The translations under genes and the position numbers were made by a program. The notes beneath the pieces are model-generated. The model did not search any database and had not been told where the DNA came from. It worked only from the letters and a program-made list of their open reading frames with translations. From an uncultured delta proteobacterium (GTDB lineage: Bacteria; Myxococcota; Myxococcia; Myxococcales; Anaeromyxobacteraceae), in assembly GCA_963737085.1 (NCBI GenBank), contig CAVTRR010000005.1:173409-237408 (forward strand): a stretch of DNA of 64,000 nt. Reading direction: 5' to 3'. How positions within the stretch are numbered: position 1 is the stretch's first letter; the number at the start of each line of letters is the position of its first letter. Below are positions 1 to 64,000 of this stretch, one piece after another.

Positions 1-138
1 TACAAGATCCCGCGCTACTACAAGTTCGTGGACGGGTTCCCCATGACGGTCTCGGGGAAGATCCAGAAGTACAAGATGCGCGAGCAGTCGATCCACGAGC
101 TCGGGCTCGAGAAGGCCGCCGCCATCGAGACGGCGTAG
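1..138 (+). CDS. 3' end of an AMP-binding acyl-CoA synthetase family protein (partial)
   Basis: Frame +1 reads [28 protein letters not shown]...*; the P-x-T-x-SGKIQK motif is the C-terminal A10 motif of adenylate-forming enzymes. Stop TAG at 136-138. Confidence 0.8.
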
Positions 139-150
139 CGGCGGCCCCCG

Positions 151-180
151 GTCCGCGGCTCCCGGGAGGGGTCGCGGACC
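151..180. terminator. GC-rich hairpin after the AMP-binding gene
   Basis: GGTCCGCG...CGCGGACC inverted repeat 12 nt after the stop. No U-tract, so termination is uncertain. Confidence 0.3.
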
Positions 181-488
181 GCGGGACCCCGCCGCGCCCC
201 GGCCCCGACGCCCCTGCGCGGGTCCTCGCGGCGGCGATCGCCGGGCGCGCGCCCCGCGCCGGGTACACGCGGAGCGGAAGGCGCGCCCGTCGCGGCGCGC
301 CCCGCTCGGCGCGACGTGGCGCCGCGCGAGCAGATCCGGCGAGGCGGTCACGGACGAGGTCCGCCCTTGCGGCGGTGCCCCTCATTTCCGGCCACCTGCC
401 CCGCGCACACGTGCGTACGTTCTCTGGCGCGTGACGCTCTGTCGAGGCGCACGGGCGGGCGGCGGCGGCGACGGTGAGGGGGGGCCCC

Positions 489-2465
489 ATGCGCGCGGTG
501 GAGAGTGCCCTGCCGGGCACGAGCATCCTCGGTCTGCGGCGAGCGATCCGCAGGGTGCTGATGCTGGCGCAGGACTCGCTCATCCCGGTGGCGGCGCTCC
601 AGACCGCGTTCTTCTTCCGGTTCGAGGGCGGCGTTCCGGCGGAGTACGTCCCCATGATGGGCGTCGGCGCGCTCGTGCTCGCCGCCACCCGGCCGCTCGC
701 GTCCGCCGCGTTCGGGCTCGACCGGTGGTCGTTCCGGATGAGCGGGCTGCTCGAGGCGGCGCGGCTCGTGGCCGCGACGACGCTCGGTAGCGCGGTCTTC
801 GTCCTGCTCGCGCCCGCCCTCTTCGGGCGGGGCGTGCCCAGGTCGATCGCCGCGCTCGAGTTCTTCCTGACGACGAGCCTCATGGCCGCCTACCGCTTCG
901 GGCCGCGCCTCGCGCACGGCTGGATGCTCGAGCGGAACCGCTGCCGCAAGCGCGGCGGCGCGCGGCGGACGCTCATCGTGGGGGCGGGGAACGCGGGGGA
1001 CCTCCTGCTGCGCGACCTCCTCCGCTCGGGGGGTCACGATCACTCGGTGGTGGGGTTCCTCGACGACGACCCGGCCAAGATCGGCACCTCGATCGGCGGG
1101 AAGGTCGTCCTCGGCAGGATCGCCGACCTGCCGCGCCTCATCGACAGGCAGCACGTCTCGACGGTGATGCTCGCGATCCCGAGCCTGGCCGGCGAGCGCG
1201 TGCGCGAGATCCTGCGCCTCTGCTCGCGCCACAAGGCGAGCTTCAAGATCGTCCCGTCGTCCTTCGCGTTCCTGAACCGCCGGCTCACCGCGGCGATGCT
1301 CCACGACCTCGCGCCGGAGCACCTCCTCCCGCGCGGCGAGGTCGCGTTCAGCCAGCCGGAGATCCGCTCGCTCGTGCAGGGGCGACGCATCGTCGTCACC
1401 GGCGGGGCGGGCACCATCGGCGGCGAGATCGCCCGCCAGGTGGTGGGGCTCGACGCGGGGCTCGTCGTGCTCGTGGACATCAACGAGAACGAGCTCTACC
1501 TCGGCTACCGGCGCCTCAAGCAGGCGTACCCGAAGGTGGACGTCCGGGTCGAGGTGGCCGACATCCGCGACGAGGCGCGGCTCCACCGCCTGGCCCGGCA
1601 GTACGCGCCCCAGTACGTGTTCCACGCCGCGGCCCACAAGCACGTCCCCCTCATGGAGGACGCGCCCGAGGAGGCGATCAAGAACAACGTGCTCGGCACC
1701 CTGCACGTCGCGAGGATGGCCGACCGCTGTGGGGCCGAGCGGCTCGTGTTCATCTCCACCGACAAGGCGGTGAGGCCCACCTCCGTGATGGGGGCGTCCA
1801 AGCGCATCGGCGAGCTCATCGTGCGCGACCTCGCGCGCTCGTCCGCCACGCGGATGGCGGCGGTCCGCTTCGGGAACGTGCTCGGCTCGGCCGGGAGCGT
1901 CGTCCACCTCTTCAAGGAGCAGATCGAGCGGGGCGGGCCGGTCACGGTGACGGACCCGCGCTGCACGCGCTACTTCATGACGGTCTCGGAGGCGGTGGGG
2001 CTCGTGCTCCTCGCGGGCCTGAGCGGCTACGGCGACGTGTGCGTCCTCGACATGGGGGAGGCGATCCGCATCGAGGACCTCGCCCGCAGCATGATCACCA
2101 TGGCCGGCCGGATCCCCGGGACGGAGATCCCGATCGCCTACACGGGGCTGCGCCCGGGCGAGAAGCTGAACGAGGAGACGCTGACGGAGGACGAGGAGCG
2201 GGCGCTCGTCGTGCGCGACCGCATCAAGGTGGCGAAGAGCCCGCCGCCGCCCGGCGACCTCGCGGCGCAGATCGAGAAGCTCCGGCTGCTCGCGGAGGCC
2301 GGCGCCCGGCAGGAGATCCTCGCCGCCCTGCGGGCGATCGTGCCCACGTACCGGTGGACCCCGAACCATGCCGTCCCCCCGGCGAAGCCGGAGCGTGCCC
2401 CAAGGGCCGTTCTCGCGTGGCAGGCGGAGAGCGCAGCTTGTCCGCTGATCGCGGCTCCCGAGTGA
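489..2465 (+). CDS. Membrane-anchored UDP-GlcNAc 4,6-dehydratase (CapD/PglF/WbpM family)
   Basis: N-terminal TM segments, CoA-binding-like GAGNAG domain, SDR motifs GGAGTIG, HAAAHKHVP, STDKAV, MGASK, RFGNVLGS, GLRPGEKL. ATG 489 follows a G-rich SD. Confidence 0.92.
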   Translation: MRAVESALPGTSILGLRRAIRRVLMLAQDSLIPVAALQTAFFFRFEGGVPAEYVPMMGVGALVLAATRPLASAAFGLDRWSFRMSGLLEAARLVAATTLGSAVFVLLAPALFGRGVPRSIAALEFFLTTSLMAAYRFGPRLAHGWMLERNRCRKRGGARRTLIVGAGNAGDLLLRDLLRSGGHDHSVVGFLDDDPAKIGTSIGGKVVLGRIADLPRLIDRQHVSTVMLAIPSLAGERVREILRLCSRHKASFKIVPSSFAFLNRRLTAAMLHDLAPEHLLPRGEVAFSQPEIRSLVQGRRIVVTGGAGTIGGEIARQVVGLDAGLVVLVDINENELYLGYRRLKQAYPKVDVRVEVADIRDEARLHRLARQYAPQYVFHAAAHKHVPLMEDAPEEAIKNNVLGTLHVARMADRCGAERLVFISTDKAVRPTSVMGASKRIGELIVRDLARSSATRMAAVRFGNVLGSAGSVVHLFKEQIERGGPVTVTDPRCTRYFMTVSEAVGLVLLAGLSGYGDVCVLDMGEAIRIEDLARSMITMAGRIPGTEIPIAYTGLRPGEKLNEETLTEDEERALVVRDRIKVAKSPPPPGDLAAQIEKLRLLAEAGARQEILAALRAIVPTYRWTPNHAVPPAKPERAPRAVLAWQAESAACPLIAAPE

Positions 2466-2485
2466 GCGCGCGAGGGGGCGTCCGG

Positions 2486-3694
2486 ATGCCGCGAGTGTAC
2501 CTGTCGGTGCCGCACATGGGCGGGGCGGAGGAGCGCTACGTGCGCGAGGCCTTCGCCTCCAACTGGCTCTCCACGGTGGGGCCGCACCTCGACGCCCTCG
2601 AGCGCGCCTTCGCCGAGCGCATCGGCCGCCCCGCGGTGGCGCTCTCGAGCGGCACCGCGGCGGTCCACCTCGGGCTGCGCCTCCTCGGGGTGGGGCCGGG
2701 GGACGAGGTGCTCGTCTCCGATCTCACCTTCGTCGCGAGCGTGAACCCCATCCGGTACCTGGGGGCGCGGCCGGTGCTCGTGGACAGCGATCCCGGGACC
2801 TGGATGATGAGCCCCGCGCTCCTCGCCGAGGCGCTCGAGGAGCGAGCCCGCCGCGGGCGGCGGCCGCGGGCCGTGGAGGTGGTCCACCTCTACGGGCAGA
2901 GCGCCGACCTCGACCCGATCCTCGAGGCCTGTCGCCGCCACGAGGTGCCCGTCCTCGAGGACGCCGCGGAGGCGCTCGGGACGCTCTACCGCGGGCGGCC
3001 GGCGGGCGCGTTCGGCGACGTCGCCGCCTTCTCGCTGAACGGCAACAAGATCGTCACCGCGAGCGGCGGCGGGGCGCTCGTGGCGCGCCGGCCGGAGTGG
3101 GTGGAGAAGGCGCGCTTCTGGTCCACGCAGGCGCGCGACCCGGGCGTGAGCTACGAGCACAGCGAGCTCGGGCACAACTACCGGATGTCGAACGTGCTCG
3201 CCGCCATCGCCCGCGGGCAGCTCGAGGTGCTCGACGAGCGGGTGCGCCAGCGGCGCGCGGTGGCGTTCCGCTACCGCGACGCGTTCGCCGACCTGCCCGG
3301 CCTCGCGCTCATGCCGCAGGCGCCCTACGGGCTCCACACCAACTGGCTCTCCTGCTTCCTCGTGGACCGGGAGGCGTTCGGCGCGTCCCGCGACGACCTC
3401 CTCCGCGCGCTGGCCGCCGCCGACATCGAGGCGCGCCCCCTCTGGAAGCCGATGCACCTGCAGCCGCTCTACCGCGAGTGCGAGCGGTACGGCGGGGAGG
3501 TCGCGGCGGGCCTGTTCGAGCGCGGGCTCTGCCTGCCGAGCTCGAGCAGCCTCGCGCCGGACGTGCAGGACCGCGTCGTCGACGTGGTCCGGGCCGTGGC
3601 GCGGCCGCGGCGGGCGCCCGCGGCGGCGCGCGGGCGCGAGGCGCCGGCGCCGGCCCCGGGGGCCGCGCTCGAGGAGCGGCCGGCGTCGTCGTAG
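2486..3694 (+). CDS. DegT/DnrJ/EryC1/StrS PLP-dependent sugar aminotransferase (PglE-like)
   Basis: MPRVYLSVPHMGG, SSGTAAVHLGL, EDAAEALG, SLNGNKIVTASGGG (PLP lysine), GHNYRMSNV, RPLWKPMHLQP, GLCLPS. Confidence 0.92.
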   Translation: MPRVYLSVPHMGGAEERYVREAFASNWLSTVGPHLDALERAFAERIGRPAVALSSGTAAVHLGLRLLGVGPGDEVLVSDLTFVASVNPIRYLGARPVLVDSDPGTWMMSPALLAEALEERARRGRRPRAVEVVHLYGQSADLDPILEACRRHEVPVLEDAAEALGTLYRGRPAGAFGDVAAFSLNGNKIVTASGGGALVARRPEWVEKARFWSTQARDPGVSYEHSELGHNYRMSNVLAAIARGQLEVLDERVRQRRAVAFRYRDAFADLPGLALMPQAPYGLHTNWLSCFLVDREAFGASRDDLLRALAAADIEARPLWKPMHLQPLYRECERYGGEVAAGLFERGLCLPSSSSLAPDVQDRVVDVVRAVARPRRAPAAARGREAPAPAPGAALEERPASS

Positions 3695-3730
3695 CGGGCA
3701 GCGCAGCGTGGAGCGGGGAGGAGAGACGAC

Positions 3731-5098
3731 ATGTACGGTGCGGGGTGGTCGGCGGGTCCGGGCGAGGCGGCGAGCGGCGCGCTGCTCTCGCGCATCCAGT
3801 CGCGCGCGGCGCGGGTGGGGGTGATCGGGCAGGGCTACGTGGGGCTTCCGCTCGCGCTCGTCTTCCGCGAGGCGGGCTTCCCGGTGCTCGGGTTCGACGT
3901 GGACGCGAGGAAGGTGGAGGCGCTCCGCCGCGGCGAGTCCTGCATCCGGCACATCGACCCTCAGCGCGTCGCGCGGGCGGCGGCGAGCGGCGCGTACGAG
4001 GCGACCGGGGACTTCGACCGGCTCGCCGAGTGCGACGCCATCCTGATCTGCGTGCCGACTCCGCTCGGCCCGCACCGGGAGCCGGACAACTCCTACATCC
4101 ACGCGACGGCGCGGGAGATCGCGAAGCGGCTGCGCCCCGGGCAGCTCGTCGTGCTGGAGTCCACGACCTACCCCGGCACCACCGACGAGGAGGTGCTCCC
4201 CATCCTCGAGACGAGCGGCCTGCGCTGCCCCCGGGACTTCTTCCTCGCCTTCTCGCCCGAGCGCGAGGACCCGGGCAACCCGCGGTTCTCGACGCGCTCC
4301 ATCCCCAAGATCGTGGGGGGCGTGAACGGCGCCTCGGCGGAGGTCGCGACGACGCTCTACGGGGCGGCGCTCGAGACCGTGGTCCCCGTGTCGTCCGCGC
4401 GGGTGGCCGAGTCGAGCAAGCTCCTCGAGAACGTCTTCCGATCGGTGAACATCGCGCTCGTGAACGAGCTCAAGGTGACGTTCGACCGCATGGGGATCGA
4501 CGTGTGGGAGGTGATCGAGGCGGCGAAGACGAAGCCGTTCGGCTTCATGCCGTTCTACCCGGGCCCGGGCCTGGGCGGGCACTGCATCCCGCTCGATCCC
4601 TTCTACCTCGCCTGGAAGGCGGCGGAGGCGGGCGTCTGGACCCGGTTCATCGAGCTCGCCGGGGAGATCAACACCTCCATGCCGCGGTACGTCGTCCAGC
4701 GCGTGGCGGAGGCGCTCAACGGGGACGCGAAGTCCGTGAAGGGCGCGCGCGTGCTCGTGCTGGGGCTCGCCTACAAGGCGAACATCGACGACGACCGGGA
4801 GTCGCCCTCCTACGAGATCATCCGCCTGCTCCGGGAGGCGGGGGCGGCGGTGGACTACTGCGACCCGTACTTCCCGGCGGCGCGCAAGGGGCGCAAGCAC
4901 GACCTCGCGCTCGCGTCCGTGCCGTGCACCCCCGAGGTGTTCGCCCGCTACGACGTGCTCGTCGTGTCCACCGCGCACGACGTGTTCAAGGACCGCGCGC
5001 TCTACCGCGACGTCGCGCTCGTGGTCGACGCCCGGAACGTGATCGCGCCCCTCGCGCGCGGAGGCGAGGGCGGGCCGCGGCGGGTCGTGAAGGCGTGA
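3731..5098 (+). CDS. Nucleotide-sugar 6-dehydrogenase (WbpA/WecC-like, UDP-HexNAc dehydrogenase)
   Basis: GQGYVGLP Rossmann motif, ICVPTP, ESTTYPGTT, FSPEREDPGN, KLLENVFR, catalytic GPGLGGHCIP, GLAYK, RESP. Confidence 0.92.
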   Translation: MYGAGWSAGPGEAASGALLSRIQSRAARVGVIGQGYVGLPLALVFREAGFPVLGFDVDARKVEALRRGESCIRHIDPQRVARAAASGAYEATGDFDRLAECDAILICVPTPLGPHREPDNSYIHATAREIAKRLRPGQLVVLESTTYPGTTDEEVLPILETSGLRCPRDFFLAFSPEREDPGNPRFSTRSIPKIVGGVNGASAEVATTLYGAALETVVPVSSARVAESSKLLENVFRSVNIALVNELKVTFDRMGIDVWEVIEAAKTKPFGFMPFYPGPGLGGHCIPLDPFYLAWKAAEAGVWTRFIELAGEINTSMPRYVVQRVAEALNGDAKSVKGARVLVLGLAYKANIDDDRESPSYEIIRLLREAGAAVDYCDPYFPAARKGRKHDLALASVPCTPEVFARYDVLVVSTAHDVFKDRALYRDVALVVDARNVIAPLARGGEGGPRRVVKA

Positions 5099-6093
5099 CG
5101 GAGGTCCCGGACAGCCGGGGCGCGCCCGCGGCGGCGGCGCGCCGCCGGGCGATCCCCGCGCTCGCCGCCCCGGGAGGCTGGCTCCTCGCGGCGACCGTCC
5201 TCGCCGGGCTCGTGCTGCGCCCCGCGTTCGGGGACGAGCTCCTCGTCACGCGCTACACGGGGTACGTGATGCCGTGGCTGCTCGTCGCCCTGCTCCCGGG
5301 CGCGCTCTGGGCGTGCCGGGCGCGCCGCTGGGCGCTCGCGGCCGCGCTCGGCGGGCCGGCGATCGTCATCGCGGGGATCCACGCCCCCCTGTTCGTCCCC
5401 CGCGCCCGCCCGCCCGCTCCCGCGGCGGCGACCCTGAAGGTCATGAGCTTCAACACCTGGTCCAGGAACCGCGACGTCGCCCGGATCGCCGGCGCGATCC
5501 GGGCGGAGGCCGCCGACCTCGTGCTGCTCCAGGAGATCCCGCCCGAGGTGCTCGCGCCGCTCCGGGACGCCCTGCGGGACCTCTACGGCGGAGGGAACCT
5601 GTACTGGGCGTACGAGGCCGACGTCGAGCAGGCGGTGCTGAGCCGTCACCCCCTCGAGCCGCGGCCGCTCCTGGCCGCGCGGGGGCGGGCGCAGCAGGTG
5701 GTCGTCCACTCGCCGTCCGGTCCGATCACGGTCTTCAACGTCCACCCGCTCCGGACCGGCGGGTGGCGGGACCGGTACCGCCAGATCGCCGCGCTCCTCG
5801 AGGAGCACGTGCTGCAGGAGCGATCGCCCGTGATCCTCGCGGGCGACCTCAACGTGAACGACCGCACCCAGCTGTACCGCCTCGTGGCGGGGCGGCTCCG
5901 GAACGCGCACGAGGCGGCGGGGTACGGCTTCGGGTTCACCTACCCCGCCGCCGTGGCGACCTGGCGAGCCCTGCCGGTGGTGCGCATCGACCACGTGTTC
6001 TTCAGCCACCACTTCGTCGCGCTGCGCGCGGGCACCCTGGAGGACTCGGGCGGCTCCGACCACCGCCCGGTGTTCGCGGAGCTCGCGCTCGTG
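5095..6093 (+). CDS. Membrane-anchored endonuclease/exonuclease/phosphatase (EEP) family protein; no in-frame stop after the domain
   Basis: GTG overlaps the upstream stop (GTGA). Three N-terminal TM segments, then VMSFNTW, LQE, AGDLN, RIDHVF, SDHRPV. End given is the domain end; the frame stays open to 9087. Confidence 0.75.
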
Positions 6094-6397
6094 GAGCGCT
6101 CCGACGCTCCGGCGCCGGCGCCGCGCGCGCCTTCGCGAGGCGCTCCGGCGACGGCGGCCACCCCGCGGGTGGGCCCCTCGGCGACCCGCGCGGTGTTCGC
6201 CGGCCGCTCGCCGGCGCGCTTGCCGCGGGAGGTTGCGGGCGGGGGGCGGCGCGACGGGCGGCCGGTGCGCAGACTCCCCCCGACTGCGGTCGCCCGCGGA
6301 AGCGCCAGGCGCGTGACTCCGCGGGGGAGGGGACCCGATGGGCTCACCCGTCAATGGCACGCCTCAGCAGCACGAGCGGGAGCCGGGGGGCGACACG

Positions 6398-8689
6398 ATG
6401 ACGAACAGCACGCAGCATCCCGAGGCGGCGCACGGGGCCGCCGGCCCCGTGAACACGGCGACCGGGATCCCCTCGTCGCTCCGCAACCGCGCGGTGGCGG
6501 CCCGGCCGCCGCTCGCCGCCCGCGCGCCGGAGGACCGGACCGTCGCGGACCTCGCGTGGACGCTCCTCGAGCGGGCCTGGACCGTCGTCACCGTGGCCGG
6601 GGTGGCCGTCGCGCTGGCGGTGCTCTACCTCGCCGCGACGCCGCCCACGTACAAGGCGTCGATCCTCGTGCAGGTGGAGGGCAGCGCGCGGCCGGTCACC
6701 GCGTTCCAGGACGTCGACTCCCTGTTCCGGGAGAGCACGCCCCGGGAAGGCGAGATGCGCATCATGACCTCCCGGGTGCTCCTCGAGGGGATCGTGGCGC
6801 AGCTCGGGCTCGACGTGGATGTGCAGCCCCGCACCGCGCCCGTGATCGGGGCGGCGCTCGCCCGGCGGTGGGACGGGGCCGCGCCGGCGCCGCCGCGCCT
6901 CGGCCTCGACCGCTACGCCTGGGGCGGCGAGCGCCTCGAGGTGGCGCGGCTCACCGTCTCCGACGGGCTCGTCGGCGAGCGCCTGACGCTGGTCGCGCTC
7001 GCGGGCGGCCGCTACCGGGTCGCCGCGGACGACGGCTCGGTCCTCCTCGAGGGCGCGGCGGGGGAGCCCGCCACCGGCACCGACGGGGAGCGCAGCGTCG
7101 AGCTGCTCGTCTCCGCCCTCGCGGCGCGCCCCGGGACCGAGTTCACCCTGGTGAAGCGCCACCCCCTCGACGTCGTCGACGAGCTGCAGGAGGCGCTGCT
7201 CGTCTCGGAGAACGGCAGGGGCACGGGGCTCGTGGAGGTCGCGCTCGCGGGGCCGGACCCGGCCCGCACCGCCGAGATCCTGAACGCGCTCTCCGCGGGG
7301 TACGTGCGCCAGAGCGTCGAGCGGACGTCCGCCGAGGCGGCGAAGATGCTCCGCGTGATGGAGGCGCAGCTGCCGCTCCTGCGGTCGAACCTGGACAAGT
7401 CGGAGCGCGCGCTCAACAACTTCCGCGAGAAGAACGGCACGGTCAACGTCTCGCTCGAGGCGCAGGCGATGCTCGCCCGGCTCCAGGAGATCGATCGCGC
7501 GATCGCCGAGGACGAGGTGAAGACCGCGGAGAGCCACCGGTACACGCAGCAGCACCCGGACCTGCCGCTGGCAATCGGCCGGACGGAGCGGCTCCACGCC
7601 CAGCGCGCCGCCCTCGAGGACCGGATGCGCAGGCTCCCCGATCTCGAGCTCCAGTCGATGCGGCTCTCGCGGACGATGAACGCGGCGGCCGAGCTGTACC
7701 TGCTCGTCCTGAACCGCGCCGAGGAGCTCCGGATCGTGAAGTCGGGCTGGATCGGCAACGCCCGCGTCCTCGAGGGCGCGGCCGTCCCCCACCGGCCGGT
7801 GGCCCCCAAGCCCACGCTCGTGATCGCGCTCGCGGCCCTCCTCGGGCTCGGCGCCGGCGTCGCCGCCGCGTTCCTGAGGGACGCCTTCGGCCGCGGCGCG
7901 GCGCGCCCGGACGAGATCGAGGCGGGCACCGGGCTCCCGGTGCTCGCGAGCATCCCGCACAGCGCGGCCCAGCGCCGGCTCGCCCGCCACGCGCGCCGCC
8001 GGCCCACGCCGCCCCTCTCGATCGCCCGGCCGAAGGACGCCGCGGTCGAGGATCTGCGCGGGCTGCGGACGAGCGTGCAGTTCGCGCTCCAGCACGCGCG
8101 GAACCACGTGGTCGGGATCAGCGGGCTCGCGCCGGGGGCCGGCAAGTCCTTCGTGAGCATGAACCTCGCGCACCTGCTCGCGGCGGCGGGCGAGCGGGTC
8201 GTGCTCGTCGAGACCGACCTGCGCCGGGGAGGCCTGGACCGGTACTTCGGCGGCGAGACCCTGCCGGGCCTCGCGGACATCCTGAATGGCTCGGCGCAGC
8301 TCCAGGACGCGCTGCGGGAGACCACCACCCCGGGCCTGGACCTGCTCCCGAGGGGCACCCTGCCGGACAACCCCGCCGAGCTCCTCGCCGGCGATCGCCT
8401 CCGGCAGGTGCTGGCCGAGCTGGGCGCGCGCTACGAGGTCGTGATCCTGGACGCCTCGCCCATCCTCGCGGTGTCCGACTCGGCGCTCGTCGGGCGGCAC
8501 GCCGGCCTGAACCTGATCGTCCTGCGGGGGGGAGAGCACTCCGTGGCCGACGTCGCGGACGCGGTGAAGCGGCTCGTCCGGAGCGGCGTCACGGTCGCGG
8601 GGGCGGTCCTCAACGACGTGCGGCCCTCGCTGCGGACGCGGGGAGGCCGGAGCGCGAAGTACCGGCGGTACTACGAGGGGTCGGCCTGA
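6398..8689 (+). CDS. wzc: Polysaccharide co-polymerase / BY-kinase (Wzc)
   Basis: Wzz-like N-terminus with TM, periplasmic coiled coil, second TM, Walker A GLAPGAGKS, A' VETDLRRG, Walker B VILDASP, C-terminal Tyr cluster KYRRYYE. Confidence 0.9.
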   Translation: MTNSTQHPEAAHGAAGPVNTATGIPSSLRNRAVAARPPLAARAPEDRTVADLAWTLLERAWTVVTVAGVAVALAVLYLAATPPTYKASILVQVEGSARPVTAFQDVDSLFRESTPREGEMRIMTSRVLLEGIVAQLGLDVDVQPRTAPVIGAALARRWDGAAPAPPRLGLDRYAWGGERLEVARLTVSDGLVGERLTLVALAGGRYRVAADDGSVLLEGAAGEPATGTDGERSVELLVSALAARPGTEFTLVKRHPLDVVDELQEALLVSENGRGTGLVEVALAGPDPARTAEILNALSAGYVRQSVERTSAEAAKMLRVMEAQLPLLRSNLDKSERALNNFREKNGTVNVSLEAQAMLARLQEIDRAIAEDEVKTAESHRYTQQHPDLPLAIGRTERLHAQRAALEDRMRRLPDLELQSMRLSRTMNAAAELYLLVLNRAEELRIVKSGWIGNARVLEGAAVPHRPVAPKPTLVIALAALLGLGAGVAAAFLRDAFGRGAARPDEIEAGTGLPVLASIPHSAAQRRLARHARRRPTPPLSIARPKDAAVEDLRGLRTSVQFALQHARNHVVGISGLAPGAGKSFVSMNLAHLLAAAGERVVLVETDLRRGGLDRYFGGETLPGLADILNGSAQLQDALRETTTPGLDLLPRGTLPDNPAELLAGDRLRQVLAELGARYEVVILDASPILAVSDSALVGRHAGLNLIVLRGGEHSVADVADAVKRLVRSGVTVAGAVLNDVRPSLRTRGGRSAKYRRYYEGSA

Positions 8690-8704
8690 GCGCCGGCGCC
8701 GCGC

Positions 8705-9769
8705 TCACGCGCGGTACGACGGGAAGAAGCCCGGCCGCGGGCGCCACGGCGCGCCCTCGCGGTCGGCGTGCCGGGCGCGAAGGTCGGAGAGCTCGCGGCA
8801 GGCGGCCTCGTCGTGGACGAGGCACGCGACGCGGAACGGCACCTCGCCGTGCCGGGCGAACGCGCGCTTGTACCGGTACAGGCCGTCGTTCGGCTCGCGG
8901 CCGCCGCCCAGGACGCACCACCGCTTGCCCTGCTCCGCCGCCCACGCGCCGATGCTGTGCTTCAGGAGGTAGCTCGAGCCCAGCGCGAGGCCCTCCTCGA
9001 TCGTGCCGCCGAGGAAGTAGTACACGTGCGCGTCGGCGCAGAGGACGAGGTCGGAGGAGAGCACCTTGTCTCCGGCGCGCGCGATGAAGAAGGCGTAGCG
9101 GCCGCGCAGCCGGGTCACGATGGACTCGAAGAAGGACCGCGGGAAGAAGTAGAAGTCGTCCGCCCCATGGCGCTGCATGGTCTGCGTGTACACGCCGAGG
9201 AACGCGTCGAGCCCCTTGCCGTCGAGGTCGACCTCCACGCCGATCCCCGCGCCCCGGGCGTGCTGCACCCACTTCCGCACCTTGCCCTCGTACCCGCGCC
9301 AGAGCGCGTCGACGCCGTGGTCGAGGCTCACGAGGATGTTCTGCGACCGGACCTCGACGCGGCCCGGCATCGGGACGAGCTGCTCGGGGAAGAGCGACAG
9401 GCGCGCGAACGTCGTGACGATCCGCGCCTCCCTGCACCACTCCGCGTGCGCCGCCCAGAAGGCCGCGGGGTCCACCGCGCCCCGGCCGCAGGCGAACGCG
9501 CCGCCGTAGCCGTAGGGCGTCACCGCGTCCCACCGCGGATCGCCGGGCGGCGCCCACGGCTCGAGGGCGAGCGGGCGGAGGACGAGCGGGAACAGGATGG
9601 CGCCGTGCTCCTCCTCCCCGACCGCGCACACGACGCGGTCCCCCGGCCGCGCGAAGAGCTGGGCGTACTCGGGGCGCGTCACGATCTCCTTCCCGGGCCA
9701 GGCGCCCCAAAGGTCGACCCACGCCGCGAGGTCGTGCGCGCTGCCCGCGTCCAGGATCCGGAACCTCAC
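8705..9769 (-). CDS. GNAT/FemAB-like acyltransferase
   Basis: [17 protein letters not shown]...[41 protein letters not shown] match FemAB-like GNAT proteins of sugar loci. GGGAGG SD upstream. Confidence 0.8.
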
Positions 9770-9802
9770 GCGCCGAAGCCTCCCGTCATCCCCGCGCGCG
9801 GC

Positions 9803-10501
9803 TCACGGGCTCGCACGGCCGCCCCCGGCCGCGCCCGCGTCGCGCGCCGGGCCCGCCCCCGCCCGCCCGCCGGCCGGGCCGGGGACGGGCAGCGGAAAGC
9901 CGATCTCGTCGATGTCCTGCGTCTCCCGCACGTCCGAGCGGCGCAGCACCTGGTGCGCCGTGCGCGCGAGGATCCGCAGGTCGAGCCAGAAGCTCCAGTG
10001 GTCCACGTACCAGACGTCGAGCGCGAGCCGCTCCTTGAACCTGAGCGCGTGGCGGCCGTTGACCGCGGCCCACCCGGTGATCCCGGGGAGGACGTCGTGG
10101 CGCCGCCGCTCGTCCGGCGTGTACTGGTCGAGGTACTCGACCAGCAGCGGCCTCGGCCCGACGAGGCTCATGTCCCCGCGCAGCACGTTCCAGAGCTCGG
10201 GGAGCTCGTCGAGGCTCGTCGCGCGCAGGAAGCGCCCGAGGCGCGTCACGCGCTGCCGATCGGTCTGGTACCAGACCTCGCCCGCGCGCGGCGGCCGCAT
10301 CGTGCGGAACTTGTAGATCGTGAACGGGGCCCCGGCGCGCCCCGGGCGCGTCTGCCGGAAGAGGACCGGCCAGCCCTGGGTGACGAGGAGCGCGATCCCG
10401 GTCGCGGCGAGCAGGGGGGAGACGAGCACGAGCCCCGCCCCCGCGCCGCACACGTCGAAGATCCGCTTCAGCTTCAGCGCGAAGGATCTGCTCGCCCCCA
10501 A
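9803..10501 (-). CDS. Monotopic phosphoglycosyl transferase (bacterial sugar transferase, PglC-like)
   Basis: [68 protein letters not shown]. Start at TTG 10501 is uncertain. Confidence 0.88.
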
Positions 10502-10913
10502 GGCCGTCCCCCGTCCGATGCCCGTCCGCCCGCCGGCGAGCCCCCCCGCCGCGTCGGCGCCGGGTCCCGCGCGGCGCGCCCGCTCCGCGGCGGCACCAAC
10601 GACGGTAGGGCCTGCCCCCGCGACCGGACAGGGCCAAGGTGGGCCACCGGGACGGGGCGGCAGCGCGGGATCCCGGAGGCCGCCCGGGACGTCCGGCGGC
10701 GGCGCGGGCGATGCCCCATCCGCGCTCGTTGCGGTTCGGCGCGCGCGCCCCGATCCTCCCGGTGCGCCTCTCGCCCCGGCCGTGCCGTTCGCCGCCGCGA
10801 GACCCACCTATGTGGCCACCGAACCGGCACGACGGGTGTACCCCGGATGCGGCGAGCGCCGCGGCGCGCGGCGGCGGCGCGGCCGGCGCACGCCCGACGC
10901 GCGGGTCGGGCCC

Positions 10914-12269
10914 GTGAGCGCCGGGATCGGATCGGTCGACTGCCCGGACCCGCCGGGAGCGGCCGCGCCCGCCGTGGCCGGCGTCCCGCAGGGCCTCGCC
11001 GAGCACCCGGAGGCGGCGCCCCGCCCGCGCATCAGCCTCCGCCGGAACGTGGCGTGGGCGTTCGCCGGCAACGCCGTGTACGGGGGCTGCCAGTGGGCGA
11101 TGCTGATCGTCATCGCGAAGATCGGCACCCCGGAGCTCGTCGGGCGGTTCGCGCTCTCCTTCGCCGTCACGGCGCCCGTGATGATGGCCGCGAACCTCAA
11201 CCTGCGCGGCATGCAGGCGACCGACGCCCGCCAGGCGTACGGGTTCGGCGACTACCTCGCCCTGCGCCTGGTCTCGCTGTCGCTCGCCTTCGCGTCGATC
11301 GTCGCGCTGGCCGTCCTCGTGTACCCCGGGGAGACGGGGCTCGCGATCGTGATCGTCGCGGTCGCGAAGGGCGCGGAGTCGCTGAGCGACGTCTACTTCG
11401 GGTTCATGCAGCGGCACGAGCGCATGAGCCTCATCGCCCGCTCGCACATGATCAAGGGCGTCGCGTCGGTCCTCGCGCTGGCGGTGGGGCTCCGCCTCGG
11501 GGGGACGCTGCCCTGGGCCGTCGCGGGCGTGGCCCTCGCGTGGATCGCCGTCCTCCTGCTCTACGACGTCCGCCGCGCCGGGGAGCTCGCGCGCGCCGTG
11601 GGGCGCCCGCGCCTGCGCCCGCGGTGGCGGCGGCCCGTGCTGATCTCGCTCGGGCGGCTCGCGCTCCCCCTCGGGCTGGCCGCGCTGCTCGGCTCGCTGC
11701 TCACCAACATCCCGCGCCTGTTCGTCGAGCGGCTCCTCGGGGCCCGCGAGCTCGGCTTCTTCGCGGCCGCCGGCTACCTCATCATCATCGGGGCGCGGTT
11801 CATGACCGCGCTCGGCGAGTCCGCCAGCCCGCGGCTCGCGGAGTACCACGCCCGCGGCGAGCAGGCGCGGTTCCGCCACCTCCTCCTCCGCATGGTCCTC
11901 CTCGTGGCCGGCGTGGGCGCCGCGGCCATGGCGATCGTCGCGGCCTCCGGCGAGGCCCTCCTGGCCGTCCTGTACCGCCCGGAGTACGCGACCCAGGCCG
12001 GCGTGCTGCTCGTCCTGATCCTGGGGGCGATGCTCGGGTACGCGGCCGTCCTGCTGCAGTACGCGATGACCTCGCTGCGCGCGCTGCGGGTCCAGCCCTT
12101 CGTGCTGGCCGCGGCCGCGGTCGTGACGGCGGCCGCCTGCGCGCTCCTCGTGCCGCGCCACGGGAACATGGGCGCGGCGATCGCGATGTGCCTCGGCGCC
12201 GTCGCCCAGGCCGCGGGGAACGGGTGGGCGATCCGCGCCGCCCTGCGCGGCTTCCGGAGCGCGACATGA
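10914..12269 (+). CDS. Oligosaccharide flippase (Wzx, MOP/PST family)
   Basis: LRRNVAWAFAGNAVYGGCQW, multi-TM profile, ELGFFAAAGY, PRLAEY. Start codon approximate. Confidence 0.8.
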   Translation: MSAGIGSVDCPDPPGAAAPAVAGVPQGLAEHPEAAPRPRISLRRNVAWAFAGNAVYGGCQWAMLIVIAKIGTPELVGRFALSFAVTAPVMMAANLNLRGMQATDARQAYGFGDYLALRLVSLSLAFASIVALAVLVYPGETGLAIVIVAVAKGAESLSDVYFGFMQRHERMSLIARSHMIKGVASVLALAVGLRLGGTLPWAVAGVALAWIAVLLLYDVRRAGELARAVGRPRLRPRWRRPVLISLGRLALPLGLAALLGSLLTNIPRLFVERLLGARELGFFAAAGYLIIIGARFMTALGESASPRLAEYHARGEQARFRHLLLRMVLLVAGVGAAAMAIVAASGEALLAVLYRPEYATQAGVLLVLILGAMLGYAAVLLQYAMTSLRALRVQPFVLAAAAVVTAAACALLVPRHGNMGAAIAMCLGAVAQAAGNGWAIRAALRGFRSAT

Positions 12270-13531
12270 CCGTCTCCAGGCTCGCCGGCGGCGCCTGCGG
12301 CGCGCTCGCCGCCCTGTATTTGCTGACCGGGCGGTGGACCCTGTCCCGGCTGAGCGAGGAGGCGGCGGCCCCGCGCTTCCACGACGAGCTCCGGTTCTGG
12401 GTCGTGCTGCTGCTCGTCGCGGCGTCGCTGCTCACGAGCGCCCCGCGGCTCACCTCGCCCGGCAGGCGGGGCGGGGTCGCGGTGCTGCTGCTCGCCGCGC
12501 TGTTCTACTACCTGCTCGCGTCCGCGACGTGGGCGCCCGACGCGGCGCTCGCGGGGGCCAAGGCCTACGAGGTGGCGCTCGTGGCGCTCGCCACCCTCGG
12601 CTTCGCGCGGGCGCTCGCGAGCCGCGAGTCGGAGCACGTGCTCCGGTCGATGTGGGCGGCGATCCTCGTGACGGCGGGGGCGCTCGCGGCCGTCGCGGTG
12701 GCGAGGGTGGTCGCGCTCGGCGCGACCGGCGAGCGGCTCGCGGTCCTCGGCGGGGGGCCCAACACGTTCGCGCGGATCATGGGGTACCTCGCCGTGGCCG
12801 CGCTGTTCTTCTGGACGCGGCGCGGCCGCTCGTGGGCGTTCATGCCCATCGTGTCCGTCGCGCTCGTGCTCGTCCTGCTCAGCGGCTCGCGCGGAGGCCT
12901 GGTGGCGCTGGTCGCGGCCGTCGGGGTGTTCGTCGCCCTGGAGGTGCGGCGGGCCGGCCGGCTGCTCGCGGGGGCGCTCCTCGCCGCCGCGGTCTTCGGG
13001 CTCGCCGCCAGCTACACGCAGATCGGCCGGGCGGCGGTCGAGACCTACGAGCAGCGCGTGGCGCAGCTCCTGCTCGAGGAGCAGTACACGGCGGGGCGGA
13101 CCGAGCTCTACCGCTCGGCGTACGAGCTGGCGATGAGGGAGCCGCTCTTCGGCGACGGGCTCGCGGCCTTTCCGGCGCGCGCGCTCGGCGTGTACCCGCA
13201 CAACCTGTTCCTCGAGGCGTTCTGCGAGGCGGGGCTCGTCGGCCTCGGGCTGCTCGCGCTCGCGCTCGCGGCCGGGACGGCGTCCGCGCTCCGCGGCGGC
13301 CGCGCCCCGGAGGGCGCCGCGCTCGCCGCGTTCGTCCTCGTGCTGGTGGCGAGCCAGTTCAGCGGCGACCTCTACGACAGCAGGGGCGTGTTCGCCTTCC
13401 TCGTCGCGGCCAACCTCCGCCCGGGCGCCCGGAACCCCTCCCCGGGCGAGGCGCCGGGCGTCGAGCCCGGGGACGCGGGCGCCGAGCCGGCCCCGGGGGA
13501 CGCCGCGCTCGCGGGCGACCGTCCGGTCTGA
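12266..13531 (+). CDS. O-antigen ligase/polymerase family protein (Wzy_C domain)
   Basis: ATGA overlap with wzx; about 10 TMs; GGGPNTFA, LLSGSRGG, GRTELY, PLFGDG, YPHNLFLEAFCEAGLVG. Confidence 0.85.
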   Translation: MTVSRLAGGACGALAALYLLTGRWTLSRLSEEAAAPRFHDELRFWVVLLLVAASLLTSAPRLTSPGRRGGVAVLLLAALFYYLLASATWAPDAALAGAKAYEVALVALATLGFARALASRESEHVLRSMWAAILVTAGALAAVAVARVVALGATGERLAVLGGGPNTFARIMGYLAVAALFFWTRRGRSWAFMPIVSVALVLVLLSGSRGGLVALVAAVGVFVALEVRRAGRLLAGALLAAAVFGLAASYTQIGRAAVETYEQRVAQLLLEEQYTAGRTELYRSAYELAMREPLFGDGLAAFPARALGVYPHNLFLEAFCEAGLVGLGLLALALAAGTASALRGGRAPEGAALAAFVLVLVASQFSGDLYDSRGVFAFLVAANLRPGARNPSPGEAPGVEPGDAGAEPAPGDAALAGDRPV

Positions 13532-13541
13532 GCCGTCACCT

Positions 13542-14819
13542 TCAGGCGGGGGTGGCCGGGCGCGGGCCGCCGGCGAGCGGGGGCGCCGGCGCGGGCATGC
13601 GGGCCTGCCGCCCGACCGCGCGCACGAGGACGCCCTCCAGCTCGCGCGTGAGCGCGTCGCGGGCGTAGCGGGACTCGGCGAGCGCGCGGGCCGCGCGCCC
13701 CATCGCCTGCCGCCCCGCCGGATCCCGCTCGAGCGCCCGCAGCGCGCCGGCGAACGAGGCCGGCGAGCGGGGGTCGGCGGACAGGCCCGCGCCCGTCTCC
13801 CGGAGCACCCCGGCCATCCAGCCGCCGTAGTTCAGGAGCACGGGGCGGCCGGCGGCGAGCACGTCGAAGAACTTGTTGGCCGAGTTGGTCTCGAGGAGCG
13901 GCAGCGGCGCGACCGTCACGAGGCCGACGTCGGCGGCGGCGAGCCACAGCGGGATGTCGCGCTTGGGCACCGGCGGGTGCAGCGAGACCGAGCGGATGCC
14001 CTCCGCGCGGGCCCGGGCCTCCAGCCGGCGCGCCTCGATGCCGTCGCCGAGCAGCACGATCCGCACGTCGCGCGCGCCCGCGGCGTCGAGCGCCTTCCCC
14101 GCGTCGAGGACGTAGTCGAGCCCGTTGACGCGGCCCATCGCCCCGGCGTGGACCGCGACGAGCTTCCCGGTCCAGCCCATGCGCTCGCGGAACGCCTCGC
14201 GCTGCGCCTCGACGGCGGGGGTCGCGAACGCGTCGGTGTCGGCGAAGTTCGGGATCACGGTGAGGCGCGAGGCGTCCACGCCCCAGTCGTCGCGGATGAC
14301 GCGCGCCATGTCGGGCGAGAGCGCGACCACCTCCGCCGCCGCGCCGTAGATGCGCCTCGCCATGAGCCGCGCCCCCCAGCGCAGCAGGGGCGTCGGCAGG
14401 GCGCCGAACACGATCGGGATCTCGGGCCACAGATCGCGCACCTCGAACACGAACGGGACGCGGTGATGGGCGGCGGCGACGCGCCCCACCTCGCCGACCG
14501 TGAGCGGGGTGGAGCTGGCGAACACGACGTCGGGCCGCGGGAGCCGCCGGGCGGTGCGGATCGCCCAGCGCATGTACCGCGCGAACACGGCCATGCGCCG
14601 CGCGTACGAGCCGCTCTGGTAGACGACCGGCGACCGGATGACCTCGATCCCGGCCTCCCGCGCGTCGTCGTCCGACCGCGGCGTGTCGGTGTGGGTGCCG
14701 CACAGCAGCGTCACGCGGTGGCCGGAGTCGGTGAGCCGCTGCGCGACCGCGAAGGGCCGGATGCTGCCCCGGACGGCGTCGCGCGGGAAGAAGTGCTGGA
14801 CGACGTAGAGGACGTTCAT
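13542..14819 (-). CDS. Glycosyltransferase family 4 (WbuB-like)
   Basis: MNVLYVVQHFFP, FEVRDLWPE, VIPNFAD, HAGAMGRVNGL, NKFFDVLAAGRPV. Confidence 0.88.
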   Translation of the reverse strand: MNVLYVVQHFFPRDAVRGSIRPFAVAQRLTDSGHRVTLLCGTHTDTPRSDDDAREAGIEVIRSPVVYQSGSYARRMAVFARYMRWAIRTARRLPRPDVVFASSTPLTVGEVGRVAAAHHRVPFVFEVRDLWPEIPIVFGALPTPLLRWGARLMARRIYGAAAEVVALSPDMARVIRDDWGVDASRLTVIPNFADTDAFATPAVEAQREAFRERMGWTGKLVAVHAGAMGRVNGLDYVLDAGKALDAAGARDVRIVLLGDGIEARRLEARARAEGIRSVSLHPPVPKRDIPLWLAAADVGLVTVAPLPLLETNSANKFFDVLAAGRPVLLNYGGWMAGVLRETGAGLSADPRSPASFAGALRALERDPAGRQAMGRAARALAESRYARDALTRELEGVLVRAVGRQARMPAPAPPLAGGPRPATPA

Positions 14820-15040
14820 GGCCCACCCCGGTGGTGCGGTGAGCCGTGGGGGCCCCCGCCGGCCCCTCGAACGGGCCCGCGGGCTGAATGTAGGGACACG
14901 CCCGGCGCTGTCGCGAACTCCGAACGGGCAGCGATCCCGCGGCCCTCCCGGGCGCAGCCGGTCCCCGGAAAGGCACCTGGCCCCCCGCGGCGGCGCGCGG
15001 GAGGCCAGGCGTGGCGTGAAGTCGGGCGCCGTGGACCGCG

Positions 15041-16978
15041 CTACCGGCCGTTCAGGATCCGGGCGTTGAGCGCCCCGTTCCCGTAGAGCTGCATCCCCCT
15101 GCCCACCGCGTGGGTCTCGAGGCGCTTCTGGACGGTGGCGTCGTAGCGGCCGAGCTTGCAGAACCCGTCGTTGAACCAGCCGTTGCCGGTGCCGCTCCCG
15201 TCCACGTACTGGGCGTAGCGGTAGCCGGTCGAGGTGGGGATCCAGACCTTGTTCAGGAGCGTCCGCGTGATCGCCCGCATGTCCGTCGCCGTCCACTCGA
15301 TCCCGAGGGCGTTCGCCTCGACGAGGTAGGCGACGAGGTTGTTCCCGTGGCTCACGTCCTGCCCCGGCGCGGCGAGGGAGCCCCAGACGTCGCTCCAGAA
15401 GTACGCCGCCGTATCGCCGCTCGCGGGCTTCATCTGCTGCCGCAGCGACGACGCGTAGTTGGGCAGGTGCAGGTTGATGTTGTCGAGCACGGTCCGGTAC
15501 TTCGCCCGCTCGACGGTGTCGGCCGTGAGGGTCCACAGGTCCGCCGCGATGAACGCCCAGTGCGCCGCCATGTGGGTCCTGGAGCGGTAGATGTTCTCGT
15601 TGGCGCCGCGCTTCGACCACTTGTCGAAGACGTTGACCTTCGTGAACGCCAGCACGTCGTCGTAGGTCTTGCGGTACGCGGGGTCGGCGTAGACGGCGGC
15701 GTTGCCGCGCATCGCCCTGAGCAGCTTCGTCACGTACCGGAAGCAGTAGCTCTCGTAGAGCGGGTACTCGCCCCCGGCGATGCTCGGATCGGTCGGGTGG
15801 TCCCACGCGCCCCAGCCCAGGTACCCGTCCTTGTACTGGCTCGCGGCGAGCGAGGACGAGGGCACCGCGCTGGCCATCACGTTGCGCACGTAGAGGAGCG
15901 CCCGGTCGAGGTACTTCGTGTTCCCCGTCGCCTCGAACATCGCGGTGAGGCCGTCGATGCCGTAGGCGAGGTTGTAGTACCGCCAGCTGTTCCCGGACGT
16001 GCTGAGCGGGAGGTACGTGTTCAGGTGCTCGTTCTCCCAGCTCCCCAGGAACAGGCTCTCCCACTGCGCCACCGTCCGGAGGCTCGGATCGACGGGCGTC
16101 GTCGTCGTGGGCGGCGGGAGGACCGGGGCGGTCACGGTCATCGCGGCGGCCGCCTGCTTCGTCGGGTCCGCGCTGCTCGTGGCGGTGACCCGGTACGTGC
16201 CGGCCGTCGCGGGGGCGGTGTAGAGCCCGGCGGCGCTGACGCTGCCGCCGCCGGAGGCGACGGACCACGTCACGGCGACGTTCGCCGAGCCCGTCACCGA
16301 CGCGGCGAGCTGGAGGCTGGTGCCGGTCTCGATCGACGCCGTCTGCGGCGTGACCGCGACGGCGACGGTCGGGGCGGGCGGCGGCGCGGCGGGCGGCGCG
16401 GTCACCGTGACGGCGGCCTGGTCCGACCTCGCGGGATCCGCCGCGCTCGTCGCGACGACGTGGTAGGTCCCGGCGGTCTGCGGCGCGGTGTACACGCCCG
16501 CCGGGGTGACGGCGCCGCCCGCGTCGCCCTCGGCGACGCTCCAGGAGACCACCTTCTGGTCGCCCGTCACGCTCGCCGCGAGCGCGAGCGACTGGCCCGG
16601 CGCGATCGTCGCGGCGCTCGGGCTCACGTCCACGCGGACGTTCCGCTTGACGCGCACCGCGGTGGACTGCGTGGTCGCGAGGGAGCGGAACGACGCGAGG
16701 ATCGTGTAGGCCCCCTCGCCGTCGGGCGCCGTGTAGGCGCCGCTCGGGTCGATGGTGCCGCCCCCCGGCTCGAGGACGGTCCACTCGACGTCCGTGTCCA
16801 CCGTCCCGGCGACCTGCGCGACGAAGTCGATCGTGCCGCCGGGCTCCACCTCGGGAGAGGCGGGCGTGACGGCCGTGAGCAGCTCGGCGGCGTCCCCTGC
16901 GGGGCCGCCACACGCGGACAGCGTCGTGAGGAGGGCTGCGAGACCAAGCATGGCTGAGACGCGGCGCAGTATCGTCAT
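15041..16978 (-). CDS. Lipoprotein with three Ig-like (Big_2-type) repeats and an aromatic-rich, probably alpha/alpha C-terminal domain
   Basis: Signal peptide with lipobox LSAC; three repeats of V-x-P...V-x-W-x-V...G-x-YTAP...G-x-Y; Pro/Thr linkers; C-terminal ~330 aa with MFEATGNTKYLDRA. Confidence 0.75.
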   Translation of the reverse strand: MTILRRVSAMLGLAALLTTLSACGGPAGDAAELLTAVTPASPEVEPGGTIDFVAQVAGTVDTDVEWTVLEPGGGTIDPSGAYTAPDGEGAYTILASFRSLATTQSTAVRVKRNVRVDVSPSAATIAPGQSLALAASVTGDQKVVSWSVAEGDAGGAVTPAGVYTAPQTAGTYHVVATSAADPARSDQAAVTVTAPPAAPPPAPTVAVAVTPQTASIETGTSLQLAASVTGSANVAVTWSVASGGGSVSAAGLYTAPATAGTYRVTATSSADPTKQAAAAMTVTAPVLPPPTTTTPVDPSLRTVAQWESLFLGSWENEHLNTYLPLSTSGNSWRYYNLAYGIDGLTAMFEATGNTKYLDRALLYVRNVMASAVPSSSLAASQYKDGYLGWGAWDHPTDPSIAGGEYPLYESYCFRYVTKLLRAMRGNAAVYADPAYRKTYDDVLAFTKVNVFDKWSKRGANENIYRSRTHMAAHWAFIAADLWTLTADTVERAKYRTVLDNINLHLPNYASSLRQQMKPASGDTAAYFWSDVWGSLAAPGQDVSHGNNLVAYLVEANALGIEWTATDMRAITRTLLNKVWIPTSTGYRYAQYVDGSGTGNGWFNDGFCKLGRYDATVQKRLETHAVGRGMQLYGNGALNARILNGR

Positions 16979-17389
16979 CCGTAGCCTTTCGTGGGAGGGC
17001 TCGTGAGGCACGAGGTCGCTCGCCCGCCAGACCACCCCCGGGCATCCCGGGAGCACGCTGCTCGGACGTTGGAGGGCACGCTCTCAGACCGGACGAGATG
17101 GCGGCCGCTCTGTCCCACAAACGGAGGACGCGGGGCGGGTTATTCCCTGTTCGGGTCTAAACCCATCCAGGCCACCGTAATCGCGTAATTTCGAGGGGTT
17201 GCGCGCGTGCGGGGCTGGATCCGACGCGCAGGCGGCGGTCGGGCCGGCCTCGGAGGCGTCGGGCGCGCGGGCGACGCCCGGCCGGGCGAGGCCGAAAGGA
17301 ACGGTCAGCGGATGGGGCGCCCGGAGGGCGGTCGTGGAGGGGAGCCGTCCCGGCTCGACCCTCCGCGCGGGTCTGGCGGGTCTACGCTG

Positions 17390-18028
17390 CTACAGGTTCC
17401 GCCAGGACCGCCCCAGCACGCTGTACGCCGTGAGGAGGCGCTGCACCTGGAACCCGAGCGCGAGCAGCCCGTTCAGCGAGACGATGTTGTCCTTCCGGAC
17501 GTAGGTGTGGCACGTGCGGAAGCCCTCGTCCCTCGCCATCGAGAGCACGTGGTGCTTCAGCGTCGGGAAGGTCCCGAGCCCTCGGAAGCGAGGGTAGATG
17601 AACACGTTCTCGGTCAGGACCTCCCGCTCGCGGAGCGGGTAGAAGACGTGCCGGAAGTGCCGCTCGAGGAGCGGGTTCTCCCGGGGCCGGACGAGCCACT
17701 GCATCGCCACGAGGTCGCCGCGCTCGGTCCGCCCGAGGTAGCACCCCGAGAAGCCCCGCCTGAAGAAGAGGACGCGGGTCACGAGCTCCCTGCGCGACTC
17801 CGCGTCGAGCGCGGGGAGGCCCCGCTCGATCTCGGCGAAGTCGTCCGCCGTCGCCTGCGCGAAGCGGAGGTCCGTCCGCAGCCGCGGGAAGCGGACGCGG
17901 GCGAGCGGCGCCGTCAGGTGGAAGAAGTGGTCGACCCAGGCGATCCGCTTCAACGCGTACAGGGCAGGGGTCCGGACCCCCAGGTTCGAGGTGACGAACC
18001 GCACCCTGTCGAGCGAGGTGGCGATCAT
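17390..18028 (-). CDS. GNAT family N-acyltransferase
   Basis: GGAGG SD; acyl-CoA-binding motif VFIYPRFRGLG and DNIVSLNGLLALGF. Confidence 0.75.
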   Translation of the reverse strand: MIATSLDRVRFVTSNLGVRTPALYALKRIAWVDHFFHLTAPLARVRFPRLRTDLRFAQATADDFAEIERGLPALDAESRRELVTRVLFFRRGFSGCYLGRTERGDLVAMQWLVRPRENPLLERHFRHVFYPLREREVLTENVFIYPRFRGLGTFPTLKHHVLSMARDEGFRTCHTYVRKDNIVSLNGLLALGFQVQRLLTAYSVLGRSWRNL

Positions 18029-18062
18029 CAGGACCTCCAGGGGACGCGCCGGCAGTCTCGGC

Positions 18063-18338
18063 TCAGCCCGCCGGCAGCACCTGCGCCGCCTCCCGGTCGC
18101 GGAGCTTCCGGTCCACGAACGCGGCGATCCGCCGGATGGACTCGAGGTTCTCGGGGACCGTCTCCTCGTCCCCGACGCGGATCCCGAACTCGGCCTCCAG
18201 GAACGCGATGATCTCGAGCATCCCGGTCGAGTCCACGATCCCGCTCGGGACGAGCGGGGTGTCGTCGGTGAGCTCCGCCGGATCGCTCACGTAGAAGTTC
18301 TCGACGACGAACAGGCCCACGCGCTGCTGGATGTTCAT
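18063..18338 (-). CDS. Acyl carrier protein
   Basis: 91 aa, acidic, GIVDSTGMLEII with the phosphopantetheine Ser, EAEFGI, ENLESI. Confidence 0.9.
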   Translation of the reverse strand: MNIQQRVGLFVVENFYVSDPAELTDDTPLVPSGIVDSTGMLEIIAFLEAEFGIRVGDEETVPENLESIRRIAAFVDRKLRDREAAQVLPAG

Positions 18339-20371
18339 GCTGCCCCCTCCGCGGCCTCCGCGGCCGCGCCTGCGTCCTGCCCCGGCAACCTATCGACGAA
18401 CGTGCTGAACTCCACCGGCTCGACCCGCGAAGGCGGGCGCCGGACGAGCTGCTCGTGCAGGAGCGCCGTGGAGAGCACGCCGACGAGCGCCATGTTGTCG
18501 GCGTTCGAGAGCGGCTCGCCGGAGGCGGCCTCCCGGCACTTCCGCCACAGCCGGCCGACCGCGAACGGATCGAAGACGCCCGCGTCCTCCAGCGCGCGCT
18601 CGCCGACGAGGTCGGCCACCCAGTCCGGGGACCCCCGCCCCACGAAGGAGAGCGCGTCGGGGGCGCGGTAGGGCTGCTTCGGCCGGCGCAGGATCTCGTC
18701 GGGCACGAGGCCGCGCGCGGCCCGCTTGAGCACGTGCTTCTCGTCGAGGCCGCGGAGCTTGAACGAGGCCGGCAGCGCGTTCGCGAGCTCGACGACGTCG
18801 GGATCGAGGAACGGAAAGCGGCCCTCGACCGAGTGGGCCATCAGCATCCGGTCGCCCTGGGAGGAGAGCAGGTACCCGGAGAGGAGCGTGCGCGCCTCGA
18901 GGTACTGGTCCTGCGCGAGGGGGTCCCAGCCGCCGAAGTCGCCGGGCAGCGAGGCGAGGAGCCGCCCGACCACGTCCGTGCGCCCGAGCTCGTCGCGCAG
19001 CTCGGCCCGGAAGAACCGCTGCAGCGCGGCCGCGGAGCGCCAGCGGGGCAGGTGCGCGAAGCCGGGGGCCGCCCACGCCTCGAGCTCGCGCCCGAAGAAC
19101 GCGCGCGCCATCGAGCGCTGCGCCACGGGCGACCGGGCGAGGTACGGGTAGAGGCGCTCCAGCAGCCGCGGGCGCAAGGTCGAGGCGGGCTGCCGCCCCC
19201 AGAAGCGCCGGACCCGGCCCTCGCGGAAGAGGTCGTACCCGGCGAACATCTCGTCGGCCCCCTCGCCGGTGAGGACGACCTTGATCCCGGCGTCGCGCAC
19301 GAGCCGCGACAGGAGGAAGAGCGGCGCCGCCGCGGTGCGGAGGAGCGGGCGCTCCGCGTGCGCGACCACGTCGGGGAAGGCGGCGGCGATGTCCGCGCGG
19401 CGCACGACGATCTCGCGGTGGTCGCTCGCGATGCGCGCCACGACGGCGCGCTGGAAGGCGGTCTCGTCGTACTCCGCGTCCTCGAAGCGGACCGAGAACG
19501 TGCAGAAGCTCTCGCCCTTCACGCGCCGTCCCAGCGCCGCCACGAGCGAGCTGTCGAGGCCGCCGGAGAGGTAGCTGCCCACCGGCACGTCCGCGCGCAG
19601 CATGCGCAGGCGGACCGCCTCCTCGAGCGCGGCCCGGACGCGCTCCGACGCCTCCTCGATCGTGCCGGTCGAGGGCTGGCCGGCGGCCGGGTAGCGCGGC
19701 GTCCAGAAGGCGCGGTCCTCGCTGCCGCGCGCCGACACCTTGCGCAGGTGGCCGGGCTCGAGCTCGGTGACGCCGCGGAACACGGACTGCGGCGGCACCA
19801 CCGTCCAGAAGGTGAAGGTCTCGGCGAGCCCCACCGGATCCAGCGCGCGGGGGATGGAGGGGTCGCCGGCGAAGATCGCCTTCACCTCGCTCGCGAACCA
19901 GAGGCGCCCGCCGTGCTCGCAGAGGTAGAGCGGCCGGACGCCCAGCCGGTCGCGCGCGAGGACGAGCGTCTCGCGGCGGGCGTCCCAGAGCGCGATCGCG
20001 AACTGGCCGTTGAACCGCTCGAACGCGCGCTCGCCCCAGGCCTCCCAGGCGTGGACGATCACCTCGGTGTCGCTGCGGGTCCGGAGGCGGTGGCCGAGCG
20101 CCCGGAGCTCCTCGCGCAGCTCGACGTAGTTGAAGATCTCGCCGTTGAAGACGATCCAGAGCGAGCCGTCCTCGTTGCAGAGCGGCTGCTGGCCGGTGGC
20201 GAGATCGATGATCGAGAGGCGGGCGTGCCCCAGCGCGGCGCGGCGGTCGCGGTAGAGGCCGAACTCGTCCGGGCCGCGGTGCCGCAGCGCCCCCACCATC
20301 GCGGCGGCGTCCGCGAGGGCGGGCGGCGGGACGTCGTCGCGCAGCGCGACCGAGCCGGCGACGCCGCACAT
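18335..20371 (-). CDS. asnB: Asparagine synthase (glutamine-hydrolysing)-like amidotransferase
   Basis: N-terminal MCG nucleophile, RHRGPD, HARLSIID, FNGEIFN, SDTEV, YLSGGLDSS, VVLTGEGADE, SVEGRFPFLD. Confidence 0.92.
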   Translation of the reverse strand: MCGVAGSVALRDDVPPPALADAAAMVGALRHRGPDEFGLYRDRRAALGHARLSIIDLATGQQPLCNEDGSLWIVFNGEIFNYVELREELRALGHRLRTRSDTEVIVHAWEAWGERAFERFNGQFAIALWDARRETLVLARDRLGVRPLYLCEHGGRLWFASEVKAIFAGDPSIPRALDPVGLAETFTFWTVVPPQSVFRGVTELEPGHLRKVSARGSEDRAFWTPRYPAAGQPSTGTIEEASERVRAALEEAVRLRMLRADVPVGSYLSGGLDSSLVAALGRRVKGESFCTFSVRFEDAEYDETAFQRAVVARIASDHREIVVRRADIAAAFPDVVAHAERPLLRTAAAPLFLLSRLVRDAGIKVVLTGEGADEMFAGYDLFREGRVRRFWGRQPASTLRPRLLERLYPYLARSPVAQRSMARAFFGRELEAWAAPGFAHLPRWRSAAALQRFFRAELRDELGRTDVVGRLLASLPGDFGGWDPLAQDQYLEARTLLSGYLLSSQGDRMLMAHSVEGRFPFLDPDVVELANALPASFKLRGLDEKHVLKRAARGLVPDEILRRPKQPYRAPDALSFVGRGSPDWVADLVGERALEDAGVFDPFAVGRLWRKCREAASGEPLSNADNMALVGVLSTALLHEQLVRRPPSRVEPVEFSTFVDRLPGQDAGAAAEAAEGAA

Positions 20372-20374
20372 CGG

Positions 20375-21349
20375 CTAGGCCCCGGGCTGCTCGCCCGCGA
20401 GCAGCGGCGCCTGGTGCAGGTACCGGCTCGCCCGGCGCTTCGCCTCGATGTCGCGGTAGACGCGCTCGACCTGCGCCGCGCTGAGGCCGATGACGGCGCC
20501 CACCTCCTCCGCGGGCGTGGCGTGGTCGTGGGCCCACAGGCACAGGTCCATGTCGCGGTAGGGCAGGGCGAAGTAGAACTCCTCCTGCGTCTGCGCGAGC
20601 GAGAAGGTGTCCGTGGTGGGCGGCCGGCTGCGGATCTCCGGCGGGACGCCGAGGTGCTCGGCGAGCGCGTACACCTGGGTCTTGTAGAGGTGCGCGATGG
20701 GCTTCAGGTCCGCCGCGCCGTCGCCCTGCTTCACGAAGAAGCCCTGGTCGTACTCCAGGCGGTTCGGCGTGCCGGCCACGGCGTAGCCCAGGCGATCCGC
20801 GTGGTAGTACTCCACCATCTTCCGGACGCGCTGCTTGAAGTTCGTGGCGGCCACGAGCTGGAGGTACGCGGCGGGCGGCATCCGCGCGCTCCGCTCGTTC
20901 CCCTGCGGGTCCGCGACGGTCAGCCGGGTGATGTTGAGGCGGTCGCGCTCGACGAGCGGCGGCAGCGAGAGCTTGCAGCGCCAGCCCTCGCCGTACTCGG
21001 GGAAGACGGCGCGGATGGCCTCGAGCTGCCGCGCGTAGCAGCCCAGCCCCGCCAGCGCGGGCCCGACGTCCTCGACCAGGAGCCGGACGCCGAGCTGGTC
21101 CGCGAGCAGCCGGGCCAGGCGGAGCGCGTCCCCGGAGGAGTCGCGCTCCGGCATCGCGAGCGCGAGCACGCGGTCCCGCCCGAGCGCGCGCGCGCAGAGC
21201 GCCGCGACCACGGAGCTGTCGATCCCGCCCGAGACCCCCACCACCGCCCCGCGGCGGCGCAGCACCCCGAGGGCCTGCTCCCGGAGGGTCGCCTCGATCT
21301 CCCGCGCGAGGCGCGGAGCGTCGATCCCCAGCACGTTTCGAGAGAACAT
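20375..21349 (-). CDS. nadE: NH3-dependent NAD synthetase-like N-type ATP pyrophosphatase (no glutaminase domain)
   Basis: PP-loop GVSGGIDSSVV, NFKQRVRK, GTPNRLEY, FFVKQGDG, KPIAHLYKTQVYALA, PTTD. Confidence 0.85.
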   Translation of the reverse strand: MFSRNVLGIDAPRLAREIEATLREQALGVLRRRGAVVGVSGGIDSSVVAALCARALGRDRVLALAMPERDSSGDALRLARLLADQLGVRLLVEDVGPALAGLGCYARQLEAIRAVFPEYGEGWRCKLSLPPLVERDRLNITRLTVADPQGNERSARMPPAAYLQLVAATNFKQRVRKMVEYYHADRLGYAVAGTPNRLEYDQGFFVKQGDGAADLKPIAHLYKTQVYALAEHLGVPPEIRSRPPTTDTFSLAQTQEEFYFALPYRDMDLCLWAHDHATPAEEVGAVIGLSAAQVERVYRDIEAKRRASRYLHQAPLLAGEQPGA

Positions 21350-21440
21350 CGCACCCGACGTTAAGGCCCGCCCGCCGCGCGCGGCACTCGGATCTATGGG
21401 GGCCGCTTGCTCCGCGCGGCGCGGGCACCACATTGCAGCG

Positions 21441-23072
21441 GTGCGACGCCTCGTCCCAGCGCCGGTCGCCCGGCCCGAGTCCCCCTTCCTCCACGAGTGG
21501 GTCTTCTTCCACGCCGACCGCCGGCCGGACGCCCCGGCGATCGCGACCCCGGAGACGCGCCTCTCCTACGGCGAGCTGGCCGAGCGGGTTCGCGCCCTCG
21601 CGGGACGGCTCGCCGCGGCCGGCGTCGCCCCGGGCGACCGGGTCCTCCTCTCGCTCCCGAACGTCCCGGCGGCGGTCGTCGCGGGCCTCGCGATCCACGC
21701 GGCGGGCGCCACGTCCGTGGAGGTGAACCGCGAGTGGAACGCGGAGGTCCTCTCCGGGATCGTCCTGCGGACCGGCGCGCGCCACGCGCTCGTGTGGGGG
21801 CGCGACGCGCGGACCTGGGCGCAGGTCCACGCCGAGCGGGCGCTCGCACGGCTGTGGGTCGTGCAGGGCGGCGCGTCCGCGCCGCTCCCGCCGCCGCTGC
21901 GCGGCGCGCCCGCGTCGCTCCTCGGCGAGGACGGCCGGGTGGACCCCTCGCTGCCGTGGAGCGCGCCGCGGCCGGCCGGCGACGACCCCGAGCGGCCCGC
22001 GCTCGTCCTCTACACGTCGGGCAGCACCGGCGTCCCGCGGGGCGTCGTCCAGAGCTTCCGCAACGTGGACGCCAACTCCCGCGCCATCGCGGAGTACCTG
22101 CGCCTCGACGCGAGCGACCGCGCCCTCCTCGTCCTGCCGCTCTACTACTGCTACGGCCGCAGCGTCCTGCAGACGCACCTGCTCGCCGGGGGCTCGGTCT
22201 TCCTCGACGGCCGCTTCGCGTTCCCGCGCGTGGTGCTCGAGGCGCTGGGCGCGGAGGGGTGCACCGGCTTCGCGGGCGTCCCGCTCACGTTCGAGATCCT
22301 CCGCAGGCAGGTGGACGTCTCGACCCTGTCCTTCCCGCGGCTGCGCTACCTCACCCAGGCCGGGGGCGCCATGGCCGCCGAGACGATCGACTGGGTCCGG
22401 CGCGCGTTCCGGCCGGCGCAGCTCTTCGTCATGTACGGGCAGACGGAGGCGACGGCGCGCCTCGCGTACCTCCCGCCCGAGCGCGCGGAGGAGAAGCGCG
22501 GCTCCTTCGGGATCCCCATCCCCGGGGTGGAGCTGCGGGTCGTGGACGAGGCGGGGCGCGAGCTGCCCGCGGGCGACGTGGGCCACCTGGTGGCCCGGGG
22601 CGCGAACGTGACGCGGGGCTACCTCGACGACCCCGAGGAGACCGCCGCCATCCTCCACGACGGGTGGCTCTGGACCGGCGACCTCGCCCTGCGCGACGCG
22701 GACGGGTTCCTGTTCCACCGGGGGCGCGCCAAGGAGATCCTGAAGATCGGCGGGCACCGGGTGAGCCCCGTGGAGATCGAGCAGGTCGTCGCGCGCCACC
22801 CGGCCGTCGCGGAGGCGGCGGTCGTCGGCGTGAAGCACGACCTCATGGGCGAGGTCGCCGCGGCGTTCGTCGTGCCGCGGCCGGGCAGCGCGCCTCCGAG
22901 CGACGCCGAGCTGCGGCGCCACTGCCACGAGCGGATGCCGCCGTACCAGGTCCCGGTGGCGTTCAACTGGGTCGAGGCGCTGCCCAGGAACCCGGCGGGC
23001 AAGCTCCTGCGCGCCGCGCTCGCTGCGCGCCACGCCGCGCCGGCTTCCGGGTCGGAGCACGATCCGTCCTGA
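21441..23072 (+). CDS. Class I adenylate-forming enzyme (acyl/aminoacyl-ACP ligase-like)
   Basis: YTSGSTGVPRG P-loop, YLTQAGG, MYGQTEA, WLWTGDL, GRAKEILKIGG, LPRNPAGK. Divergent from nadE. Start approximate (21396-21441). Confidence 0.88.
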   Translation: MRRLVPAPVARPESPFLHEWVFFHADRRPDAPAIATPETRLSYGELAERVRALAGRLAAAGVAPGDRVLLSLPNVPAAVVAGLAIHAAGATSVEVNREWNAEVLSGIVLRTGARHALVWGRDARTWAQVHAERALARLWVVQGGASAPLPPPLRGAPASLLGEDGRVDPSLPWSAPRPAGDDPERPALVLYTSGSTGVPRGVVQSFRNVDANSRAIAEYLRLDASDRALLVLPLYYCYGRSVLQTHLLAGGSVFLDGRFAFPRVVLEALGAEGCTGFAGVPLTFEILRRQVDVSTLSFPRLRYLTQAGGAMAAETIDWVRRAFRPAQLFVMYGQTEATARLAYLPPERAEEKRGSFGIPIPGVELRVVDEAGRELPAGDVGHLVARGANVTRGYLDDPEETAAILHDGWLWTGDLALRDADGFLFHRGRAKEILKIGGHRVSPVEIEQVVARHPAVAEAAVVGVKHDLMGEVAAAFVVPRPGSAPPSDAELRRHCHERMPPYQVPVAFNWVEALPRNPAGKLLRAALAARHAAPASGSEHDPS

Positions 23073-23242
23073 TCGTGCTCCGGCGGGTATTCACTCATCG
23101 TGGTGGCCCCGCCTGACCGCGCCGCGGCCTCCCTGAGATGCTCGAGGGCGGCTGCCCCGGCGCGCACCCACACCTACCGTGTTCCGAGCCGGATCGGTCA
23201 TGGCGGCCGGCCGGGGCGCAGTACTCACGGAGGGGGTAGAGC

Positions 23243-23785
23243 ATGAGCGCGCTTCAGGGGGTCAGGGCGGGAGTGTTCGTGGCGGCGCTGGCGGTGCTTC
23301 TGGGCCTGCCGGGCCTGGCGGCGGCACACCTGCCGCCGACGTGTCCGGAGACGTGGAACCCGGCCGAGGAGCCGTCGAAGTTCACCGGCGTGCCCGGCGG
23401 GTGGTCGACCGCGCCCGGCACCACGAACGAGTCCACGCCGCAGAACCCGGACGGCTTCTTCCTGGTCCAGACCTCCGATGGGCACGACGTGGAGCTGTGG
23501 GACGGGTGCCCCGGCTTCGGTGGCCTCGAGGAAGGAAACGGCACCGGCGACCTGATCACGACCGTGGATAGCGGGACCGCCATCAAGTACACGGAGGCGA
23601 ACGGCAAGGAGATCGGCTTCAAGCCGATGGCCGCCAACAACGGCCAGGCCGGCGGCAACGCCGACTACATCTACATCCACGTCTGGGGCCAGGGCGACCT
23701 GTGGGTGTGCGACGCGCTGGACGATACGGCGTGCGCGTGCTGCTACGTCCCGCCGCCGCCGTTCACGCCGCCACAGGAGCAGTAG
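23243..23785 (+). CDS. Secreted Cys-containing hypothetical protein
   Basis: GGAGGGG SD, Sec signal (VFVAALAVLLGLPGLAAA), six Cys including C-terminal CACC, Pro-rich tail; no family recognised. Confidence 0.7.
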   Translation: MSALQGVRAGVFVAALAVLLGLPGLAAAHLPPTCPETWNPAEEPSKFTGVPGGWSTAPGTTNESTPQNPDGFFLVQTSDGHDVELWDGCPGFGGLEEGNGTGDLITTVDSGTAIKYTEANGKEIGFKPMAANNGQAGGNADYIYIHVWGQGDLWVCDALDDTACACCYVPPPPFTPPQEQ

Positions 23786-23962
23786 CCAGGCCCCCGCACG
23801 ATCGGCGGTCCACCGTCACCGTACCGCTCCGGGCCCCGCGCGCATCCGCGCGCGAGGCCCGCTCGCTTTCGGGGCGTGGGGGGCCGCCACGAGGCCGGAG
23901 CGGGAGCGCGTGCAGCGCCGACTTGACGCGTCTCCGCGAAGCGATTACCTCCTGCTCTCTTC

Positions 23963-23976
23963 TGAATCCCGGTTCA
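23963..23976. promoter_or_regulatory. Candidate TetR operator
   Basis: TGAA-N6-TTCA inverted repeat 5 nt before the tetR ATG; a TTGACG -35-like hexamer lies at 23923-23928. Confidence 0.4.
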
Positions 23977-23981
23977 CGGAA

Positions 23982-24584
23982 ATGAGCAAGAGTTCACCCC
24001 CGCCGATCCGCCTGCGCGAGCGCCTCCGCGACGAGGCGGCCCGCGCCATCCTCGCGGCCGCCGAGGAGGTGTTCGCCGAGGAGGGGCTCAAGGCGCGCAT
24101 GGAGCGGATCGCCGCGCGCGCCGGGGTGGCCGTCGGGACGCTCTACAACCACTTCGAGGACCGGGAGGCGCTGCTCCGGTCGCTCGTCCGCTCGCGCCGG
24201 GAGGCGCTCCTCGAGCGGGTGGACCGGGCCGTCGCGGCCGCGGGCGACGCCGGCGTCGAGGCGCGGCTCCGCGCCTTCCTGCGCGGGGTGCTCGAGCACG
24301 CGGCCGCCCACGGGGGCCTCCTCTCGGTGCTGGTGCAGGCGGGCGAGGGGCCCGCGCGGCCGCGCCCTCCCAAGACGCTCCTCGCCGACCTCGCGGCGCG
24401 CGCCGACCGGATCGTGGCGGAGGGGGTCGCGGCCGGCGAGCTGCGCCCCGACGACGCGAAGGTGTTCGGCCTCGCGCTCGTCGGCATGGCGCGCGCGGTG
24501 CTCGTCCGGGCGCTCGAGCGCGGCGCGTCCGCGGACGCCACCGACGCGCTCCTCGACCTCTTCCTGCGCGGGGCCGCGCGGTGA
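23982..24584 (+). CDS. TetR/AcrR family transcriptional regulator
   Basis: AILAAAEEVFAEEG...MERIAARAGVAVGTLYNHFEDREAL HTH. Confidence 0.92.
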   Translation: MSKSSPPPIRLRERLRDEAARAILAAAEEVFAEEGLKARMERIAARAGVAVGTLYNHFEDREALLRSLVRSRREALLERVDRAVAAAGDAGVEARLRAFLRGVLEHAAAHGGLLSVLVQAGEGPARPRPPKTLLADLAARADRIVAEGVAAGELRPDDAKVFGLALVGMARAVLVRALERGASADATDALLDLFLRGAAR

Positions 24585-26203
24585 CGACGCTCTCGGCCAC
24601 CCACCCCGGCGCGCTCCCCGCCGCGCGGCCGGCCACGAACAAGTGGCTCGTCACGGTCTCGGTGACCTTCGGCACGCTCATGGGGGCGATCGACGCGTCG
24701 ATCGTGAACGTCGCCCTCCCGCACATGCGCGGCGCGGTCGGCGCGACGCTCCAGGAGATCACCTGGATCACCACCGGCTTCGCGATCGCCACGGTGATCG
24801 TGATGCCGCTCACCGCCTTCCTGGGCCGCCTCTTCGGCCAGAAGCGCGTGTACATGGCGAGCCTCCTCCTGTTCGTCGTCGCGTCGGCGCTCTGCGGCGT
24901 CGCCGCGACGCTCACCCAGCTCGTGCTCTTCCGCGTGCTGCAGGGGGTCGGCGCGGGCGCGCTGCAGCCCACGGAGCAGGCGATCCTGAGGCAGACCTTC
25001 CCGCCCGAGGAGCAGGGGCTCGCCATGGCCCTCTTCGGCATGGCGGTGATGATCGGCCCCGCGGTCGGCCCGACGCTGGGCGGGTACATCGTCGACAACT
25101 TCCACTGGTCCTGGATCTTCTTCATCAACCTGCCGGTGGGCGCCCTGGGCCTCTTCATGGTCTGGCGGTTCGTCCACGAGCCCGAGGACGTCCGCGCCGC
25201 GAACGCGGCGGGGGCGGCGGCGCAGCGCCGCAACCTGGACTGGATCGGGATCGCGCTCCTCGCCGTGGGGCTCGCCGCGCTGCAGTTCCTCCTCGAGGAG
25301 GGGCAGCAGAAGGACTGGTTCGAGTCGAGCCTCATCGTGGGCTGCGCGGCCGTGACCGGGGTCGCCCTCGCGCTCTTCGTCTGGCGCGAGCTCGTGGCGC
25401 CGGTCCCGGCGGTGAACGTCCGCCTGTTCAAGGACCCGCTCTTCGCCTCCGGCACCGCCATCGGCGCGGTGATGTTCGCGATCCTGCTCTCCTCCATGTT
25501 CCTCCTGCCGGTCTTCATGCAGGAGCTGCTCGGCTTCACCGCGATGCAGTCCGGCCTCGCGCTCATGCCGCGGACGCTCGTGATGATGGCGGTGACGCCC
25601 TTCGTCGGGCGGCTCTACGGGCGCGTCTCGGCGCGCGCCCTCATCGCCGTGGGGATCGCCTTCGTGTCCATGGGGGCGTGGCTCGTCTCGCACGTCACGC
25701 TCGAGACCACCTCGCGGGGGATCGTGCTGCCGATCATGGTCCAGGGCATCGGCTTCAGCTTCCTCTTCGTGCCGCTCACCACCGCGGCGCTCGCGAACAT
25801 CCCGCGCCAGAAGCTCGCCGACGCGACCGGCCTCAACTCGCTGCTGCGCCAGGTGGGCGCCTCGATGGGCCTCGCGGTCTTCGCGACGCTCCTGTCGCGC
25901 TACGGCGTGCAGGCCAAGGCGGCCGTCGCCGCCCACGTCGCCCTCGACCGGCCCGAGGTGCAGGCCCGCCTCGCCGCGCTCGCGGGCGGGTTCGCGCAGG
26001 GCGGGCTCGATCCCGTCTCGGCCCAGGAGGCGGCGCTCCGCGCGCTGAACGGGATCGTGACCCGGCAGGCGATGGCGATCGCCTTCGAGCGCGTGCTGCT
26101 CCTCAGCGGCGTCCTGCTGCTCGCCGTCCTGCCGCTCCTCTACTTCCTGAAGGTGAAGCGCCGCCGCCCGTCCGCGGCGCCCCACGTCGAGCTGGAGATG
26201 TGA
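24581..26203 (+). CDS. emrB: DHA2 (EmrB/QacA) 14-TM MFS efflux permease
   Basis: DASIVNVALPHM, RLFGQKR, RVLQGVGAG, GPAVGPTLGG, WSWIFFINLPVG. Confidence 0.9.
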   Translation: MTTLSATHPGALPAARPATNKWLVTVSVTFGTLMGAIDASIVNVALPHMRGAVGATLQEITWITTGFAIATVIVMPLTAFLGRLFGQKRVYMASLLLFVVASALCGVAATLTQLVLFRVLQGVGAGALQPTEQAILRQTFPPEEQGLAMALFGMAVMIGPAVGPTLGGYIVDNFHWSWIFFINLPVGALGLFMVWRFVHEPEDVRAANAAGAAAQRRNLDWIGIALLAVGLAALQFLLEEGQQKDWFESSLIVGCAAVTGVALALFVWRELVAPVPAVNVRLFKDPLFASGTAIGAVMFAILLSSMFLLPVFMQELLGFTAMQSGLALMPRTLVMMAVTPFVGRLYGRVSARALIAVGIAFVSMGAWLVSHVTLETTSRGIVLPIMVQGIGFSFLFVPLTTAALANIPRQKLADATGLNSLLRQVGASMGLAVFATLLSRYGVQAKAAVAAHVALDRPEVQARLAALAGGFAQGGLDPVSAQEAALRALNGIVTRQAMAIAFERVLLLSGVLLLAVLPLLYFLKVKRRRPSAAPHVELEM

Positions 26204-26205
26204 CC

Positions 26206-27261
26206 ATGACCCCTCCCGATCCCAAGCTCCACCCCGTGCCCGAGGACGCGGCGCCCCGCCCCGCCGAGCCCGGCCGGGCCGCCGCGCGCCGCGGCGGGAA
26301 GCGGCGCGTCCTCGCGGGCGTCGGCCTCGTCGCGGCGGTCGCGCTCGCGGCCGCCGGCGTGCGGGCCTTCCTCGCCCGCGGCGACGAGACCACCGACGAC
26401 GCCTTCGTCGAGGCGGACGTGGTCGCGGTCGCGCCGCGGGTCGCCGGCACGGTGGCCGAGGTCGTCGTCGCCGAGAACGCGGCCGTCCGCGCGGGGGACG
26501 TCCTCCTCCGCCTCGACGACGCCGACTACGTGGCGCGCGCCCGCCAGGCAGAGGCCGAGGTCGAGACCGCCCGGGCGCAGGCGGGCGCCGCCGACGCCCA
26601 GGTCCGCGCCGCCCGCGCCACCGTGTCCCGGACCGACGCGGAGGCGGAGAAGGCGAAGCTCGACCTCGCGCGCGCCGAGGAGCTCCGCGCCGGGGGCGCC
26701 ATCGCGACCGAGCGCTTCGACGCCTCGCGCATCTCGAGCGAGACCGCGCGCGCGGGCGCCGGCGCGAACCGCGCCCAGTACGCCGCGGCGCTCGCCAACG
26801 TCGACCTCTCGCGCGCGCGGGTGAAGTCCGCCGAGGCGGCCCTCGAGCTCGCGCGCCTGCAGCGCTCCTACACGGTGGTCCGCGCGGCCGCGGACGGGAC
26901 CGTCTCGCGGCTCGCGGCGCGCACCGGCCAGATCGTGCAGCCGGGGCAGGTGCTCGCGCAGCTCGTGCCGAGCGCGACGTACGTCGTCGCGAACTTCAAG
27001 GAGACGCAGACCGGCGCCATCCGGCCCGGCCAGGCGGTGGAGGTCGAGGTGGACGCCTACGGCGGCCGGAAGCTCGAGGGACGGGTGGAGAGCCTCTCCG
27101 GAGGCACGGGCGCACGCTTCGCCCTCCTCCCGCCCGACAACGCCTCGGGGAACTTCGTGAAGGTGGTGGAGCGCGTGCCGGTGCGGATCGCCTGGGCCGC
27201 GCCGCCCGGGCTGGCGCTCCGCGCCGGGCTCTCCGCGAGCGTGACCGTGCACACGCGGTAG
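26206..27261 (+). CDS. emrA: HlyD/EmrA family membrane fusion protein
   Basis: TTDDAFVEAD, VAPRVAGTV, V-x-AGDVL, VVANFKETQ, FALLPPDNASGNFVKVVERVPVRI. Confidence 0.92.
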   Translation: MTPPDPKLHPVPEDAAPRPAEPGRAAARRGGKRRVLAGVGLVAAVALAAAGVRAFLARGDETTDDAFVEADVVAVAPRVAGTVAEVVVAENAAVRAGDVLLRLDDADYVARARQAEAEVETARAQAGAADAQVRAARATVSRTDAEAEKAKLDLARAEELRAGGAIATERFDASRISSETARAGAGANRAQYAAALANVDLSRARVKSAEAALELARLQRSYTVVRAAADGTVSRLAARTGQIVQPGQVLAQLVPSATYVVANFKETQTGAIRPGQAVEVEVDAYGGRKLEGRVESLSGGTGARFALLPPDNASGNFVKVVERVPVRIAWAAPPGLALRAGLSASVTVHTR

Positions 27262-27271
27262 AGCGCGGCGG

Positions 27272-28690
27272 CTACTCGCTCCCCGCCGCGACGGCCGCGC
27301 GCCGCCACTCCTCGAGGCGGCGCACCTGCTCGGCGAACGTCACCTCTCCGCCCGCGGCCATCTCGGCGCCGGCCACGGCGAGGCGCTCGCCCGAGTCGAG
27401 CTCCTCCGCGATGCGCGGCGCCGCCTCGCGCGTGATCCGGTGGACGACGATCACCATCCACGCGAGCGAGGCGAGGGAGAGGGCGAAGAGGAACATGAAG
27501 GTGGTGGTGGGGAGCCTGGTCCGCTGCGCCAGCGCGCCGAACAGGATCGGCATGACGAACCCGCCCAGCCCGCCGATGACGCCCACGAGCCCGCCGACCG
27601 CGCCGACGCGGTCCGGGAAGTAGTGCGGGATGTGCTTGTAGACGGCGGCCTTTCCAATCCCCATCGCGAGCCCCAGCACGAACACGAGGGCGGTGAAGAG
27701 CGCCGGGCCGATGCGCAGGGAGAGGTGCATCGTGCTCCCGCCCGCGGCGTACTTCGCCGGCACGTTGAAGGCGAGCTGCACGTCCGGGAACATGAGCACG
27801 AAGGAGGTGACGACGCAGGTGCCGAGCACCCCGTACATCACGGTGCGCGCGCCGAAGCGGTCGGAGAGCCAGCCGCCCGGGGCCCGGACGATCCCGGAGG
27901 GGAAGACGAAGAGCGCCGTGAGGAGCGCCGCCGTCCGGAGGTCGAACCCGTAGACGTCCATGTAGTACTTGGGCAGCCAGAGCGAGAGGGCGACGTAGCC
28001 GCCGAAGACCAGGAAGTAGTAGAGGCCGAAGCGCCACACGCGGACCTGGCGCAGCGGCGCCAGCATCCGGCGGAGCGACGTCCTCTTCCGGTGCGCGTGA
28101 TCCGTGTACGTGCACGCCCAGTAGAGGGCGGCCGAGGCCAGCACGGCGAGGGCGTAGACGAACGGGACGAAGCGCCAGCCTCCGGGCACGAAGGCGACGC
28201 CGCCCGCCGGGACGACGGTCATGAGCGCCGGCGCGAGGAGCTTCGTCACCGAGGCCCCGGTGTTGCCGGCGCCGAAGATGCCGAGCGCCGTGCCCTGCAG
28301 CCGCGGCGGGAACCAGGCGGAGGTGTAGGCGATCCCGATCGCGAAGGACGTCCCCGACAGGCCGATGAAGAGGCCGAGCACGAGGTACTGCCAGTAGCGG
28401 TCCGCGGCGGTGAGGAGGAGGAGCGGCACGGCGGTGAAGGCGAGGAGGGCGGTGAAGAGGGGGCGCCCGCCCCACCAGTCGGTGGCCATGCCCACCGGGA
28501 GGCGGAGGACCGAGCCGGTCAGCACCGGGAGCGCCACCAGCAGCGCGAACTCGGTGTCGCCGAGCGACAGCTCGCGGCGGATCTGGAGCCCGACGATCGC
28601 GAACACCACCCACACCGCGAACATCACGGTGAAGGCGAAGGTGTTCATGGCGAGGACCGAGTTCCGCTTCCAGGTCTCCGAACGCTCCAT
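27272..28690 (-). CDS. narK: Nitrate/nitrite porter, NarK1-like
   Basis: LPVLTGSVLRLP, GLSGTSFAIGIAYTSAWFP, GTALGIFGAGNTG, GGWLSDRFGAR, GIGKAAVYKHIP, GGLGGF. Confidence 0.9.
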   Translation of the reverse strand: MERSETWKRNSVLAMNTFAFTVMFAVWVVFAIVGLQIRRELSLGDTEFALLVALPVLTGSVLRLPVGMATDWWGGRPLFTALLAFTAVPLLLLTAADRYWQYLVLGLFIGLSGTSFAIGIAYTSAWFPPRLQGTALGIFGAGNTGASVTKLLAPALMTVVPAGGVAFVPGGWRFVPFVYALAVLASAALYWACTYTDHAHRKRTSLRRMLAPLRQVRVWRFGLYYFLVFGGYVALSLWLPKYYMDVYGFDLRTAALLTALFVFPSGIVRAPGGWLSDRFGARTVMYGVLGTCVVTSFVLMFPDVQLAFNVPAKYAAGGSTMHLSLRIGPALFTALVFVLGLAMGIGKAAVYKHIPHYFPDRVGAVGGLVGVIGGLGGFVMPILFGALAQRTRLPTTTFMFLFALSLASLAWMVIVVHRITREAAPRIAEELDSGERLAVAGAEMAAGGEVTFAEQVRRLEEWRRAAVAAGSE

Positions 28691-28714
28691 GGCACGCTCC
28701 GCCGGGACCGCGGG

Positions 28715-30784
28715 TCAGCAGGGCATCTCGGCCTTGCGGCGCGAGTAGAACCACCAGGTGACGGCGAGGCAGGACACGTAGACGGCGATGAAGCCGAGGA
28801 ACGCCGCCGCCGGGCTGCCGGTGGACTTCATCGAGACGCCGAACGCGCGCGGGATGAAGAAGGCGCCGTAGGCGGCGATGGCGGAGCTGAAGCCGAGCAC
28901 CGCGGCCGCCTCCTTGGCGGCGTCCTTCTTGCCCTGCTCGCGCGCGGCGGCGCCGCGCCCCTCCGCGAGCCGCTCGTGGTGGGTCGAGAAGATCACCGGG
29001 ATCATGCGGAACGTGGAGCCGTTCCCGACGCCGGAGGTCGCGAAGAGGAGGAGGAACATGGCGAGGAAGCCGGGGAAGCTCCCGCCCGCGCCGCCCTCGG
29101 GGAGGAAGGCCAGCACGCCGCCCGCCGCCGCCGCCATGGCGACGAAGTTCCAGAAGGTGACGCGCGCGCCCCCCAGCTTGTCGGAGAGCCAGCCGCCCAC
29201 CGGGCGCACGAGGGCGCCCACGAGCGGGCCGAGGAACGCGTAGCGGATGGGATCGATGCCGGCGAACTGTGTCTTGATGAGGAGCGGCAGCCCGGCCGAG
29301 TAGCCGATGAAGGAGCCGAAGGTGCCGACGTACAGCCAGCACATGATCCAGTTGTGCTTGCGGCGGAAGACCACCGCCTGCTCGCGGAACGAAGCCTTCG
29401 CGCTCGCGATGTCGTTCATGCCGAGCCAGGCGGCGGCCGTCGCCGCGAGGACGAACGGCACCCAGACGAACCCGGCGTTCTGCAGCCAGAGCAGCTCGCC
29501 CGTCTTCGCCACCGTCTGCGGGCCGCCGCCGAGGCCGCGGAACACGCCGGCGGTGATGACCAGCGGCACGAGGAACTGCATGCCGGAGACGCCGAGGTTC
29601 CCGAGGCCGGCGTTGAGGCCGAGCGCCGTGCCCTTCCTCGCCTTGGGGAAGAAGAAGCTGATGTTGGCCATGCTGGAGGCGAAGTTCCCGCCACCGAGGC
29701 CGCACAGGAGGGCGAGCACGAGCATGGTGCCGTAGGACGTGGTCGGATCCTGCACCGCGAACCCCATGCCGAGCGCGGGGAGCACGAGCGAGGCGGTGGA
29801 GATCACGGTCCACATCCGCCCGCCGAAGATCGGCACCATGAAGGAGTAGAAGATGCGCAGCGTCGCGCCGGACAGGCCGGGGAGCGCGGCGAGCCAGAAG
29901 AGCTGATCGGTGCTGTACGGGAAGCCGATGGCGGGGAGCCGCACCACCACCACGCTCCACACCATCCAGACCGCGAAGGAGAGGAAGAGGGAGGGGATCG
30001 AGATCCAGAGGTTCCGCGTCGCGATGGCGCTGCCGGCCGACTCCCAGAACGCGCGGTCCTCGGGGTTCCACGCGGTGAGGACGCGGCCCTCGCCGCCGGC
30101 GGCGGGCGCCTCCGCCGCGGTGCGGTCGCGGTTCCACACCACCACCTGGAACGGCCGCCACAGGTAGCCGAGCGGCACCGTCAGGGCGTGGACGAGGCGC
30201 GAGAAGGGCAGGAGCGCGAGCAGGACGAACGCGCTCACGGCGTGGAACTTCACGAGCGTGGGGAGCACGCCGGCGAGCTCGACGCGGGGGGCGAGCGCCA
30301 CGAGCGAGCCGAGCCAGGGGGCCGCGGTGTGGAGGAACCAGACCGATCCCCAGCGCAGGCTGAGGCCGATCCAGGTCCCGGTCGCGACCTGCGCGAGGAG
30401 GAGGGCGAGCACGAGCCAGTCCAGCCGCGTCGTGACGACGCGCAGGCGCGGGCTCAGCGCGCGCCGGACGAGGAGGAGCGCCACCGAGAAGGTGGCCCAG
30501 AGGCCGAGGGCGATGCCGGCGATCTCGACCGCCACGAGGCGGCGCGGGTCCGCCACCAGGGCCCCCCACGCGCCGGGCGCGACCGCGGCGACGAGGTGCG
30601 CGAAGAGGATGGCCAGGATGGCGTAGTGCCACGGCACCGAGCCCCAGAAGAGCGCCTTCTTCTCGAGGAACTCCGAGGAGCGGGTGCCGAGCGTCGTGGG
30701 GTAGCGGCGCCGGGCGGCGATGCCGACGCCCGCCACGGCGAAGGCCGCGTAGGGGAAGACGCCGAAGAGGAAGAGCTCGTTCAT
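28715..30784 (-). CDS. narI: Fusion of nitrate reductase gamma subunit (NarI) and a NarK2-type nitrate/nitrite transporter
   Basis: First ~225 aa NarI with four haem-ligand His (PWHY, FAHL, KFHA, LVHA) ending RPFQVVVWN; then in frame WNPEDRAFW, RNLWISIPSL, GGGNFASSMANISFFFP, ATSGVGNGSTF. Confidence 0.88.
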   Translation of the reverse strand: MNELFLFGVFPYAAFAVAGVGIAARRRYPTTLGTRSSEFLEKKALFWGSVPWHYAILAILFAHLVAAVAPGAWGALVADPRRLVAVEIAGIALGLWATFSVALLLVRRALSPRLRVVTTRLDWLVLALLLAQVATGTWIGLSLRWGSVWFLHTAAPWLGSLVALAPRVELAGVLPTLVKFHAVSAFVLLALLPFSRLVHALTVPLGYLWRPFQVVVWNRDRTAAEAPAAGGEGRVLTAWNPEDRAFWESAGSAIATRNLWISIPSLFLSFAVWMVWSVVVVRLPAIGFPYSTDQLFWLAALPGLSGATLRIFYSFMVPIFGGRMWTVISTASLVLPALGMGFAVQDPTTSYGTMLVLALLCGLGGGNFASSMANISFFFPKARKGTALGLNAGLGNLGVSGMQFLVPLVITAGVFRGLGGGPQTVAKTGELLWLQNAGFVWVPFVLAATAAAWLGMNDIASAKASFREQAVVFRRKHNWIMCWLYVGTFGSFIGYSAGLPLLIKTQFAGIDPIRYAFLGPLVGALVRPVGGWLSDKLGGARVTFWNFVAMAAAAGGVLAFLPEGGAGGSFPGFLAMFLLLFATSGVGNGSTFRMIPVIFSTHHERLAEGRGAAAREQGKKDAAKEAAAVLGFSSAIAAYGAFFIPRAFGVSMKSTGSPAAAFLGFIAVYVSCLAVTWWFYSRRKAEMPC

Positions 30785-31329
30785 GGGCAGGCCTCCGCCG
30801 CGCGCGCCGGGACCTCGGCGCGCGGCTCGATCGTCTCGACCGCCGCCGCGACGGCGTCGGCCCAGGGGTGCCGCGCCTCCTCGAGGGCGGCCAGCATCTT
30901 CCTCAACGCGGGGGCGAGCCCGTCGGCGAGCAGGTCGTCCCGCACGTCCGCCGGGATCGGCGCCGCGGCGAGGCGCAGCACCTCCGAGACGTGGTCCGCC
31001 AGCTCGACGCCCTCGGCGAGCCCCGCCTCGCGCCGGAGCTCCCGCAGCCCGGAGAGGAGGAGGGAGCGCTCCCGGCTCGCGCCGAAGAGCTGATCGCCGA
31101 CGTACGGGCTCGCCACCGGCGCGAGGTCGAAGGCCGAGGTGTAGGCCTCCTCGAGCGCGGCGGCGCCCGCGGCGCGCGCCCACGCGGCGAACCGCGCGAG
31201 CCGCTCGGCGGCGGCGGGGCGCTCGGCCGCGAGCTCGACGGCGCACTCCGCCGCCGTCACGGCGAGCCCCGGCGCCGGATAGGCGAGCAGGTCGGAGAGG
31301 CGCCAGAGCGTGTCCTGGGAGACCGTCAT
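30781..31329 (-). CDS. narJ: Nitrate reductase molybdenum cofactor chaperone
   Basis: LSDLLAYP, LEEAYTSAFD, SPYVG, ELADH; lies between narH and narI with 4-nt overlaps. Confidence 0.85.
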   Translation of the reverse strand: MTVSQDTLWRLSDLLAYPAPGLAVTAAECAVELAAERPAAAERLARFAAWARAAGAAALEEAYTSAFDLAPVASPYVGDQLFGASRERSLLLSGLRELRREAGLAEGVELADHVSEVLRLAAAPIPADVRDDLLADGLAPALRKMLAALEEARHPWADAVAAAVETIEPRAEVPARAAEACP

Positions 31330-32774
31330 GGCAGCGCCCCCACGGCGTGGGCGGTGGCGACGTCGAACGCCTCGCCGCGCCCGGCGGGCGGCAGCACCAC
31401 CCGCTCCTCGAGCGTCGCGAAGGTGGTGAGCCGGTGCAGCTCGGCCGCCTCGGTCCGCCCGAAGCGCGCGGCGGCGAAGGCCGCCTCGACCTCCGCGGCC
31501 TCCACGTCGCCCACCGTCTCGGCGCGCCGCCACAGCCGCAGCGCGACCAGCTTGCGGAGCGCGGCGGCCACCGGCGCCTCGTCGCCGGCGGCGAAGAGGT
31601 TCGCGAGGTAGGCGAGGGGCAGGCGGCCGCGCTCGCCGCTCGTGAAGAGCCCCTCCACCGTCTTCGCGGTGCCGTTCGCCTTCTCGGCGAAGAGGGGCAG
31701 GAGCGGCGGCACGTAGAAGACGTTCGGGAGCGTCCGCCACTCGGGGTGGAGCGGCAGCGCCATCTCCCAGCGCTTCACGAAGGTGAAGGTGGGCGACCGC
31801 CGCGCCGCCTCGATCACGCCGGGGGCGAGGCCCGAGCGCCGCGCCGCCGCCTGCACCTCGGGATCGGCAGGGTCGAGCACGAGCTCGCGCTGGGCGGCGA
31901 CGAGCTCCTTCTCGGGCCGGCGCGCCACCTCGGCGATCCGGTCGGCGTCGTAGAGCAGCACGCCCTGGAAGCGGATGCGCCCCGGGCACGCGGCGAAGCA
32001 GGCCGGCGCCTCCCCCGACTCGATGCGCGGGTAGCAGCCGATGCACTTCTCCGACCGCCCCTCCTTCCAGTTGTAGAAGACCTTCTTGTACGGGCAGGAG
32101 GAGACGCACATCCGCCAGCCGCGGCACTTCTCGGGGTTCGACAGCACGAGCCCGTCCTCGCCGCGCTTGTAGATGGCGCCGGAGGGGCAGGACGCCACGC
32201 AGGCGGCGTTCGTGCAGTGGTTGCAGGTGCGGGGGAGGTGGAAGAAGGCGAGCCGCTCCACGCCGAAGAGCTGCCCGCGCTCCTCGGGCGTGAGCGCCTC
32301 GAGGTTCGGGTCCTTCGCGGCGTACTCCTTCGAGCCCGACAGGTCGTCGTCCCAGTTCGGGCCGGCGCGCGGGATCATGTCCTTCCCGGTGACGAGCGAC
32401 ACGGGGCGCGCCGTCGGCTGCACGTCCGACTCCGCCGCCTCGAAGAGGTCGCGGTACCGGTACGTCCACGGCTCGTAGTAGTCGTCGAGCGTGGGCAGGT
32501 TCGGGTTGTGGAAGATCGCCCCGAGGGCGCCGGCCCGCCCGCCGGCCTTCAGCCCGAGCGCCCCGGCGTCCACATCCCATCCGCCCTTCCAGCGGTCCTG
32601 GTCCTCCCAGTTGCGCGGGAAGCCGGTGCCGGGCCGGGTCTCGACGTTGTTCCACCACATGTACTCGGCGCCCGGCCGGTCGGTCCACACGTTCTTGCAG
32701 ACGACGCTGCACGTGTGGCAGCCGAGGCACTTGTCGAGGTGGAAGACCGAGGCGAGCTGCGCGCGCACGTCCAT
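31326..32774 (-). CDS. narH: Respiratory nitrate reductase beta subunit
   Basis: DKCLGCHTCSVVCK, WNNVET, CNHCTNAACVASCP, CRGWRMCVSSCPYKK, CIGCYPR, PLHPEWRTLP. Confidence 0.95.
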   Translation of the reverse strand: MDVRAQLASVFHLDKCLGCHTCSVVCKNVWTDRPGAEYMWWNNVETRPGTGFPRNWEDQDRWKGGWDVDAGALGLKAGGRAGALGAIFHNPNLPTLDDYYEPWTYRYRDLFEAAESDVQPTARPVSLVTGKDMIPRAGPNWDDDLSGSKEYAAKDPNLEALTPEERGQLFGVERLAFFHLPRTCNHCTNAACVASCPSGAIYKRGEDGLVLSNPEKCRGWRMCVSSCPYKKVFYNWKEGRSEKCIGCYPRIESGEAPACFAACPGRIRFQGVLLYDADRIAEVARRPEKELVAAQRELVLDPADPEVQAAARRSGLAPGVIEAARRSPTFTFVKRWEMALPLHPEWRTLPNVFYVPPLLPLFAEKANGTAKTVEGLFTSGERGRLPLAYLANLFAAGDEAPVAAALRKLVALRLWRRAETVGDVEAAEVEAAFAAARFGRTEAAELHRLTTFATLEERVVLPPAGRGEAFDVATAHAVGALP

Positions 32775-32785
32775 GGCGGGGCCTC

Positions 32786-35700
32786 CTAGAAGCGCGGCTC
32801 GCCCTCGAGCTTCCGGACGAGGACGTAGGTGTCGCGGTTGTTGCCGGTCGGGCCCCAGTAGTTGAAGCCGTAGGTGAACTGGCCGTAGCCGCCGAGCATG
32901 AGGGTCGGCTTCAGCCGCACCCGCGCGAGGCTGTTGTGGCTGCCGCCGCGCTTGCCGCCGCGCGAGGGGGCGCGCGGTACGGAGATGGTCCGCTCAGGCG
33001 CGTGGTACTGGATCGCCATCCCGGTCGGCACGCGCGCGCTCACCACCGCCTTCGTGACGACGACGCCGTGGTCGTTCACCACCTCGACCCAGTCGTCGTC
33101 GGCGAGGCCGAGCCGCGCCGCGTCCTTCTCGCTCACCCAGAGCGGGTGGAGCCCGCGGGAGAGCGTGAGCATCCGCAGGTTGTCCCCGTACGTGGAGTGG
33201 ATGTTCCACTTGCCGTGCGGCGTGAGGTAGTTGAGCCGGATCGAGCGCCCGTCGTTCCGCGTCTCGACGAGGTCCTGCACGAAGGACGGATCGCAGCGCG
33301 GCTTGTAGGTCGGCAGCGCCTCGCCGTGGGCGAGGTAGCCGGGGTGGTCGAGGTAGAGGTGCTGGCGGCCGGTGAGGGTCCGCCACGGCACGAGCCGCTC
33401 CACGTTGACGGCGTAGGCGGTGTAGGTGCGCCCCTCGTCGATGATGCCGGTCCAGCACGGCGAGTTCAGGATGCGCCGGGGCTGGCGCCCGAGCGCGTCG
33501 AAGTCCATGCGCACGTCGCGGCTCTTCTCGGCGAGGTCGGCGAGCGGGAGCCCGACCTTCTTCTCCTCCGCCTGGAAGGCGCGGTACGCCATCTCGCCGT
33601 TGGTCTCGGGCGCGAGGCGGAGGACGAGGTTCGCCGCCTCGACCGCCGTCGCGACCGACGGGTAGGTCTTCCCGCCCCAGGTCCGCGACGGGCCCTTCGC
33701 CGCCAGCTCGTCCCAGGCGTCCTCGATCGGCCAGGAGAGGCCGTGCGCGCCGATGCCGCCCGCGCGCGCGGCGGGACCGAAGGAGGTGAACCGCTCGTGC
33801 AGGTGGGCGTAGTCGCGCTCGACGAGGGCGAGCCCGGGCATCGTCTTCCCGGGGACCGCGGCGCACTCGCCCTTGCGCCAGTCGCGCAGCTCCGGCTCCG
33901 CCATCTCGCCGGGCGTGTCGTGCTGGATCGGGACCGTGACGAGGTCCTTCACCGGCTCCGGCAGGTGCCGGCGCGAGAGCTCGGTCACCTTGCGCGCGAG
34001 CGCCTCGAACGCGTCCCAGTCGCTCTTCGACTCCCAGCACGGCGGCACCGCCGCCTGCAGCGGGTGGATGAAGGTGTGCAGGTCGGTGGTGTTGAGGTCG
34101 TCCTTCTCGTACCAGGTGGCCGCCGGCAGCACGAGGTCGGAGTAGAGCGCGCTCGTGTCCATCCGGAAGTTGAGGTCGACGACGAGATCGAGCTTTCCCT
34201 TCGGCGCCTGCTCGCGCCAGACGACCTCGGAGACCGACTCCTTCGCGGTCTCCTTCGCGATCGAGGCGTCGTCGGTGCCGAGGTAGTGGCGCAGGAAGTA
34301 CTCCTGCCCCTTCGCCGAGGAGGAGAGGGCGTTGCCGCGCCAGATGAGGAAGACGCGCGGCCAGTTCTCGGGCGCGTCCGGGTCCTCGACCGCGAGCTTG
34401 AGCTTCCCGTCCTGGAGCTGCCGCACGACGGAGGAGAGGACCTCCGCGTCGCCGGCCGCGCCGGCGGCGCGCGCCTCCTTCACGACGTCGAGCGGGTTCC
34501 GGTCGAACTGCGGGAAGAAGGGGAGCCAGCCCCGGCGCACCGCCCGGATCTGGTGGTCGATCGTGTGCCCGTCGACGAACGGGCCGTCCGCCGGCGTCGG
34601 GTTGAGGCGCCGCTCGTCGCTCGTCCGCTCGTAGCGCCACTGATCGGTGTGGACGTAGTGGAAGGAGGGCGTGTTCTGGAAGCGCGGCGGGCGCCCCCAG
34701 TCGAGCGCGCCGGCGAGCGTGGCCCACGGCGCGACGGGCGCGAGCTTCTCCTGCCCCACGTAGTGGTTCAGGCCGCCGCCGTTCTTCCCGACGCACCCGG
34801 TGACGAGGAGCGCGGTGATCGCGGCGCGGTAGGTGAGGTCGGCGTGGTACCAGTGGTTCACGCCGGCGCCGATGAGGATGGAGCACTTGCCGCCGGTCTT
34901 CTCGGCGGTGGTCGCCCACTCGTGCGCGAACCGCACCACGTCGGCGCGGTCGACGCCGGTGAACCGCTCCTGCCAGGCCGGCGTGTACGGGATCTCGGCG
35001 TCGTCGTCGCCCGACGGCCAGGCGCCGGGCAGGCCGCGCGAGACCCCGAACTGCGCGAGGAGCAGGTCGTAGATGGTCGTGACGGTGGCCGGGCCGGAGG
35101 CCGTCTCGATCACCTTCACCGGCACGCCGCGGCGGAGCGTCCGCCCCTCGGCGAAGTCGGAGAAGGTCACCTCGCGCACGCCGTCGTGGCCGCCGAGCAG
35201 CGAGAGCGCCGGCTCGAGCGGCTCGCCGTCGAGGCCGTCCTTCATCTGCAGGTTCCACTCGCCCTTCTTCGACTGCCAGCGGAAGCCGAGCGAGCCGAGC
35301 GGCATGCGCGGCGCGCCGGAGCGGCCGTCCCAGACGACGTACTTGAACCCGGCGTTCTCCACCGCGGCGGTCCGCGCGAGCTCGGAGGCCTTGAGGAGCC
35401 GCCCGGGCGCGAGGGCGCCGTCCCGCTCCTCCAGCCGCACGAGGAAGGGCGCGTCGGTGTAGCGGGAGAGGTAGTCGGTGAAGGCGGGCGCCTTCCCCGC
35501 CGCGTGGAAGTCCCGGAGGATGACGTGCACCGCCGCCATCCAGAACGCGCCGTCCTGGCCGGAGTGGACCGGGATCCACCAGTCGCCGTGCTTCGACGTG
35601 ACGCTCAGGTCGGGCGAGAGGACGACGAGCTTCGCCCCGTCGTGCCGGGCCTCGGAGAGGAAGTGGGCGGAGGGGGTGCGGGTGACGTCGGGGTTCGACC

Positions 35701-36406
35701 CCATCGCCACCACGTACTTCGAGTGGTACCAGTCGGCGGTCTCCGCGACGTCGGTCTGCTCGCCCCAGGTCTGCGGCGAGGCGTTCGGCAGATCGCAGTA
35801 CCAGTCGTAGAAGGAGAGGTTCACGCCGCCGAGGAGCTGGAGGAAGCGCGAGCCGGCGGCGAAGGAGAGCATCGACATCGCCGGGATCGGCGAGAAGCCG
35901 ACCACGCGATCGGGCCCGCGCGTCTTCACGGTGTGCACGATGGACGCGGCGACGATCTCGAGCGCCTCGTCCCAGGTCGTGCGGCGCAGGCCGCCCTTGC
36001 CGCGGGCGCGCTGCCAGCGGGCGCGCGCCTCCGGGTCCGACACGAGCGCCGCCCACGCGTCCACCGGGTCGGCGTGGGCCGCCCGCGCCGCGCGCCACGC
36101 GTCGGCGAGGGCGCCGCGGACGTAGGGGTACTTCACGCGCAGCGGGCTGTAGAGGTACCAGGAGAAGGAGGCGCCGCGGGCGCAGCCGCGCGGCTCGTAC
36201 TGCGGGACGCCGCCGATCGTCGGGTAGTCGCGCGCCTGCGTCTCCCAGGCGACGATCCCCTCCTTCACGTGGACGTTCCACGAGCAGCCGCCGGTGCAGT
36301 TGACGCCGTGCGTGGACCGCACGACGCGGTCGTGCTGGTTGCGGCGCCGGTACAGCTCCTCCCAGCGGCGGGACTGCGGGCTCACGATGTCGCGGATCCA
36401 GCTCAT
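32786..36406 (-). CDS. narG: Respiratory nitrate reductase alpha subunit
   Basis: [14 protein letters not shown]...EPRGCARG (FS0 ligands), [37 protein letters not shown]; no Tat signal, so cytoplasm-facing. Confidence 0.96.
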
Positions 36407-36915
36407 GGCGTCCTCCCGCCGGCGGCGGCGCGCGCGCGCCGGCCGGCTCCGCGCTTCCCGACGAGGAGGACGGCGGCGAGGAAGAGGCCCATCGCCGCCG
36501 CCACGCCCCCCGCGTACCCGGCCCCGAGCCTCGCCGCCGGCGCCCCCCTCGACTCCCCGAGGAAGGCGACGAGATCGCCGCGCTCCTCCGCCGTCACCGC
36601 GTGGCCGCGGTAGACCGGCTCCATGCTCGGGAAGACGATGTCCTCGAGCATCGCCTCGAGGCCGTCGGCGCCGAACTGCGCGTGCGCGGCGGAGAGGTCG
36701 GGCCCGAAGCTGGCGGCGCGCGCGAGGCCGTGGCCCGCGATGCCGTGGCAGGCGAGGCAGGGAGCGCCGCCCGCGACGAGCCGCGTCGACCCGACGTAGA
36801 GCCCCTCGCCGCGCCGCGCGTCGGGCGCGCGAGGCGGGACCGCGTCGGCGGCGCGGGTGGCGAGGGGCAGGGCGGCGAGGAGCGCGAGCAGGAGCGGGCG
36901 GACGGCGTCGGCCAT
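36403..36915 (-). CDS. Membrane-anchored monohaem cytochrome c (NarC-like), first gene of the nar operon
   Basis: Signal peptide, CLACH haem motif, GPDL, candidate distal Met (FPSM), C-terminal TM; overlaps the narG start. Confidence 0.85.
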
Positions 36916-36998
36916 GGCTTCCCCCTGGCGCCGCGGGCGAGCGGGCCCGAGGCGGCCACGCTCCGGCGTGAAGCACCGGATTGCGGACATTGATGGGA

Positions 36999-37014
36999 GG
37001 CATGGAGATTGCCA
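36999..37014 (-). promoter_or_regulatory. Candidate sigma-54 (-24/-12) promoter of the nar operon
   Basis: Minus strand TGGCAATCTCCATGCC has exact GG-N10-GC spacing, about 85 nt upstream of the cytochrome c start. Confidence 0.45.
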
Positions 37015-37067
37015 CGCCCCGAGGAGAACGACCCTGAGCGTGTGCAACCTATCCGGGCGCGCCGGAG

Positions 37068-37081
37068 TTGATCTCGCGCAA
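37068..37081. promoter_or_regulatory. Fnr/Crp-like box upstream of nar
   Basis: TTGAT-CTCG-CGCAA versus the consensus TTGAT-N4-ATCAA. Confidence 0.55.
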
Positions 37082-37315
37082 GCCGGCCTCCGTGTCGCGC
37101 TGCGCCGCCGTTCCGGACCGAGCTGCATCGTCGCCCTCCCGCACTCGATGACCGTTGCCATCACGCCGTTCAGCAGCGTCCGTGCCACCGTCAACCGCCC
37201 GGGATCCCTGTGGCCGCCGTGCCGGCGCACCGAGTCCTCGGTGTCCGTGCACCGCGGGGTCGGTTTGCCACGGTATTCCGAGGATTGCCCGGGAGACGGC
37301 GAGACGGCCCCGCAA

Positions 37316-37329
37316 TTGACGGCGATCAG
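37316..37329. promoter_or_regulatory. Second Fnr/Crp-like box in the cbbA-nar spacer
   Basis: TTGAC-GGCG-ATCAG. Confidence 0.4.
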
Positions 37330-37362
37330 TCAGGGGCGGCGAGGCTGCCGGCCGCGTCCCCG

Positions 37363-38403
37363 TCACGCGGCGTACCTCAGCGCCATCTTCTCGAGGGGCA
37401 CCGGGCGCAGGCGGCTCGCCTGCCCCGCGCAGCCGAAGACGACGAAGCGCTCGGTGCAGATCCCGCGGGCCGCGGCGACCGCCTCGAGCAGGAACTTCCT
37501 CGGATCGAGCTCGCCGCGCGCGCGGGCGAGGGCGCGGCGCAGCGCGCCGGTCATGGCGAGCCGGAGGTCCGTGTCGATGTTCACCTTGCGCACGCCGTTG
37601 CGGATCCCCTCGCGGATCTCCTCGAGCGGCACCCCGTACGTCTCCGCCACCTCGCCGCCGTGCGCGCGCACGACCGCGAGCCACTCCTGCGGCACGGAGC
37701 TCGAGCCGTGCATGACGAGGTGGGTCCGGGGGGTGCGCGCGTGGATGCGGGCGATGCGGGCGACGTCGAGCACGTCGCCGGTCGGACGCCGCGAGAACTT
37801 GTAGGCGCCGTGCGAGGTGCCGATGGCGATGGCGAGGGCGTCCACCCCCGTGGCGGCCGCGAACGTGGCGGCCTGCTCGGGGTCGGTGAGGAGCATCTCC
37901 CTCGTGAGGACGCCGCGCGCGCCGGCGCCGTCCTCCTCCGCGGCGGCCCCGGTCTCGAGCGAGCCGATGCAGCCGAGCTCGCCCTCCACCGACACGCCCA
38001 CCGCGTGCGCGATCTCGACCACCCGGCCGGTGACCTCCACGTTGTAGGCCCAGGGGGCGGGGGTCCGCGCGTCGGCGAGGAGCGAGCCGTCCATCATCAC
38101 CGACGTGAAGCCGGAGCGGATCGCCGCCACGCAGGCGGCCGGGGAGGCGCCGTGGTCCAGGTGGGCGACGATGGGGGTCGCCGGGTACGCCTCCACCGCC
38201 GCGTGCAGGAGGTGGCGCAGGAACGGCTCCCCCGCGTAGCGCCGCGCCCCCGCCGACGCCTGGAGGATGACCGGGCTGTCGGTCTCCTCCGCGGCCTGCA
38301 GGATCGCGTGGATCTGCTCCATGTTGTTCACGTTGAACGCGGGGACGGCGTAGCCGTGCTCCGCCGCGTGATCGAGGAGCTGCCTGGCGGTGACGAGCGG
38401 CAT
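37363..38403 (-). CDS. cbbA: Class II fructose-bisphosphate aldolase (Calvin-cycle subtype)
   Basis: [52 protein letters not shown]. Confidence 0.93.
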
Positions 38404-38424
38404 GCGGCCTCCGGGCGCCCGGCG

Positions 38425-39300
38425 CTACGCGGCGCGGCGCTTGCGATCCATGAGCTGCAGGATCATGGGGGTGAGGATGATCTGCATCGCGACGGCCATC
38501 TTCCCGCCCGGCACCACGATGCTGTTCGCGCGGGACATGAAGGAGTCGTGCAGCATGGTGAGCAGGTAGGGGAAGTCGATGCCCCGCGGGTCGCGGAAGC
38601 GGATGACGACGAAGCTCTCGTCCGCGGTGGGGATGTCGCGGGCGATGAAGGGGTTCGAGGTGTCGACGGTGGGGACGCGCTGGAAGTTGAGGTGGGTGCG
38701 CGAGAACTGCGGGCAGACGTGGTTCACGTAGTCCGGCATGCGGCGGAGGATGGTGTCGACCACCGCCTCGGTGGAGTAGCCGCGCGCCGCCTTGTCGCGG
38801 TGGATCTTCTGGATCCACTCGAGGTTCACGATGGGCACGACGCCGACGAGGAGGTCCGCGTGGCGCGCGACGTCGACGCGGTCGGTGACGACGCCGCCGT
38901 GCAGCCCCTCGTAGAAGAGGAGGTCGGTCCCCTCGGGGAGCGGACGCCAGGGCGTGAAGGTGCCGGGCGGCTGGCCGTGGGGCGCGGCCTCCGCCTCGTC
39001 GTGCAGGTAGGTGCGCACGCGCCCGCCGCCGGTCTCGCCGTAGACGCGGAAGAGCGCCTCGAGCTCCTCGAAGAGGTTCGCCTCCGGCCCGAAGTGGCTG
39101 AAGTGCGGGTTCCCCATGCGGCCGGCCTCGACCATGGCGGCCCGCATCTGCGCGCGGTCGTAGCGGTGGAAGGCGTCGCCCTCGACCATCACGGCGCGGA
39201 TCGCCTCGCGCCGGAAGATCTGGTCGAAGGTGCGCATCACCGACGTGGTCCCCGCGCCTGACGACCCCGTCACGGCGATCACCGGGTGGCTCATCGACAT
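38425..39300 (-). CDS. cbbP: Phosphoribulokinase (proteobacterial type)
   Basis: AVTGSSGAGTT P-loop, EGDAFHRYDR, FSHFGPEAN, YEGLHG, EWIQKIHRD, NFQRVPTVDTSNPF; GGAGGAG SD. Confidence 0.95.
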   Translation of the reverse strand: MSMSHPVIAVTGSSGAGTTSVMRTFDQIFRREAIRAVMVEGDAFHRYDRAQMRAAMVEAGRMGNPHFSHFGPEANLFEELEALFRVYGETGGGRVRTYLHDEAEAAPHGQPPGTFTPWRPLPEGTDLLFYEGLHGGVVTDRVDVARHADLLVGVVPIVNLEWIQKIHRDKAARGYSTEAVVDTILRRMPDYVNHVCPQFSRTHLNFQRVPTVDTSNPFIARDIPTADESFVVIRFRDPRGIDFPYLLTMLHDSFMSRANSIVVPGGKMAVAMQIILTPMILQLMDRKRRAA

Positions 39301-40391
39301 GGCTCCTCCTCCGCCGGCAGCGCCGGCTCGCCCCGCGGCGCGTAGAGCGAGCGGGCGCGGAACAGCGGATCCTGGAACGGCGCGCCGTTGGCGTCGTGCT
39401 CGCGGTGGTAGCGCACGAGCCGCTCGACCTCCGCGCGCGAGCCGAGCACGACCGGCACGCGCTGGTGGAGGTCCGCCGGCTCGACGTCGAGGATGCGCTC
39501 GCGCCCCGTGGTGGCCGCGCCGCCCGCCTGCTCGACGAGGAACGCCATCGGGCTCGCCTCGTAGAGCAGGCGCAGCCGCCCGGCGCGCGCGGGCCGCTTC
39601 GCGTCCCGCGGGTACATGAACACGCCGCCGCGCACCAGGATGCGGTGCACCTCGGCCACGAGCGAGGCGATCCACCGCATGTTGAAGTCGGCGCCGCGCG
39701 GGCCCGCGCGCCCCGCGAGGCACTCGTTGACGTAGCGCCGGACCGGCGGCTCCCAGAACCGCGCGTTCGAGGCGTTCACCGCGAACTCGCTGGCCTCGGC
39801 GGGGATGCGCAGGTCGGGGTGCGTGAGGAGGAAGTCGCCGCCGCGCGGGTCGAGGGTGAAGCCGTGGACGCCCCGCCCCACGGAGAGGACGACCATGGTG
39901 GCCGGGCCGTAGAGCGCGTAGCCCGCGCAGACCTGCTCGCGCCCGGGCCGGAGGAACTCCCCCGCGGCGGGGGGCGCGGCCGCGCCTTCGTCGCGGCGCA
40001 GGATCGAGAAGATGGAGCCGACCGTGACGTTCACGTCGACGTTGGAGGAGCCGTCGAGGGGATCGAAGGCGACGAGGTGGCGCGCCCCGTCCGCGCAGGG
40101 GAGCGGGCGCGGCCCGGGCTCCTCCTCCGAGACGAGCCCGGCGGCGCCGGCGCGCTCGCAGGCCCGGGAGAGGATCTCGTTCGCGACGAGGTCGAGCTTC
40201 TTGTGCCGCTCGCCGTGGGAGTTCGAGGTGGCCGCCTCGCCGAGCCGCCCGCGCAGGGCGGCCTCCGCGACGGCGCCGGCGATCGCCCCGAAGGCGGGGA
40301 CGAGGTCGGCGAGCAGCGCGGCGAGGCCGCGCTCGAGGCCGGGGGTGCGCCGCGCCTCCTGCGCGAGGAAGCCCTCCAGGGTGGGGGTCAC
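39291..40391 (-). CDS. cbbF: Class 1 fructose-1,6-bisphosphatase (probably FBPase/SBPase)
   Basis: [56 protein letters not shown]. Confidence 0.93.
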
Positions 40392-41275
40392 GGCCGCACC
40401 TCCTCGCGCGCGAACACGCGGCTCTTGCGGAAGTCCTCCGCCTCGAGCGTCACGAGCCGGTCGCGCGAGAGCGGCTCCGCGCGCGCGTCGAACAGCCGGC
40501 TCGCCTGCCGCAGCCGGGCGCGGTCGAGGGCGTTGCGCACCGAGCGCGCGTTCGCGAAGCGGGGCTGCGCCATGCGGCGCGCCAGGTACTCGTCGAGCGC
40601 CGCGCGGGCGGGGCCGTCCAGCCGGTAGTGCAGCGCCTCGAGCATCCGGCCGGCGATGGCGAGCAGCTCGGCGTGCGTGTAGTCGGGGAACTCGACGTGG
40701 TGGGAGACGCGCGAGGACATCCCCGGGTTGCACTGGAAGAAGCGCTCCATCCGGTCGCGGTAGCCGGCGAGGATCACGACGACGTCGTCGCGCTGCGCCT
40801 CCATGGCCTGGAGCAGGATCTCGATGGACTCCTGGCCGTAGTCGCGGTCGTTCTCGGGACGGTAGAGGTGATAGGCCTCGTCGATGAAGAGGACGCCGCC
40901 CGTCGCCCGCTTGATGGCCTCCTTCGTCTTCGGCGCGGTGTGCCCCACGTACTGGCCGACGAGGTCGTCGCGCGTCACCGCCACGACGTGCCCCTTCCGC
41001 ACGTAGCCGAGGCGGTGGAGGATCTCCGCCATCCGGAACGCCACGGTGGTCTTGCCGGTGCCGGGGTTGCCGGTGAAGGACATGTGCAGGCCCGGGGTCC
41101 CGGCCTGGATGCCGAGCTGCCGGCGCGCCCGCTCGACGAGCAGGAGCGCGGCGATCTCGCGGATGCGGGTCTTCACCGGCGCGAGGCCGACGAGGTCCCG
41201 CTCGAGCCGCTCGAGCACCTCGCCCACGGTGGACTGGGCGTAGAGCGCCTCGAGGCTGACGCGCTCGGCGGCCAC
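40388..41275 (-). CDS. cbbX: CbbX red-type RuBisCO activase (AAA+)
   Basis: [68 protein letters not shown]. Confidence 0.95.
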
Positions 41276-41277
41276 GG

Positions 41278-41676
41278 CTAGGCGCCCCCGGCGCGGCGGC
41301 GGAGCTCGTAGCGGACGGTGCGCCCGGTCCCCTCGCGGCGCGAGAGCTCGAAGGCGGCCTCCCGCGGCGGCCGGCCGACGAGGAAGGAGAGCCGCACGGT
41401 CTCCCAGCCGCCGGTCGAGTCGAAGGCGTTCACCTTCACGTAGTCCCCGGGGAACGCGGCGCGGCAGGCGCGCACCTCGTGCAGGACCGCGGCGGCGTCG
41501 CGCAGGTCGAACATCGGCGCGCCCCACATCTCCCAGAAGACGTCGCGCGGGTGCGGGTCGGCGGTGTGCTCCACGGAGACCGCCCACCCGCGGGCGAGGG
41601 CGTGGTCGACCTGCGCGGCGATCTGCGGGTCGGTGAGGTCGGGGAGGAACGAGAACGTGCCCTGTGTGACGCGCAT
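41278..41676 (-). CDS. cbbS: RuBisCO small subunit, red type
   Basis: [25 protein letters not shown]-x-PMFD, red-type C-terminal extension. Confidence 0.95.
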
Positions 41677-41688
41677 GGCGGCTCCCTC

Positions 41689-43227
<1,539 letters not shown>

Positions 43228-43257
43228 TCAGGCAATTCATATGTTCTGACCGATGAG

Positions 43258-43272
43258 ATAAGGTGAGCTTAT
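43258..43272. promoter_or_regulatory. LysR (CbbR) recognition site
   Basis: Perfect ATAAG-N5-CTTAT palindrome with a T-N11-A core, overlapping the cbbR ATG in the divergent cbbL/cbbR spacer. Confidence 0.7.
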
Positions 43273-44197
43273 GTCAGGCCTGAGGGACGTCACGCTGCGC
43301 CAGCTCCGGATCTTCGAGAGCGCCTCCCGCACGCAGTCCTTCTCGCGCACCTCGGAGGCGGTGCACCTCACGCAGCCGGCGGTGTCGATGCAGATGAAGC
43401 AGCTCGAGGACCTCGCCGGGCTGCCGCTCTTCGAGCGGATCGGGCGCCGCCTCCACCTCACGCAGGCCGGGGAGGAGCTGGCCCGCCACGCCCGGGAGGT
43501 GCTCCGCGCCGTGGAGCAGGCCGACGAGGCGCTCGCCGCGCTGCGCGGCCTGCAGGGCGGCCGCATCCGGGTGGCGGTGACGAGCACGGCGAAGTACTTC
43601 GCGCCGAAGCTCATCGCCCTCTTCGCGAAGCGTCACCCCGAGGTGGTCGTGCGCCTCTCGGTGGCGAACCGCGAGGTCGTCATCGGGGCGCTCGCCGCGA
43701 ACGAGGTGGACCTCGCCATCATGGGGAAGCCGCCCGACGCCCTCGAGACGGTCGCCTCGGAGTTCGCCGAGCACCCCTTCGTGGTCGTGGCGGCGCCCGA
43801 CCATCCGCTCGCGCGCCGGCGCTCCGTCCCGCTCTCGGCGTTCGGCGGCGAGACGTTCCTCGTGCGCGAGCCGGGGTCCGGCACGCGGGGGGCGATGGAG
43901 CGGTTCTTCGCCGGGCACGGGATCGAGGTGCGCGTCGGGATGACCCTCGAGAGCAACGAGACGATCAAGCAGGCGGTGATGGCGGGGATGGGGCTCTCCT
44001 TCATCTCCCGCCACACCGTCGGGCTGGAGCTCTCCGTGGGCGAGCTCGCCGTCGTGCACGCGCCCGGGCTGCCCGTGGTGCGCGCCTGGAACGTCGTCCG
44101 CCTCGCCGCGAAGCGGCCCTCGCCGGCGGCGCACGCGTTCGAGGCGTTCGTGCTCGAGGAGGGGAAGGCGTTCCTGAGGAACTGGCCGCGCCGCTGA
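43271..44197 (+). CDS. cbbR: LysR-type regulator CbbR
   Basis: [60 protein letters not shown]; divergent from cbbL. Confidence 0.93.
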
Positions 44198-44225
44198 GGG
44201 CCAGGCGATCTCGAAGGGGGCGGTG

Positions 44226-44239
44226 TTGACGCCGCGCAA
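44226..44239. promoter_or_regulatory. Fnr/Crp-like box upstream of the DsrP/NrfD-like gene
   Basis: TTGAC-GCCG-CGCAA, with the same variant right half-site as the nar box. Confidence 0.45.
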
Positions 44240-44312
44240 GGCGGGCGCTCGCCCCGCGCCCAAGGTCGGATCTCCGCCCCGGATCGTCACGGAGCGAAGG
44301 GAGGTCCGGGCC

Positions 44313-45556
44313 GTGGAGCCGAGCCGCTTCGCCAGGGAGTGCCTGCGCCTCGTGCTGAGCGGCGGCCGCGCCTACCGCGCCTGGGTGGCCTCCCTCCTCT
44401 GCGCCGTGGCGGTGGGGATGGCGGCCTGGGTCCACCAGGCGCGGACCGGCCTCATCGCCACGTCCATGCGCGACGAGGTCTCCTGGGGCTTCTACGTGGG
44501 CAACTTCACGTTCCTCGTCGGCGTCGCGGCCGCGGCGGTGATGCTCGTCATCCCCGCCTACGTCTACCACTGGAAGCCGATCAAGGAGGTGGTGGTCCTC
44601 GGCGAGCTCCTCGCCATCTCCGCGATCGTGATGTGCCTCCTCTTCATCGTCGCCGACATGGGCCGGCCGGACCGCTTCCTCCACCTCGTCCCGCTGCTCG
44701 GCACGCCCAACTGGCCGCGGTCGCTGCTCACCTGGGACGCGCTCGTCCTGAACCTCTATCTCGCGCTCAACGCGGGCGTGGTGCTGCACGTGCTCCACCG
44801 CGCGTTCCACGGCCGCGAGCCCGACCGGCGCTTCTTCGTGCCGCTCGTGCTCCTCTCCATCCCCCTCGCCATCGGCATCCACACCGTCACCGCGTTCCTG
44901 TTCAGCGGGATGGTGGCGCGGCCGTACTGGAACGCCTCGATCCTCGCCCCGCGCTTCCTCGCCTCGGCGTTCGCCTCCGGCCCCGCCGTCATGATCGTGC
45001 TGTTCCAGATCCTGCGCCGGACCATCGCCTTCCCGATCCGGGACGAGGCGCTCTGGAAGATCGCCGAGCTGATGGCGTACGCGATGGCCGTGAACCTGTT
45101 CCTCCTCGGCGCCGAGCTCTTCAAGGAGACCTACTCCGCCACCGAGCACCTGCGCTTCACCGAGCACGTCTGGACCGGGCTCGGCCCCCACCGCGCCCTC
45201 GTGCCGTTCGCCTGGACCGGGCTCGGCGTGCAGCCTCAGTCGCGTTCCTCCTGCTCCTCGTGCCGCGCACGCGCCGCCGCTTCGCCACCCTGAACGTCGG
45301 GTGCGTGCTCGTGTGGATCGGGGTCTACCTCGAGAAGGGCTTCCTGCTCGTGATCGGCGGGCTGACCCCGGACGCCCTCGGCGTGATCCACGACTACCGC
45401 CCGAGCGCGACCGAGCTCGGCGTGGCGGCCGGCGTCTTCGGGGCGGGGTTCCTCGTCTTCACGGCGCTCGTGAAGATCGCGGTCCCCATCCTCTACGGAA
45501 CGTTCCGCGCGGAGACGGTGACGCCCGCCGCCCTCACGCGGAGTGTGGTCGGGTAG
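44313..45556 (+). pseudogene. DsrP/NrfD (polysulfide reductase) family membrane protein with a frameshift near 45225-45240
   Basis: Frame 3: SWGFYVGNFTFLVG, DMGRPDR, SLLTWD, IHTVTAFL, APRFLASAF. The C-terminal TMs continue in frame 2 (VAFLLLLVP...LEKG...YRPS) to TAG 45556. May be an assembly error. Confidence 0.7.
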
Positions 45557-45648
45557 GCGCCGACCTGCCACCCCGCGGCGGCCGCCGCGTCGAGGGACGC
45601 CTTGTCCCCGCCGGGCCTCACCGGGCATCATACCCCGGGGAGGAAGCG

Positions 45649-47715
45649 GTGGCGTTCGATCGCGCGACAAGGTGGGCGCTCATGGCCTTCGCGCTCGCGG
45701 GGGCGCTGGGGGCATTCTTCGTGACCGGCGCGGCGAGGCTCGAGCGGCTCGAGCGGCGCGGCCGCGCGGAGCACGCCGCGCGGCGCGCCGGCTCCGCGCT
45801 CGAGTCGAGCCTCGAGCGGTCGCTCTCGGCGGCCTGGGCCCTCGCCGCCGCCGTGCGCCGCGGGGACCTCGACGACTTCGACCGGCTCGCGGCGGAGATG
45901 ATCTCGATCTACGGGGGCATCCGCGGCCTTCAGCTCGCGCCGCACGGCGTGGTGCGGCGCATCCACCCGCTCGCCGGGAACGAGGCCGCCATCGGGCACG
46001 ACCTCTTCGCCGACCCGGCCCGACGGGAGGAGGCGGAGGCCACCCGCGCCTCGCGCAGGCTGACGCTCTCCGGCCCTCTCGCGCTCCTGCAGGGCGGCGT
46101 GGGGCTGGTGGGGCGCTACCCGGTCTTCATCCCCCGTCCCGAGGGCGGCGAGGAGTTCTGGGGCTTCACGGTCGTCCTCCTCTCCCTCGACGCCGTGCTC
46201 GCGGAGAGCGCGCTGCCGGAGCTCGCGCGGGAGGGATACGCCTTCGCGCTCTCCGCGGCGGACGCGGCGGGCGTCGGCGCCGCCGTCGCGAGCGGCGGCG
46301 CGCTCGCCGCCGATCCGGTGCGCATCGCGGTGAGGCTCCCGAACCGCGAGTGGACGCTCGCCGTCGCGCCCGTCGCCGGCTGGCGCGATCCCGCGCGCGA
46401 GGCGATCCGGTACCTCGTCGCGGCGCTCCTCGCCGCTGCGTGCGCCGCCGTCACGTACGCGCTCGCGCGGCGGCCGCAGCGGCTGCAAGCGCTCGTCGCC
46501 GAGCGCACCGCCGCGCTGGAGCGCGCCTACGCGCAGCTCGAGATCGACGCAGCCGAGCGGTCGCGGGCGGAGGAGCAGCTTCGCCAGACGCAGAAGATGG
46601 AGGCCATCGGGCAGCTCGCGGGCGGGGTCGCCCACGACTTCAACAACCTCCTCACCGGGATCCTCGCGTGCGCCGCCGAGCTCCGGGAGGAGGCGCCGCG
46701 CGGGAGCCCCGCGGAGGAGGCGGCGCGCACGATCGAGCAGGCGGCGCGCCGGGCCGCCGAGCTGACGCGGCAGCTCCTCGGCTTCGCGCGGCGGGGAAAG
46801 CTCTGCAGCGCGCCGGTGGACGTCCACGCCGTCGCCCTCGAGGTGACGCGGCTCCTCGGGCGGACCGTCGACTCGCGCATCTCGATCCAGACGAGGCTCG
46901 ACGCGCCGCGCGCGACCGTGCTCGGCGACTCCGGCCAGATCCAGCAGGCCATCCTGAACCTCGCCGTGAACGCCCGCGACGCGATGCCCCGCGGCGGAGT
47001 CCTGACCCTCGCGACGGCGCTCGTGGAGAAGGCCGCCGCCGATCTCGGCGCGCACCCCGGGGCGCGCGCCGGTCCCCACGTGGCGCTGTCGGTCTCCGAC
47101 ACCGGGAAGGGCATCCCCGGCGAGCTCATGGACCGGGTCTTCGAGCCGTTCTTCACGACCAAGGAGCCCGGGCGCGGGACCGGGCTCGGCCTCGCCACCG
47201 TCTACGGCATCGCCGTGAACCACGGCGGCTTGGTCGAGGTCGTGAACGAGCCCGAGGGCGGCGCACGGTTCACGCTCTCCCTTCCGCTCCACGAAGGCCT
47301 CGTCGCCGCGGAGGGGACGGCGGCCCCGGTGGTCCTGGCCTGGGGTGGCCGCGTGCTGGTCGTGGACGACGAGGCGGTCGTGCGCGCGGGGACGGAGCGC
47401 GCCCTCGTGCGGCTCGGCTGCGAGGTCGCCGTGTGCGACGGGGGCGAGGCCGCGGTGCGCCACCTCGAGGCGAACCGGGTCGATCTCGCCATCGTGGACC
47501 TCGGCATGCCCGGCCTCGACGGGATCCAGACCTTCCGCGCCCTGCGCGCCGTCGATCCGGGGCTCCCCGTGGTGATCGCGTCGGGGTACGGCCGCGACGG
47601 CCGCGCGCAGGAGGCGCTCGACGCGGGCGCCCTCGCGTTCCTGCAGAAGCCGTGGACGCTCGAGCAGCTCGCCGGCGCGGTGACGGTCGCCCTCGCGGCG
47701 CGCCGCGCTGCGTGA
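45649..47715 (+). CDS. Hybrid sensor histidine kinase (TM-CHASE-TM-HisKA-HATPase-REC)
   Basis: CHASE-like LQLAPHGVV, TLSGPLALLQGG; H-box GGVAHDFNNLL; NLAVNARDAM, DTGKGI, FFTTK, GTGLGL; receiver VDDE...DLGMP...KP. Confidence 0.9.
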   Translation: MAFDRATRWALMAFALAGALGAFFVTGAARLERLERRGRAEHAARRAGSALESSLERSLSAAWALAAAVRRGDLDDFDRLAAEMISIYGGIRGLQLAPHGVVRRIHPLAGNEAAIGHDLFADPARREEAEATRASRRLTLSGPLALLQGGVGLVGRYPVFIPRPEGGEEFWGFTVVLLSLDAVLAESALPELAREGYAFALSAADAAGVGAAVASGGALAADPVRIAVRLPNREWTLAVAPVAGWRDPAREAIRYLVAALLAAACAAVTYALARRPQRLQALVAERTAALERAYAQLEIDAAERSRAEEQLRQTQKMEAIGQLAGGVAHDFNNLLTGILACAAELREEAPRGSPAEEAARTIEQAARRAAELTRQLLGFARRGKLCSAPVDVHAVALEVTRLLGRTVDSRISIQTRLDAPRATVLGDSGQIQQAILNLAVNARDAMPRGGVLTLATALVEKAAADLGAHPGARAGPHVALSVSDTGKGIPGELMDRVFEPFFTTKEPGRGTGLGLATVYGIAVNHGGLVEVVNEPEGGARFTLSLPLHEGLVAAEGTAAPVVLAWGGRVLVVDDEAVVRAGTERALVRLGCEVAVCDGGEAAVRHLEANRVDLAIVDLGMPGLDGIQTFRALRAVDPGLPVVIASGYGRDGRAQEALDAGALAFLQKPWTLEQLAGAVTVALAARRAA

Positions 47716-47780
47716 GCGCGCGGGCGCGGCGCCGCCCGGCGGCGCATCTTGTGGGCGGCACCGCGCGAAGGAGGCCGCCC

Positions 47781-48779
47781 GTGACCCGTCGAGAGTTCCT
47801 CCACCTGGCGCTCGGCGCGACGCTCGTCCCGGCGAGCGGATGCGGCGGCGGCGCGGGGATGGCCGCGGGGGCGGCGCCCGGGGGCGTCGCCCGCCGGCGG
47901 CTCGGCCGCACGGGCGCCCAGGTGTCCCTCGTCGGGCTGGGCGGGTGGCACATGGGGATCCAGCGCGAGGAGCGCGAGAGCGTCGACCTCGTCCGCGCCG
48001 CGGTCGACGGCGGGATCGCCTTCCTCGACAACTGCTGGGACTACAACGACGGGGAGAGCGAGCGCCGGATGGGCAAGGCGCTGCGCGACGGCTACCGCGA
48101 CCGGGTGTTCCTCATGTCCAAGCTCGACGGGCGCACGCGGGAGAAGGCCGCGCGACAGATCGACGAGTCGCTCGCGCGGCTCGGGACCGACCGCATCGAT
48201 CTCATGCAGATCCACGAGGTGATCCGCGAGAGCGATCCCGGCCGCTGCTTCGCCGAGGGCGGCGCGGTCGAGGCGCTCGTCGAGGCGAGGCGAGCGGGGA
48301 AGATCCGCTTCATCGGCTTCACCGGCCACAAGTCGCCGCGCTGGCACCTCGCCATGCTCGCCGAGGCGGACCGGCACGGCTTCGCCTTCGACACGGTGCA
48401 GATGCCGCTCAACGTCCTCGACGCGCACTACGACAGCTTCGAGCGGAGCGTGCTCCCCGTCCTCCTCGAGCGGGACATCGGCGTCATCGGCATGAAGCCG
48501 ATGGCCGACGGCCGCATCGTCCAGGCGGGCATCGCCACGCCGGAGGAGTGCCTCCGCTACGCGCTCGGCCTCCCCACGAGCGTCGTGGTCACCGGCTGCG
48601 ACGGGATGGACCGCGTCGAGCAGGCGCTCCGCGTCGCCCGCGGGTTCGAGCCCCTCTCGAGAGAGGACGCCGCCGCGCTCCTCGCGCGGACCTCCGCCGC
48701 CGGCCACGACGGCGGGGCCGAGCTCTACAAGACGACGGAGCGGTACGACGGGACGACGCAGAACCCCTCCTGGCTCTGA
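47781..48779 (+). CDS. Aldo/keto reductase with a twin-arginine signal
   Basis: TRREFL Tat motif; LGRTG-x-x-VS-x-x-GLGG, DNCWDY, FLMSK, DLMQIHE, GKIRFIGFTGH, GVIGMKP. Confidence 0.88.
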   Translation: MTRREFLHLALGATLVPASGCGGGAGMAAGAAPGGVARRRLGRTGAQVSLVGLGGWHMGIQREERESVDLVRAAVDGGIAFLDNCWDYNDGESERRMGKALRDGYRDRVFLMSKLDGRTREKAARQIDESLARLGTDRIDLMQIHEVIRESDPGRCFAEGGAVEALVEARRAGKIRFIGFTGHKSPRWHLAMLAEADRHGFAFDTVQMPLNVLDAHYDSFERSVLPVLLERDIGVIGMKPMADGRIVQAGIATPEECLRYALGLPTSVVVTGCDGMDRVEQALRVARGFEPLSREDAAALLARTSAAGHDGGAELYKTTERYDGTTQNPSWL

Positions 48780-48915
48780 GGGCCGCGCGGAGCGCGCCCG
48801 CCCGCCTCTTCGCCCGGCGGACGCCCGCCCGGCCTTCACCCCGCGCGAGGGACGCGCTCGGCGGGACGCATGTGCACCTTGCTGTCGCGGGCGGGACGCC
48901 CGACGAGGAGGGTAC

Positions 48916-49452
48916 ATGCGGAAGCTTTGGATGGCCGGCGTGATGGCGGCGGCGGCGCTCTTCGCGCAGACCGCGCGGGCGGCGGACGACGCGAAGCAGG
49001 AGCGGCGAGAGGCGTACGACGCGACGCGCACCGAGATGAAGCAGGAGGGGCGCGAGGCGAAGGGCGAGGTGCAGCAGCAGGCCAACGAGGGGCAACGCGA
49101 GCTGCAGAAGACGGAGCGCGAGGCGCAGCACGACATGGCGGAGCGGAAGAACGACGCCCGCACGGCCGCCGCGAAGGGCGACAAGAAGCACCCGCTCTTC
49201 GAGGGCAAGAACAACTTCGACGTCGAGGGCAGGATCCAGAAGGTCTCGATGAACAGCATCACGGTCGCCCGCGACGACATGCCGGCGGCGACGCTCAACG
49301 TCTCGAAGGACACCAAGATCGAGCTCGACGGCGAGCAGGTCTCGATGAAGCAGCTGAAGCAGGGGCAGGAGGTGAAGGCCTCCTTCAACCTCAAGGGCGA
49401 GAAGCCCGAGGCGGTCGAGATCAAGGCGGAGAAGCTGAACAGCCAGAAGTAG
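48916..49452 (+). CDS. Secreted hypothetical protein (charged helical N-part, small beta-barrel C-part)
   Basis: GAGGAGG SD, Sec signal ending ARA, E/K/Q-rich helix, C-terminal VEGRI...ITV...TKI...LKQGQEVKASF. Confidence 0.8.
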   Translation: MRKLWMAGVMAAAALFAQTARAADDAKQERREAYDATRTEMKQEGREAKGEVQQQANEGQRELQKTEREAQHDMAERKNDARTAAAKGDKKHPLFEGKNNFDVEGRIQKVSMNSITVARDDMPAATLNVSKDTKIELDGEQVSMKQLKQGQEVKASFNLKGEKPEAVEIKAEKLNSQK

Positions 49453-49471
49453 CAGGGGGAGTGGGGGGACG

Positions 49472-49502
49472 CGCCGGCCGCGGGGGCTTCCCGCGGCCGG
49501 CG
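49472..49502. terminator. Perfect 13-bp hairpin between convergent genes
   Basis: CGCCGGCCGCGGG-GGCTT-CCCGCGGCCGGCG between the 49452 stop and the pntB stop. Confidence 0.55.
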
Positions 49503-49543
49503 TGCCGTTCCCGGCCGACGGCCGCGCGCCGCCGCCCCCGCGG

Positions 49544-50932
49544 CTACGCCTGCTTGACCTCGTGCACGAGCGCCGCGAGCGACTGCTTCGCGTCGCCGAA
49601 GAGCATCGCGGTGTTCGGGCGGTAGAAGAGCTCGTTCTCGATGCCGGCGAAGCCCGGGCTCATCGAGCGCTTCAGCACGATCACCTGCTTCGCCTGGTCC
49701 GCGTTCAGGATGGGCATGCCGTAGATGGGCGACGCCGGATCGGTGCGGGCGGCCGGGTTCACGACGTCGTTCGCGCCGACGACCAGCGCCACGTCGGCGT
49801 TCTTGAACTCGTCGTTCACCTCGTCCATCTCCTTCAGCCGGTCGTACGGGATGTCCGCCTCGGCGAGCAGCACGTTCATGTGCCCGGGCATCCGCCCCGC
49901 CACGGGGTGGATGGCGTAGAGCACGGTGCCGCCGTTCCGCTCGACGAGCTGGGCCAGCTCGCGCACCTGGTGCTGCGCCTGGGCGACCGCCATGCCGTAG
50001 CCCGGCACCACGATGACGAGCCGCGCCCAGGCGAGCTGGATGGCGGCGTCCTGGGGGGTGATGGCGCGGACGGTGAGCCCCGAGGCGCTCCTCGCCGACG
50101 CCGCCGGCGCCGCCCCGAAGGCGCCGAAGAGCACGTTGTGGAAGGAGCGGTTCATCGCCCGGCTCATGACGATCGAGAGGATGAAGCCCGACGCGCCGTC
50201 GAGCGCGCCGGCGATGATGAGGACGTCGTTGCCGATGGCGAACCCGGTCGCCGCGGAGGCCAGCCCCGCGTACGAGTTGAGGAGCGAGATGACGACCGGC
50301 ATGTCCGCGCCGCCGATGGGGAGGACGAGCGACACCCCGAAGGCGAGGGCGAGGCCCACCATGGCGTAGAAGGCCGCGGGGTGCGCGGGCTCGACCACGA
50401 GCCAGGCGAAGAGCGCCGCCGCCGCGCCGAAGATCCCGAGGGAGACGAGGTTCTGGCCGCGGAAGGTCACCGGCCGCGAGGGGAGCAGCTCCTGCAGCTT
50501 CCCGAAGGCCATGAAGGAGCCGGTGATGGTGAGCGCCCCGAAGAGCACCTCGAACCCGAGCGCCGCCATCTCGCCGCGCGGGACCCGTGCGCCGTCCCCG
50601 AGGGTCCGGTACTCCGCCACGCCGACGAGGGTCGCCGCGATCGCCCCGAACATGTGCGAGATGGCGATGCGCTGGGGCATCGCCGTCATGGGCACGTACA
50701 CGCCGAGCGGGTAGCCGATCGCCGCCCCGAGGGCGAGGCCCGCCAGGATCCAGTCGTAGCGGACGATCTCGTGGTGGACGAGCGTGCCCACGATGGCGAC
50801 GAGCATGCCGAGGGCGGCGAGCTGCATGCCGCGGCGCGCGCGGTCCGGGACGGTGAGGCTCCGCAGCCCCAGGATGAAGAGCACGGAGGCCGCGAGGTAG
50901 GCCGCCTCGATGAAGACGACGCGCGGGCTCAT
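49544..50932 (-). CDS. pntB: NAD(P) transhydrogenase beta subunit
   Basis: MTAMPQ, IGGADMPVVISLLNSYAG, VPGYGMAVAQAQH, AIHPVAGRMPGHMNVLLAEA, GANDVVNPAA. Confidence 0.95.
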   Translation of the reverse strand: MSPRVVFIEAAYLAASVLFILGLRSLTVPDRARRGMQLAALGMLVAIVGTLVHHEIVRYDWILAGLALGAAIGYPLGVYVPMTAMPQRIAISHMFGAIAATLVGVAEYRTLGDGARVPRGEMAALGFEVLFGALTITGSFMAFGKLQELLPSRPVTFRGQNLVSLGIFGAAAALFAWLVVEPAHPAAFYAMVGLALAFGVSLVLPIGGADMPVVISLLNSYAGLASAATGFAIGNDVLIIAGALDGASGFILSIVMSRAMNRSFHNVLFGAFGAAPAASARSASGLTVRAITPQDAAIQLAWARLVIVVPGYGMAVAQAQHQVRELAQLVERNGGTVLYAIHPVAGRMPGHMNVLLAEADIPYDRLKEMDEVNDEFKNADVALVVGANDVVNPAARTDPASPIYGMPILNADQAKQVIVLKRSMSPGFAGIENELFYRPNTAMLFGDAKQSLAALVHEVKQA

Positions 50933-50945
50933 GGCGCCCCCCGCG

Positions 50946-51254
50946 TCACTTCCCGTCGCCCCGCGGCCGCCCGCCGCGCCTGAACATCTTCAGCATGCGG
51001 TCGGTGATGATGAAGCCGCCCACCACGTTGATCGTCGCCGAGGTGACCGCCACGAAGCCGAGGACGGTCGGGAGGAGCCCGCGGTCGGCCCCCGCGAGCA
51101 CGAGGGAGCCGACGAGGGAGATCGCGCTGATGGCGTTCGTCGCCGACATGAGCGGAGTGTGCAGGAGCGCGGGGACCCGGGTGATCGTGAAGAGGCCCAC
51201 GAACGCCGCGAGCACGAACACGTAGAGCTGGAGGAGCATGAGCGAGTCGGTCAC
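50946..51254 (-). CDS. pntA: NAD(P) transhydrogenase alpha subunit part 2 (membrane)
   Basis: VPALLHTPLMSATNAIS, INVVGGFIITDRMLKMF. Confidence 0.92.
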   Translation of the reverse strand: MTDSLMLLQLYVFVLAAFVGLFTITRVPALLHTPLMSATNAISAISLVGSLVLAGADRGLLPTVLGFVAVTSATINVVGGFIITDRMLKMFRRGGRPRGDGK

Positions 51255-52345
51255 GGCCTGACCTTCCCGTCGTGGACGACCAGCATCGCCTGGGCGATCT
51301 CGTCGCCGAGGTCGAGCGCGCCGTCCTTCGCGAGGTGCTGGATGAGCGTCTGGACGTTGCGGCCGTAGAGCTGGCTCGCGTGGAGCGGGACCATCGAGGG
51401 GACGTCGACGGGGCCGAGGATGGTCACCCCTGCCTCGACGACGGTCTCGCCCGGCCGCGTGAGCTCGCAGTTGCCGCCCGCCTCGGCGGCGAGGTCGACG
51501 ATCACCGAGCCGCGGCGCATCGACCTGACCATCGCCGCGGTGAGGAGCCGCGGCGCCGGCTTCCCGGGCACCGCCGCGGTGGTCACGACGAGGTCCATGT
51601 CCTTCACGTGGGCCGCGATGGCCGCGAGCACGCGCTCCTGCTCGGTCGCGGCGAGCTCCTTCGCGTACCCGCCGGCACCCTCCGCGGCGACGGCGGGGAC
51701 CTCGACGAAGGACGCGCCCAGCGACTGGACCTGCTCCTTCACCGCGGGCCGGACGTCCAGGGCGGAGACGATCGCGCCGAGCCGGCGCGCCGTGGCGATC
51801 GCCTGGAGCCCGGCCACCCCGGCGCCGACGACGAACGCCTTCGCCGGTGCGAGGGTGCCCGCGGCGGTCGTCATCATCGGGAGGATGCGCGGGAGCGCGT
51901 CCGCGCCGAGCAGCACCGCCTTGAACCCGGCGAGGGTCGCCTGCGAGGAGAGCGCGTCCATCGCCTGGGCCCGGGTGGTGCGCGGCACCCGCTCCATGGC
52001 GAGGGCGTCGACGCCGCGCGCGGCGAGGCGCGCGAGGAGGGCCCCGGCGCGCCCGGAGGCGAGCAGGCCGACGACGACCGCGCCGGGCGGCACGGCCTCC
52101 GCCTCGCGCGCGCCCGGCCCGCGGACCGTCGCCACGACGCGCGCGCCCTCGAGCGCCGCCGCCGCACCGTCGACGACCGAGGCGCCCGCCGCCGCGTAGG
52201 CGGGGTCCGCGAAGCCCGCCTCCTCGCCCGCGCCGCGCTCGACGCGCACCTCGTGCCCCTGCCGCGTGAGCCGCGCCACGCCGTCGGGGACGAGCGCGAC
52301 CCGCCGCTCCCCGGCGGCGGTCTCCTTCAGCACGGCGATGCGCAT
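51251..52345 (-). CDS. pntA: NAD(P) transhydrogenase alpha subunit part 1 (NAD-binding dI)
   Basis: KETAAGERRVALVP, RTTRAQAMDALSSQ, GAGVAGLQAI, GGYAK, DLAAEAGGNC. Confidence 0.93.
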   Translation of the reverse strand: MRIAVLKETAAGERRVALVPDGVARLTRQGHEVRVERGAGEEAGFADPAYAAAGASVVDGAAAALEGARVVATVRGPGAREAEAVPPGAVVVGLLASGRAGALLARLAARGVDALAMERVPRTTRAQAMDALSSQATLAGFKAVLLGADALPRILPMMTTAAGTLAPAKAFVVGAGVAGLQAIATARRLGAIVSALDVRPAVKEQVQSLGASFVEVPAVAAEGAGGYAKELAATEQERVLAAIAAHVKDMDLVVTTAAVPGKPAPRLLTAAMVRSMRRGSVIVDLAAEAGGNCELTRPGETVVEAGVTILGPVDVPSMVPLHASQLYGRNVQTLIQHLAKDGALDLGDEIAQAMLVVHDGKVRP

Positions 52346-52470
52346 CCTCTCCTCGGAGGTACGCGCCGGAGCGCCGCCTCGCAGACCCCGCGCGGGTCGG
52401 CGAGGCGGCGGACGAACGGCCGGCGAGTGCGCGCAAGGTGGGTACGCCGCGCGCCGGAGGGGAGGGCGAG

Positions 52471-52656
52471 ATGGAGAGACCCGGAGAGAACGCGCCCGAG
52501 ATCCCGCGCACGCCGAAGCCCGAGCCGGAGCTGCCCGGGCGCACGGGGGCGCCGCCGGGGCGGGAGATCCCCGGCATCCCCCGGCCCGAGCCGGAGCTGC
52601 CCCGGACTCCACGAAGGCCCGAGGCGCCGTTCGACCCGAACGCGCCGGGCCAGTAG
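52471..52656 (+). CDS. Small Pro/Glu-rich protein with an internal 22-aa repeat
   Basis: Strong GGAGGGGAGGG SD, 61 codons, duplicated EIP-x-x-P-x-PEPELP unit. Confidence 0.5.
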   Translation: MERPGENAPEIPRTPKPEPELPGRTGAPPGREIPGIPRPEPELPRTPRRPEAPFDPNAPGQ

Positions 52657-52714
52657 CGAGGCGTCGAGCCGAGGTGCCGGAGCGACGCCGGGACGCGGCG
52701 CCGCGATCGGGGGC

Positions 52715-53134
52715 TCAGCGCCCCTCGATGTACGTGTGCAGCTGCTCGATGAGGAACTGCTTCTCGTCGAGCATGAGCTGGATGATGTCGCGCATCGAGA
52801 CGACGCCGACGACCTGCCCGCGCTCCTCGACGAGCAGGTGGCGCGTCGCGTGGTCGCGCATGAGCGCCGCGCACTCCACCTCCGTGGCGTCCCCCGGCAC
52901 GCGCGGGACGCCCGGGCGCATCGCCTCCCGGATCGGCTGGTTCGCGGTGCCGGCGCGCGCGAGCACGGAGACGACCAGGTCGCGCTCGGTGACGAGGCCG
53001 ACGATGACGCCGTCCTCGCGCACGGCCACCGAGCCGATCTTCTTCTCCGCCATCACGCGGGCCGCGTCGCGGATCGGCGCGCCGGCCTCGAGCGCCACCA
53101 CGTCCCGGGTCATCTGCTTGCGGATCGACGCCAT
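52715..53134 (-). CDS. Stand-alone CBS-domain pair protein
   Basis: GGAGGAGG SD; MTRDVV, IGSVAV, GLVTERDL, RHLLV, GVVSMRD. Confidence 0.88.
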   Translation of the reverse strand: MASIRKQMTRDVVALEAGAPIRDAARVMAEKKIGSVAVREDGVIVGLVTERDLVVSVLARAGTANQPIREAMRPGVPRVPGDATEVECAALMRDHATRHLLVEERGQVVGVVSMRDIIQLMLDEKQFLIEQLHTYIEGR

Positions 53135-53202
53135 GGCTCGCCTCCTCCGACGGTGAACCATGACTAACCGGCGGCGGCGCCGCGGCCCTGCCCCGGAGGG
53201 GG

Positions 53203-53763
53203 CTAGAAGCCGTTGCGGTTGACCACCCAGATCCCGCCCGTGATCCCGCCGTACCGGTCGACGCACTCCGGCGGGGCGTCGGGCCGATTCCACACGATCC
53301 CGGCGAACTGCGCGTCGACCCCGTCCCAGCGCGGGCTGGAGTGCATCGGGTCGCCGAGCTCGTAGTGGCCGAGCTCGTGGAGCAGCTCGGCCGCCTCGAA
53401 GCAGCCGTGTGCGTCCGGGGCCACGCGCAGGGAGAGGGTGTGGTCGATGTAGTCCGTGCACCCGTCGTTCCGGTCGGCGAAGTAGCAGGGGTAGTCCGCG
53501 GTGTCGCGGTACTGGATGCGCCACCCGCCCAGGCTCGAGAGCCCCCAGTACGGGAGCTCCAGGTCGAGGAGCCGGTCCACCCGCCGCTGGGCGTCGGCGA
53601 GGTCCGGCGGGTCCTGCTCGAACTCGATGCAGGCCCCGTGGCTCTCGAAGTCGCAGTTCCACTGCTGGCACCCGGAGAGCGCGATCGAGGCCGCGAGCGC
53701 GAGCCCCCCGATCGTCCGCCGCCGCCGCCGCCCCGCCACGCCTTGAAGGTACGGCCACGGCAC
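53203..53763 (-). CDS. Lipoprotein with a HExxH zinc-binding motif
   Basis: Lipobox LSGC after a hydrophobic stretch; ELLHELGH; several Cys. Start approximate. Confidence 0.6.
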
Positions 53764-53886
53764 GGGCCCGGGACCTGCCCCGACGAGCGGTCGGGGCGGC
53801 GTGCCCCCGAACGGCGGCGCACTCCGGTGGCGCCTGCGGCGCGCCGCGGGGGTACGTTAGAGCGGAGCACCGGAGGGCAGGCCCGG

Positions 53887-55548
<1,662 letters not shown>

Positions 55549-55567
55549 GGGCGGGCGCGGCGGCGCC

Positions 55568-56050
55568 TCAGCCCCGCCGCACCAGGCTCGCGACGAGCCA
55601 GAGCCGGTCGCCGTAGGCCCGCTCCGCGCAGACCCACAGGCGCACGGACTCGCCGCCGGCGGCCGCGCGGCCGCCGGACTCCGGGCCCCACACCCACTCG
55701 CGCGCCTCGGCGCCGCCGCCGGTGCGGGGCGGCCCGGCCTCGCCGAGGAGCGCGAGCGCGATCCGGACGGGGTCGGCGGGCTCGGCCCCGACGACCTCGA
55801 CGTGCGTCACGATCCCCTCGCGGTCGGTCTCGACGTGCGCGACCGCGACGAGGTCGCCGTCGCGCGAGAGGGCGACGTCGGGCTCGGAGAGGTCCACGTT
55901 CAGCAGGCGGCGGCGCTCGGCGTCGAGGCCGATGGGGGGCGCCCACGGGCGCCAGCCGTGCGCGGCGAAGGCGTCGAGGGCGGCGCGGCGCGGCACGGCG
56001 AGCACCGCCTCGACGGGCGGGAGCGGGACGGCGGCGGCCCCGGCGCTCAT
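55568..56050 (-). CDS. Hypothetical protein coupled to the TldD-like gene
   Basis: ATG overlaps the upstream stop; host-like codon use; no family recognised. Confidence 0.55.
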   Translation of the reverse strand: MSAGAAAVPLPPVEAVLAVPRRAALDAFAAHGWRPWAPPIGLDAERRRLLNVDLSEPDVALSRDGDLVAVAHVETDREGIVTHVEVVGAEPADPVRIALALLGEAGPPRTGGGAEAREWVWGPESGGRAAAGGESVRLWVCAERAYGDRLWLVASLVRRG

Positions 56051-57777
56051 CGGGCGGCCTCCGCGCCGGGCGCGCCCGAGGGCGCGCTCGACCAGGGCGA
56101 CGGCAGGATCGGGCTCCGGTCGTTCGCCCGGGCGACCCGCTGCAGCTCGATCTCCCCGACGAGCACGGCCGGGGCGACCGTGGCGACCGGCACGTAGCCG
56201 CTCTCGGCCCCGCAGTAGCCGTTGAAGACGCGCGGCTCCTCCGAGGTGGCGAGCACCTTGTTCACGCTCGTGAGCGGCGTGCCCACCAGCTCCACGCCGC
56301 GGACCAGCTCCTCCCTGCCGGTCTTCGCGTCGACGCGGAGCACGAGGCGCGGGGTGCCCTTGAACGCCTGGTACCCCCAGGACGCCGTGTTGGTGTTGCC
56401 GCCGGTGATGTCGCGGATGACGAGGCCGAACGGCTTGCCCTGCCGGCGCGCCTCGGCCATGAGCCGCTTCTTCAGCTCGGGCCAGGGGACGCGCCGCGAG
56501 GACTCGACGACGAGGTTCGCCATCCGCGCCACGGGCTGCCGGGCGCCCTGGCTGCGGCCGTGGCCGTTCGAGCGCTCGAAGGGCTTCACCGGCTTGCGGG
56601 AGAGCAGGTAGGTCTCGAGCCGGCCGTCCTTCACGAGGACCGTCCGGCGCGCGGGGACGCCCTCCTCGTCGAACGCGTACGAGCCGTTCAGCGCGACGCC
56701 GCCGGCGCGCTCGAGCGTCGGGTCGTCCACCACGGTGAGGAAGGGCGGCAGGACCCGCTGCCCGACCTGCCCCTTGTACGTCTGCCCCTCCTTGTCGTCC
56801 TCGATGCGGTCCCCCTCGAGGCGGTGGCCCACCGCCTCGTGGAAGAGCACGCCGGCCGCCTCCGACTCCAGGATGGCGGGGCCGGTGTAGGGGTCGATCG
56901 CCGGGGCGATGCGCAGCGCGGCCAGCTCCGCGATCACGGCGCCCACGGCCGCGCGCACGGCCTCGGGGGAGGGGAGCTCCCCCTCGACCCGCGCGTAGAA
57001 GTCGCGGCCGTCCTCGAGGAGCTGCCCGTCGACGGCGCGCGTCACGGCGGCCACGTGGAGGCCGTAGAGGGTCTGCTCGGTCACGAGGGCCGAGCCCTCG
57101 CTCGAGGCGAACCAGCGGATCTGCCGCTCGGCGACGACCTTCACCGAGGAGTCGAACACCTCGGGGTGGGCGCGGAACAGCGCCGTCGCGTCGCGGACCG
57201 CCGCGCGCCAGCGCTCGCGGTCGAACGGGAACGGCCGCGGGGGGTCCACGTGGCGCGAGGGCGCCTCGCGCGACAGGCTCGGGGCGCGATCGCGGTCGTC
57301 CGGCCGGTAGATCTCCCGCGACTTCTTCTTGAAGAAGGACGCGAGCGCCTCCTTGTAGCGCTCGTCGGTCGCGAGCCAGAGGGCGTTCCGCAGCGCGGCG
57401 GCGTCGCCCTCGAGCGGCGCGTCCCGCGGCGCGACCCAGCTCGGCCCGTCCCCGCCGAGGACGATGGTCTGGTCGTCGGCGGCGGAGGAGTCGAGGTCGT
57501 AGCTGCCGACGCGGACGTCGACGAAGAGGTTGCGGTCGCGCCGGGCCGCGTCCTCGTAGATCGCGCCGTACCGGCCGGCGATCTCGTGGCGCGCCACGTC
57601 CTTCACCTGGTAGGCGATGAAGTAGGGCGCGTCGTACCGCTCGAGCCGGAGCCGCTCCCCGGAGCGGGCGAGCTCGGCCGTCATGGCGGCGAGGACCTCG
57701 GCGCGCTCGTCCGCGGGGGGCCGCTCGGGGGCGGCGGGCGCGGCGGCGACGGCGAGGGCGAGGGCGAGGGCGAACAT
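56047..57777 (-). CDS. tldD: TldD/PmbA family metalloprotease
   Basis: VLFHEAVGHRLEG, VVDDPT, YAFDEEG, NGHGR, RMANL, GYCG; hydrophobic N-terminus. Confidence 0.88.
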   Translation of the reverse strand: MFALALALAVAAAPAAPERPPADERAEVLAAMTAELARSGERLRLERYDAPYFIAYQVKDVARHEIAGRYGAIYEDAARRDRNLFVDVRVGSYDLDSSAADDQTIVLGGDGPSWVAPRDAPLEGDAAALRNALWLATDERYKEALASFFKKKSREIYRPDDRDRAPSLSREAPSRHVDPPRPFPFDRERWRAAVRDATALFRAHPEVFDSSVKVVAERQIRWFASSEGSALVTEQTLYGLHVAAVTRAVDGQLLEDGRDFYARVEGELPSPEAVRAAVGAVIAELAALRIAPAIDPYTGPAILESEAAGVLFHEAVGHRLEGDRIEDDKEGQTYKGQVGQRVLPPFLTVVDDPTLERAGGVALNGSYAFDEEGVPARRTVLVKDGRLETYLLSRKPVKPFERSNGHGRSQGARQPVARMANLVVESSRRVPWPELKKRLMAEARRQGKPFGLVIRDITGGNTNTASWGYQAFKGTPRLVLRVDAKTGREELVRGVELVGTPLTSVNKVLATSEEPRVFNGYCGAESGYVPVATVAPAVLVGEIELQRVARANDRSPILPSPWSSAPSGAPGAEAAR

Positions 57778-57790
57778 CCCCCGTACCTAG

Positions 57791-57913
57791 CACGGCGCGC
57801 CCATCCGCGCCGTGAGCATCAAGGGGGAGTGCTCGGCTCGCGCATTGCTTCGCGGCGCGAGCCTGCGCTCCCCCACACCCCCGCTCGCTCCGGGCAGCCT
57901 CATCCGGCTGCCC
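57791..57913. repeat. Cluster of three hairpins (REP-like element)
   Basis: CACGGCGCG/CGCGCCGTG; GGGGGAGTGC...GCGCTCCCCC enclosing GGCTCGCGC/GCGCGAGCC; GGGCAGCC/GGCTGCCC. Confidence 0.5.
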
Positions 57914-57926
57914 CGGCGCTCGCGGC

Positions 57927-59267
57927 TCAGGCCTTCACGATCTTCTCGCGCCCGACCCTCACCGCCCGGCAGGCGTTGCGCGCGTCCACCACGAGCTGCG
58001 CCCGCTCGACCACCCGCGCGTAGTCGACGCAGGAGTGGTCGGTCGCGACGAGGACCGCGTCCGCCGACGCGAGCGCGTCGTCGGTGAGCGGCACGCTCAC
58101 CATGTCGAGGTGGTGCTGGCGCATGCGCGGGACGCGCGGGACGAAGGGGTCGTGGTAGACGACCTGCGCGCCGCGCTCGCGGAGCAGCTCGATGATGCGG
58201 ACGGCGGGGCTCTCGCGCATGTCGTCGACGTCGCGCTTGTAGGCGATGCCGAGCACGAGCACCTTCGCGCCGTTCATCGCCTTGCCGCGCGCGTTGAGCG
58301 CCTCCATGGCGCGCTGCACGACGTAGCGCGGCATCTCCACGTTCACCTCGCCGGCGAGCTCGATGAAGCGGGTCTGGAACTCGTACTGGCGCGCCTTCCA
58401 CGTCAGGTAGAAGGGGTCGATGGGGATGCAGTGCCCGCCGAGGCCGGGGCCGGGCTGGAACGGCATGAACCCGAACGGCTTCGTGGAGGCGGCGTCGATC
58501 ACCTCGTTCACGTCCATGCCCATGCGGTGGCAGAGCATCTTCAGCTCGTTCACGAGCGCGATGTTCACCCCGCGGAAGACGTTCTCGAGGAGCTTCGACA
58601 TCTCCGCGACGCGCGTCGACGAGACCGGCACGACGCGGTCGAACGCCGCGCCGTAGAGCGCGAGCGCCGCCTCGAGGCAGGCGGGGGTGTGCCCGCCCAC
58701 GATCTTGGGGATGCTCCGCGTGGCGACCCCCGAGCCCGGGTCCTCCCGCTCGGGGGAGAAGGCGAGGAAGAGGTCGTGGCCGGCCCGCAGCCCGCTGCCG
58801 CGCTCGAGGATGGGGAGCAGCACCTCCTCGGTGGTCCCGGGCCAGGTGGTGGACTCGAGGACGACGAGCTGGCCGGCGCGGAGCCAGGGCGCGAGCGCCT
58901 CGGCGGTGCGCACGACGAACGAGAGGTCCGGCTCGCGCTCGGGGGTGAGCGGGGTCGGCACGCAGATGACGGCGGCGTCGCAGTCCGCCACGCCGGCGAA
59001 CTCGGTCGTCGCGGCGAGCCGGCCGCCGCGCACCGCCTCGGCGACGGCGGCCCCGTCGACGTGCTTGATGTAGCTGCGCCCCTCGGAGATGGCGCGCGCC
59101 TTCGCCGGGTCGACGTCGACGCCGAGCGCGGCGATCCCCCGGCCGGAGAAGGTGAGCGCGAGGGGGAGCCCCACGTAGCCGAGCCCCACCACCGCCACGC
59201 GGGCGTGCCGCTCGGCGATGCGGGTGAGCAGCGAGGAGCCGTAAGGGGCGCCGGTCGTCTCGATCAT
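57927..59267 (-). CDS. Nucleotide-sugar 6-dehydrogenase (second WbpA/WecC-like paralogue)
   Basis: GLGYVGLP, ICVPTP, ESTTWPGTT, FSPEREDPG, GPGLGGHCIP, GIAYK, RESP. Confidence 0.92.
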   Translation of the reverse strand: MIETTGAPYGSSLLTRIAERHARVAVVGLGYVGLPLALTFSGRGIAALGVDVDPAKARAISEGRSYIKHVDGAAVAEAVRGGRLAATTEFAGVADCDAAVICVPTPLTPEREPDLSFVVRTAEALAPWLRAGQLVVLESTTWPGTTEEVLLPILERGSGLRAGHDLFLAFSPEREDPGSGVATRSIPKIVGGHTPACLEAALALYGAAFDRVVPVSSTRVAEMSKLLENVFRGVNIALVNELKMLCHRMGMDVNEVIDAASTKPFGFMPFQPGPGLGGHCIPIDPFYLTWKARQYEFQTRFIELAGEVNVEMPRYVVQRAMEALNARGKAMNGAKVLVLGIAYKRDVDDMRESPAVRIIELLRERGAQVVYHDPFVPRVPRMRQHHLDMVSVPLTDDALASADAVLVATDHSCVDYARVVERAQLVVDARNACRAVRVGREKIVKA

Positions 59268-61372
59268 GGGAGGGTGCTCCGGTCGGGGAGGTGCAGGAAC
59301 AGCGTGGCGAGCGCCGCCGGGCACGCGAGCGCGCCCGCGAGGAGCGCCGTGGATCCGTCCGCGAGCTGCCCGTAGCCGGGCGAGCGGAGCGAAGGGCCGA
59401 TCTCGGGGACGAGCCCCGGGGGGCAGGCGAAGGCGACGAGGAGCCTCCCCCCCGCGCCGAGCGGGACCTCGACCGCGTGGGCCTCGTCGAGCGGCCATGG
59501 CAGCCGCGCCGCGCGCGCGAGCCGGGCCAGGGCGGCCGCCTCGCGCCGCGCGAGAGGGCGCAGCGTCGCGCTCGGGCTGGGGAAGGGCCAGCGCAGCTCC
59601 ACCTCGTGGGCGGCGGCGCCGCCGCCGGCGAGCCGGTCCACCACGGCGACGCCCCCCGCGGTCACCGCGATCTCGCGCCGGTGGACCACCCCGGCGCGGG
59701 CGAAGCCGCGGTGCTCGCCGACGAGCACCGCCGCGGGGCCGCCCGGCTCGAAGGCGACGAGGCGGGCCCCCGACACGTCGGGGAGCGCGAAGAGCCGCTC
59801 CGGCAGGATGGGGGCCTGCTCGAGCCCGTCCACCACCAGCGTCGCGTGCGCGCGCGTGGCGCGGAACGCGTTCCTGAGGTCGGGGTCGCCGGTGTAGCTC
59901 GGGCTGCCCGGGTCGCACACGGCGAGCGCCCCGCCCGCGAACAGCTCGAGCGACAGCTTGTCGTTGTGCGAGTGGCCGCCGATGCCGCGCTGCCCGTTCG
60001 CGCCGCAGGACACCACCACCTCGAACCGGCCGCGGCGGAGCGCGTGGAACCCGCCCTGCGGGAACGAGGCGCTCGCCGGCGGGCGCCCCGGCCGCATCCG
60101 CGCGAGCGCGTCGAGCGCCCGCGGCCCGAGGAGCCAGGCCGCCTCGACGGCGTCCCGCGCGCCGGGCGCGACGAGGAGCGAGGCGTCGAGGAAGAGGGCG
60201 GCGCCGAGCGGCAGCAGGTAGCCGCCCTCGGTGGGCCCGCGCTCGCGGAGCGCGAGCACGTGGCCGGAGTCGTTGTCGCCGATCTGCGGGATGTGGCCGG
60301 ACGAGGAGAGCAGGGCGCGCGTCGAGCGGAAGAGCCGGGCGAGCCGCCGGGCGTAGGCGCCCCCCAGCGGGCGCCGCGCGGCGCGCGCGAGGATCGCCCC
60401 GGCCGAGAAGAGCTCGACGGCGAGCCGCTGGTAGGGGAGCGATCCCTCGAAGCTCGTGCCGTCGTCGTGGACCTGGTCGGCGAGGGCTGCCCCGAGGCCG
60501 GCGAGGGCGAGCGCGCGCCAGCGCACCGCCTCCGGCCACTCGGGGAGCGCCTCGGCGCAGGCGAGCAGGCCGAGCCAGTCGGCGGCGAGGTGGTTGTTCG
60601 GGACGGCGGTGTCGTCCTCGAGGTGCGCGAGCACGAAGCGGCCGGTGGCGACGAACAGCCGGGCCGCCTCGACCGCGAGGTCGGGGTCGGGCGGCGCGCC
60701 GCGCGCCGAGACGATCCACAGGGCGAGGGAGAGGTTCCAGGCGCGGAGCGCCGCCTCCATCGCGCTGGTCCAGTGCGCGCCGTGCCCGACCGGGTTCTCG
60801 GCCGCGAAGTCGCGGACCGAGGCCGAGAGCGCCGCGGCGAGCTCGCCGCCGCGGCGCGCGTCGAGCACGGCGCCCTGCGCGAGCGCCACCCACTGCTCGC
60901 CGCGCCCCACCGCCCACGCCATCTTGAGGTCGAGGCCCGGCGCGAGCGGGAGCGCGCTCGACGGGGCCCACGCCGCGAACCGGCCGCCGTGGAGGGGATC
61001 GAGCTGCCAGTCGGTGCCGCCGCCCGGGCGCGCGACGCAGACCTCCTCGCCGAAGACGGCCAGGCGCCCCGCCGCCGCGGCCTCCGCGCGGGCGATCGCG
61101 CGCTCCACCTCGCCGGGGGCGTGCCGATCGAGGGCGGCCCGAAGCGTGCGGGGCGTCCACGGCGGCGGCGAGGGGCGCGGCCGGCCGAGGAGGCGCGCGA
61201 GGGCGGGGGCGCCGTCGCAGCCGAGCACGTCGAGGAGCCGGTCCCGCGCGGGAGAGAGCGGCGGCGCGAGCCGGTTCACCGCGAGGCGCGCCGCGCGCCG
61301 CGCCGCCTTGGCGAGCAGGCGCCGCGGAGCGACCCGCGTCGCCAGGAAGCCGTAATAGCCGAGGGTACCCAC
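59264..61372 (-). CDS. Heparinase II/III family protein
   Basis: DWQLDP, NPVGHGAHW, NNHLAAD, DGTSFEGS-x-x-YQR, PQIGDNDSG, GHSHNDKLS, RNAFRATRAHAT; GGAGAGG SD. Confidence 0.85.
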   Translation of the reverse strand: MGTLGYYGFLATRVAPRRLLAKAARRAARLAVNRLAPPLSPARDRLLDVLGCDGAPALARLLGRPRPSPPPWTPRTLRAALDRHAPGEVERAIARAEAAAAGRLAVFGEEVCVARPGGGTDWQLDPLHGGRFAAWAPSSALPLAPGLDLKMAWAVGRGEQWVALAQGAVLDARRGGELAAALSASVRDFAAENPVGHGAHWTSAMEAALRAWNLSLALWIVSARGAPPDPDLAVEAARLFVATGRFVLAHLEDDTAVPNNHLAADWLGLLACAEALPEWPEAVRWRALALAGLGAALADQVHDDGTSFEGSLPYQRLAVELFSAGAILARAARRPLGGAYARRLARLFRSTRALLSSSGHIPQIGDNDSGHVLALRERGPTEGGYLLPLGAALFLDASLLVAPGARDAVEAAWLLGPRALDALARMRPGRPPASASFPQGGFHALRRGRFEVVVSCGANGQRGIGGHSHNDKLSLELFAGGALAVCDPGSPSYTGDPDLRNAFRATRAHATLVVDGLEQAPILPERLFALPDVSGARLVAFEPGGPAAVLVGEHRGFARAGVVHRREIAVTAGGVAVVDRLAGGGAAAHEVELRWPFPSPSATLRPLARREAAALARLARAARLPWPLDEAHAVEVPLGAGGRLLVAFACPPGLVPEIGPSLRSPGYGQLADGSTALLAGALACPAALATLFLHLPDRSTLP

Positions 61373-61654
61373 CCGTCCACCTCTCCGGCTCCAGAGGGGG
61401 AGCCGGCGGACGCGGGAGTAGCAAACGCCCGGCCACCGCGAGCGGGGCGGCGGGGCGCGGCCGGGGCGGTCGCGGGCGCGGCATCCCCACCTCCGCGGTC
61501 GCCCGCCGTTCTCCGGGTGGGCAACGCCGTTCCCACCGGCGAGGCCCGAGCGCGCGCGGGCGCGCTCCTCCGCCGCTGGCAGGCGCCTTGCTTCGTGCTC
61601 CATCGGCGGGTCCGGCCGGCTCCGGGCCCCGGGTCGACGCGAGGGAGGCGGGGC

Positions 61655-62200
61655 GTGCGAGCGGCGGCGGTGGGGCTCCTCGTGGAGGAGCAGCGGGGAG
61701 AGGTGGCGTCGGCATGGAAGCGCGCGGTCGAGCAGGAGCTCGGCGGCGAGCCAGCGCTCGGTTTTGCGGTAGGGCCGCTGCTCCGCGAGATGTCCCTCGC
61801 GCTGCGGGCGGACACCCCGCCCTCCCGCGCGCCGGGCGAGGCGGCGCCCCGCTCGGCGGTGCTCGTCCGATCCGCCGCGCCTCCCGCCCGGGTCGCGCGC
61901 GAGTTCAAGCTGCTCCACCGCGCGCTCTGGGAGACGCTCCGCGCCGCCGGGCACGTGGTGGGGGCCGCCGAGCGCCGCGCCGCCGACGAGTGGCTCGACG
62001 AGGCGCTCGCCGCCGCGCTCGATCGCCTCGACCGGGTGCGCATGCGCATCGACCTGCTCGAGCGCGGGCCGGCGGTGATCCCGGCCTCCCGCGCCGCGCC
62101 GGCCGCATCGTCGAGGCCGCCGCCGCTCCCGCACCAGCGCGCGGCGCGACCGCCGCCGCTGCCCACGCTCGCGGAGCCGCTCGGCTCCCTCGGCGAGTAG
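61655..62200 (+). CDS. Hypothetical protein with an RsbRD N-terminal-like helical domain
   Basis: GGGAGG SD; EVASAWKRAV, VAREFKLLHRALWE, EWLDEAL; Pro-rich tail. Confidence 0.55.
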   Translation: MRAAAVGLLVEEQRGEVASAWKRAVEQELGGEPALGFAVGPLLREMSLALRADTPPSRAPGEAAPRSAVLVRSAAPPARVAREFKLLHRALWETLRAAGHVVGAAERRAADEWLDEALAAALDRLDRVRMRIDLLERGPAVIPASRAAPAASSRPPPLPHQRAARPPPLPTLAEPLGSLGE

Positions 62201-62521
62201 CCGCGGGCGACCTCCTCGGCGCCCACCGCCGCCGGCGCGGCGGGCGCCCGCCAAGTGACCGCCCCAATTTCGCCGCGGGCGAACCTGCGCCCGCAGTGAA
62301 GCCGTGCCGCCGGGGGCACGCTCGCCCGGCCCTGCCCCCCGTAACCCCAGCGCGAGCCCGGGAAACAACCGGCCAGGCGAGCCTCGCGCCGGCACGCGCT
62401 CCCTGTCGTGCCGGGCGGGCACGAGGCTCCTCCACGCCCGCTCCCGAGCCCCCTCCCTGGAAATGCGGTCGCCAGGCCCTCCGTTCAGGTGGCGAAAACC
62501 CGAACGGAAGGAGCCGACCCA

Positions 62522-64000
62522 TTGAAGACACGCCGAGCCCTGCTTCTCGCTTCGCTCACGCTCGCTCCCCTCGCCGCCTCCGCGGCGGAAGTCTGGGTGG
62601 CCGGCGCCACGGAGAAGATCAGGCCCGACGCGCAGCCCCGGGCCAGCACGGAGGCGAGCCTCACGGCCGCCCGTAACGAGTTCGAGGCGTTCCAGGTCGT
62701 GGTCCGCGGGCCCGCCACGCGCGTCGCCGTCGAGGCGGCGCCGCTCGTCTCGCCGGCGGGCGCCATCGAGGACGTGAAGCTGTTCCGGGAGGAGCTCATC
62801 GACGTGCGCCAGCCGTCCGCGGCGGACGGCGGCACCGGCCGCTGGCCGGACGCGCTCGTCCCGGCCGTCGACGACGTCGTCGGCGAGGCGCGCAACGCGT
62901 TCCCCTTCGACGTGCCCGCCGGCGAGAGCCGCGCCGTGTGGGTCGAGTACCGCGTGCCCGCGGAGGCGGGGAGCACCGTGTACCGCGGCCAGGTGAAGGT
63001 CACGAGCGCCGAGGGCGAGGCGGTCGTGCCGGTGACGCTCTCGGTCTGGGACTTCGCCCTGCCCTCGACGTCCTCCCTCAAGACCCACTTCGGCCTCGCC
63101 TACGGGCTCGTCGCCCGCGGGCACGGCGTGTCCGGCGACGCCGACGCGACGCTGCGCGCGCAGTACGCGCAGCTCGGCCTCGACCACCGCATCTCGCTCT
63201 CCGGCGTCGCCGACGACGGCAACCACCGCGACCTGGGGCACTTCGACCGCTTCTACGGGCCGCTCGTCGCGGGCACGGCGCCGACGCGCCTGCCCGGCGC
63301 GCGCCTCACCACGGTGAAGTTCATCGGCAACACCTCGTCGGTGGACGAGCACCGCAGCTGGGCGCAGCACGCGAAGGCCCAGGGCTGGATGGACCGCCTC
63401 TTCCAGTACACCTGCGACGAGCCGCCCCTCACCTGCGCCTGGAGCGACATCGCGGGGCGCACCGCCGCCGCGCGCGGCGCGGACCCCGAGTTCCGCACGC
63501 TCGTGACGACGCAGGTGTGGGACGCGGAGGCGCACGGCGTCGCCGGCGACATCGACGTGATGGTGCCGGTGGTGAACTTCATGGACGACAAGCCGGGCGC
63601 CGCGAACGCGGGCGACCAGCGCGCGCGCTACGACGGCTTCCTCGGGCAGCCGCGCAAGGAGCTCTGGATGTACCAGAGCTGCATGAGCCACGGCTGCGGC
63701 GGCACGGTGAACATGGGCTCGCCGTCCGAGTCCGACCGCTACTTCACCGGCTGGCCGTCGTACATGATCGACGCCTCGGCGGTGCGGAACCGCGCCATGG
63801 AGTGGATCTCCTTCCTCGAGGGCGCGACGGGCGAGCTGTACTGGGAGTCGGCGTTCGCCTTCGCCCGCGGCACGGGGGCGTGGACGAACCAGTGGGACTT
63901 CTCCGGCAACGGCGACGGGACGCTGTTCTACCCGGGCACCCCGGCGCGCATCGGCGGCAAGAGCCACATCCCGGTCGCGTCCATCCGCCTCAAGATGATC
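62522..64000 (+). CDS. Secreted DUF4091/GH123-like glycoside hydrolase (runs off the window end)
   Basis: Own translation: GGAAGGAG SD, TTG start, signal MKTRRALLLASLTLAPLAASA, AARNEFEAFQVV, VWDFALP, YTCDEPP, GELYW, GDGTLFYPG, SIRLKMI; no stop before 64000. Confidence 0.8.
   Translation, partial: MKTRRALLLASLTLAPLAASAAEVWVAGATEKIRPDAQPRASTEASLTAARNEFEAFQVVVRGPATRVAVEAAPLVSPAGAIEDVKLFREELIDVRQPSAADGGTGRWPDALVPAVDDVVGEARNAFPFDVPAGESRAVWVEYRVPAEAGSTVYRGQVKVTSAEGEAVVPVTLSVWDFALPSTSSLKTHFGLAYGLVARGHGVSGDADATLRAQYAQLGLDHRISLSGVADDGNHRDLGHFDRFYGPLVAGTAPTRLPGARLTTVKFIGNTSSVDEHRSWAQHAKAQGWMDRLFQYTCDEPPLTCAWSDIAGRTAAARGADPEFRTLVTTQVWDAEAHGVAGDIDVMVPVVNFMDDKPGAANAGDQRARYDGFLGQPRKELWMYQSCMSHGCGGTVNMGSPSESDRYFTGWPSYMIDASAVRNRAMEWISFLEGATGELYWESAFAFARGTGAWTNQWDFSGNGDGTLFYPGTPARIGGKSHIPVASIRLKMI

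Follow-up and report, generated by a model that had tools for sequence, protein, structure and literature searches.

An Anaeromyxobacter asnB-acp-ligase-nadE1 cassette, extended by GNAT and FemAB-like proteins within a Wzx/Wzy/Wzc polysaccharide locus, that may place an amide-bearing acyl group on a glycan

Stand-alone adenylating enzymes load a small acid or an amino acid onto a stand-alone carrier protein, from which it serves tailoring or is transferred, in several systems, among them VinN-VinL-VinO of vicenistatin biosynthesis and DltA-DltC. AsnB-type enzymes likewise act in pathways other than asparagine synthesis, including the amidation of carboxylates bound to a carrier or to CoA in natural-product pathways. 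OxyD carries out the AsnB-type amidation behind the malonamyl starter of oxytetracycline, TsnB9 (PDB 7YLZ) is an AsnB-type hydroxyamidotransferase of a natural-product pathway, and WbpS and WbqG are AsnB homologues of O-antigen loci for which uronamide formation has been proposed. The accessory set of the XrtA/PEP-CTERM (exosortase A) system comprises a ligase (TIGR03098), a PLP decarboxylase (TIGR03099), an acyl carrier protein (ACP), two hydrolases (TIGR03100 and TIGR03101) and an amidotransferase (TIGR03108).

The closest described system is the asnB-smb20651-smb20650-nadE1 operon of the Sinorhizobium meliloti megaplasmid pSymB (Ramos-Vega et al. 2009, Microbiology 155:257, doi 10.1099/mic.0.022079-0), of which a later paper, PMC7232532, gives a summary. 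According to that paper, which cites Ramos-Vega 2009, holo-SMb20651 was formed with AcpS and SMb20651 became acylated upon co-expression of SMb20650. It also states that SMb20650 could neither replace FadD nor, in vivo, activate long-chain fatty acids to CoA. The four-gene core has been known since 2009 and is widespread, with at least 8000 protein clusters, and the original prediction erred in taking the set as unknown. Here we investigate a 64,000-nucleotide stretch of DNA (the window) that, judged from sequence, holds an Anaeromyxobacter copy of this kit:

20375-21349, minus strand, NadE-like PP-loop amidoligase (324 aa from M29; longest open reading frame to 21433)
18335-20371, minus strand, AsnB-type glutamine-dependent amidotransferase (678 aa)
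18063-18338, minus strand, dedicated acyl/peptidyl carrier protein, ACP (91 aa)
17390-18028, minus strand, GNAT-fold acyltransferase (212 aa)
21396-23072, plus strand, divergent ANL adenylate-forming ligase (558 aa; alternative GTG start at 21441)

The five genes were recovered at the coordinates first given for them, in frames with coding signal (GC3 0.92-0.98). Their tight packing on the minus strand beside a divergent ligase was also confirmed: a 3-nt gap separates the NadE-like stop from the AsnB start, an ATGA overlap joins the AsnB stop to the ACP start, and 34 nt lie between the ACP gene and the GNAT gene, whose ATG is preceded by GGAGG. The longest-frame start of the NadE-like gene is most likely to be corrected to M29 (21349), since all but a few of its 120 best homologues are 324 aa long as well; this start would leave a divergent intergenic region of 46-91 nt toward the ligase. 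As originally noted, there is no ketosynthase or condensation domain in any open reading frame scanned over 474-28690. The cassette was also correctly placed inside a polysaccharide locus, which Pfam assignments identify as one of the Wzx/Wzy/Wzc type (frames of the assembly and export genes, 6338-14819, were corrected by GC3 analysis):

474-2465, plus strand, CapD/PglF-like 4,6-dehydratase
2486-3694, plus strand, DegT aminotransferase
3731-5098, plus strand, UDP-sugar dehydrogenase
6338-8689, plus strand, Wzc
8705-9769, minus strand, FemAB-like / Acetyltransf_6 double-GNAT protein (PF13480 + FemAB)
9803-10501, minus strand, Bac_transf initiating transferase
about 11000-12269, plus strand, Wzx
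12266-13531, plus strand, Wzy_C
13542-14819, minus strand, GT4

Compared with the S. meliloti operon, the window NadE-like protein is 56–60% identical to NadE1 and the AsnB is 51% identical to the pSymB AsnB, while the ACP and the ligase are 49% and 35% identical to the products of the L085 genes that are the counterparts of smb20651 and smb20650. The order asnB-ACP-ligase-nadE, seen in CP050561.1, is replaced in the window by nadE-asnB-acp with a divergent ligase. The ligases belong to different clades, with Cys at the A4 position in the window and Asp in S. meliloti, and the window adds a GNAT and a FemAB-like partner. Finally, the window cassette lies in a Wzx/Wzy polysaccharide locus, whereas the S. 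meliloti copy stands alone next to minCDE, outside any polysaccharide locus and with no sugar genes nearby. Beyond these two cases, most of 80 loci, which represent many phyla, contain the NadE-like/AsnB/ACP/ligase set, an arrangement far beyond chance, and the NadE-like protein is 62–81% identical across Myxococcota, Chloroflexota, Acidobacteriota, Pseudomonadota, Bacteroidota, Chlorobiota and Planctomycetota. Of the five genes first grouped together it is thus four that form the recurring core; the GNAT is a lineage-specific add-on.

The NadE-like open reading frame (20375-21433) belongs to the NAD_synthase family, matching PF02540 in two pieces and NCBIfam NF002048 with 510 bits (cut-off 313). 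NF002048 is a curated NCBI model, and its name for the protein is NAD(+) synthase. The AlphaFold (AF2) model (pLDDT 87.4) has the NadE fold (TM 0.84 to 2E18), into which an additional ordered segment is inserted, and the best 50 matches listed by Foldseek against the PDB are all NAD or NMN synthetases. Fold, PP-loop and Mg/ATP residues are common to this protein and the canonical ammonia-dependent NadE (B. subtilis 1KQP/1EE1; P. horikoshii 2E18), and its chemistry, adenylation followed by ammonia, is probably the same. In B. subtilis numbering, the PP-loop, N133, K135, R137, R139, T157, E162, F167, F168, K170, D173, K186, T208 and K258 are invariant in the family, so that the ATP site is kept together with the nicotinate-pocket residues N133, R137, F167, F168, K170 and D173. 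These features would suit a genuine ammonia-dependent NAD synthetase isozyme, placed here for regulatory reasons or for local NAD demand, and the retained pocket and the NCBI name do count against the explanation that we favour below.

Other features of the protein and of its distribution make an isozyme very unlikely. Identity to canonical NadE is only 17–28%. The family carries a conserved insert of ~70 aa with many invariant residues, ordered in the AF2 model, and five positions that we take to line the deamido-NAD (NaAD) site are replaced throughout: Y32V, F129V and T169V have reached or come close to fixation, and Y171 (mostly to Q) and H257 (mostly to A) are always changed. A search for a second, housekeeping nadE found a two-domain glutamine-dependent enzyme (CN_hydrolase + NAD_synthase) elsewhere in the same genome (G000:C3), and such an enzyme is present in 15/15 sampled genomes of the genus and in 14/14 tested cassette-bearing genomes sampled across several phyla. 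The NadE-like gene itself is patchily distributed; NF002048 was found in just 29 of 61 genomes of the family, about half lacking the gene. The four-gene synteny is kept across phyla, and the NadE-like domain is fused to carrier-protein machinery. It is joined to an ANL ligase in an 849-aa protein in three independent assemblies, to an ACPS phosphopantetheinyl transferase, and, in locus L096, to AMP-binding_C and PP-binding, an A-subdomain plus carrier domain, beside an A-PCP protein, a GDSL hydrolase, two alpha/beta hydrolases and an Sfp-type PPTase. The expectation that this NadE is not for NAD synthesis thus holds. By these comparisons the protein is an accessory, supernumerary paralogue and not the housekeeping NAD synthetase of the cell, its production of NAD is very unlikely, and the fusions suggest that it works with carrier proteins.

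The AsnB (GATase_7 + Asn_synthase, E 4e-93 in Pfam, with NCBIfam matches too) has an intact glutaminase with N-terminal MCG and a synthetase PP-loop, SGGLDSS. It is the only Asn_synthase copy in its genome; complete genomes of the genus lack it, and where present it adjoins the NadE-like gene. It is not the asparagine synthetase of the cell. Its nearest solved relative is 7YLZ (E 2e-68), and like OxyD and TsnB9 it is an AsnB homologue presumably acting on a carboxylate other than aspartate. Unlike those pathways, the window has no polyketide synthase, has a second, NadE-type amidoligase, and presumably yields a glycan decoration. The suggestion that AsnB might serve just as an ammonia source for the NadE-like enzyme does not fit its complete synthetase domain with a PP-loop of its own, which indicate that AsnB probably carries out an amidation in its own right.

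The ligase (AMP-binding + AMP-binding_C in Pfam) is of a type, here called type A, that has Cys (motif PLYYCYGRS) where amino-acid-activating A domains have Asp (A4 position), and it is 58–75% identical to other type-A ligases. The stand-alone ligase and carrier match the VinN-VinL and DltA-DltC logic, but the type-A enzyme lacks the alpha-amino-binding Asp, and the window has neither an MBOAT/DltD nor a PKS. Because Cys occupies the alpha-amino-binding position, the substrate is probably not an alpha-amino acid; our guess is a small di- or poly-carboxylate. Ligases of type-B cassettes have VinN (3WVN) and NRPS A domains as top matches, and such cassettes (e.g. L046) carry hydr1/hydr2-like hydrolases and a pepcterm ATPase. 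The XrtA/PEP-CTERM models are among the best sub-cut-off NCBIfam relatives of the window ligase and AsnB, at scores far under their cut-offs (321 vs 592; 428 vs 817). A dedicated ACP with a loading ANL ligase inside EPS loci is common to both sets, with the NadE-like protein and AsnB occupying the place of the decarboxylase; no exosortase was found in the genome of the window.

The tightest unit of the cassette is the NadE-AsnB pair, which is sometimes found away from the ACP and ligase, and this counts against amidation on a carrier. The pair might instead amidate a uronic-acid sugar nucleotide or a polymer carboxylate to a uronamide, with ligase, ACP and GNAT separately adding an ordinary acyl group and the carrier never touched by the amidating enzymes. 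No adjacency is better conserved than that of the NadE-like gene with asnB directly behind it, the pair stands without an ACP or ligase next to it in L006, L049, L056 and L027, and in the window, as in the case of WbpS and WbqG, a polysaccharide locus encodes both an AsnB paralogue and a UDP-sugar dehydrogenase. In addition, the ligase pocket residue differs among cassettes (Asp, Cys, Val, Ser, Asn) while the NadE-like protein and AsnB are nearly constant, which would be surprising if the substrate of the ligase were also theirs. Against such a division, unlike WbpS and WbqG the window AsnB is locked to a NadE-like protein, ACP and ligase across phyla. The fusions described above tie the NadE-like domain to the carrier machinery, and the special ACP is carried by all seven genomes whose pair lacks a linked ACP or nearby ligase (in some of them elsewhere in the genome). 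NadE-like subclades follow ligase type, the type-A loci forming one clade over three phyla on the NadE-like tree (SH-aLRT 94), and sugar genes are absent near the S. meliloti operon. We regard two separate modules as improbable.

The ACP has its phosphopantetheine Ser in VDSTG and is single copy in the genome. It scores 19.8 bits against Pfam PP-binding, slightly below the cut-off of 20.8, and NCBIfam ACP models match it weakly; one of them, NF052616 for the ACP of ornithine-lipid synthesis, gives 62 bits and so stays under its cut-off. The GNAT protein had no family match at E<=0.01 (Acetyltransf_1, E 0.027), but its AF2 model (pLDDT 78.9) retrieves GNAT structures exclusively in Foldseek (E ~1e-7), among them glucosamine N-acetyltransferase, WecD, VipF and MshD, and it has an RxxGxG motif (R147-G152). 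The family is narrow, with only 35 homologues, and its members keep flanking the cassette in three different gene orders. Fold and persistence beside rearranged cassettes thus bear out the GNAT assignment, and the protein is a candidate transferase for the ACP-borne group. The FemAB-like protein probably belongs to the tailoring set too, being 62% identical to the product of a FemAB-like gene lying between GNAT and ACP in L086; FemAB-like and DegT genes co-occur with the type-A ligase clade, the former in L005, L012, L020, L023 and L068.

Does the acyl group reach a glycan at all? The product could instead be lipid in nature, or a small molecule that stays free (for instance an N-acyl amide, the head group of an aminolipid, a signal or an osmolyte), the position in an EPS locus reflecting co-regulation or island structure. 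The S. meliloti copy, outside a polysaccharide locus, counts against glycan decoration, and the C12:0 or C18:0 acyl chains that SMb20651 reportedly carried in E. coli would fit a lipid role, as would the weak likeness to NF052616; the GDSL and alpha/beta hydrolases of related cassettes could release a product. Nevertheless, Bac_transf, Wzc, DegT, CapD and FemAB-like genes repeatedly flank cassettes of the window's clade in varied orders, sugar-amine N-acetyltransferases are among the nearest GNAT structures alongside VipF and MshD, and PMC7232532 has SMb20650 failing to activate long-chain fatty acids to CoA. We consider a lipid or free product unlikely.

With modest confidence we favour a cassette that makes an amide-bearing acyl group for a glycan. 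The ANL ligase would adenylate a carboxylic acid and thioester it to the phosphopantetheine arm of the ACP, as proposed originally and as supported experimentally for the S. meliloti homologues (PMC7232532, citing Ramos-Vega 2009). On the carrier, AsnB (with glutamine) and the NadE-like enzyme (with ammonia) would each adenylate a free carboxylate to give a carboxamide, a step suggested by family chemistry and the natural fusions. Genomic context suggests that the GNAT, possibly with the FemAB-like protein, would then transfer the group to the glycan, with assembly of the repeat unit on the Bac_transf enzyme and export through Wzx/Wzy/Wzc to follow. The most plausible acceptor would be the amino group of a 4-amino-4,6-dideoxy sugar, which the CapD-like dehydratase and DegT could supply, as the UDP-sugar dehydrogenase could a uronic acid. 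The window DegT is 79% identical to the one directly after the cassette in L086; among the 80 loci, few have DegT and CapD genes adjoining the cassette, so this acceptor is at best clade-specific.

What is new here is that ligases of a Cys-type clade occur together with GNATs of one narrow family, with FemAB-like proteins and with genes for amino sugars. The product of the kit is most likely an amide-bearing acyl group that would be made on the ACP and moved to the polysaccharide.

Because the window is 74% G+C, long spurious open reading frames (ORFs) are found everywhere in it, and genes were therefore called by third-position GC (GC3). All five genes of the cassette have this coding signal. 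The predicted set of a NadE-like protein, AsnB, an acyl carrier protein (ACP), a GNAT and an ANL ligase is confirmed at its place by GC3, by Pfam and NCBIfam matches (for the GNAT, by the fold of its model) and by the gene junctions.

Genes of the polysaccharide locus and the cassette (window positions)
474-2465, + strand, CapD/PglF-like 4,6-dehydratase
2486-3694, + strand, DegT aminotransferase
3731-5098, + strand, UDP-sugar dehydrogenase
from 5095, + strand, membrane-anchored EEP-family protein (Pfam E 9e-22, domain end near 6105)
6338-8689, + strand, Wzc
8705-9769, - strand, FemAB-like/Acetyltransf_6 protein
9803-10501, - strand, Bac_transf initiating transferase
to 12269, + strand, Wzx
12266-13531, + strand, Wzy_C
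13542-14819, - strand, GT4 glycosyltransferase
15041-17056, - strand, Ig-repeat lipoprotein
17390-18028, - strand, GNAT-fold protein, 212 aa
18063-18338, - strand, ACP, 91 aa
18335-20371, - strand, AsnB, 678 aa
20375-21433, - strand, NadE-like protein (longest ORF; start from homologues M29 at 21349, 324 aa)
21396-23072, + strand, ANL ligase, 558 aa

Within 17390-23072 the NadE-like, AsnB and ACP genes form a single run and the ligase gene is divergent. The NadE-like stop is separated from the AsnB start by 3 nt, AsnB and ACP overlap by ATGA, and 34 nt lie between the ACP and the GNAT, the start of which is preceded by GGAGG. With the NadE-like start placed at M29, a short promoter region remains between this gene and the divergent ligase. 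The carrier protein has the conserved Ser within VDSTG. A weak ACP match to the OlsH/OlsI ornithine-lipid system was set aside, its score being far below the cut-off and that pathway being GH3-dependent. As had been noted, there is no NRPS or PKS assembly line: the ORFs scanned from 474 to 28690 contain neither a condensation nor a ketosynthase domain.

The cassette forms the end of a polysaccharide locus of the Wzx/Wzy/Wzc type. The region 3' of the ligase (23243-27261, + strand) begins with a 180-aa secreted protein for which the 80 related loci offer no homologue; genes for TetR, an MFS transporter and a HlyD-type adaptor follow. The unconserved secreted protein and the efflux set beyond the ligase place the end of the locus near 23100; the TetR/MFS/HlyD unit is unrelated to the cassette and marks this end. 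Several longer frames in the locus were rejected. The ORF at 5274-6401 is in the wrong frame, GC3 pointing to the EEP gene, and the longest ORFs at 12334-13668 and 13372-14976 are out-of-frame artefacts of the 74% G+C, where GC3 identifies Wzy_C and GT4. The EEP frame itself, starting near 5095, is open to 9087 and overlaps wzc in another frame. An indel in the assembly or loss of the stop codon could account for this.

Is the NadE-like protein an NAD synthetase, as its name suggests? It matches NCBIfam NF002048 (PRK00876) with 510 bits against a cut-off of 313, and has an insert of about 70 aa (residues 99-168) that is a feature of this subfamily. Another contig of the same genome contains a second NAD_synthase match that is much stronger (260 bits). 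This is a two-domain protein (CN_hydrolase and NAD_synthase) of the glutamine-dependent type. It is the housekeeping nadE that the original prediction required elsewhere in the genome if the cassette copy was probably not for NAD synthesis, and it is found in relatives as well, so the cassette gene is not the only nadE. The two-domain NadE is present in 15 of 15 sampled genomes of the genus and the NadE-like protein in only about half; across the family, 29 of 61 genomes have an NF002048 match. Likewise, a canonical NadE accompanies the cassette in all 14 other cassette-bearing genomes tested, which come from Mesorhizobium, Sphingomonas, Sideroxydans, Comamonadaceae, Bacteroidota, Chlorobiaceae, Chloroflexota, Acidobacteriota, Planctomycetota and Myxococcota. 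With a canonical copy present and its own distribution patchy, the NadE-like protein is not a sole or universally retained NAD synthetase. In a separate set of 14 control genomes, Methanosarcina acetivorans was the only one above the NF002048 cut-off; a cassette-type NadE is thus also present in an archaeon.

An alignment of 78 members of the NadE-like family with B. subtilis NadE (sequence verified against PDB 1EE1) locates what has been kept and what has changed. The PP-loop SGGxDS and the ATP and Mg residues are invariant (equivalents of S46, G47, G48, D50, S51, R139, T157, E162, K186 and T208). So are the equivalents of N133, K135, R137, F167, F168, K170, D173 and K258, which, K135 apart, we count among the deamido-NAD site residues. 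Five others, Y32, F129, T169, Y171 and H257, we also take to line this site in the B. subtilis structures. Of these, Y32, F129 and T169 have become Val throughout the family or nearly so; Y171 and H257 are kept in no member, the usual replacements being Q and A, respectively. A structure model, built from 31 locus sequences with the S. meliloti NadE left out (AlphaFold, overall pLDDT 87.4), predicts a core fold that is still that of NadE (TM 0.84 to 2E18) and, with high confidence, an insert of two helices and a three-stranded sheet. The insert is rich in invariant residues: C104, Y105, Q108, W123, K126, R137, R156 and Y162. A true NAD synthetase isozyme could share this core and these ATP residues; beside the canonical copy and the replaced site residues we regard it as very improbable. 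Our confidence that this protein differs from the housekeeping NAD synthetase is much greater than our confidence in the overall reading of the cassette presented below.

The NadE-like protein probably serves carrier-protein chemistry, not NAD supply. The strongest evidence for this is that the special ACP is present, sometimes on another contig, in seven of seven genomes whose NadE-AsnB pair had no nearby ACP or ligase. These separated pairs bear on a different proposal, in which NadE and AsnB amidate a uronic acid independently of the ACP. The locus does encode a UDP-sugar dehydrogenase; with the ACP retained in every one of the seven genomes, we consider this proposal improbable. Carrier-protein chemistry is also indicated by gene fusions, for which 1.8 billion representative proteins were searched, followed by domain scans. 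In one fusion, of 849 aa and with three members in independent assemblies, the NadE-like domain is joined to a complete ANL ligase. Another, of 479 aa, adds a 4'-phosphopantetheinyl transferase domain, and a further one, of 510 aa, an AMP-binding_C subdomain with a PP-binding carrier domain. In the last of these, from ENA ERZ24794679 (locus L096), the NadE-like domain stands in place of the adenylation core. In its operon (5207-11594) the 510-aa fusion is preceded by an ordinary A-PCP didomain and followed by a GDSL hydrolase, two alpha/beta hydrolases and an Sfp-type PPTase; a GNAT lies upstream. Apparent NadE-like::AsnB fusions also exist and could be gene-calling read-throughs.

The cassette AsnB is a complete class II amidotransferase, with an MCG start, GATase_7 (2e-47) and Asn_synthase (4e-93) domains, the PP-loop SGGLDSS, and 523 bits against TIGR01536 (cut-off 267). 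It is the sole Asn_synthase of its own genome, none is present in two complete genomes of the genus (G050 and G054), and in seven genus genomes the distance from AsnB to the NadE-like gene is at most 2 kb. AsnB is accessory and is not a housekeeping asparagine synthetase. As there is no Asn_synthase besides the cassette copy, asparagine in the genus is presumably made by the tRNA-dependent route.

Relatives of the NadE-like protein that are 62-81% identical occur in many phyla, and AsnB, ligase and ACP genes lie beside it in most of the 80 loci fetched. By tblastn a NadE-like homologue is placed on pSymB-type replicons, and on the Sinorhizobium meliloti replicon CP050561.1 the genes are annotated as asnB, acyl carrier protein, acyl-CoA ligase and nadE, in this order. 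All four protein families of this set are encoded together in the window, at identities of 51% (AsnB), 49% (ACP), 35% (ligase) and 56-60% (NadE). The passage in PMC7232532 on Ramos-Vega et al. 2009 states that the S. meliloti ACP, SMb20651, becomes holo-ACP with AcpS, and that on co-expression of the ligase SMb20650 acylated forms are seen. SMb20650 fails to replace FadD (PMC7232532). Literature searches gave neither a solved chemistry nor a product for the gene set. The original statement that no chemistry is solved thus stands, but the set itself had already been described in S. meliloti. As a gene set this four-gene core is known, as chemistry it is unsolved, and we are far more confident that the window cassette is a member of the S. 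meliloti-type set than we are of the overall reading.

The ligase is the least conserved component of the cassette. In amino-acid-activating A domains, the Asp of FDxS binds the alpha-amino group. When the cassette ligases were aligned to LgrA, most, including that of S. meliloti, had Asp at this A4 position (LPLAFDYGLYQ, type B), and the best PDB matches of type-B ligases are NRPS A domains and VinN. Cys (PLYYCYGRS, type A) is found in the window ligase and in ten others, and Val, Ser or Asn in further groups. The main unexplained point is why NadE-like and AsnB are constant when the pocket of the ligase varies.

On a maximum-likelihood NadE-like tree, run as the original prediction had proposed, the type-A loci form one clade (SH-aLRT 94) that spans Myxococcota, Chloroflexota and Acidobacteriota, so that the cassette travels as a unit. 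In type-A loci the accompanying genes are FemAB-like, DegT and Bac_transf. We rejected a broader association of DegT/CapD genes with the cassette, as they adjoin it in only 2-3 of the 80 loci, all type A. Type-B loci often add an SGNH/GDSL hydrolase (17-18 loci), a CysE-like hexapeptide acyltransferase (11-20 loci) and a HemK/PrmC-like N-methyltransferase with an NPPY motif (29 of 80 loci), located between ligase and ACP (L046, 12459-13388, and 28 others among L005-L084). The NPPY motif is a signature of amide or amine N-methylation; this methyltransferase is absent from the type-A clade of the window. Sideroxydans, also type B, has exosortase-type alpha/beta hydrolases. Unlike the XrtA/PEP-CTERM set, which has an exosortase, the genome of the window (99.97% complete) contains no PF09721 match, and an exosortase context was rejected. 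The ligase scores 321 versus 592 bits (TIGR03098) and the amidotransferase 428 versus 817 (TIGR03108), both below cut-off. N-acyl amino acid synthases at PEP-CTERM loci are reportedly the subject of Craig et al. 2011.

The GNAT has no family-model match at E<=0.01; Acetyltransf_1 reaches 15.2 bits (gathering cut-off 20.7, E 0.027). Its AlphaFold model (pLDDT 78.9) nevertheless bears out the predicted assignment: 39 of 39 Foldseek PDB matches at E<=0.001 have the GNAT fold (best E 1e-7), including VipF, MshD, glucosamine N-acetyltransferase and WecD (E about 1e-7), and motif A (R/Q-x-x-G-x-G/A) appears as R147-F-R-G-L-G152, conserved in 20 homologues. The family is small, with 35 proteins, yet stays with the cassette. 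It is convergent to the ACP in A. soli and first in the row GNAT, small ORF, AsnB, ligase, NadE on a JGI contig. In a Myxococcales MAG the order is Wzc, FemAB-like, GNAT, FemAB-like, ACP, AsnB, ligase, NadE, DegT, with FemAB-like and DegT proteins 62% and 79% identical to those of the window. New in the window are the Cys-type ligase clade, the dedicated GNAT and FemAB-like partners, and the amino-sugar context.

We favor, by a little over even chances, a reading in which an ACP-borne acid is amidated and moved to the glycan. The ligase would load the ACP with an acid having at least one spare carboxylate. AsnB, with glutamine, and the NadE-like protein, with ammonia, would each adenylate and amidate a carboxylate of the tethered group, and the GNAT and/or the FemAB-like protein would then transfer the completed group to the glycan. 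The amine made by CapD and DegT is the most plausible acceptor because the locus has no PglD-type acetyltransferase. The specific acid and acceptor are much less certain than the reading as a whole. A lipid or a free metabolite as the product is considered unlikely. More tentatively, and with less than even chances, the NF002048 "NAD synthases" may be mis-named PP-loop amidoligases for carrier-tethered carboxylates, or even carrier loaders, in which the 70-aa insert docks the carrier or its phosphopantetheine arm. With AsnB they might make a di-amide (or amide-derived) acyl unit on the surface polysaccharides of thousands of species, the ligase clade (Asp, Cys, Val) setting the acid.

The cassette is widespread, with at least 8000 protein clusters in many phyla, and annotation pipelines call two of its enzymes asparagine synthase and NAD synthase. 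With such labels, metabolic reconstructions may mis-credit organisms with extra NAD and asparagine routes. Close homologues are present in the cultured Anaeromyxobacter dehalogenans 2CP-1, Anaeromyxobacter sp. Fw109-5 and A. oryzae, and in S. meliloti, which makes the question experimentally approachable. The ligase clade, the GNAT and FemAB-like partner and the amino-sugar context together point to a concrete acceptor. Once solved, the chemistry would establish a new role for the NadE fold and would probably uncover a kind of amide-bearing decoration that is new among bacterial surface glycans.

Follow-up and report, generated by a model that had tools for sequence, protein, structure and literature searches.

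In Cupriavidus necator H16 and in the cbbI operon of Rhodobacter sphaeroides, cbbR lies divergent to cbbL–cbbS–cbbX, which are followed by genes for FBPase, PRK and a class II aldolase. Respiratory nitrate reductases of the E. coli and Paracoccus NarGHJI type comprise NarG, NarH, NarJ and NarI with NarK-family transporters, and an FNR-type box lies upstream of the genes. The H2-oxidising denitrifiers C. necator and Paracoccus combine a form IC RuBisCO with nitrate respiration; C. necator H16 and P. denitrificans have an uptake [NiFe] hydrogenase, the CBB cycle and a membrane-bound nitrate reductase in one genome. The Anaeromyxobacter genome described here likewise has each of these components, and in it the cbb operon is contiguous with nar, an arrangement without counterpart in the loci examined. 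An earlier note on this DNA had regarded nitrate respiration as an unusual setting for a red-type RuBisCO, a view with which the denitrifiers named above do not agree.

The window analysed is a stretch of 64 kb (64,000 nt) on a 267 kb contig of a draft assembly (12 contigs, 5.1 Mb, 74% GC, 99.97% complete). Its source genome is labelled G000, and relatives from the family Anaeromyxobacteraceae are labelled in the same way (G022, G030, G032, G035 and G065). The best matches of NarG were to proteins of this family, with identities of 85–92% (92% for G032). Genes were assigned using Pfam and NCBIfam profile searches, translations and matches to solved structures, and are listed in Table 1. The genes named in the earlier note were all recovered by Pfam and NCBIfam at or near the positions that it gave, its gap of about 450 nt between cbbA and the cytochrome c–nar operon was measured as 447 nt with the two operons co-oriented, and pntA1A2B was confirmed to lie within reach of cbb, ∼9 kb beyond cbbL. 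The note had proposed that these genes could form a module for anoxic CO2 fixation powered by nitrate respiration, a possible island. We favour another reading, to which we assign a probability of about 0.8: a movable form IC cassette landed by nar and is a lineage-specific neighbour with its own control regions, and the locus is not a conserved island.

Table 1. Features of the locus (window positions) and the basis of each assignment.
Feature	Position	Strand	Basis
Second NarK-like MFS transporter (narK2)	27272..28690	-	MFS_1; TIGR00886, 205 bits, under cut-off
narI::narK fusion (NarK/NarU-type nitrate/nitrite transporter)	28715..30784	-	PF02665 residues 4–217, MFS 266–603
narJ (start approximate)	30781..31326	-	TIGR00684, 8e-9, 35.7 bits, under cut-off 59; position between narH and narI
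narH	31326..32774	-	Pfam Fer4_11 (PF13247), Nitr_red_bet_C (PF14711)
narG	32786..36406	-	TIGR01580, 1501 bits versus cut-off 1084
Monohaem c-type cytochrome (CLACH), signal peptide and C-terminal TM anchor	36403..36915	-	Translation
Spacer cbbA–cytochrome c, 447 nt	36916..37362	-	Alignment with G022, G032, G035
FNR/CRP-type box TTGCGCGAGATCAA (putative)	37068..37081	-	∼160 nt upstream of cytochrome c start
cbb operon cbbL-S-X-F-P-A	37363..43188	-	Pfam; solved-structure matches 1BXN, 5NV3, 3SYL; TIGR01521, 564 bits
cbbA (class II FBA)	37363–38403	-	Pfam
cbbP (PRK)	38425–39300	-	PF00485, 1e-72
cbbF (class I FBPase)	39291–40391	-	Pfam
cbbX	40388–41275	-	CbbX structures 3SYL/3ZUH, 1e-124 over 285 residues
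cbbS	41278–41676	-	PF00101
cbbL	41689–43188	-	PF00016, PF02788
cbbR–cbbL divergent control region	43189..43270		47.6% GC in 74% GC genome
cbbR (LysR-type regulator), divergent from cbbL	43271..44197	+	Pfam HTH_1, LysR_substrate
NrfD/PsrC-like membrane protein gene, frameshifted	44223..45556	+	PF03916, 1e-37
CHASE-domain hybrid histidine kinase/receiver	45853..47715	+	Pfam CHASE, HisKA, HATPase_c, Response_reg
orf313 (313 aa)	47840..48779	+	No Pfam or NCBIfam match
DUF5666-like small exported protein	48916..49452	+	Weak PF18914 match
pntB	49544..50932	-	PF02233, 9e-179
pntA2 (alpha, 4-TM part)	50946..51254	-	PF12769, 6e-33
pntA1 (transhydrogenase alpha, dI)	51251..52345	-	Pfam AlaDh_PNT_N and AlaDh_PNT_C

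The RuBisCO is assigned from its sequence to form IC (red type). The best solved-structure matches of CbbL include 1BXN and 5NV3, ahead of the red-algal and green-type enzymes, and form I large and small subunits are encoded together with CbbX downstream of cbbS, PRK and a divergent CbbR; of 80 further form IC loci, 73 have this cbbR/cbbLSX core. In contrast to C. necator H16 and R. sphaeroides cbbI, the operon has six genes only and does not contain transketolase, PGP, GAPDH, PGK or RPE (Pfam searches of the locus gave no cbbT, cbbZ, cbbG, cbbK or cbbE), and the host is a myxobacterium. CbbR is 90% identical to its counterpart in G035 and 83% to that in G030. The AT-richer control region between cbbR and cbbL contains a core, CATCAGGCAATTCAnATGTTnTGACCGAT, in common with G035, and cbb is most likely to be driven from its own CbbR-controlled promoter.

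The nar genes encode a complete NarGHJI set in which the NarJ profile match is weak. Three features distinguish it from the E. coli and Paracoccus type. The first gene of the operon encodes a membrane-anchored monohaem cytochrome c that has no family match in NCBIfam, is 76–85% identical in G022, G032 and G035, and is translationally coupled to narG. A 1409-aa open frame had raised the idea of a cytochrome–NarG fusion, which was rejected because the cytochrome has a 170-aa gene of its own in another frame, the stop codon of which overlaps the narG start (ATGA). Secondly, a single 689-aa protein joins NarI in frame with a NarK/NarU-type transporter (182 bits versus a cut-off of 22.9 for PF02665 in the NarI part; 339 bits, over the cut-off, for TIGR00886 in the transporter part), so that two NarK-type units are present at the locus. 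This two-domain architecture was found in more than 45 database proteins and is typical of Anaeromyxobacter; the literature searched contained no description of the fusion in Anaeromyxobacter or of a cbb–nar linkage. Thirdly, an extra NarK-like gene has been added in G000; it is absent from the equivalent position in G032 and G022, where synteny breaks. The box upstream of the cytochrome gene is the single match to the pattern TTG-N6-ATCAA in the window (0.05 expected by chance). It aligns with boxes upstream of nar in the three relatives, TTGCGCTGGATCAA in G022, gTGATCCGGATCAA in G032 and the more degenerate TTGATCTGGCTCAC in G035, and with a conserved block downstream of them. From this conservation, cytochrome c–nar is most likely to be driven from a retained FNR/CRP-type anaerobic promoter.

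The order of genes around nar was compared with that in G032, G022 and G035, the three closest nar-bearing relatives. In all three, pntAB runs into cytochrome c–nar with no cbb between them: DNA homologous to window positions 49,550–55,560 (pnt and the region upstream) is directly followed by DNA homologous to 28,708–36,924 (cytochrome c and nar). The homologue of orf313 in G022 (window position 47,874) lies 335 nt from the cytochrome c region (window position 36,924), and a homologue of the DUF5666-like gene is found at the equivalent place in the same genome. Approximately 11 kb, roughly 37,100–47,870, is specific to G000 and consists of the cbb cassette and the CHASE hybrid kinase. The kinase gene (its start is uncertain, with an open frame as far as 45301) was found neither in the G035 cassette nor in the pnt–nar spacers of G022, G032 and G035, and at this site it is specific to G000. 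By the same alignments, orf313 is taken as the right edge of the ancestral pnt–nar spacer and the DUF5666-like gene as a piece of this variable spacer outside the insert. The ancestral arrangement in the sub-clade would then have been pntA1A2B, a short variable spacer and cytochrome c–narGHJ–narI::narK, and the ∼11 kb would have entered this spacer in the G000 lineage, with orf313 on one side and the nar promoter on the other. The insert would have consisted of a self-contained cassette (the NrfD-like gene, cbbR, the divergent control region and cbbL-S-X-F-P-A) and the CHASE hybrid kinase. The transhydrogenase, a complete three-gene alpha1/alpha2/beta set of the proton-translocating PntAB type (PF05222/PF01262, PF12769 and PF02233), would be tied by ancestry to nar and not to cbb. 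Loss in the relatives combined with relocation, instead of insertion in G000, may also have given this pattern. That the cbb–nar junction is an artefact of a chimeric contig, as might be suspected of a draft assembly, is very improbable, since both junctions are unique and non-repetitive, with no repeats or further copies in the genome or in the fetched loci, and the contig shows collinear homology to the relatives on either side.

G035, G030 and G065 carry the cassette of ∼8 kb (the NrfD-like gene, cbbR and cbbLSXFPA) in different surroundings. In G035 it lies on another contig and is homologous to window positions 37,363–45,538, with 87–89% nucleotide identity (88.8% over the cbb operon); the homology ends exactly at the FBA stop codon. 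The flanks of the G035 cassette map to C9:215,324 and 215,439 in G000, 115 bp apart, and G000 thus has an empty site there. The different locations in four genomes, together with the reciprocal empty sites, show relocation of the cassette, and its different chromosomal sites in different species suggest that it moves or is exchanged within Anaeromyxobacteraceae. Given a relocatable cassette and an ancestral pnt–nar order, the juxtaposition of cbb and nar would be an accident of the landing place. The CbbL tree places 11 family sequences in a single 13-row clade, taken as specific to Anaeromyxobacteraceae, the other two rows being MAGs labelled Proteobacteria/Gammaproteobacteria; G000, G035 and G030 group together with a support of 100. 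Povalibacter (Steroidobacteraceae) adjoins this clade, which is nested among Pseudomonadota form IC sequences with a gammaproteobacterium as the nearest sequence outside it. The hallmarks of an integrative element were not seen: the insert and its borders have no integrase, transposase, tRNA target or flanking direct repeats, and the composition of the insert is not deviant (72.8% GC, compared with 73–74% in the flanks).

Linkage and co-occurrence were then considered at the level of the family. Flanking DNA was retrieved for ten other family genomes with cbb, and nar was beside cbb in none of them; this survey includes fragmented MAGs, the short contigs of which are weaker evidence of absence, and in it G035, G027, G028, G026, G038 and G047 have long flanks. 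Similarly, cbb was beside narG at 0 of 80 narG loci, and none of 80 further form IC loci had nar, pnt or NrfD beside cbb. Among 92 family genomes, cbb is present in 16, nar in 40 and both in eight. NarG is found in 8/16 cbb-positive and 32/76 cbb-negative genomes (Fisher p = 0.59), and the presence of cbb and nar is uncorrelated (odds ratio 1.1–1.4, p = 0.59–1.0). These results bear on the proposal that cbb, nar, the NrfD-like gene and pnt are a selected, co-regulated module for nitrate-powered anoxic CO2 fixation. The common strand, the short gap with no terminator-like site in it, and the presence elsewhere in the genome of an H2-uptake hydrogenase and the remainder of the CBB cycle would suit such a module, which would amount to a dedicated programme of nitrate-driven autotrophy in bacteria held to be organotrophs that respire metals or halogenated compounds. 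However, the adjacency is seen in G000 only, the components are not co-distributed, the control regions are separate and conserved, the NrfD-like gene is frameshifted and the pnt–nar linkage is older than the cbb insertion, and we consider the proposal improbable. The island of the earlier note is not supported, on the same grounds; the comparison of synteny that it had suggested, run over 92 family genomes and about 160 unrelated cbb or nar loci, found the adjacency in G000 alone, which is one half of what it had named as evidence against itself. As the evidence runs contrary to a selected module, the neighbourhood is no ground for inferring nitrate-driven autotrophy. What is documented is a red-type Calvin-cycle cassette circulating inside Anaeromyxobacteraceae, in 16 of 92 genomes and at sites that differ between species, and a pnt–nar spacer that is a variable insertion site in the present sub-clade.

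The NrfD-like gene beside cbbR is a feature of the present sub-clade only among the form IC operons compared. In G000, two 1-nt insertions near 45226–45238 shift its frame, and its true extent is to 45556. The product is 74% identical to a paralogue at C8:501059–502315 up to residue 350 and then continues in the other frame; the PF03916 match covers only profile positions 3–246 of 313 before the frame change. The gene is intact in G035 (a 412-aa ORF), G030 and G065, and in G000 it is probably a pseudogene, or else the shift is an assembly error. No NrfC-like partner gene is present in the cassette. An intact NrfD-like paralogue with NrfC and cytochromes c is encoded at C8:499,518–502,644. At the cbb locus, the intact domain and NrfC-type FeS partner that characterize an NrfD/PsrC quinol-interacting subunit are lacking. 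The quinone-site protein of the earlier note is present as a gene, disrupted in G000.

The spacer between cbbA and the cytochrome gene is composite. The nar promoter region common to G022, G032 and G035 makes up its proximal ∼150–190 nt (to ∼37100), and the distal remainder consists of junction DNA seen in G000 only (positions 37080–37362 have no other copy in G000 or in any fetched locus). A scan of 36,300–37,500 gave no terminator-like or σ70-like site, the predicted RNA fold of the spacer was no better than that of shuffled sequences (z = 0.77), and the first 130 nt have a C/G ratio slightly over 1, a weak indicator of a Rho site. The two transcription units have separate conserved control regions, yet no terminator was found between them, and with no terminator-like structure after cbbA, read-through from cbb into nar is possible. 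The cassette may accordingly have been inserted by accident without its terminator, such that cbb transcription would continue through the spacer and nar would rise with Calvin-cycle induction. The abrupt end of the G035 homology at the cbbA stop codon, with the next G035 gene convergent, and a spacer free of hairpin or T-tract terminators and of unusual structure fit this; a 447-nt untranslated stretch is, however, a plausible Rho substrate, and nar retains a conserved promoter element of its own. We regard such coupling as unlikely. A further step, in which the strain is a facultative chemolithoautotroph (H2 and CO2 with nitrate or low O2) with partial cbb–nar read-through coupling from a chance insertion, seems slightly less likely still; in that case an operon fusion would have been captured as it arose, and a culturable myxobacterium would for the first time be shown to be autotrophic.

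Independently of a landing beside nar, the genome was searched for electron donors and for the rest of the cycle. A Hyb-type periplasmic uptake [NiFe] hydrogenase (hybOABC with hyp genes) is encoded at C4:129,907–141,771, which answers the suggestion in the earlier note that a hydrogenase be sought; for Sox, also suggested, the genome profile search gave only sub-threshold SoxB matches (56 bits versus a cut-off of 550). No match to the form I CO dehydrogenase large subunit (CoxL) was obtained in the genome. Transketolase and RPE are encoded elsewhere in the genome. The idea of nitrate-powered CO2 fixation consequently survives as a set of ingredients (RuBisCO, CbbX, PRK and Nar in the window, and the Hyb hydrogenase, transketolase and RPE elsewhere) but not as a module at the locus: autotrophic capacity is a trait of the genome and not of the cbb–nar locus. 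Growth on H2 and nitrate with the CBB cycle is genomically possible, and the organism could be a facultative autotroph with nitrate as one possible acceptor. In comparison with C. necator H16 and P. denitrificans, the hydrogenase is a Hyb enzyme that has HybA and is anchored by a HybB/NrfD-like protein, and growth on H2/CO2/nitrate would be a putative capacity. The cbb genes might instead provide a CO2-dependent electron sink or mixotrophic re-assimilation of CO2 in a versatile anaerobe or microaerophile, without autotrophic growth. Purple non-sulfur bacteria use the CBB cycle as a redox sink, and the minimal operon and its patchy distribution would be in keeping with such a role; against it, the six genes are intact and 77–94% conserved with G035, the CbbX activase has been kept, and the housekeeping transketolase and RPE with the uptake hydrogenase would permit a full cycle. 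This role is possible, though we hold it to be doubtful. A 2026 preprint places Anaeromyxobacteraceae MAGs among the Myxococcota families with near-complete CBB cycles, and the near-complete genome described here unites the cassette, the Hyb hydrogenase and Nar.

The adjacency of the cbb and nar operons is not conserved. The window (74% GC) is located on contig C5 of a 5.13 Mb, 12-contig assembly (G000), which whole-genome comparison placed in a genus of 37 genomes and a family of 92. Form I CbbL was found in 16 of the 92 family genomes (78–93% identity) and NarG in 40. A region of up to 32 kb around cbbL was compared in ten of the 16 cbb-positive genomes, none of which had nar beside cbb, and in every other genome with both (G027, G028, G035, G042, G044 and G065) the two are on separate contigs. 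At 80 narG loci from across bacteria, no cbb genes were found within 10 kb on either side of narG, and in a set of 80 further form IC cbb loci none had nar, pnt or an NrfD-like gene. Within the family, cbb and nar are distributed independently of each other in statistical terms, nar occurring in 8/16 cbb-positive and 32/76 cbb-negative genomes (Fisher p = 0.59, or p = 1.0 with two degenerate matches left out). An earlier note had read cbb, nar and pnt as a possible nitrate-driven lithoautotrophy island. These counts do not support that functional interpretation, and the synteny check that it proposed showed the adjacency to be unique to G000 among the genomes and loci compared; its three closest nar-bearing relatives (G032, G022 and G035) carry no cbb at the site. 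No description of cbb–nar linkage was found in the literature searched.

Genes were called by third-position GC, because nearly all frames are open at such GC, and were named from Pfam and NCBIfam. The cbb operon, nar operon and pnt are present where they had been noted, by Pfam, NCBIfam and structure matches (table). In the solved-structure search, 1BXN and 5NV3 were among the best matches of CbbL, and CbbX matched the red-type activase (3SYL/3ZUH) at 1e-124. The cytochrome c–narGHJI–narK operon is also present, but the cytochrome is a separate gene and narI is fused to the transporter. The cytochrome gene, 447 nt from cbbA, is 76–85% conserved in the three relatives, belongs to no Pfam or NCBIfam family and is translationally coupled to narG, the ATG of which overlaps its stop codon (ATGA). 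NarI (residues 1–217) continues in frame into a complete NarK/NarU-type nitrate/nitrite transporter. Over 45 proteins in the databases (about 690 residues, 61–92% identical), among them those of Anaeromyxobacter sp. Fw109-5 and A. oryzisoli, show this architecture and are named NarK or NarI only; a description of the fusion was not found in the literature searched. The nearest NarG matches are from Anaeromyxobacteraceae (92% for MAG MFD00905.bin.2.16 and 85% for SMAG_U25), with 62–68% for named Anaeromyxobacter species. In G035, narG (C17:110352-113970, locus L187) is split over two frames, either through a genuine frameshift or because the long reads were misassembled, and gene integrity in this MAG is therefore to be read with care.

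Features of the cbb–nar–pnt region (window positions)
Feature	Position	Strand	Remarks
pntB, pntA2, pntA1	49544-52345	minus	
Two small unknown ORFs		plus	between CHASE kinase and pntB
CHASE hybrid histidine kinase/receiver	45853-47715	plus	
NrfD-like membrane protein	44223-45556	plus	frameshifted in G000
cbbR	43271-44197	plus	divergent from cbbL
cbbL	43188-41689	minus	first of minus-strand series in transcription order
cbbS	41676-41278	minus	
cbbX	41275-40388	minus	
Class I FBPase	40391-39291	minus	
PRK	39300-38425	minus	
Class II FBA (cbbA)	38403-37363	minus	TIGR01521, above cut-off
Monohaem cytochrome c, 170 aa	36915-36403	minus	signal peptide, CLACH motif, C-terminal TM helix
narG	36406-32786	minus	TIGR01580, 1501 bits
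narH, narJ	between narG and narI::narK	minus	
NarI::NarK fusion, 689 aa	30784-28715	minus	
Second NarK-like gene	28690-27272	minus	TIGR00886, 205 bits, below cut-off

The NrfD-like gene of the earlier note is present, but extends to 45556 and is frameshifted by two single-base insertions near 45226-45238. It is intact in G035 (L171:7645-8883), G030 and G065, and lies immediately downstream of cbbR in G000, G035 and G030; in G065 it is found past cbbA, adjoining an NrfC-like gene. Its product is a paralogue (74% amino-acid identity) of the NrfD subunit of a cytochrome c–NrfC–NrfD–cytochrome c module at G000 C8:499518-502644.

In G032, G022 and G035 the homologue of window 49,550–55,560 (pnt and upstream) runs directly into that of 28,708–36,924 (cytochrome c to narI::narK). 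In G022, 335 nt separate the homologue of orf313 (window 47,874) from the point where the cytochrome c region begins (window 36,924), so that approximately 37,100–47,870, comprising cbbA through cbbL, cbbR, the NrfD-like gene and the kinase, is extra in G000. The G035 cassette, on a separate contig from nar, is homologous to window 37,363–45,538 (87–89% nucleotide identity), with its end falling precisely on the cbbA stop codon. Its flanks map to G000 C9:215,324 and C9:215,439, 115 bp apart, which marks an empty site in G000; G030 and G065 provide two more cassette contexts. The CHASE kinase is within the G000-specific insert, yet outside the cassette as seen in G035. The pnt–nar spacer is about 350 nt and carries no cargo in G032, and contains DUF5666 and orf313 in G022, a binding protein and a chemoreceptor in G035, and the cbb cassette and kinase in G000 (36916-49543). 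With its content differing between all four related genomes (loci L002, L187 and L188, and the window), the spacer appears to be a local hot spot for insertions. The insert showed no integrase, tRNA or border repeats, and its GC content (72.8% versus 73–74%) gives no compositional signal. The position of the second NarK-like gene holds a DUF5666 paralogue in G032, whereas in G022 it is an empty gap of about 570 nt; the gene is a second G000-specific gain at the nar locus.

A single 13-row clade of the CbbL tree holds 11 family sequences together with two MAGs that are labelled Proteobacteria/Gammaproteobacteria; its neighbouring branch is Povalibacter (Steroidobacteraceae), and G000, G035 and G030 are grouped with support 100. 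This topology fits an old acquisition of cbb from Pseudomonadota and later relocation and loss within the family. The two MAG sequences inside the clade, L094 (Proteobacteria bacterium OH_CBB_164; paired with G010, support 100) and L105 (Gammaproteobacteria bacterium palsa_1196), represent either mis-binned or mislabelled Anaeromyxobacteraceae contigs or recent gene transfer. All of the parts are of familiar kinds; the novelty is limited to an additional lineage that hosts a mobile red-type cbb cassette and to its lineage-specific insertion beside nar.

A scan of the cbbA–cytochrome c spacer gave no terminator-like or sigma70-like consensus, nor was there an unusual fold, and transcription from cbb may read through into nar. 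The spacer contains TTGCGCGAGATCAA (37,068–37,081, about 160 nt upstream of the cytochrome c start), the sole TTG-N6-ATCAA match in the 64 kb window (0.05 expected). Aligned counterparts of this box, followed by a conserved block, occur in G022 and G032, and the alignment is weaker in G035. This conservation suggests that nar kept an FNR/CRP-type promoter and that the insertion lies on its upstream side. The cbbR–cbbL region (47.6% GC) shares a core of about 45 nt with G035, which suggests that this control region arrived with the cassette. On the regulation inferred from these elements, the simplest model would treat cbb and nar as two independent units.

The electron-donor search proposed in the earlier note yielded a complete cluster for a periplasmic uptake hydrogenase of the Hyb type (G000 C4:129,907–141,771); SoxB was absent from G000, as was form I CoxL. 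The cluster encodes a TAT small subunit, HybA-like FeS protein, HybB membrane anchor, large subunit and protease, with accessory genes that read, from sequences alone, as hypFCDE(A)B. All six relatives tested have this hydrogenase, whether or not they carry cbb. Genes for transketolase and ribulose-phosphate epimerase lie elsewhere in G000. A route in which H2 donates electrons to Nar via menaquinone, with carbon entering by the CBB cycle, would be a conventional scheme, known from other bacteria with form IC RuBisCO. G000 may possess the capacity for nitrate-linked CO2 fixation, though not by virtue of the window locus, making this a whole-genome hypothesis; the cassette may equally well act as a redox sink or in mixotrophy. 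A 2026 preprint on Danish Myxococcota MAGs names Anaeromyxobacteraceae as one of the families in which the CBB cycle is near-complete.

Follow-up and report, generated by a model that had tools for sequence, protein, structure and literature searches.

A translational fusion of the nitrate reductase subunit NarI and a NarK2-type nitrate/nitrite antiporter in the nar operon of Anaeromyxobacter

Nitrate reductases and their transporters

The nitrate reductase NarGHI of Escherichia coli and the transporters NarK and NarU (PDB entries 1Q16; 4JR9, 4U4T and 4IU8) represent the same two protein families that are joined in the gene product described here, and the haem ligands and the substrate arginines are conserved between them. 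In both cases NarG is of the cytoplasmic type, and nitrate must therefore be imported and nitrite exported. Nar enzymes that face the cytoplasm depend on a transporter for this traffic in both directions, and the transporter and the enzyme may form a physical unit. In E. coli, NarI and NarK are two polypeptides whose genes belong to different transcription units, whereas in the stretch of DNA analysed here (64,000 nucleotides; the window) a single gene within the nar operon encodes both as one chain.

Several systems are known in which a Nar component is fused. NarX of Mycobacterium tuberculosis, the 'fused nitrate reductase' of the narK2X operon, consists of NarG-, NarJ- and NarI-like segments and contains no transporter. 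It resembles the present protein in being a fusion of Nar subunits with a NarI-like part, genetically linked to narK2, and differs from it in that the narI::narK2 reading frame has neither a NarG nor a NarJ segment.

NarK of Paracoccus denitrificans / P. pantotrophus is a NarK1-NarK2 fusion, the linker of which, as experiments suggest, acts 'solely to tether' (PMC5217062, citing Wood 2002 and Goddard 2008). The likeness is that in both proteins a cytoplasmic linker of variable sequence connects a transporter of nitrate respiration with a functional partner. In Paracoccus that partner is NarK1, which forms the N-terminal part; in the present protein it is the redox subunit NarI, and a separate downstream gene codes for NarK1. 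The NarK2 half of the present protein is 73-75% identical to two NarK1-NarK2 fusions (P0115 and P0119), and its own architecture is a different one, the N-terminal domain being NarI and not a member of the major facilitator superfamily (MFS).

In Pseudomonas aeruginosa, unfused NarK2 co-purifies with a denitrification complex containing NarGH (PMC5658584). The association is non-covalent, the pull-down was made through NorC, and NarI was not recovered (PMC5658584). By analogy, this supports a side-by-side arrangement of transporter and reductase, as a hint only. A further comparison is provided by the split narGHJI-narK2-narK1 operons of Anaeromyxobacter-type relatives, which have the same order and the same orthologues, with a stop codon, a Shine-Dalgarno sequence and an ATG between narI and narK2.

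A published description of a NarI-NarK fusion was not found in about 8.4 million full texts, and a search for literature on a narI/narK fusion in Anaeromyxobacter returned nothing relevant. The statement made at first sight of the sequence, that no characterised fusion of this kind is known, stands as far as these searches go. The fused protein itself, however, has been public in databases since the Fw109-5 genome, which is to temper its novelty.

The fusion gene and its two domains

The open reading frame is free of stops for 689 residues, up to its TGA, when the minus strand is translated. A reading of the window made from the letters alone (the sequence-only reading) had recognised a single NarI-NarK frame of about 690 codons and had omitted the strand; the frame is as it described. 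The plus strand of the same interval is also free of stops, and its frame is a meaningless Arg/Gly/Glu-rich one typical of 74% GC DNA, which was rejected. The third-position GC content (GC3) is 0.99 in the NarI part, 0.95 in the linker and 0.98 in the NarK part, in one frame throughout.

Only two Pfam families are matched by the translation. Nitrate_red_gam (PF02665) covers residues 4-217 (E 1.1e-53; 182.5 bits, cut-off 22.9; positions 2-216 of the 217 in the profile), and MFS_1 (PF07690) covers residues 266-603. The NarI part scores 94.8 bits with the NCBIfam equivalog TIGR00351, below the cut-off of 105.55, a near miss that is due to divergence and not to membership of a different family. 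In a search of PDB sequences, E. coli NarI (1q16_C) is matched by residues 4-215 (E 2e-18). The four haem-binding histidines noticed at the outset were verified by alignment to E. coli NarI (3egw_C/1q16_C), where H53, H63, H181 and H199 correspond to H56, H66, H187 and H205.

The NarK part is likewise complete. The NarK family model TIGR00886 of NCBIfam is matched over residues 257-641 with 338.6 bits, above the cut-off of 311.7; with the narrower NarU subfamily model NF011608 the score of 523.5 bits stays under the cut-off of 836. E. coli NarK (4u4t) is matched by residues 231-685 (E 1.8e-153). Both signature motifs of the nitrate/nitrite porter (NNP) family are present, as had been claimed, GGGNFASS at residue 364 and SGVGNGSTF at residue 584, and the substrate arginines R310 and R527 (R89 and R305 in E. 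coli) are invariant in the family alignment (A1). At the level of sequence, both halves of narI::narK2 are intact and have kept all key residues.

Structure prediction gave a similar picture. In the AF2 monomer model (pTM 0.66) both domains are folded confidently, the tether has a pLDDT of 34-42, and nothing in the model points to a fixed NarI/NarK interface. With Foldseek, the NarK part superimposes on 4u4t, 4jr9 and 4iu9 with target-normalised TM-scores of 0.94-0.96 and an rmsd of 1.5-2.1 Å, showing the MFS fold with 12 transmembrane (TM) helices; over these alignments its identity to E. coli NarK is 50-54%. The topologies are compatible, as the sequence-only reading had argued: the solved E. 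coli structures place both the C-terminus of NarI and the N-terminus of the MFS transporter in the cytoplasm. The C-terminal tail of E. coli NarI lies against NarH (1Q16), and a tail extension may or may not exit cleanly from the NarH interface, a point that is counted against the fusion model.

The junction reads ...RPFQVVVWN-RDRTAAEAPAAGGEGRVLTA-WNPEDRAFW, an exact match to the sequence first quoted for it. No in-frame ATG, GTG or TTG occurs between V216 and M274, and the linker has no Shine-Dalgarno sequence of the GGAGG type. The earlier description of a junction with no stop, start codon or ribosome-binding site therefore survives, with the caveat that three GTG codons (V214-216) lie within the conserved NarI tail, with only a weak GGTG upstream. 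The linkers of the other fused forms also contain no convincing internal Shine-Dalgarno sequence and start. In the linker alignment the tether is of low complexity and varies among relatives in length and sequence, the linkers of the fused clades differing from each other; the differences in length are whole codons in all cases.

The nar operon

The fusion is the fifth gene of an operon of tightly overlapping genes with the order cytochrome c, narG, narH, narJ, narI::narK2, narK1 (Table 1). The cytochrome starts with a signal-like segment, contains a single CLACH motif and ends in a TM anchor, and it matches Pfam Cytochrom_C only weakly (E 0.001; 20.8 bits, cut-off 21.3). The gene at the narJ position has no Pfam match at E <= 0.01; in a relative (L021) the gene at this position carries PF02613. 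The presence of a separate NarK1 after the fusion was also borne out: the product of the last gene shows 45% identity with the NarK1 half of the NarK1-NarK2 fusion P0119 and 26% with its NarK2 half, and scores 205 bits with TIGR00886, below the cut-off.

Table 1. Positions in the window of the fusion gene, its parts and the other genes of the operon
Feature	Position	Strand	Remarks
narI::narK2 fusion gene	28715..30784	minus	689 codons + TGA; its ATG at 30784 overlaps the narJ stop (ATGA)
NarI domain, residues 1-217	30134..30784	minus	five predicted TM helices; conserved tail YLWRPFQVVVWN; PF02665 and alignment to E. coli NarI
Tether, residues 218-237, RDRTAAEAPAAGGEGRVLTA	30074..30133	minus	Ala/Pro/Gly-rich, ~20 residues, predicted disordered
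NarK2-type nitrate/nitrite antiporter domain, residues 238-689	28718..30073	minus	TIGR00886, E. coli NarK match, Foldseek
Separate NarK1-type NNP transporter, 472 aa	27272..28690	minus	24 nt downstream of the fusion gene; Pfam MFS_1
narJ-position chaperone gene, 182 aa	30781..31329	minus	ATGA overlap at each end
narH, 482 aa	31326..32774	minus	Fer4_11 + Nitr_red_bet_C
narG, 1206 aa	32786..36406	minus	cytoplasmic type, starts MSWIRD..., no Tat leader seen
Monohaem c-type cytochrome, 170 aa	36403..36915	minus	first operon gene; its stop overlaps the narG ATG

PF02665 has a single match in the genome, which is 99.97% complete, and that match is the fusion gene. Since the fusion holds the only NarI-family domain of the genome, NarGH has no other anchor. 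The genome also encodes two NrfA genes.

Fused and split relatives

The search for proteins that carry both domains, which the sequence-only reading had recommended, recovered the same fusion in about 50 protein clusters; no fewer than 12 Anaeromyxobacter genomes carry it. Among them are the complete isolate genomes of Fw109-5, A. oryzae Red232, A. oryzisoli, A. soli and A. terrae. The fusion is not an assembly artefact, because independent assemblies, including closed isolate genomes, carry it; it is confirmed as a genuine, inherited in-frame translational fusion of NarI and NarK2. In the clade of the window all 47 of 47 sequences are fused (NarK identity 78-93%), six incomplete ones having been scored as fused from their PF02665 match and not from a read junction. 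A second, deep fused clade is found in the NarK tree.

In the split relatives the operon is the same: narK2 comes directly after narI, and the NarK part is up to 85% identical. These relatives include two A. dehalogenans-like genomes (G007 and G015) and metagenomic sequences (P0069 and P0072). The split junctions consist of a stop, GGAGG or AGGAG, and ATG, or of an ATGA overlap, or of a spacer of 8 nt. In G007, G015 and a further genome, G003, narI and narK2 even share one reading frame, interrupted by TGA-CCG-ATG (TGA-TCG-ATG in G003). The internal ribosome-binding site and start codon of the split relatives have been lost in the fused forms.

When 185,579 species genomes were scanned for the motifs, every fusion recovered belonged to Anaeromyxobacter. 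The scan required exact motifs 27-47 residues apart, and therefore misses fusions with long linkers (such as G002) and with divergent motifs. The same narrow scan found narI tightly followed by narK in two Planctomycetota metagenome-assembled genomes (MAGs), split in both. A search with the NarI part as the query, restricted to long candidates, returned 45 close relatives and missed the Fw109-5 clade; because it missed even this clade, it is a poor guide to distant taxa. Among the best 150 representatives of clusters at 50% identity there is none that spans both domains; fused proteins could be hidden in clusters whose representative is a stand-alone NarK. Ten extended NarK matches that were scanned as candidates turned out to be NirD/Rieske_2-NarK, CbiX-NarK or NarK-CarboxypepD_reg proteins, or fragments.

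Origins of the fusion

The NarK tree needs four changes between the fused and the split state. A single origin was obtained in none of 200 bootstrap trees and gave p = 1.4e-13 in the AU test. The NarI tree needs three changes, and its well-supported branches force at least two. Both phylogenies, that of NarK and that of NarI, are incompatible with a single origin of the fusion; at least two changes are needed and three to four are most parsimonious, and the fusion is shown to have more than one origin within the genus.

A proposed tethered antiporter at the reductase

The best explanation as a whole, to which we assign a probability of roughly 0.6, is that the gene is an inherited translational fusion in which two known jobs are carried by one tethered polypeptide that places the antiporter at the reductase. 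The product would be a polypeptide of ~73 kDa with about 17 transmembrane helices. Its NarI domain, with five helices and two b haems, would anchor the cytoplasmic NarGH to the membrane and oxidise menaquinol, and its NarK2 domain, with twelve helices, would exchange external nitrate for internal nitrite. The two would be linked on the cytoplasmic side through a flexible tether the sequence of which is not conserved. Such a gene would have arisen when the stop codon, the Shine-Dalgarno sequence and the ATG between the adjacent and translationally coupled narI and narK2 were lost by a point change or a small deletion.

Each nitrate reductase complex would then have exactly one antiporter within a few nanometres, since the fusion imposes a 1:1 co-localisation of transporter and reductase by construction. 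Nitrate would enter and nitrite would leave beside the funnel of the NarG active site; the exported nitrite would be passed to the periplasmic NrfA enzymes of the same genome, and NarK1, the product of the next gene, would stay a free nitrate importer. The fused protein is probably made and left uncleaved. We infer that the proximity may improve the flux or lower the nitrite in the cytoplasm; the transport-reduction metabolon proposed in the sequence-only reading is reasonable as a hypothesis, and a kinetic benefit of it would be plausible. The operons of close relatives work with split genes, and the fusion is therefore not required for function.

Alternative explanations

A serious alternative, although we consider it rather unlikely, is that the fusion is neutral and hard to reverse. 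According to this explanation the two genes are adjacent, co-translated and topologically compatible, the loss of a few bases costs nothing and is seldom undone, and respiration is not improved. The spacers of the split relatives are indeed a few bases long at most (an in-frame TGA-CCG-ATG, 8 nt, or overlapping genes at ATGA), the tether is of low complexity and variable in both length and sequence, AF2 predicts no interface, and fused and split operons are otherwise alike. The fused state could persist as a ratchet because re-splitting needs a stop, a ribosome-binding site and a start together, and the several changes of state inside a single genus could reflect the ease with which a stop and a ribosome-binding site are lost between coupled genes, rather than selection. 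However, a clade of 47 sequences and a second, deep clade have kept the fused state without exception. Were the fusion freely neutral wherever the two genes are neighbours, some fused cases outside the genus might also be expected, whereas the adjacent pairs of the two Planctomycetota MAGs, found by the narrow scan, are split.

It is improbable that the single frame yields two proteins, either by cleavage of the tether or by additional synthesis of NarK2 from an internal start at the GTG codons of V214-216, so that mature NarI and NarK2 would be ordinary. In favour of this are the three in-frame GTG codons in the tail of NarI, the third of which has the weak GGTG upstream of it, and the tether, which, being predicted disordered, would be accessible to proteases. 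The GTG triplet, however, encodes the conserved QVVVW and is not kept as GTG in relatives, a Shine-Dalgarno sequence of the GGAGG type is present in every split relative and in none of the fused clades, and no known cytoplasmic processing site occurs in the protein.

An artefact of assembly or sequencing, or a decaying pseudogene, in which a missed base hides a stop or frameshift between narI and narK2, is very improbable: long spurious open frames do occur in high-GC genomes, but the same in-frame fusion recurs in dozens of independent assemblies, closed isolate genomes included, with a continuous in-frame GC3 signature, with every catalytic residue kept in both halves and with linkers that differ in length by whole codons only.

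Wider meaning

The tethered arrangement may also be an instance of a general rule of Nar-type respiration, a proposal that we put forward tentatively and consider unlikely. The rule would be that NarK2 normally docks beside NarI, that import, reduction and nitrite export work as one unit, and that selection has fixed this contact covalently more than once in Anaeromyxobacter, for example by keeping toxic nitrite out of the cytoplasm. If it were true, the fused and split species would be a ready-made system in which to prove a respiratory transporter-enzyme metabolon. The covalent version has been made at least twice in one genus, in which cultured sister species are split, once by only nine bases in frame. 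The occurrence of both forms in one genus offers a natural test of whether proximity alters the rate of nitrate reduction, the leakage of nitrite or fitness.

Anaeromyxobacter are bacteria of soils and paddy fields that are studied for nitrogen turnover. In the databases each fused protein goes under one of two labels, 'NarK family MFS transporter' and 'nitrate reductase subunit gamma', and as a consequence of these one-sided labels surveys of gene content may score these Anaeromyxobacter genomes as having no narI or no narK.

The fused gene and its operon

The narI::narK2 gene is the fifth of six closely packed minus-strand genes, three of whose junctions are ATGA overlaps. Its reading frame comprises 689 codons and a TGA, and the translation has no internal stop. 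Nitrate_red_gam (Pfam) covers residues 4-217 (E 1e-53) and MFS_1 residues 266-603. Among solved structures, the hits are E. coli NarI (1q16 chain C) for residues 4-215, at E 2e-18, and E. coli NarK (4u4t) for residues 231-685, at E 1.8e-153. Among the NCBIfam models, the NarK family model scores 338.6 bits on residues 257-641, above its curated cut-off of 311.7, and the narI equivalog model falls just under its cut-off (94.8 versus 105.55 bits). The haem ligands H53, H63, H181 and H199 align with H56, H66, H187 and H205 of E. coli, both NNP signature motifs are found in the NarK2 part, and the NarK substrate arginines R310 and R527 are invariant across 51 aligned sequences. Both halves of the protein are very probably functional. 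The junction reads ...YLWRPFQVVVWN-RDRTAAEAPAAGGEGRVLTA-WNPEDRAFW.... The sequence-only reading had described a single frame leading from a NarI with four haem histidines into a full NarK with both nitrate signature motifs; the translation bears this out and reproduces its junction sequence exactly. The plus-strand frame over the same interval is also open; its Arg/Gly/Glu-rich product is meaningless, as is usual in a genome of 74% GC.

Features of the nar operon and the NrfA genes
Feature	Position	Strand	Remark
Monohaem, membrane-anchored cytochrome c	36403-36915	-	first gene of nar operon
narG, cytoplasmic type	32786-36406	-	nar operon
narH	31326-32774	-	nar operon
narJ-position gene	30781-31329	-	nar operon
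narI::narK2	28715-30784	-	nar operon
narK1-type transporter	27272-28690	-	nar operon
Two NrfA (cytochrome c552) genes, ~1 kb apart	G000:C4:599588-603059		same genome, outside the window

The separate NarK1 expected after the fusion is present: the product of the last gene shares 45% identity with the NarK1 half of a NarK1-NarK2 fusion and 26% with the NarK2 half. No second NarI-family domain or second NarK2 is found in the window's genome (5.1 Mb, 12 contigs, 99.97% complete), so the fused protein must be the anchor of the nitrate reductase if the enzyme works at all. NrfA nitrite reductases are periplasmic enzymes, and the two encoded in this genome offer exported nitrite a destination. The narJ-position product has no Pfam match at E <= 0.01 and is probably a divergent NarJ. 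In a metagenomic relative (L021) the gene in this position carries PF02613 (Nitrate_red_del). The cytochrome c, whose gene stop overlaps the narG ATG, has 170 residues, a signal-like N-terminus, a C-terminal membrane anchor and a borderline Pfam match; it has one haem motif (CLACH), whereas NarC in the same place of Thermus-type operons is dihaem.

Structure and proposed function

In the E. coli structures the C-terminus of NarI and the N-terminus of NarK are both cytoplasmic, and the two can therefore be joined directly without an extra helix. The AF2 model of the fused protein (mean pLDDT 81.8) has both domains confidently folded, in a helix pattern that itself, rather than a separate count, fits five plus twelve transmembrane helices. 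The NarK part superimposes on E. coli NarK with a target-normalised TM-score of 0.94-0.96. The NarI tail and tether (residues 200-231) have pLDDT < 50, and about 40 residues, comprising tail, tether and the NarK segment before TM1, separate the last NarI helix from the first NarK helix. With a pTM of 0.66 no fixed NarI/NarK interface is predicted. Judged by the model, the fusion would guarantee equal numbers and nanometre-scale proximity, not rigid geometry. The interpretation in the sequence-only reading is partly supported: the in-frame fusion, the separate NarK1 and the compatible ends stand, and its transport-reduction metabolon is plausible.

The evidence best supports a bifunctional subunit, in which the NarI part would oxidize menaquinol and anchor NarGH, the tethered NarK2 would exchange nitrate for nitrite beside it, and the free NarK1 would carry out net nitrate uptake. 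These roles of NarK1 and NarK2 are assigned in Paracoccus, where the NarK1-NarK2 linker acts as a pure tether (PMC5217062). In P. aeruginosa a NarGH-containing complex co-purifies with NarK2 (PMC5658584). By analogy, these published data on other proteins make a benefit from placing NarK2 beside NarI plausible; that such a benefit is under selection is rather doubtful. Taken whole, the explanation has a probability of about 0.6.

Origin of the fusion

Elsewhere in the genus there are operons of the same make-up in which narI stands immediately 5' of narK2 as a separate gene. In two A. dehalogenans-like genomes (G007:C1, about 2450090-2450140, L014; G015, L015) the genes share a frame and are divided only by AGG-TGA-CCG-ATG, and in a third (G003, L018) by TGA-TCG-ATG. 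From these sequences, one base change would be enough to fuse them, and read-through of the TGA could already yield some fused protein. In G021, G001, G004 and L021 a GGAGG or AGGAG box is followed by an ATG overlapping or just after the narI stop. The stand-alone NarK proteins nearest to the window's NarK part (P0069, 85% identical; P0072, 80%) belong to narGHJI-narK2-narK1 operons with a separate NarI of 224-227 residues. Split relatives thus keep the stop, Shine-Dalgarno sequence and ATG that the fused genes lack, so the fusion came about by loss of the stop, ribosome-binding site and start between translationally coupled narI and narK2.

The maximum-likelihood tree of the NarK domain places the fused genes in four groups with split ones interleaved; a single fused clade occurs in none of 200 bootstrap trees and is rejected by the AU test (p = 1.4e-13). 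The NarI-domain tree needs three state changes, and no fewer than two follow from its well-supported branches. Two independent changes of state, gains and losses of fusion taken together, are the secure minimum, with three or four likely. The tether is Ala/Pro/Gly-rich and about 12-25 residues long in the window's group, in which 47 of 47 sampled sequences are fused (six of them N-terminally truncated entries assigned by a PF02665 match). The Fw109-5 and A. oryzae group has a different 30-residue sequence and an altered NarI tail, and in G002 the tether has 45 residues, three codons fewer than the in-frame split junction of A. dehalogenans-like genomes.

The main rival to an advantage of proximity is a neutral ratchet. 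Only a nine-base spacer lies between coupled, topologically compatible genes, the tether is unconstrained, and fused and split operons are otherwise alike; since the spacer is easily lost and the loss not readily undone, recurrence and persistence need no advantage. The fused and split forms are a natural pair, repeatedly evolved and present in culturable species, and in this lies the value of the finding. It is possible that the product is cleaved or internally initiated, a reading to which the sequence lends no support: no Shine-Dalgarno sequence with a start occurs in the tether of the fused genes examined, as the first inspection had noted for this junction, and the sole in-frame starts near the junctions are GTG codons for the conserved NarI tail.

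Occurrence and distribution

The proposed search for proteins with both Pfam domains finds about 50 clusters (686-707 residues, 61-92% identity), including NCBI-named proteins of Anaeromyxobacter sp. Fw109-5 and A. oryzisoli. The uninterrupted fusion is present in 11 of 36 other genomes of the genus (six-frame search), and a DNA-motif scan adds A. soli SG29, A. terrae SG22, A. oryzisoli SG63 and the closed A. oryzae Red232 chromosome. Because independent assemblies carry it, the fusion is almost certainly real; an assembly artefact or pseudogene is effectively excluded by these assemblies and by third-position GC, which continues in one frame through NarI (0.99), tether (0.95) and NarK (0.98). 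Two relatives have broken copies, through gene decay or through an assembly error: the narI-narK region of G012 (C4:1201782-1203783; genome 56% complete) is in six pieces of differing frame, and NarI of G001 (C26:269851-270517) spreads over two frames.

Database names of the fused protein are one-sided, either 'NarK family nitrate/nitrite MFS transporter' or 'respiratory nitrate reductase subunit gamma'. The protein has long been present in public databases; the statement that no characterised NarI-NarK fusion is known agrees with an exact-phrase search of ~8.4 million full texts, a collection outside the subscription literature, which found no paper on one. A full-text search of the Anaeromyxobacter nar literature found nothing relevant to it. 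The NarI-NarK2 fusion is built of two well-known parts, and its logic is similar to that of the known NarK1-NarK2 fusion.

Outside the family, 24 genomes of the same order gave not even a NarK match in the six-frame search. A narrow, degenerate DNA pattern (NarI motif P-x-[ST]-R-L-x-H, 27-47 codons, NarK motif W-x-P-E...W...N-L-W-I), run on one genome for each of 185,579 species, matched 12 loci. Eight are fused, all from Anaeromyxobacter or from 'delta proteobacterium' MAGs that share these junction sequences, and four are split, from two Anaeromyxobacteraceae and two Planctomycetota MAGs; no match was a fusion outside the genus. None of the best 150 matches in the representative library spans both domains, and fused proteins are possibly hidden in clusters represented by a stand-alone NarK. 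Four Fw109-5-type fused genomes (G023, G018, G008, G033) have only one query match each, and in none does a NarK1-type paralogue reach E <= 1e-8; there the fused protein may be the sole NNP transporter for Nar.

In the Planctomycetota loci (L022, L028) narK follows narI within a few codons, as a separate gene in a different frame, and counted from the W-x-P-E motif onward its open frame extends to an unusual 538 residues. Other NarK-type transporters of the representative library carry an N-terminal Rieske_2 (NirD-like) domain (P0201, 577 aa), an N-terminal CbiX domain (P0252, 532 aa) or a C-terminal CarboxypepD_reg domain (P0207, 691 aa).
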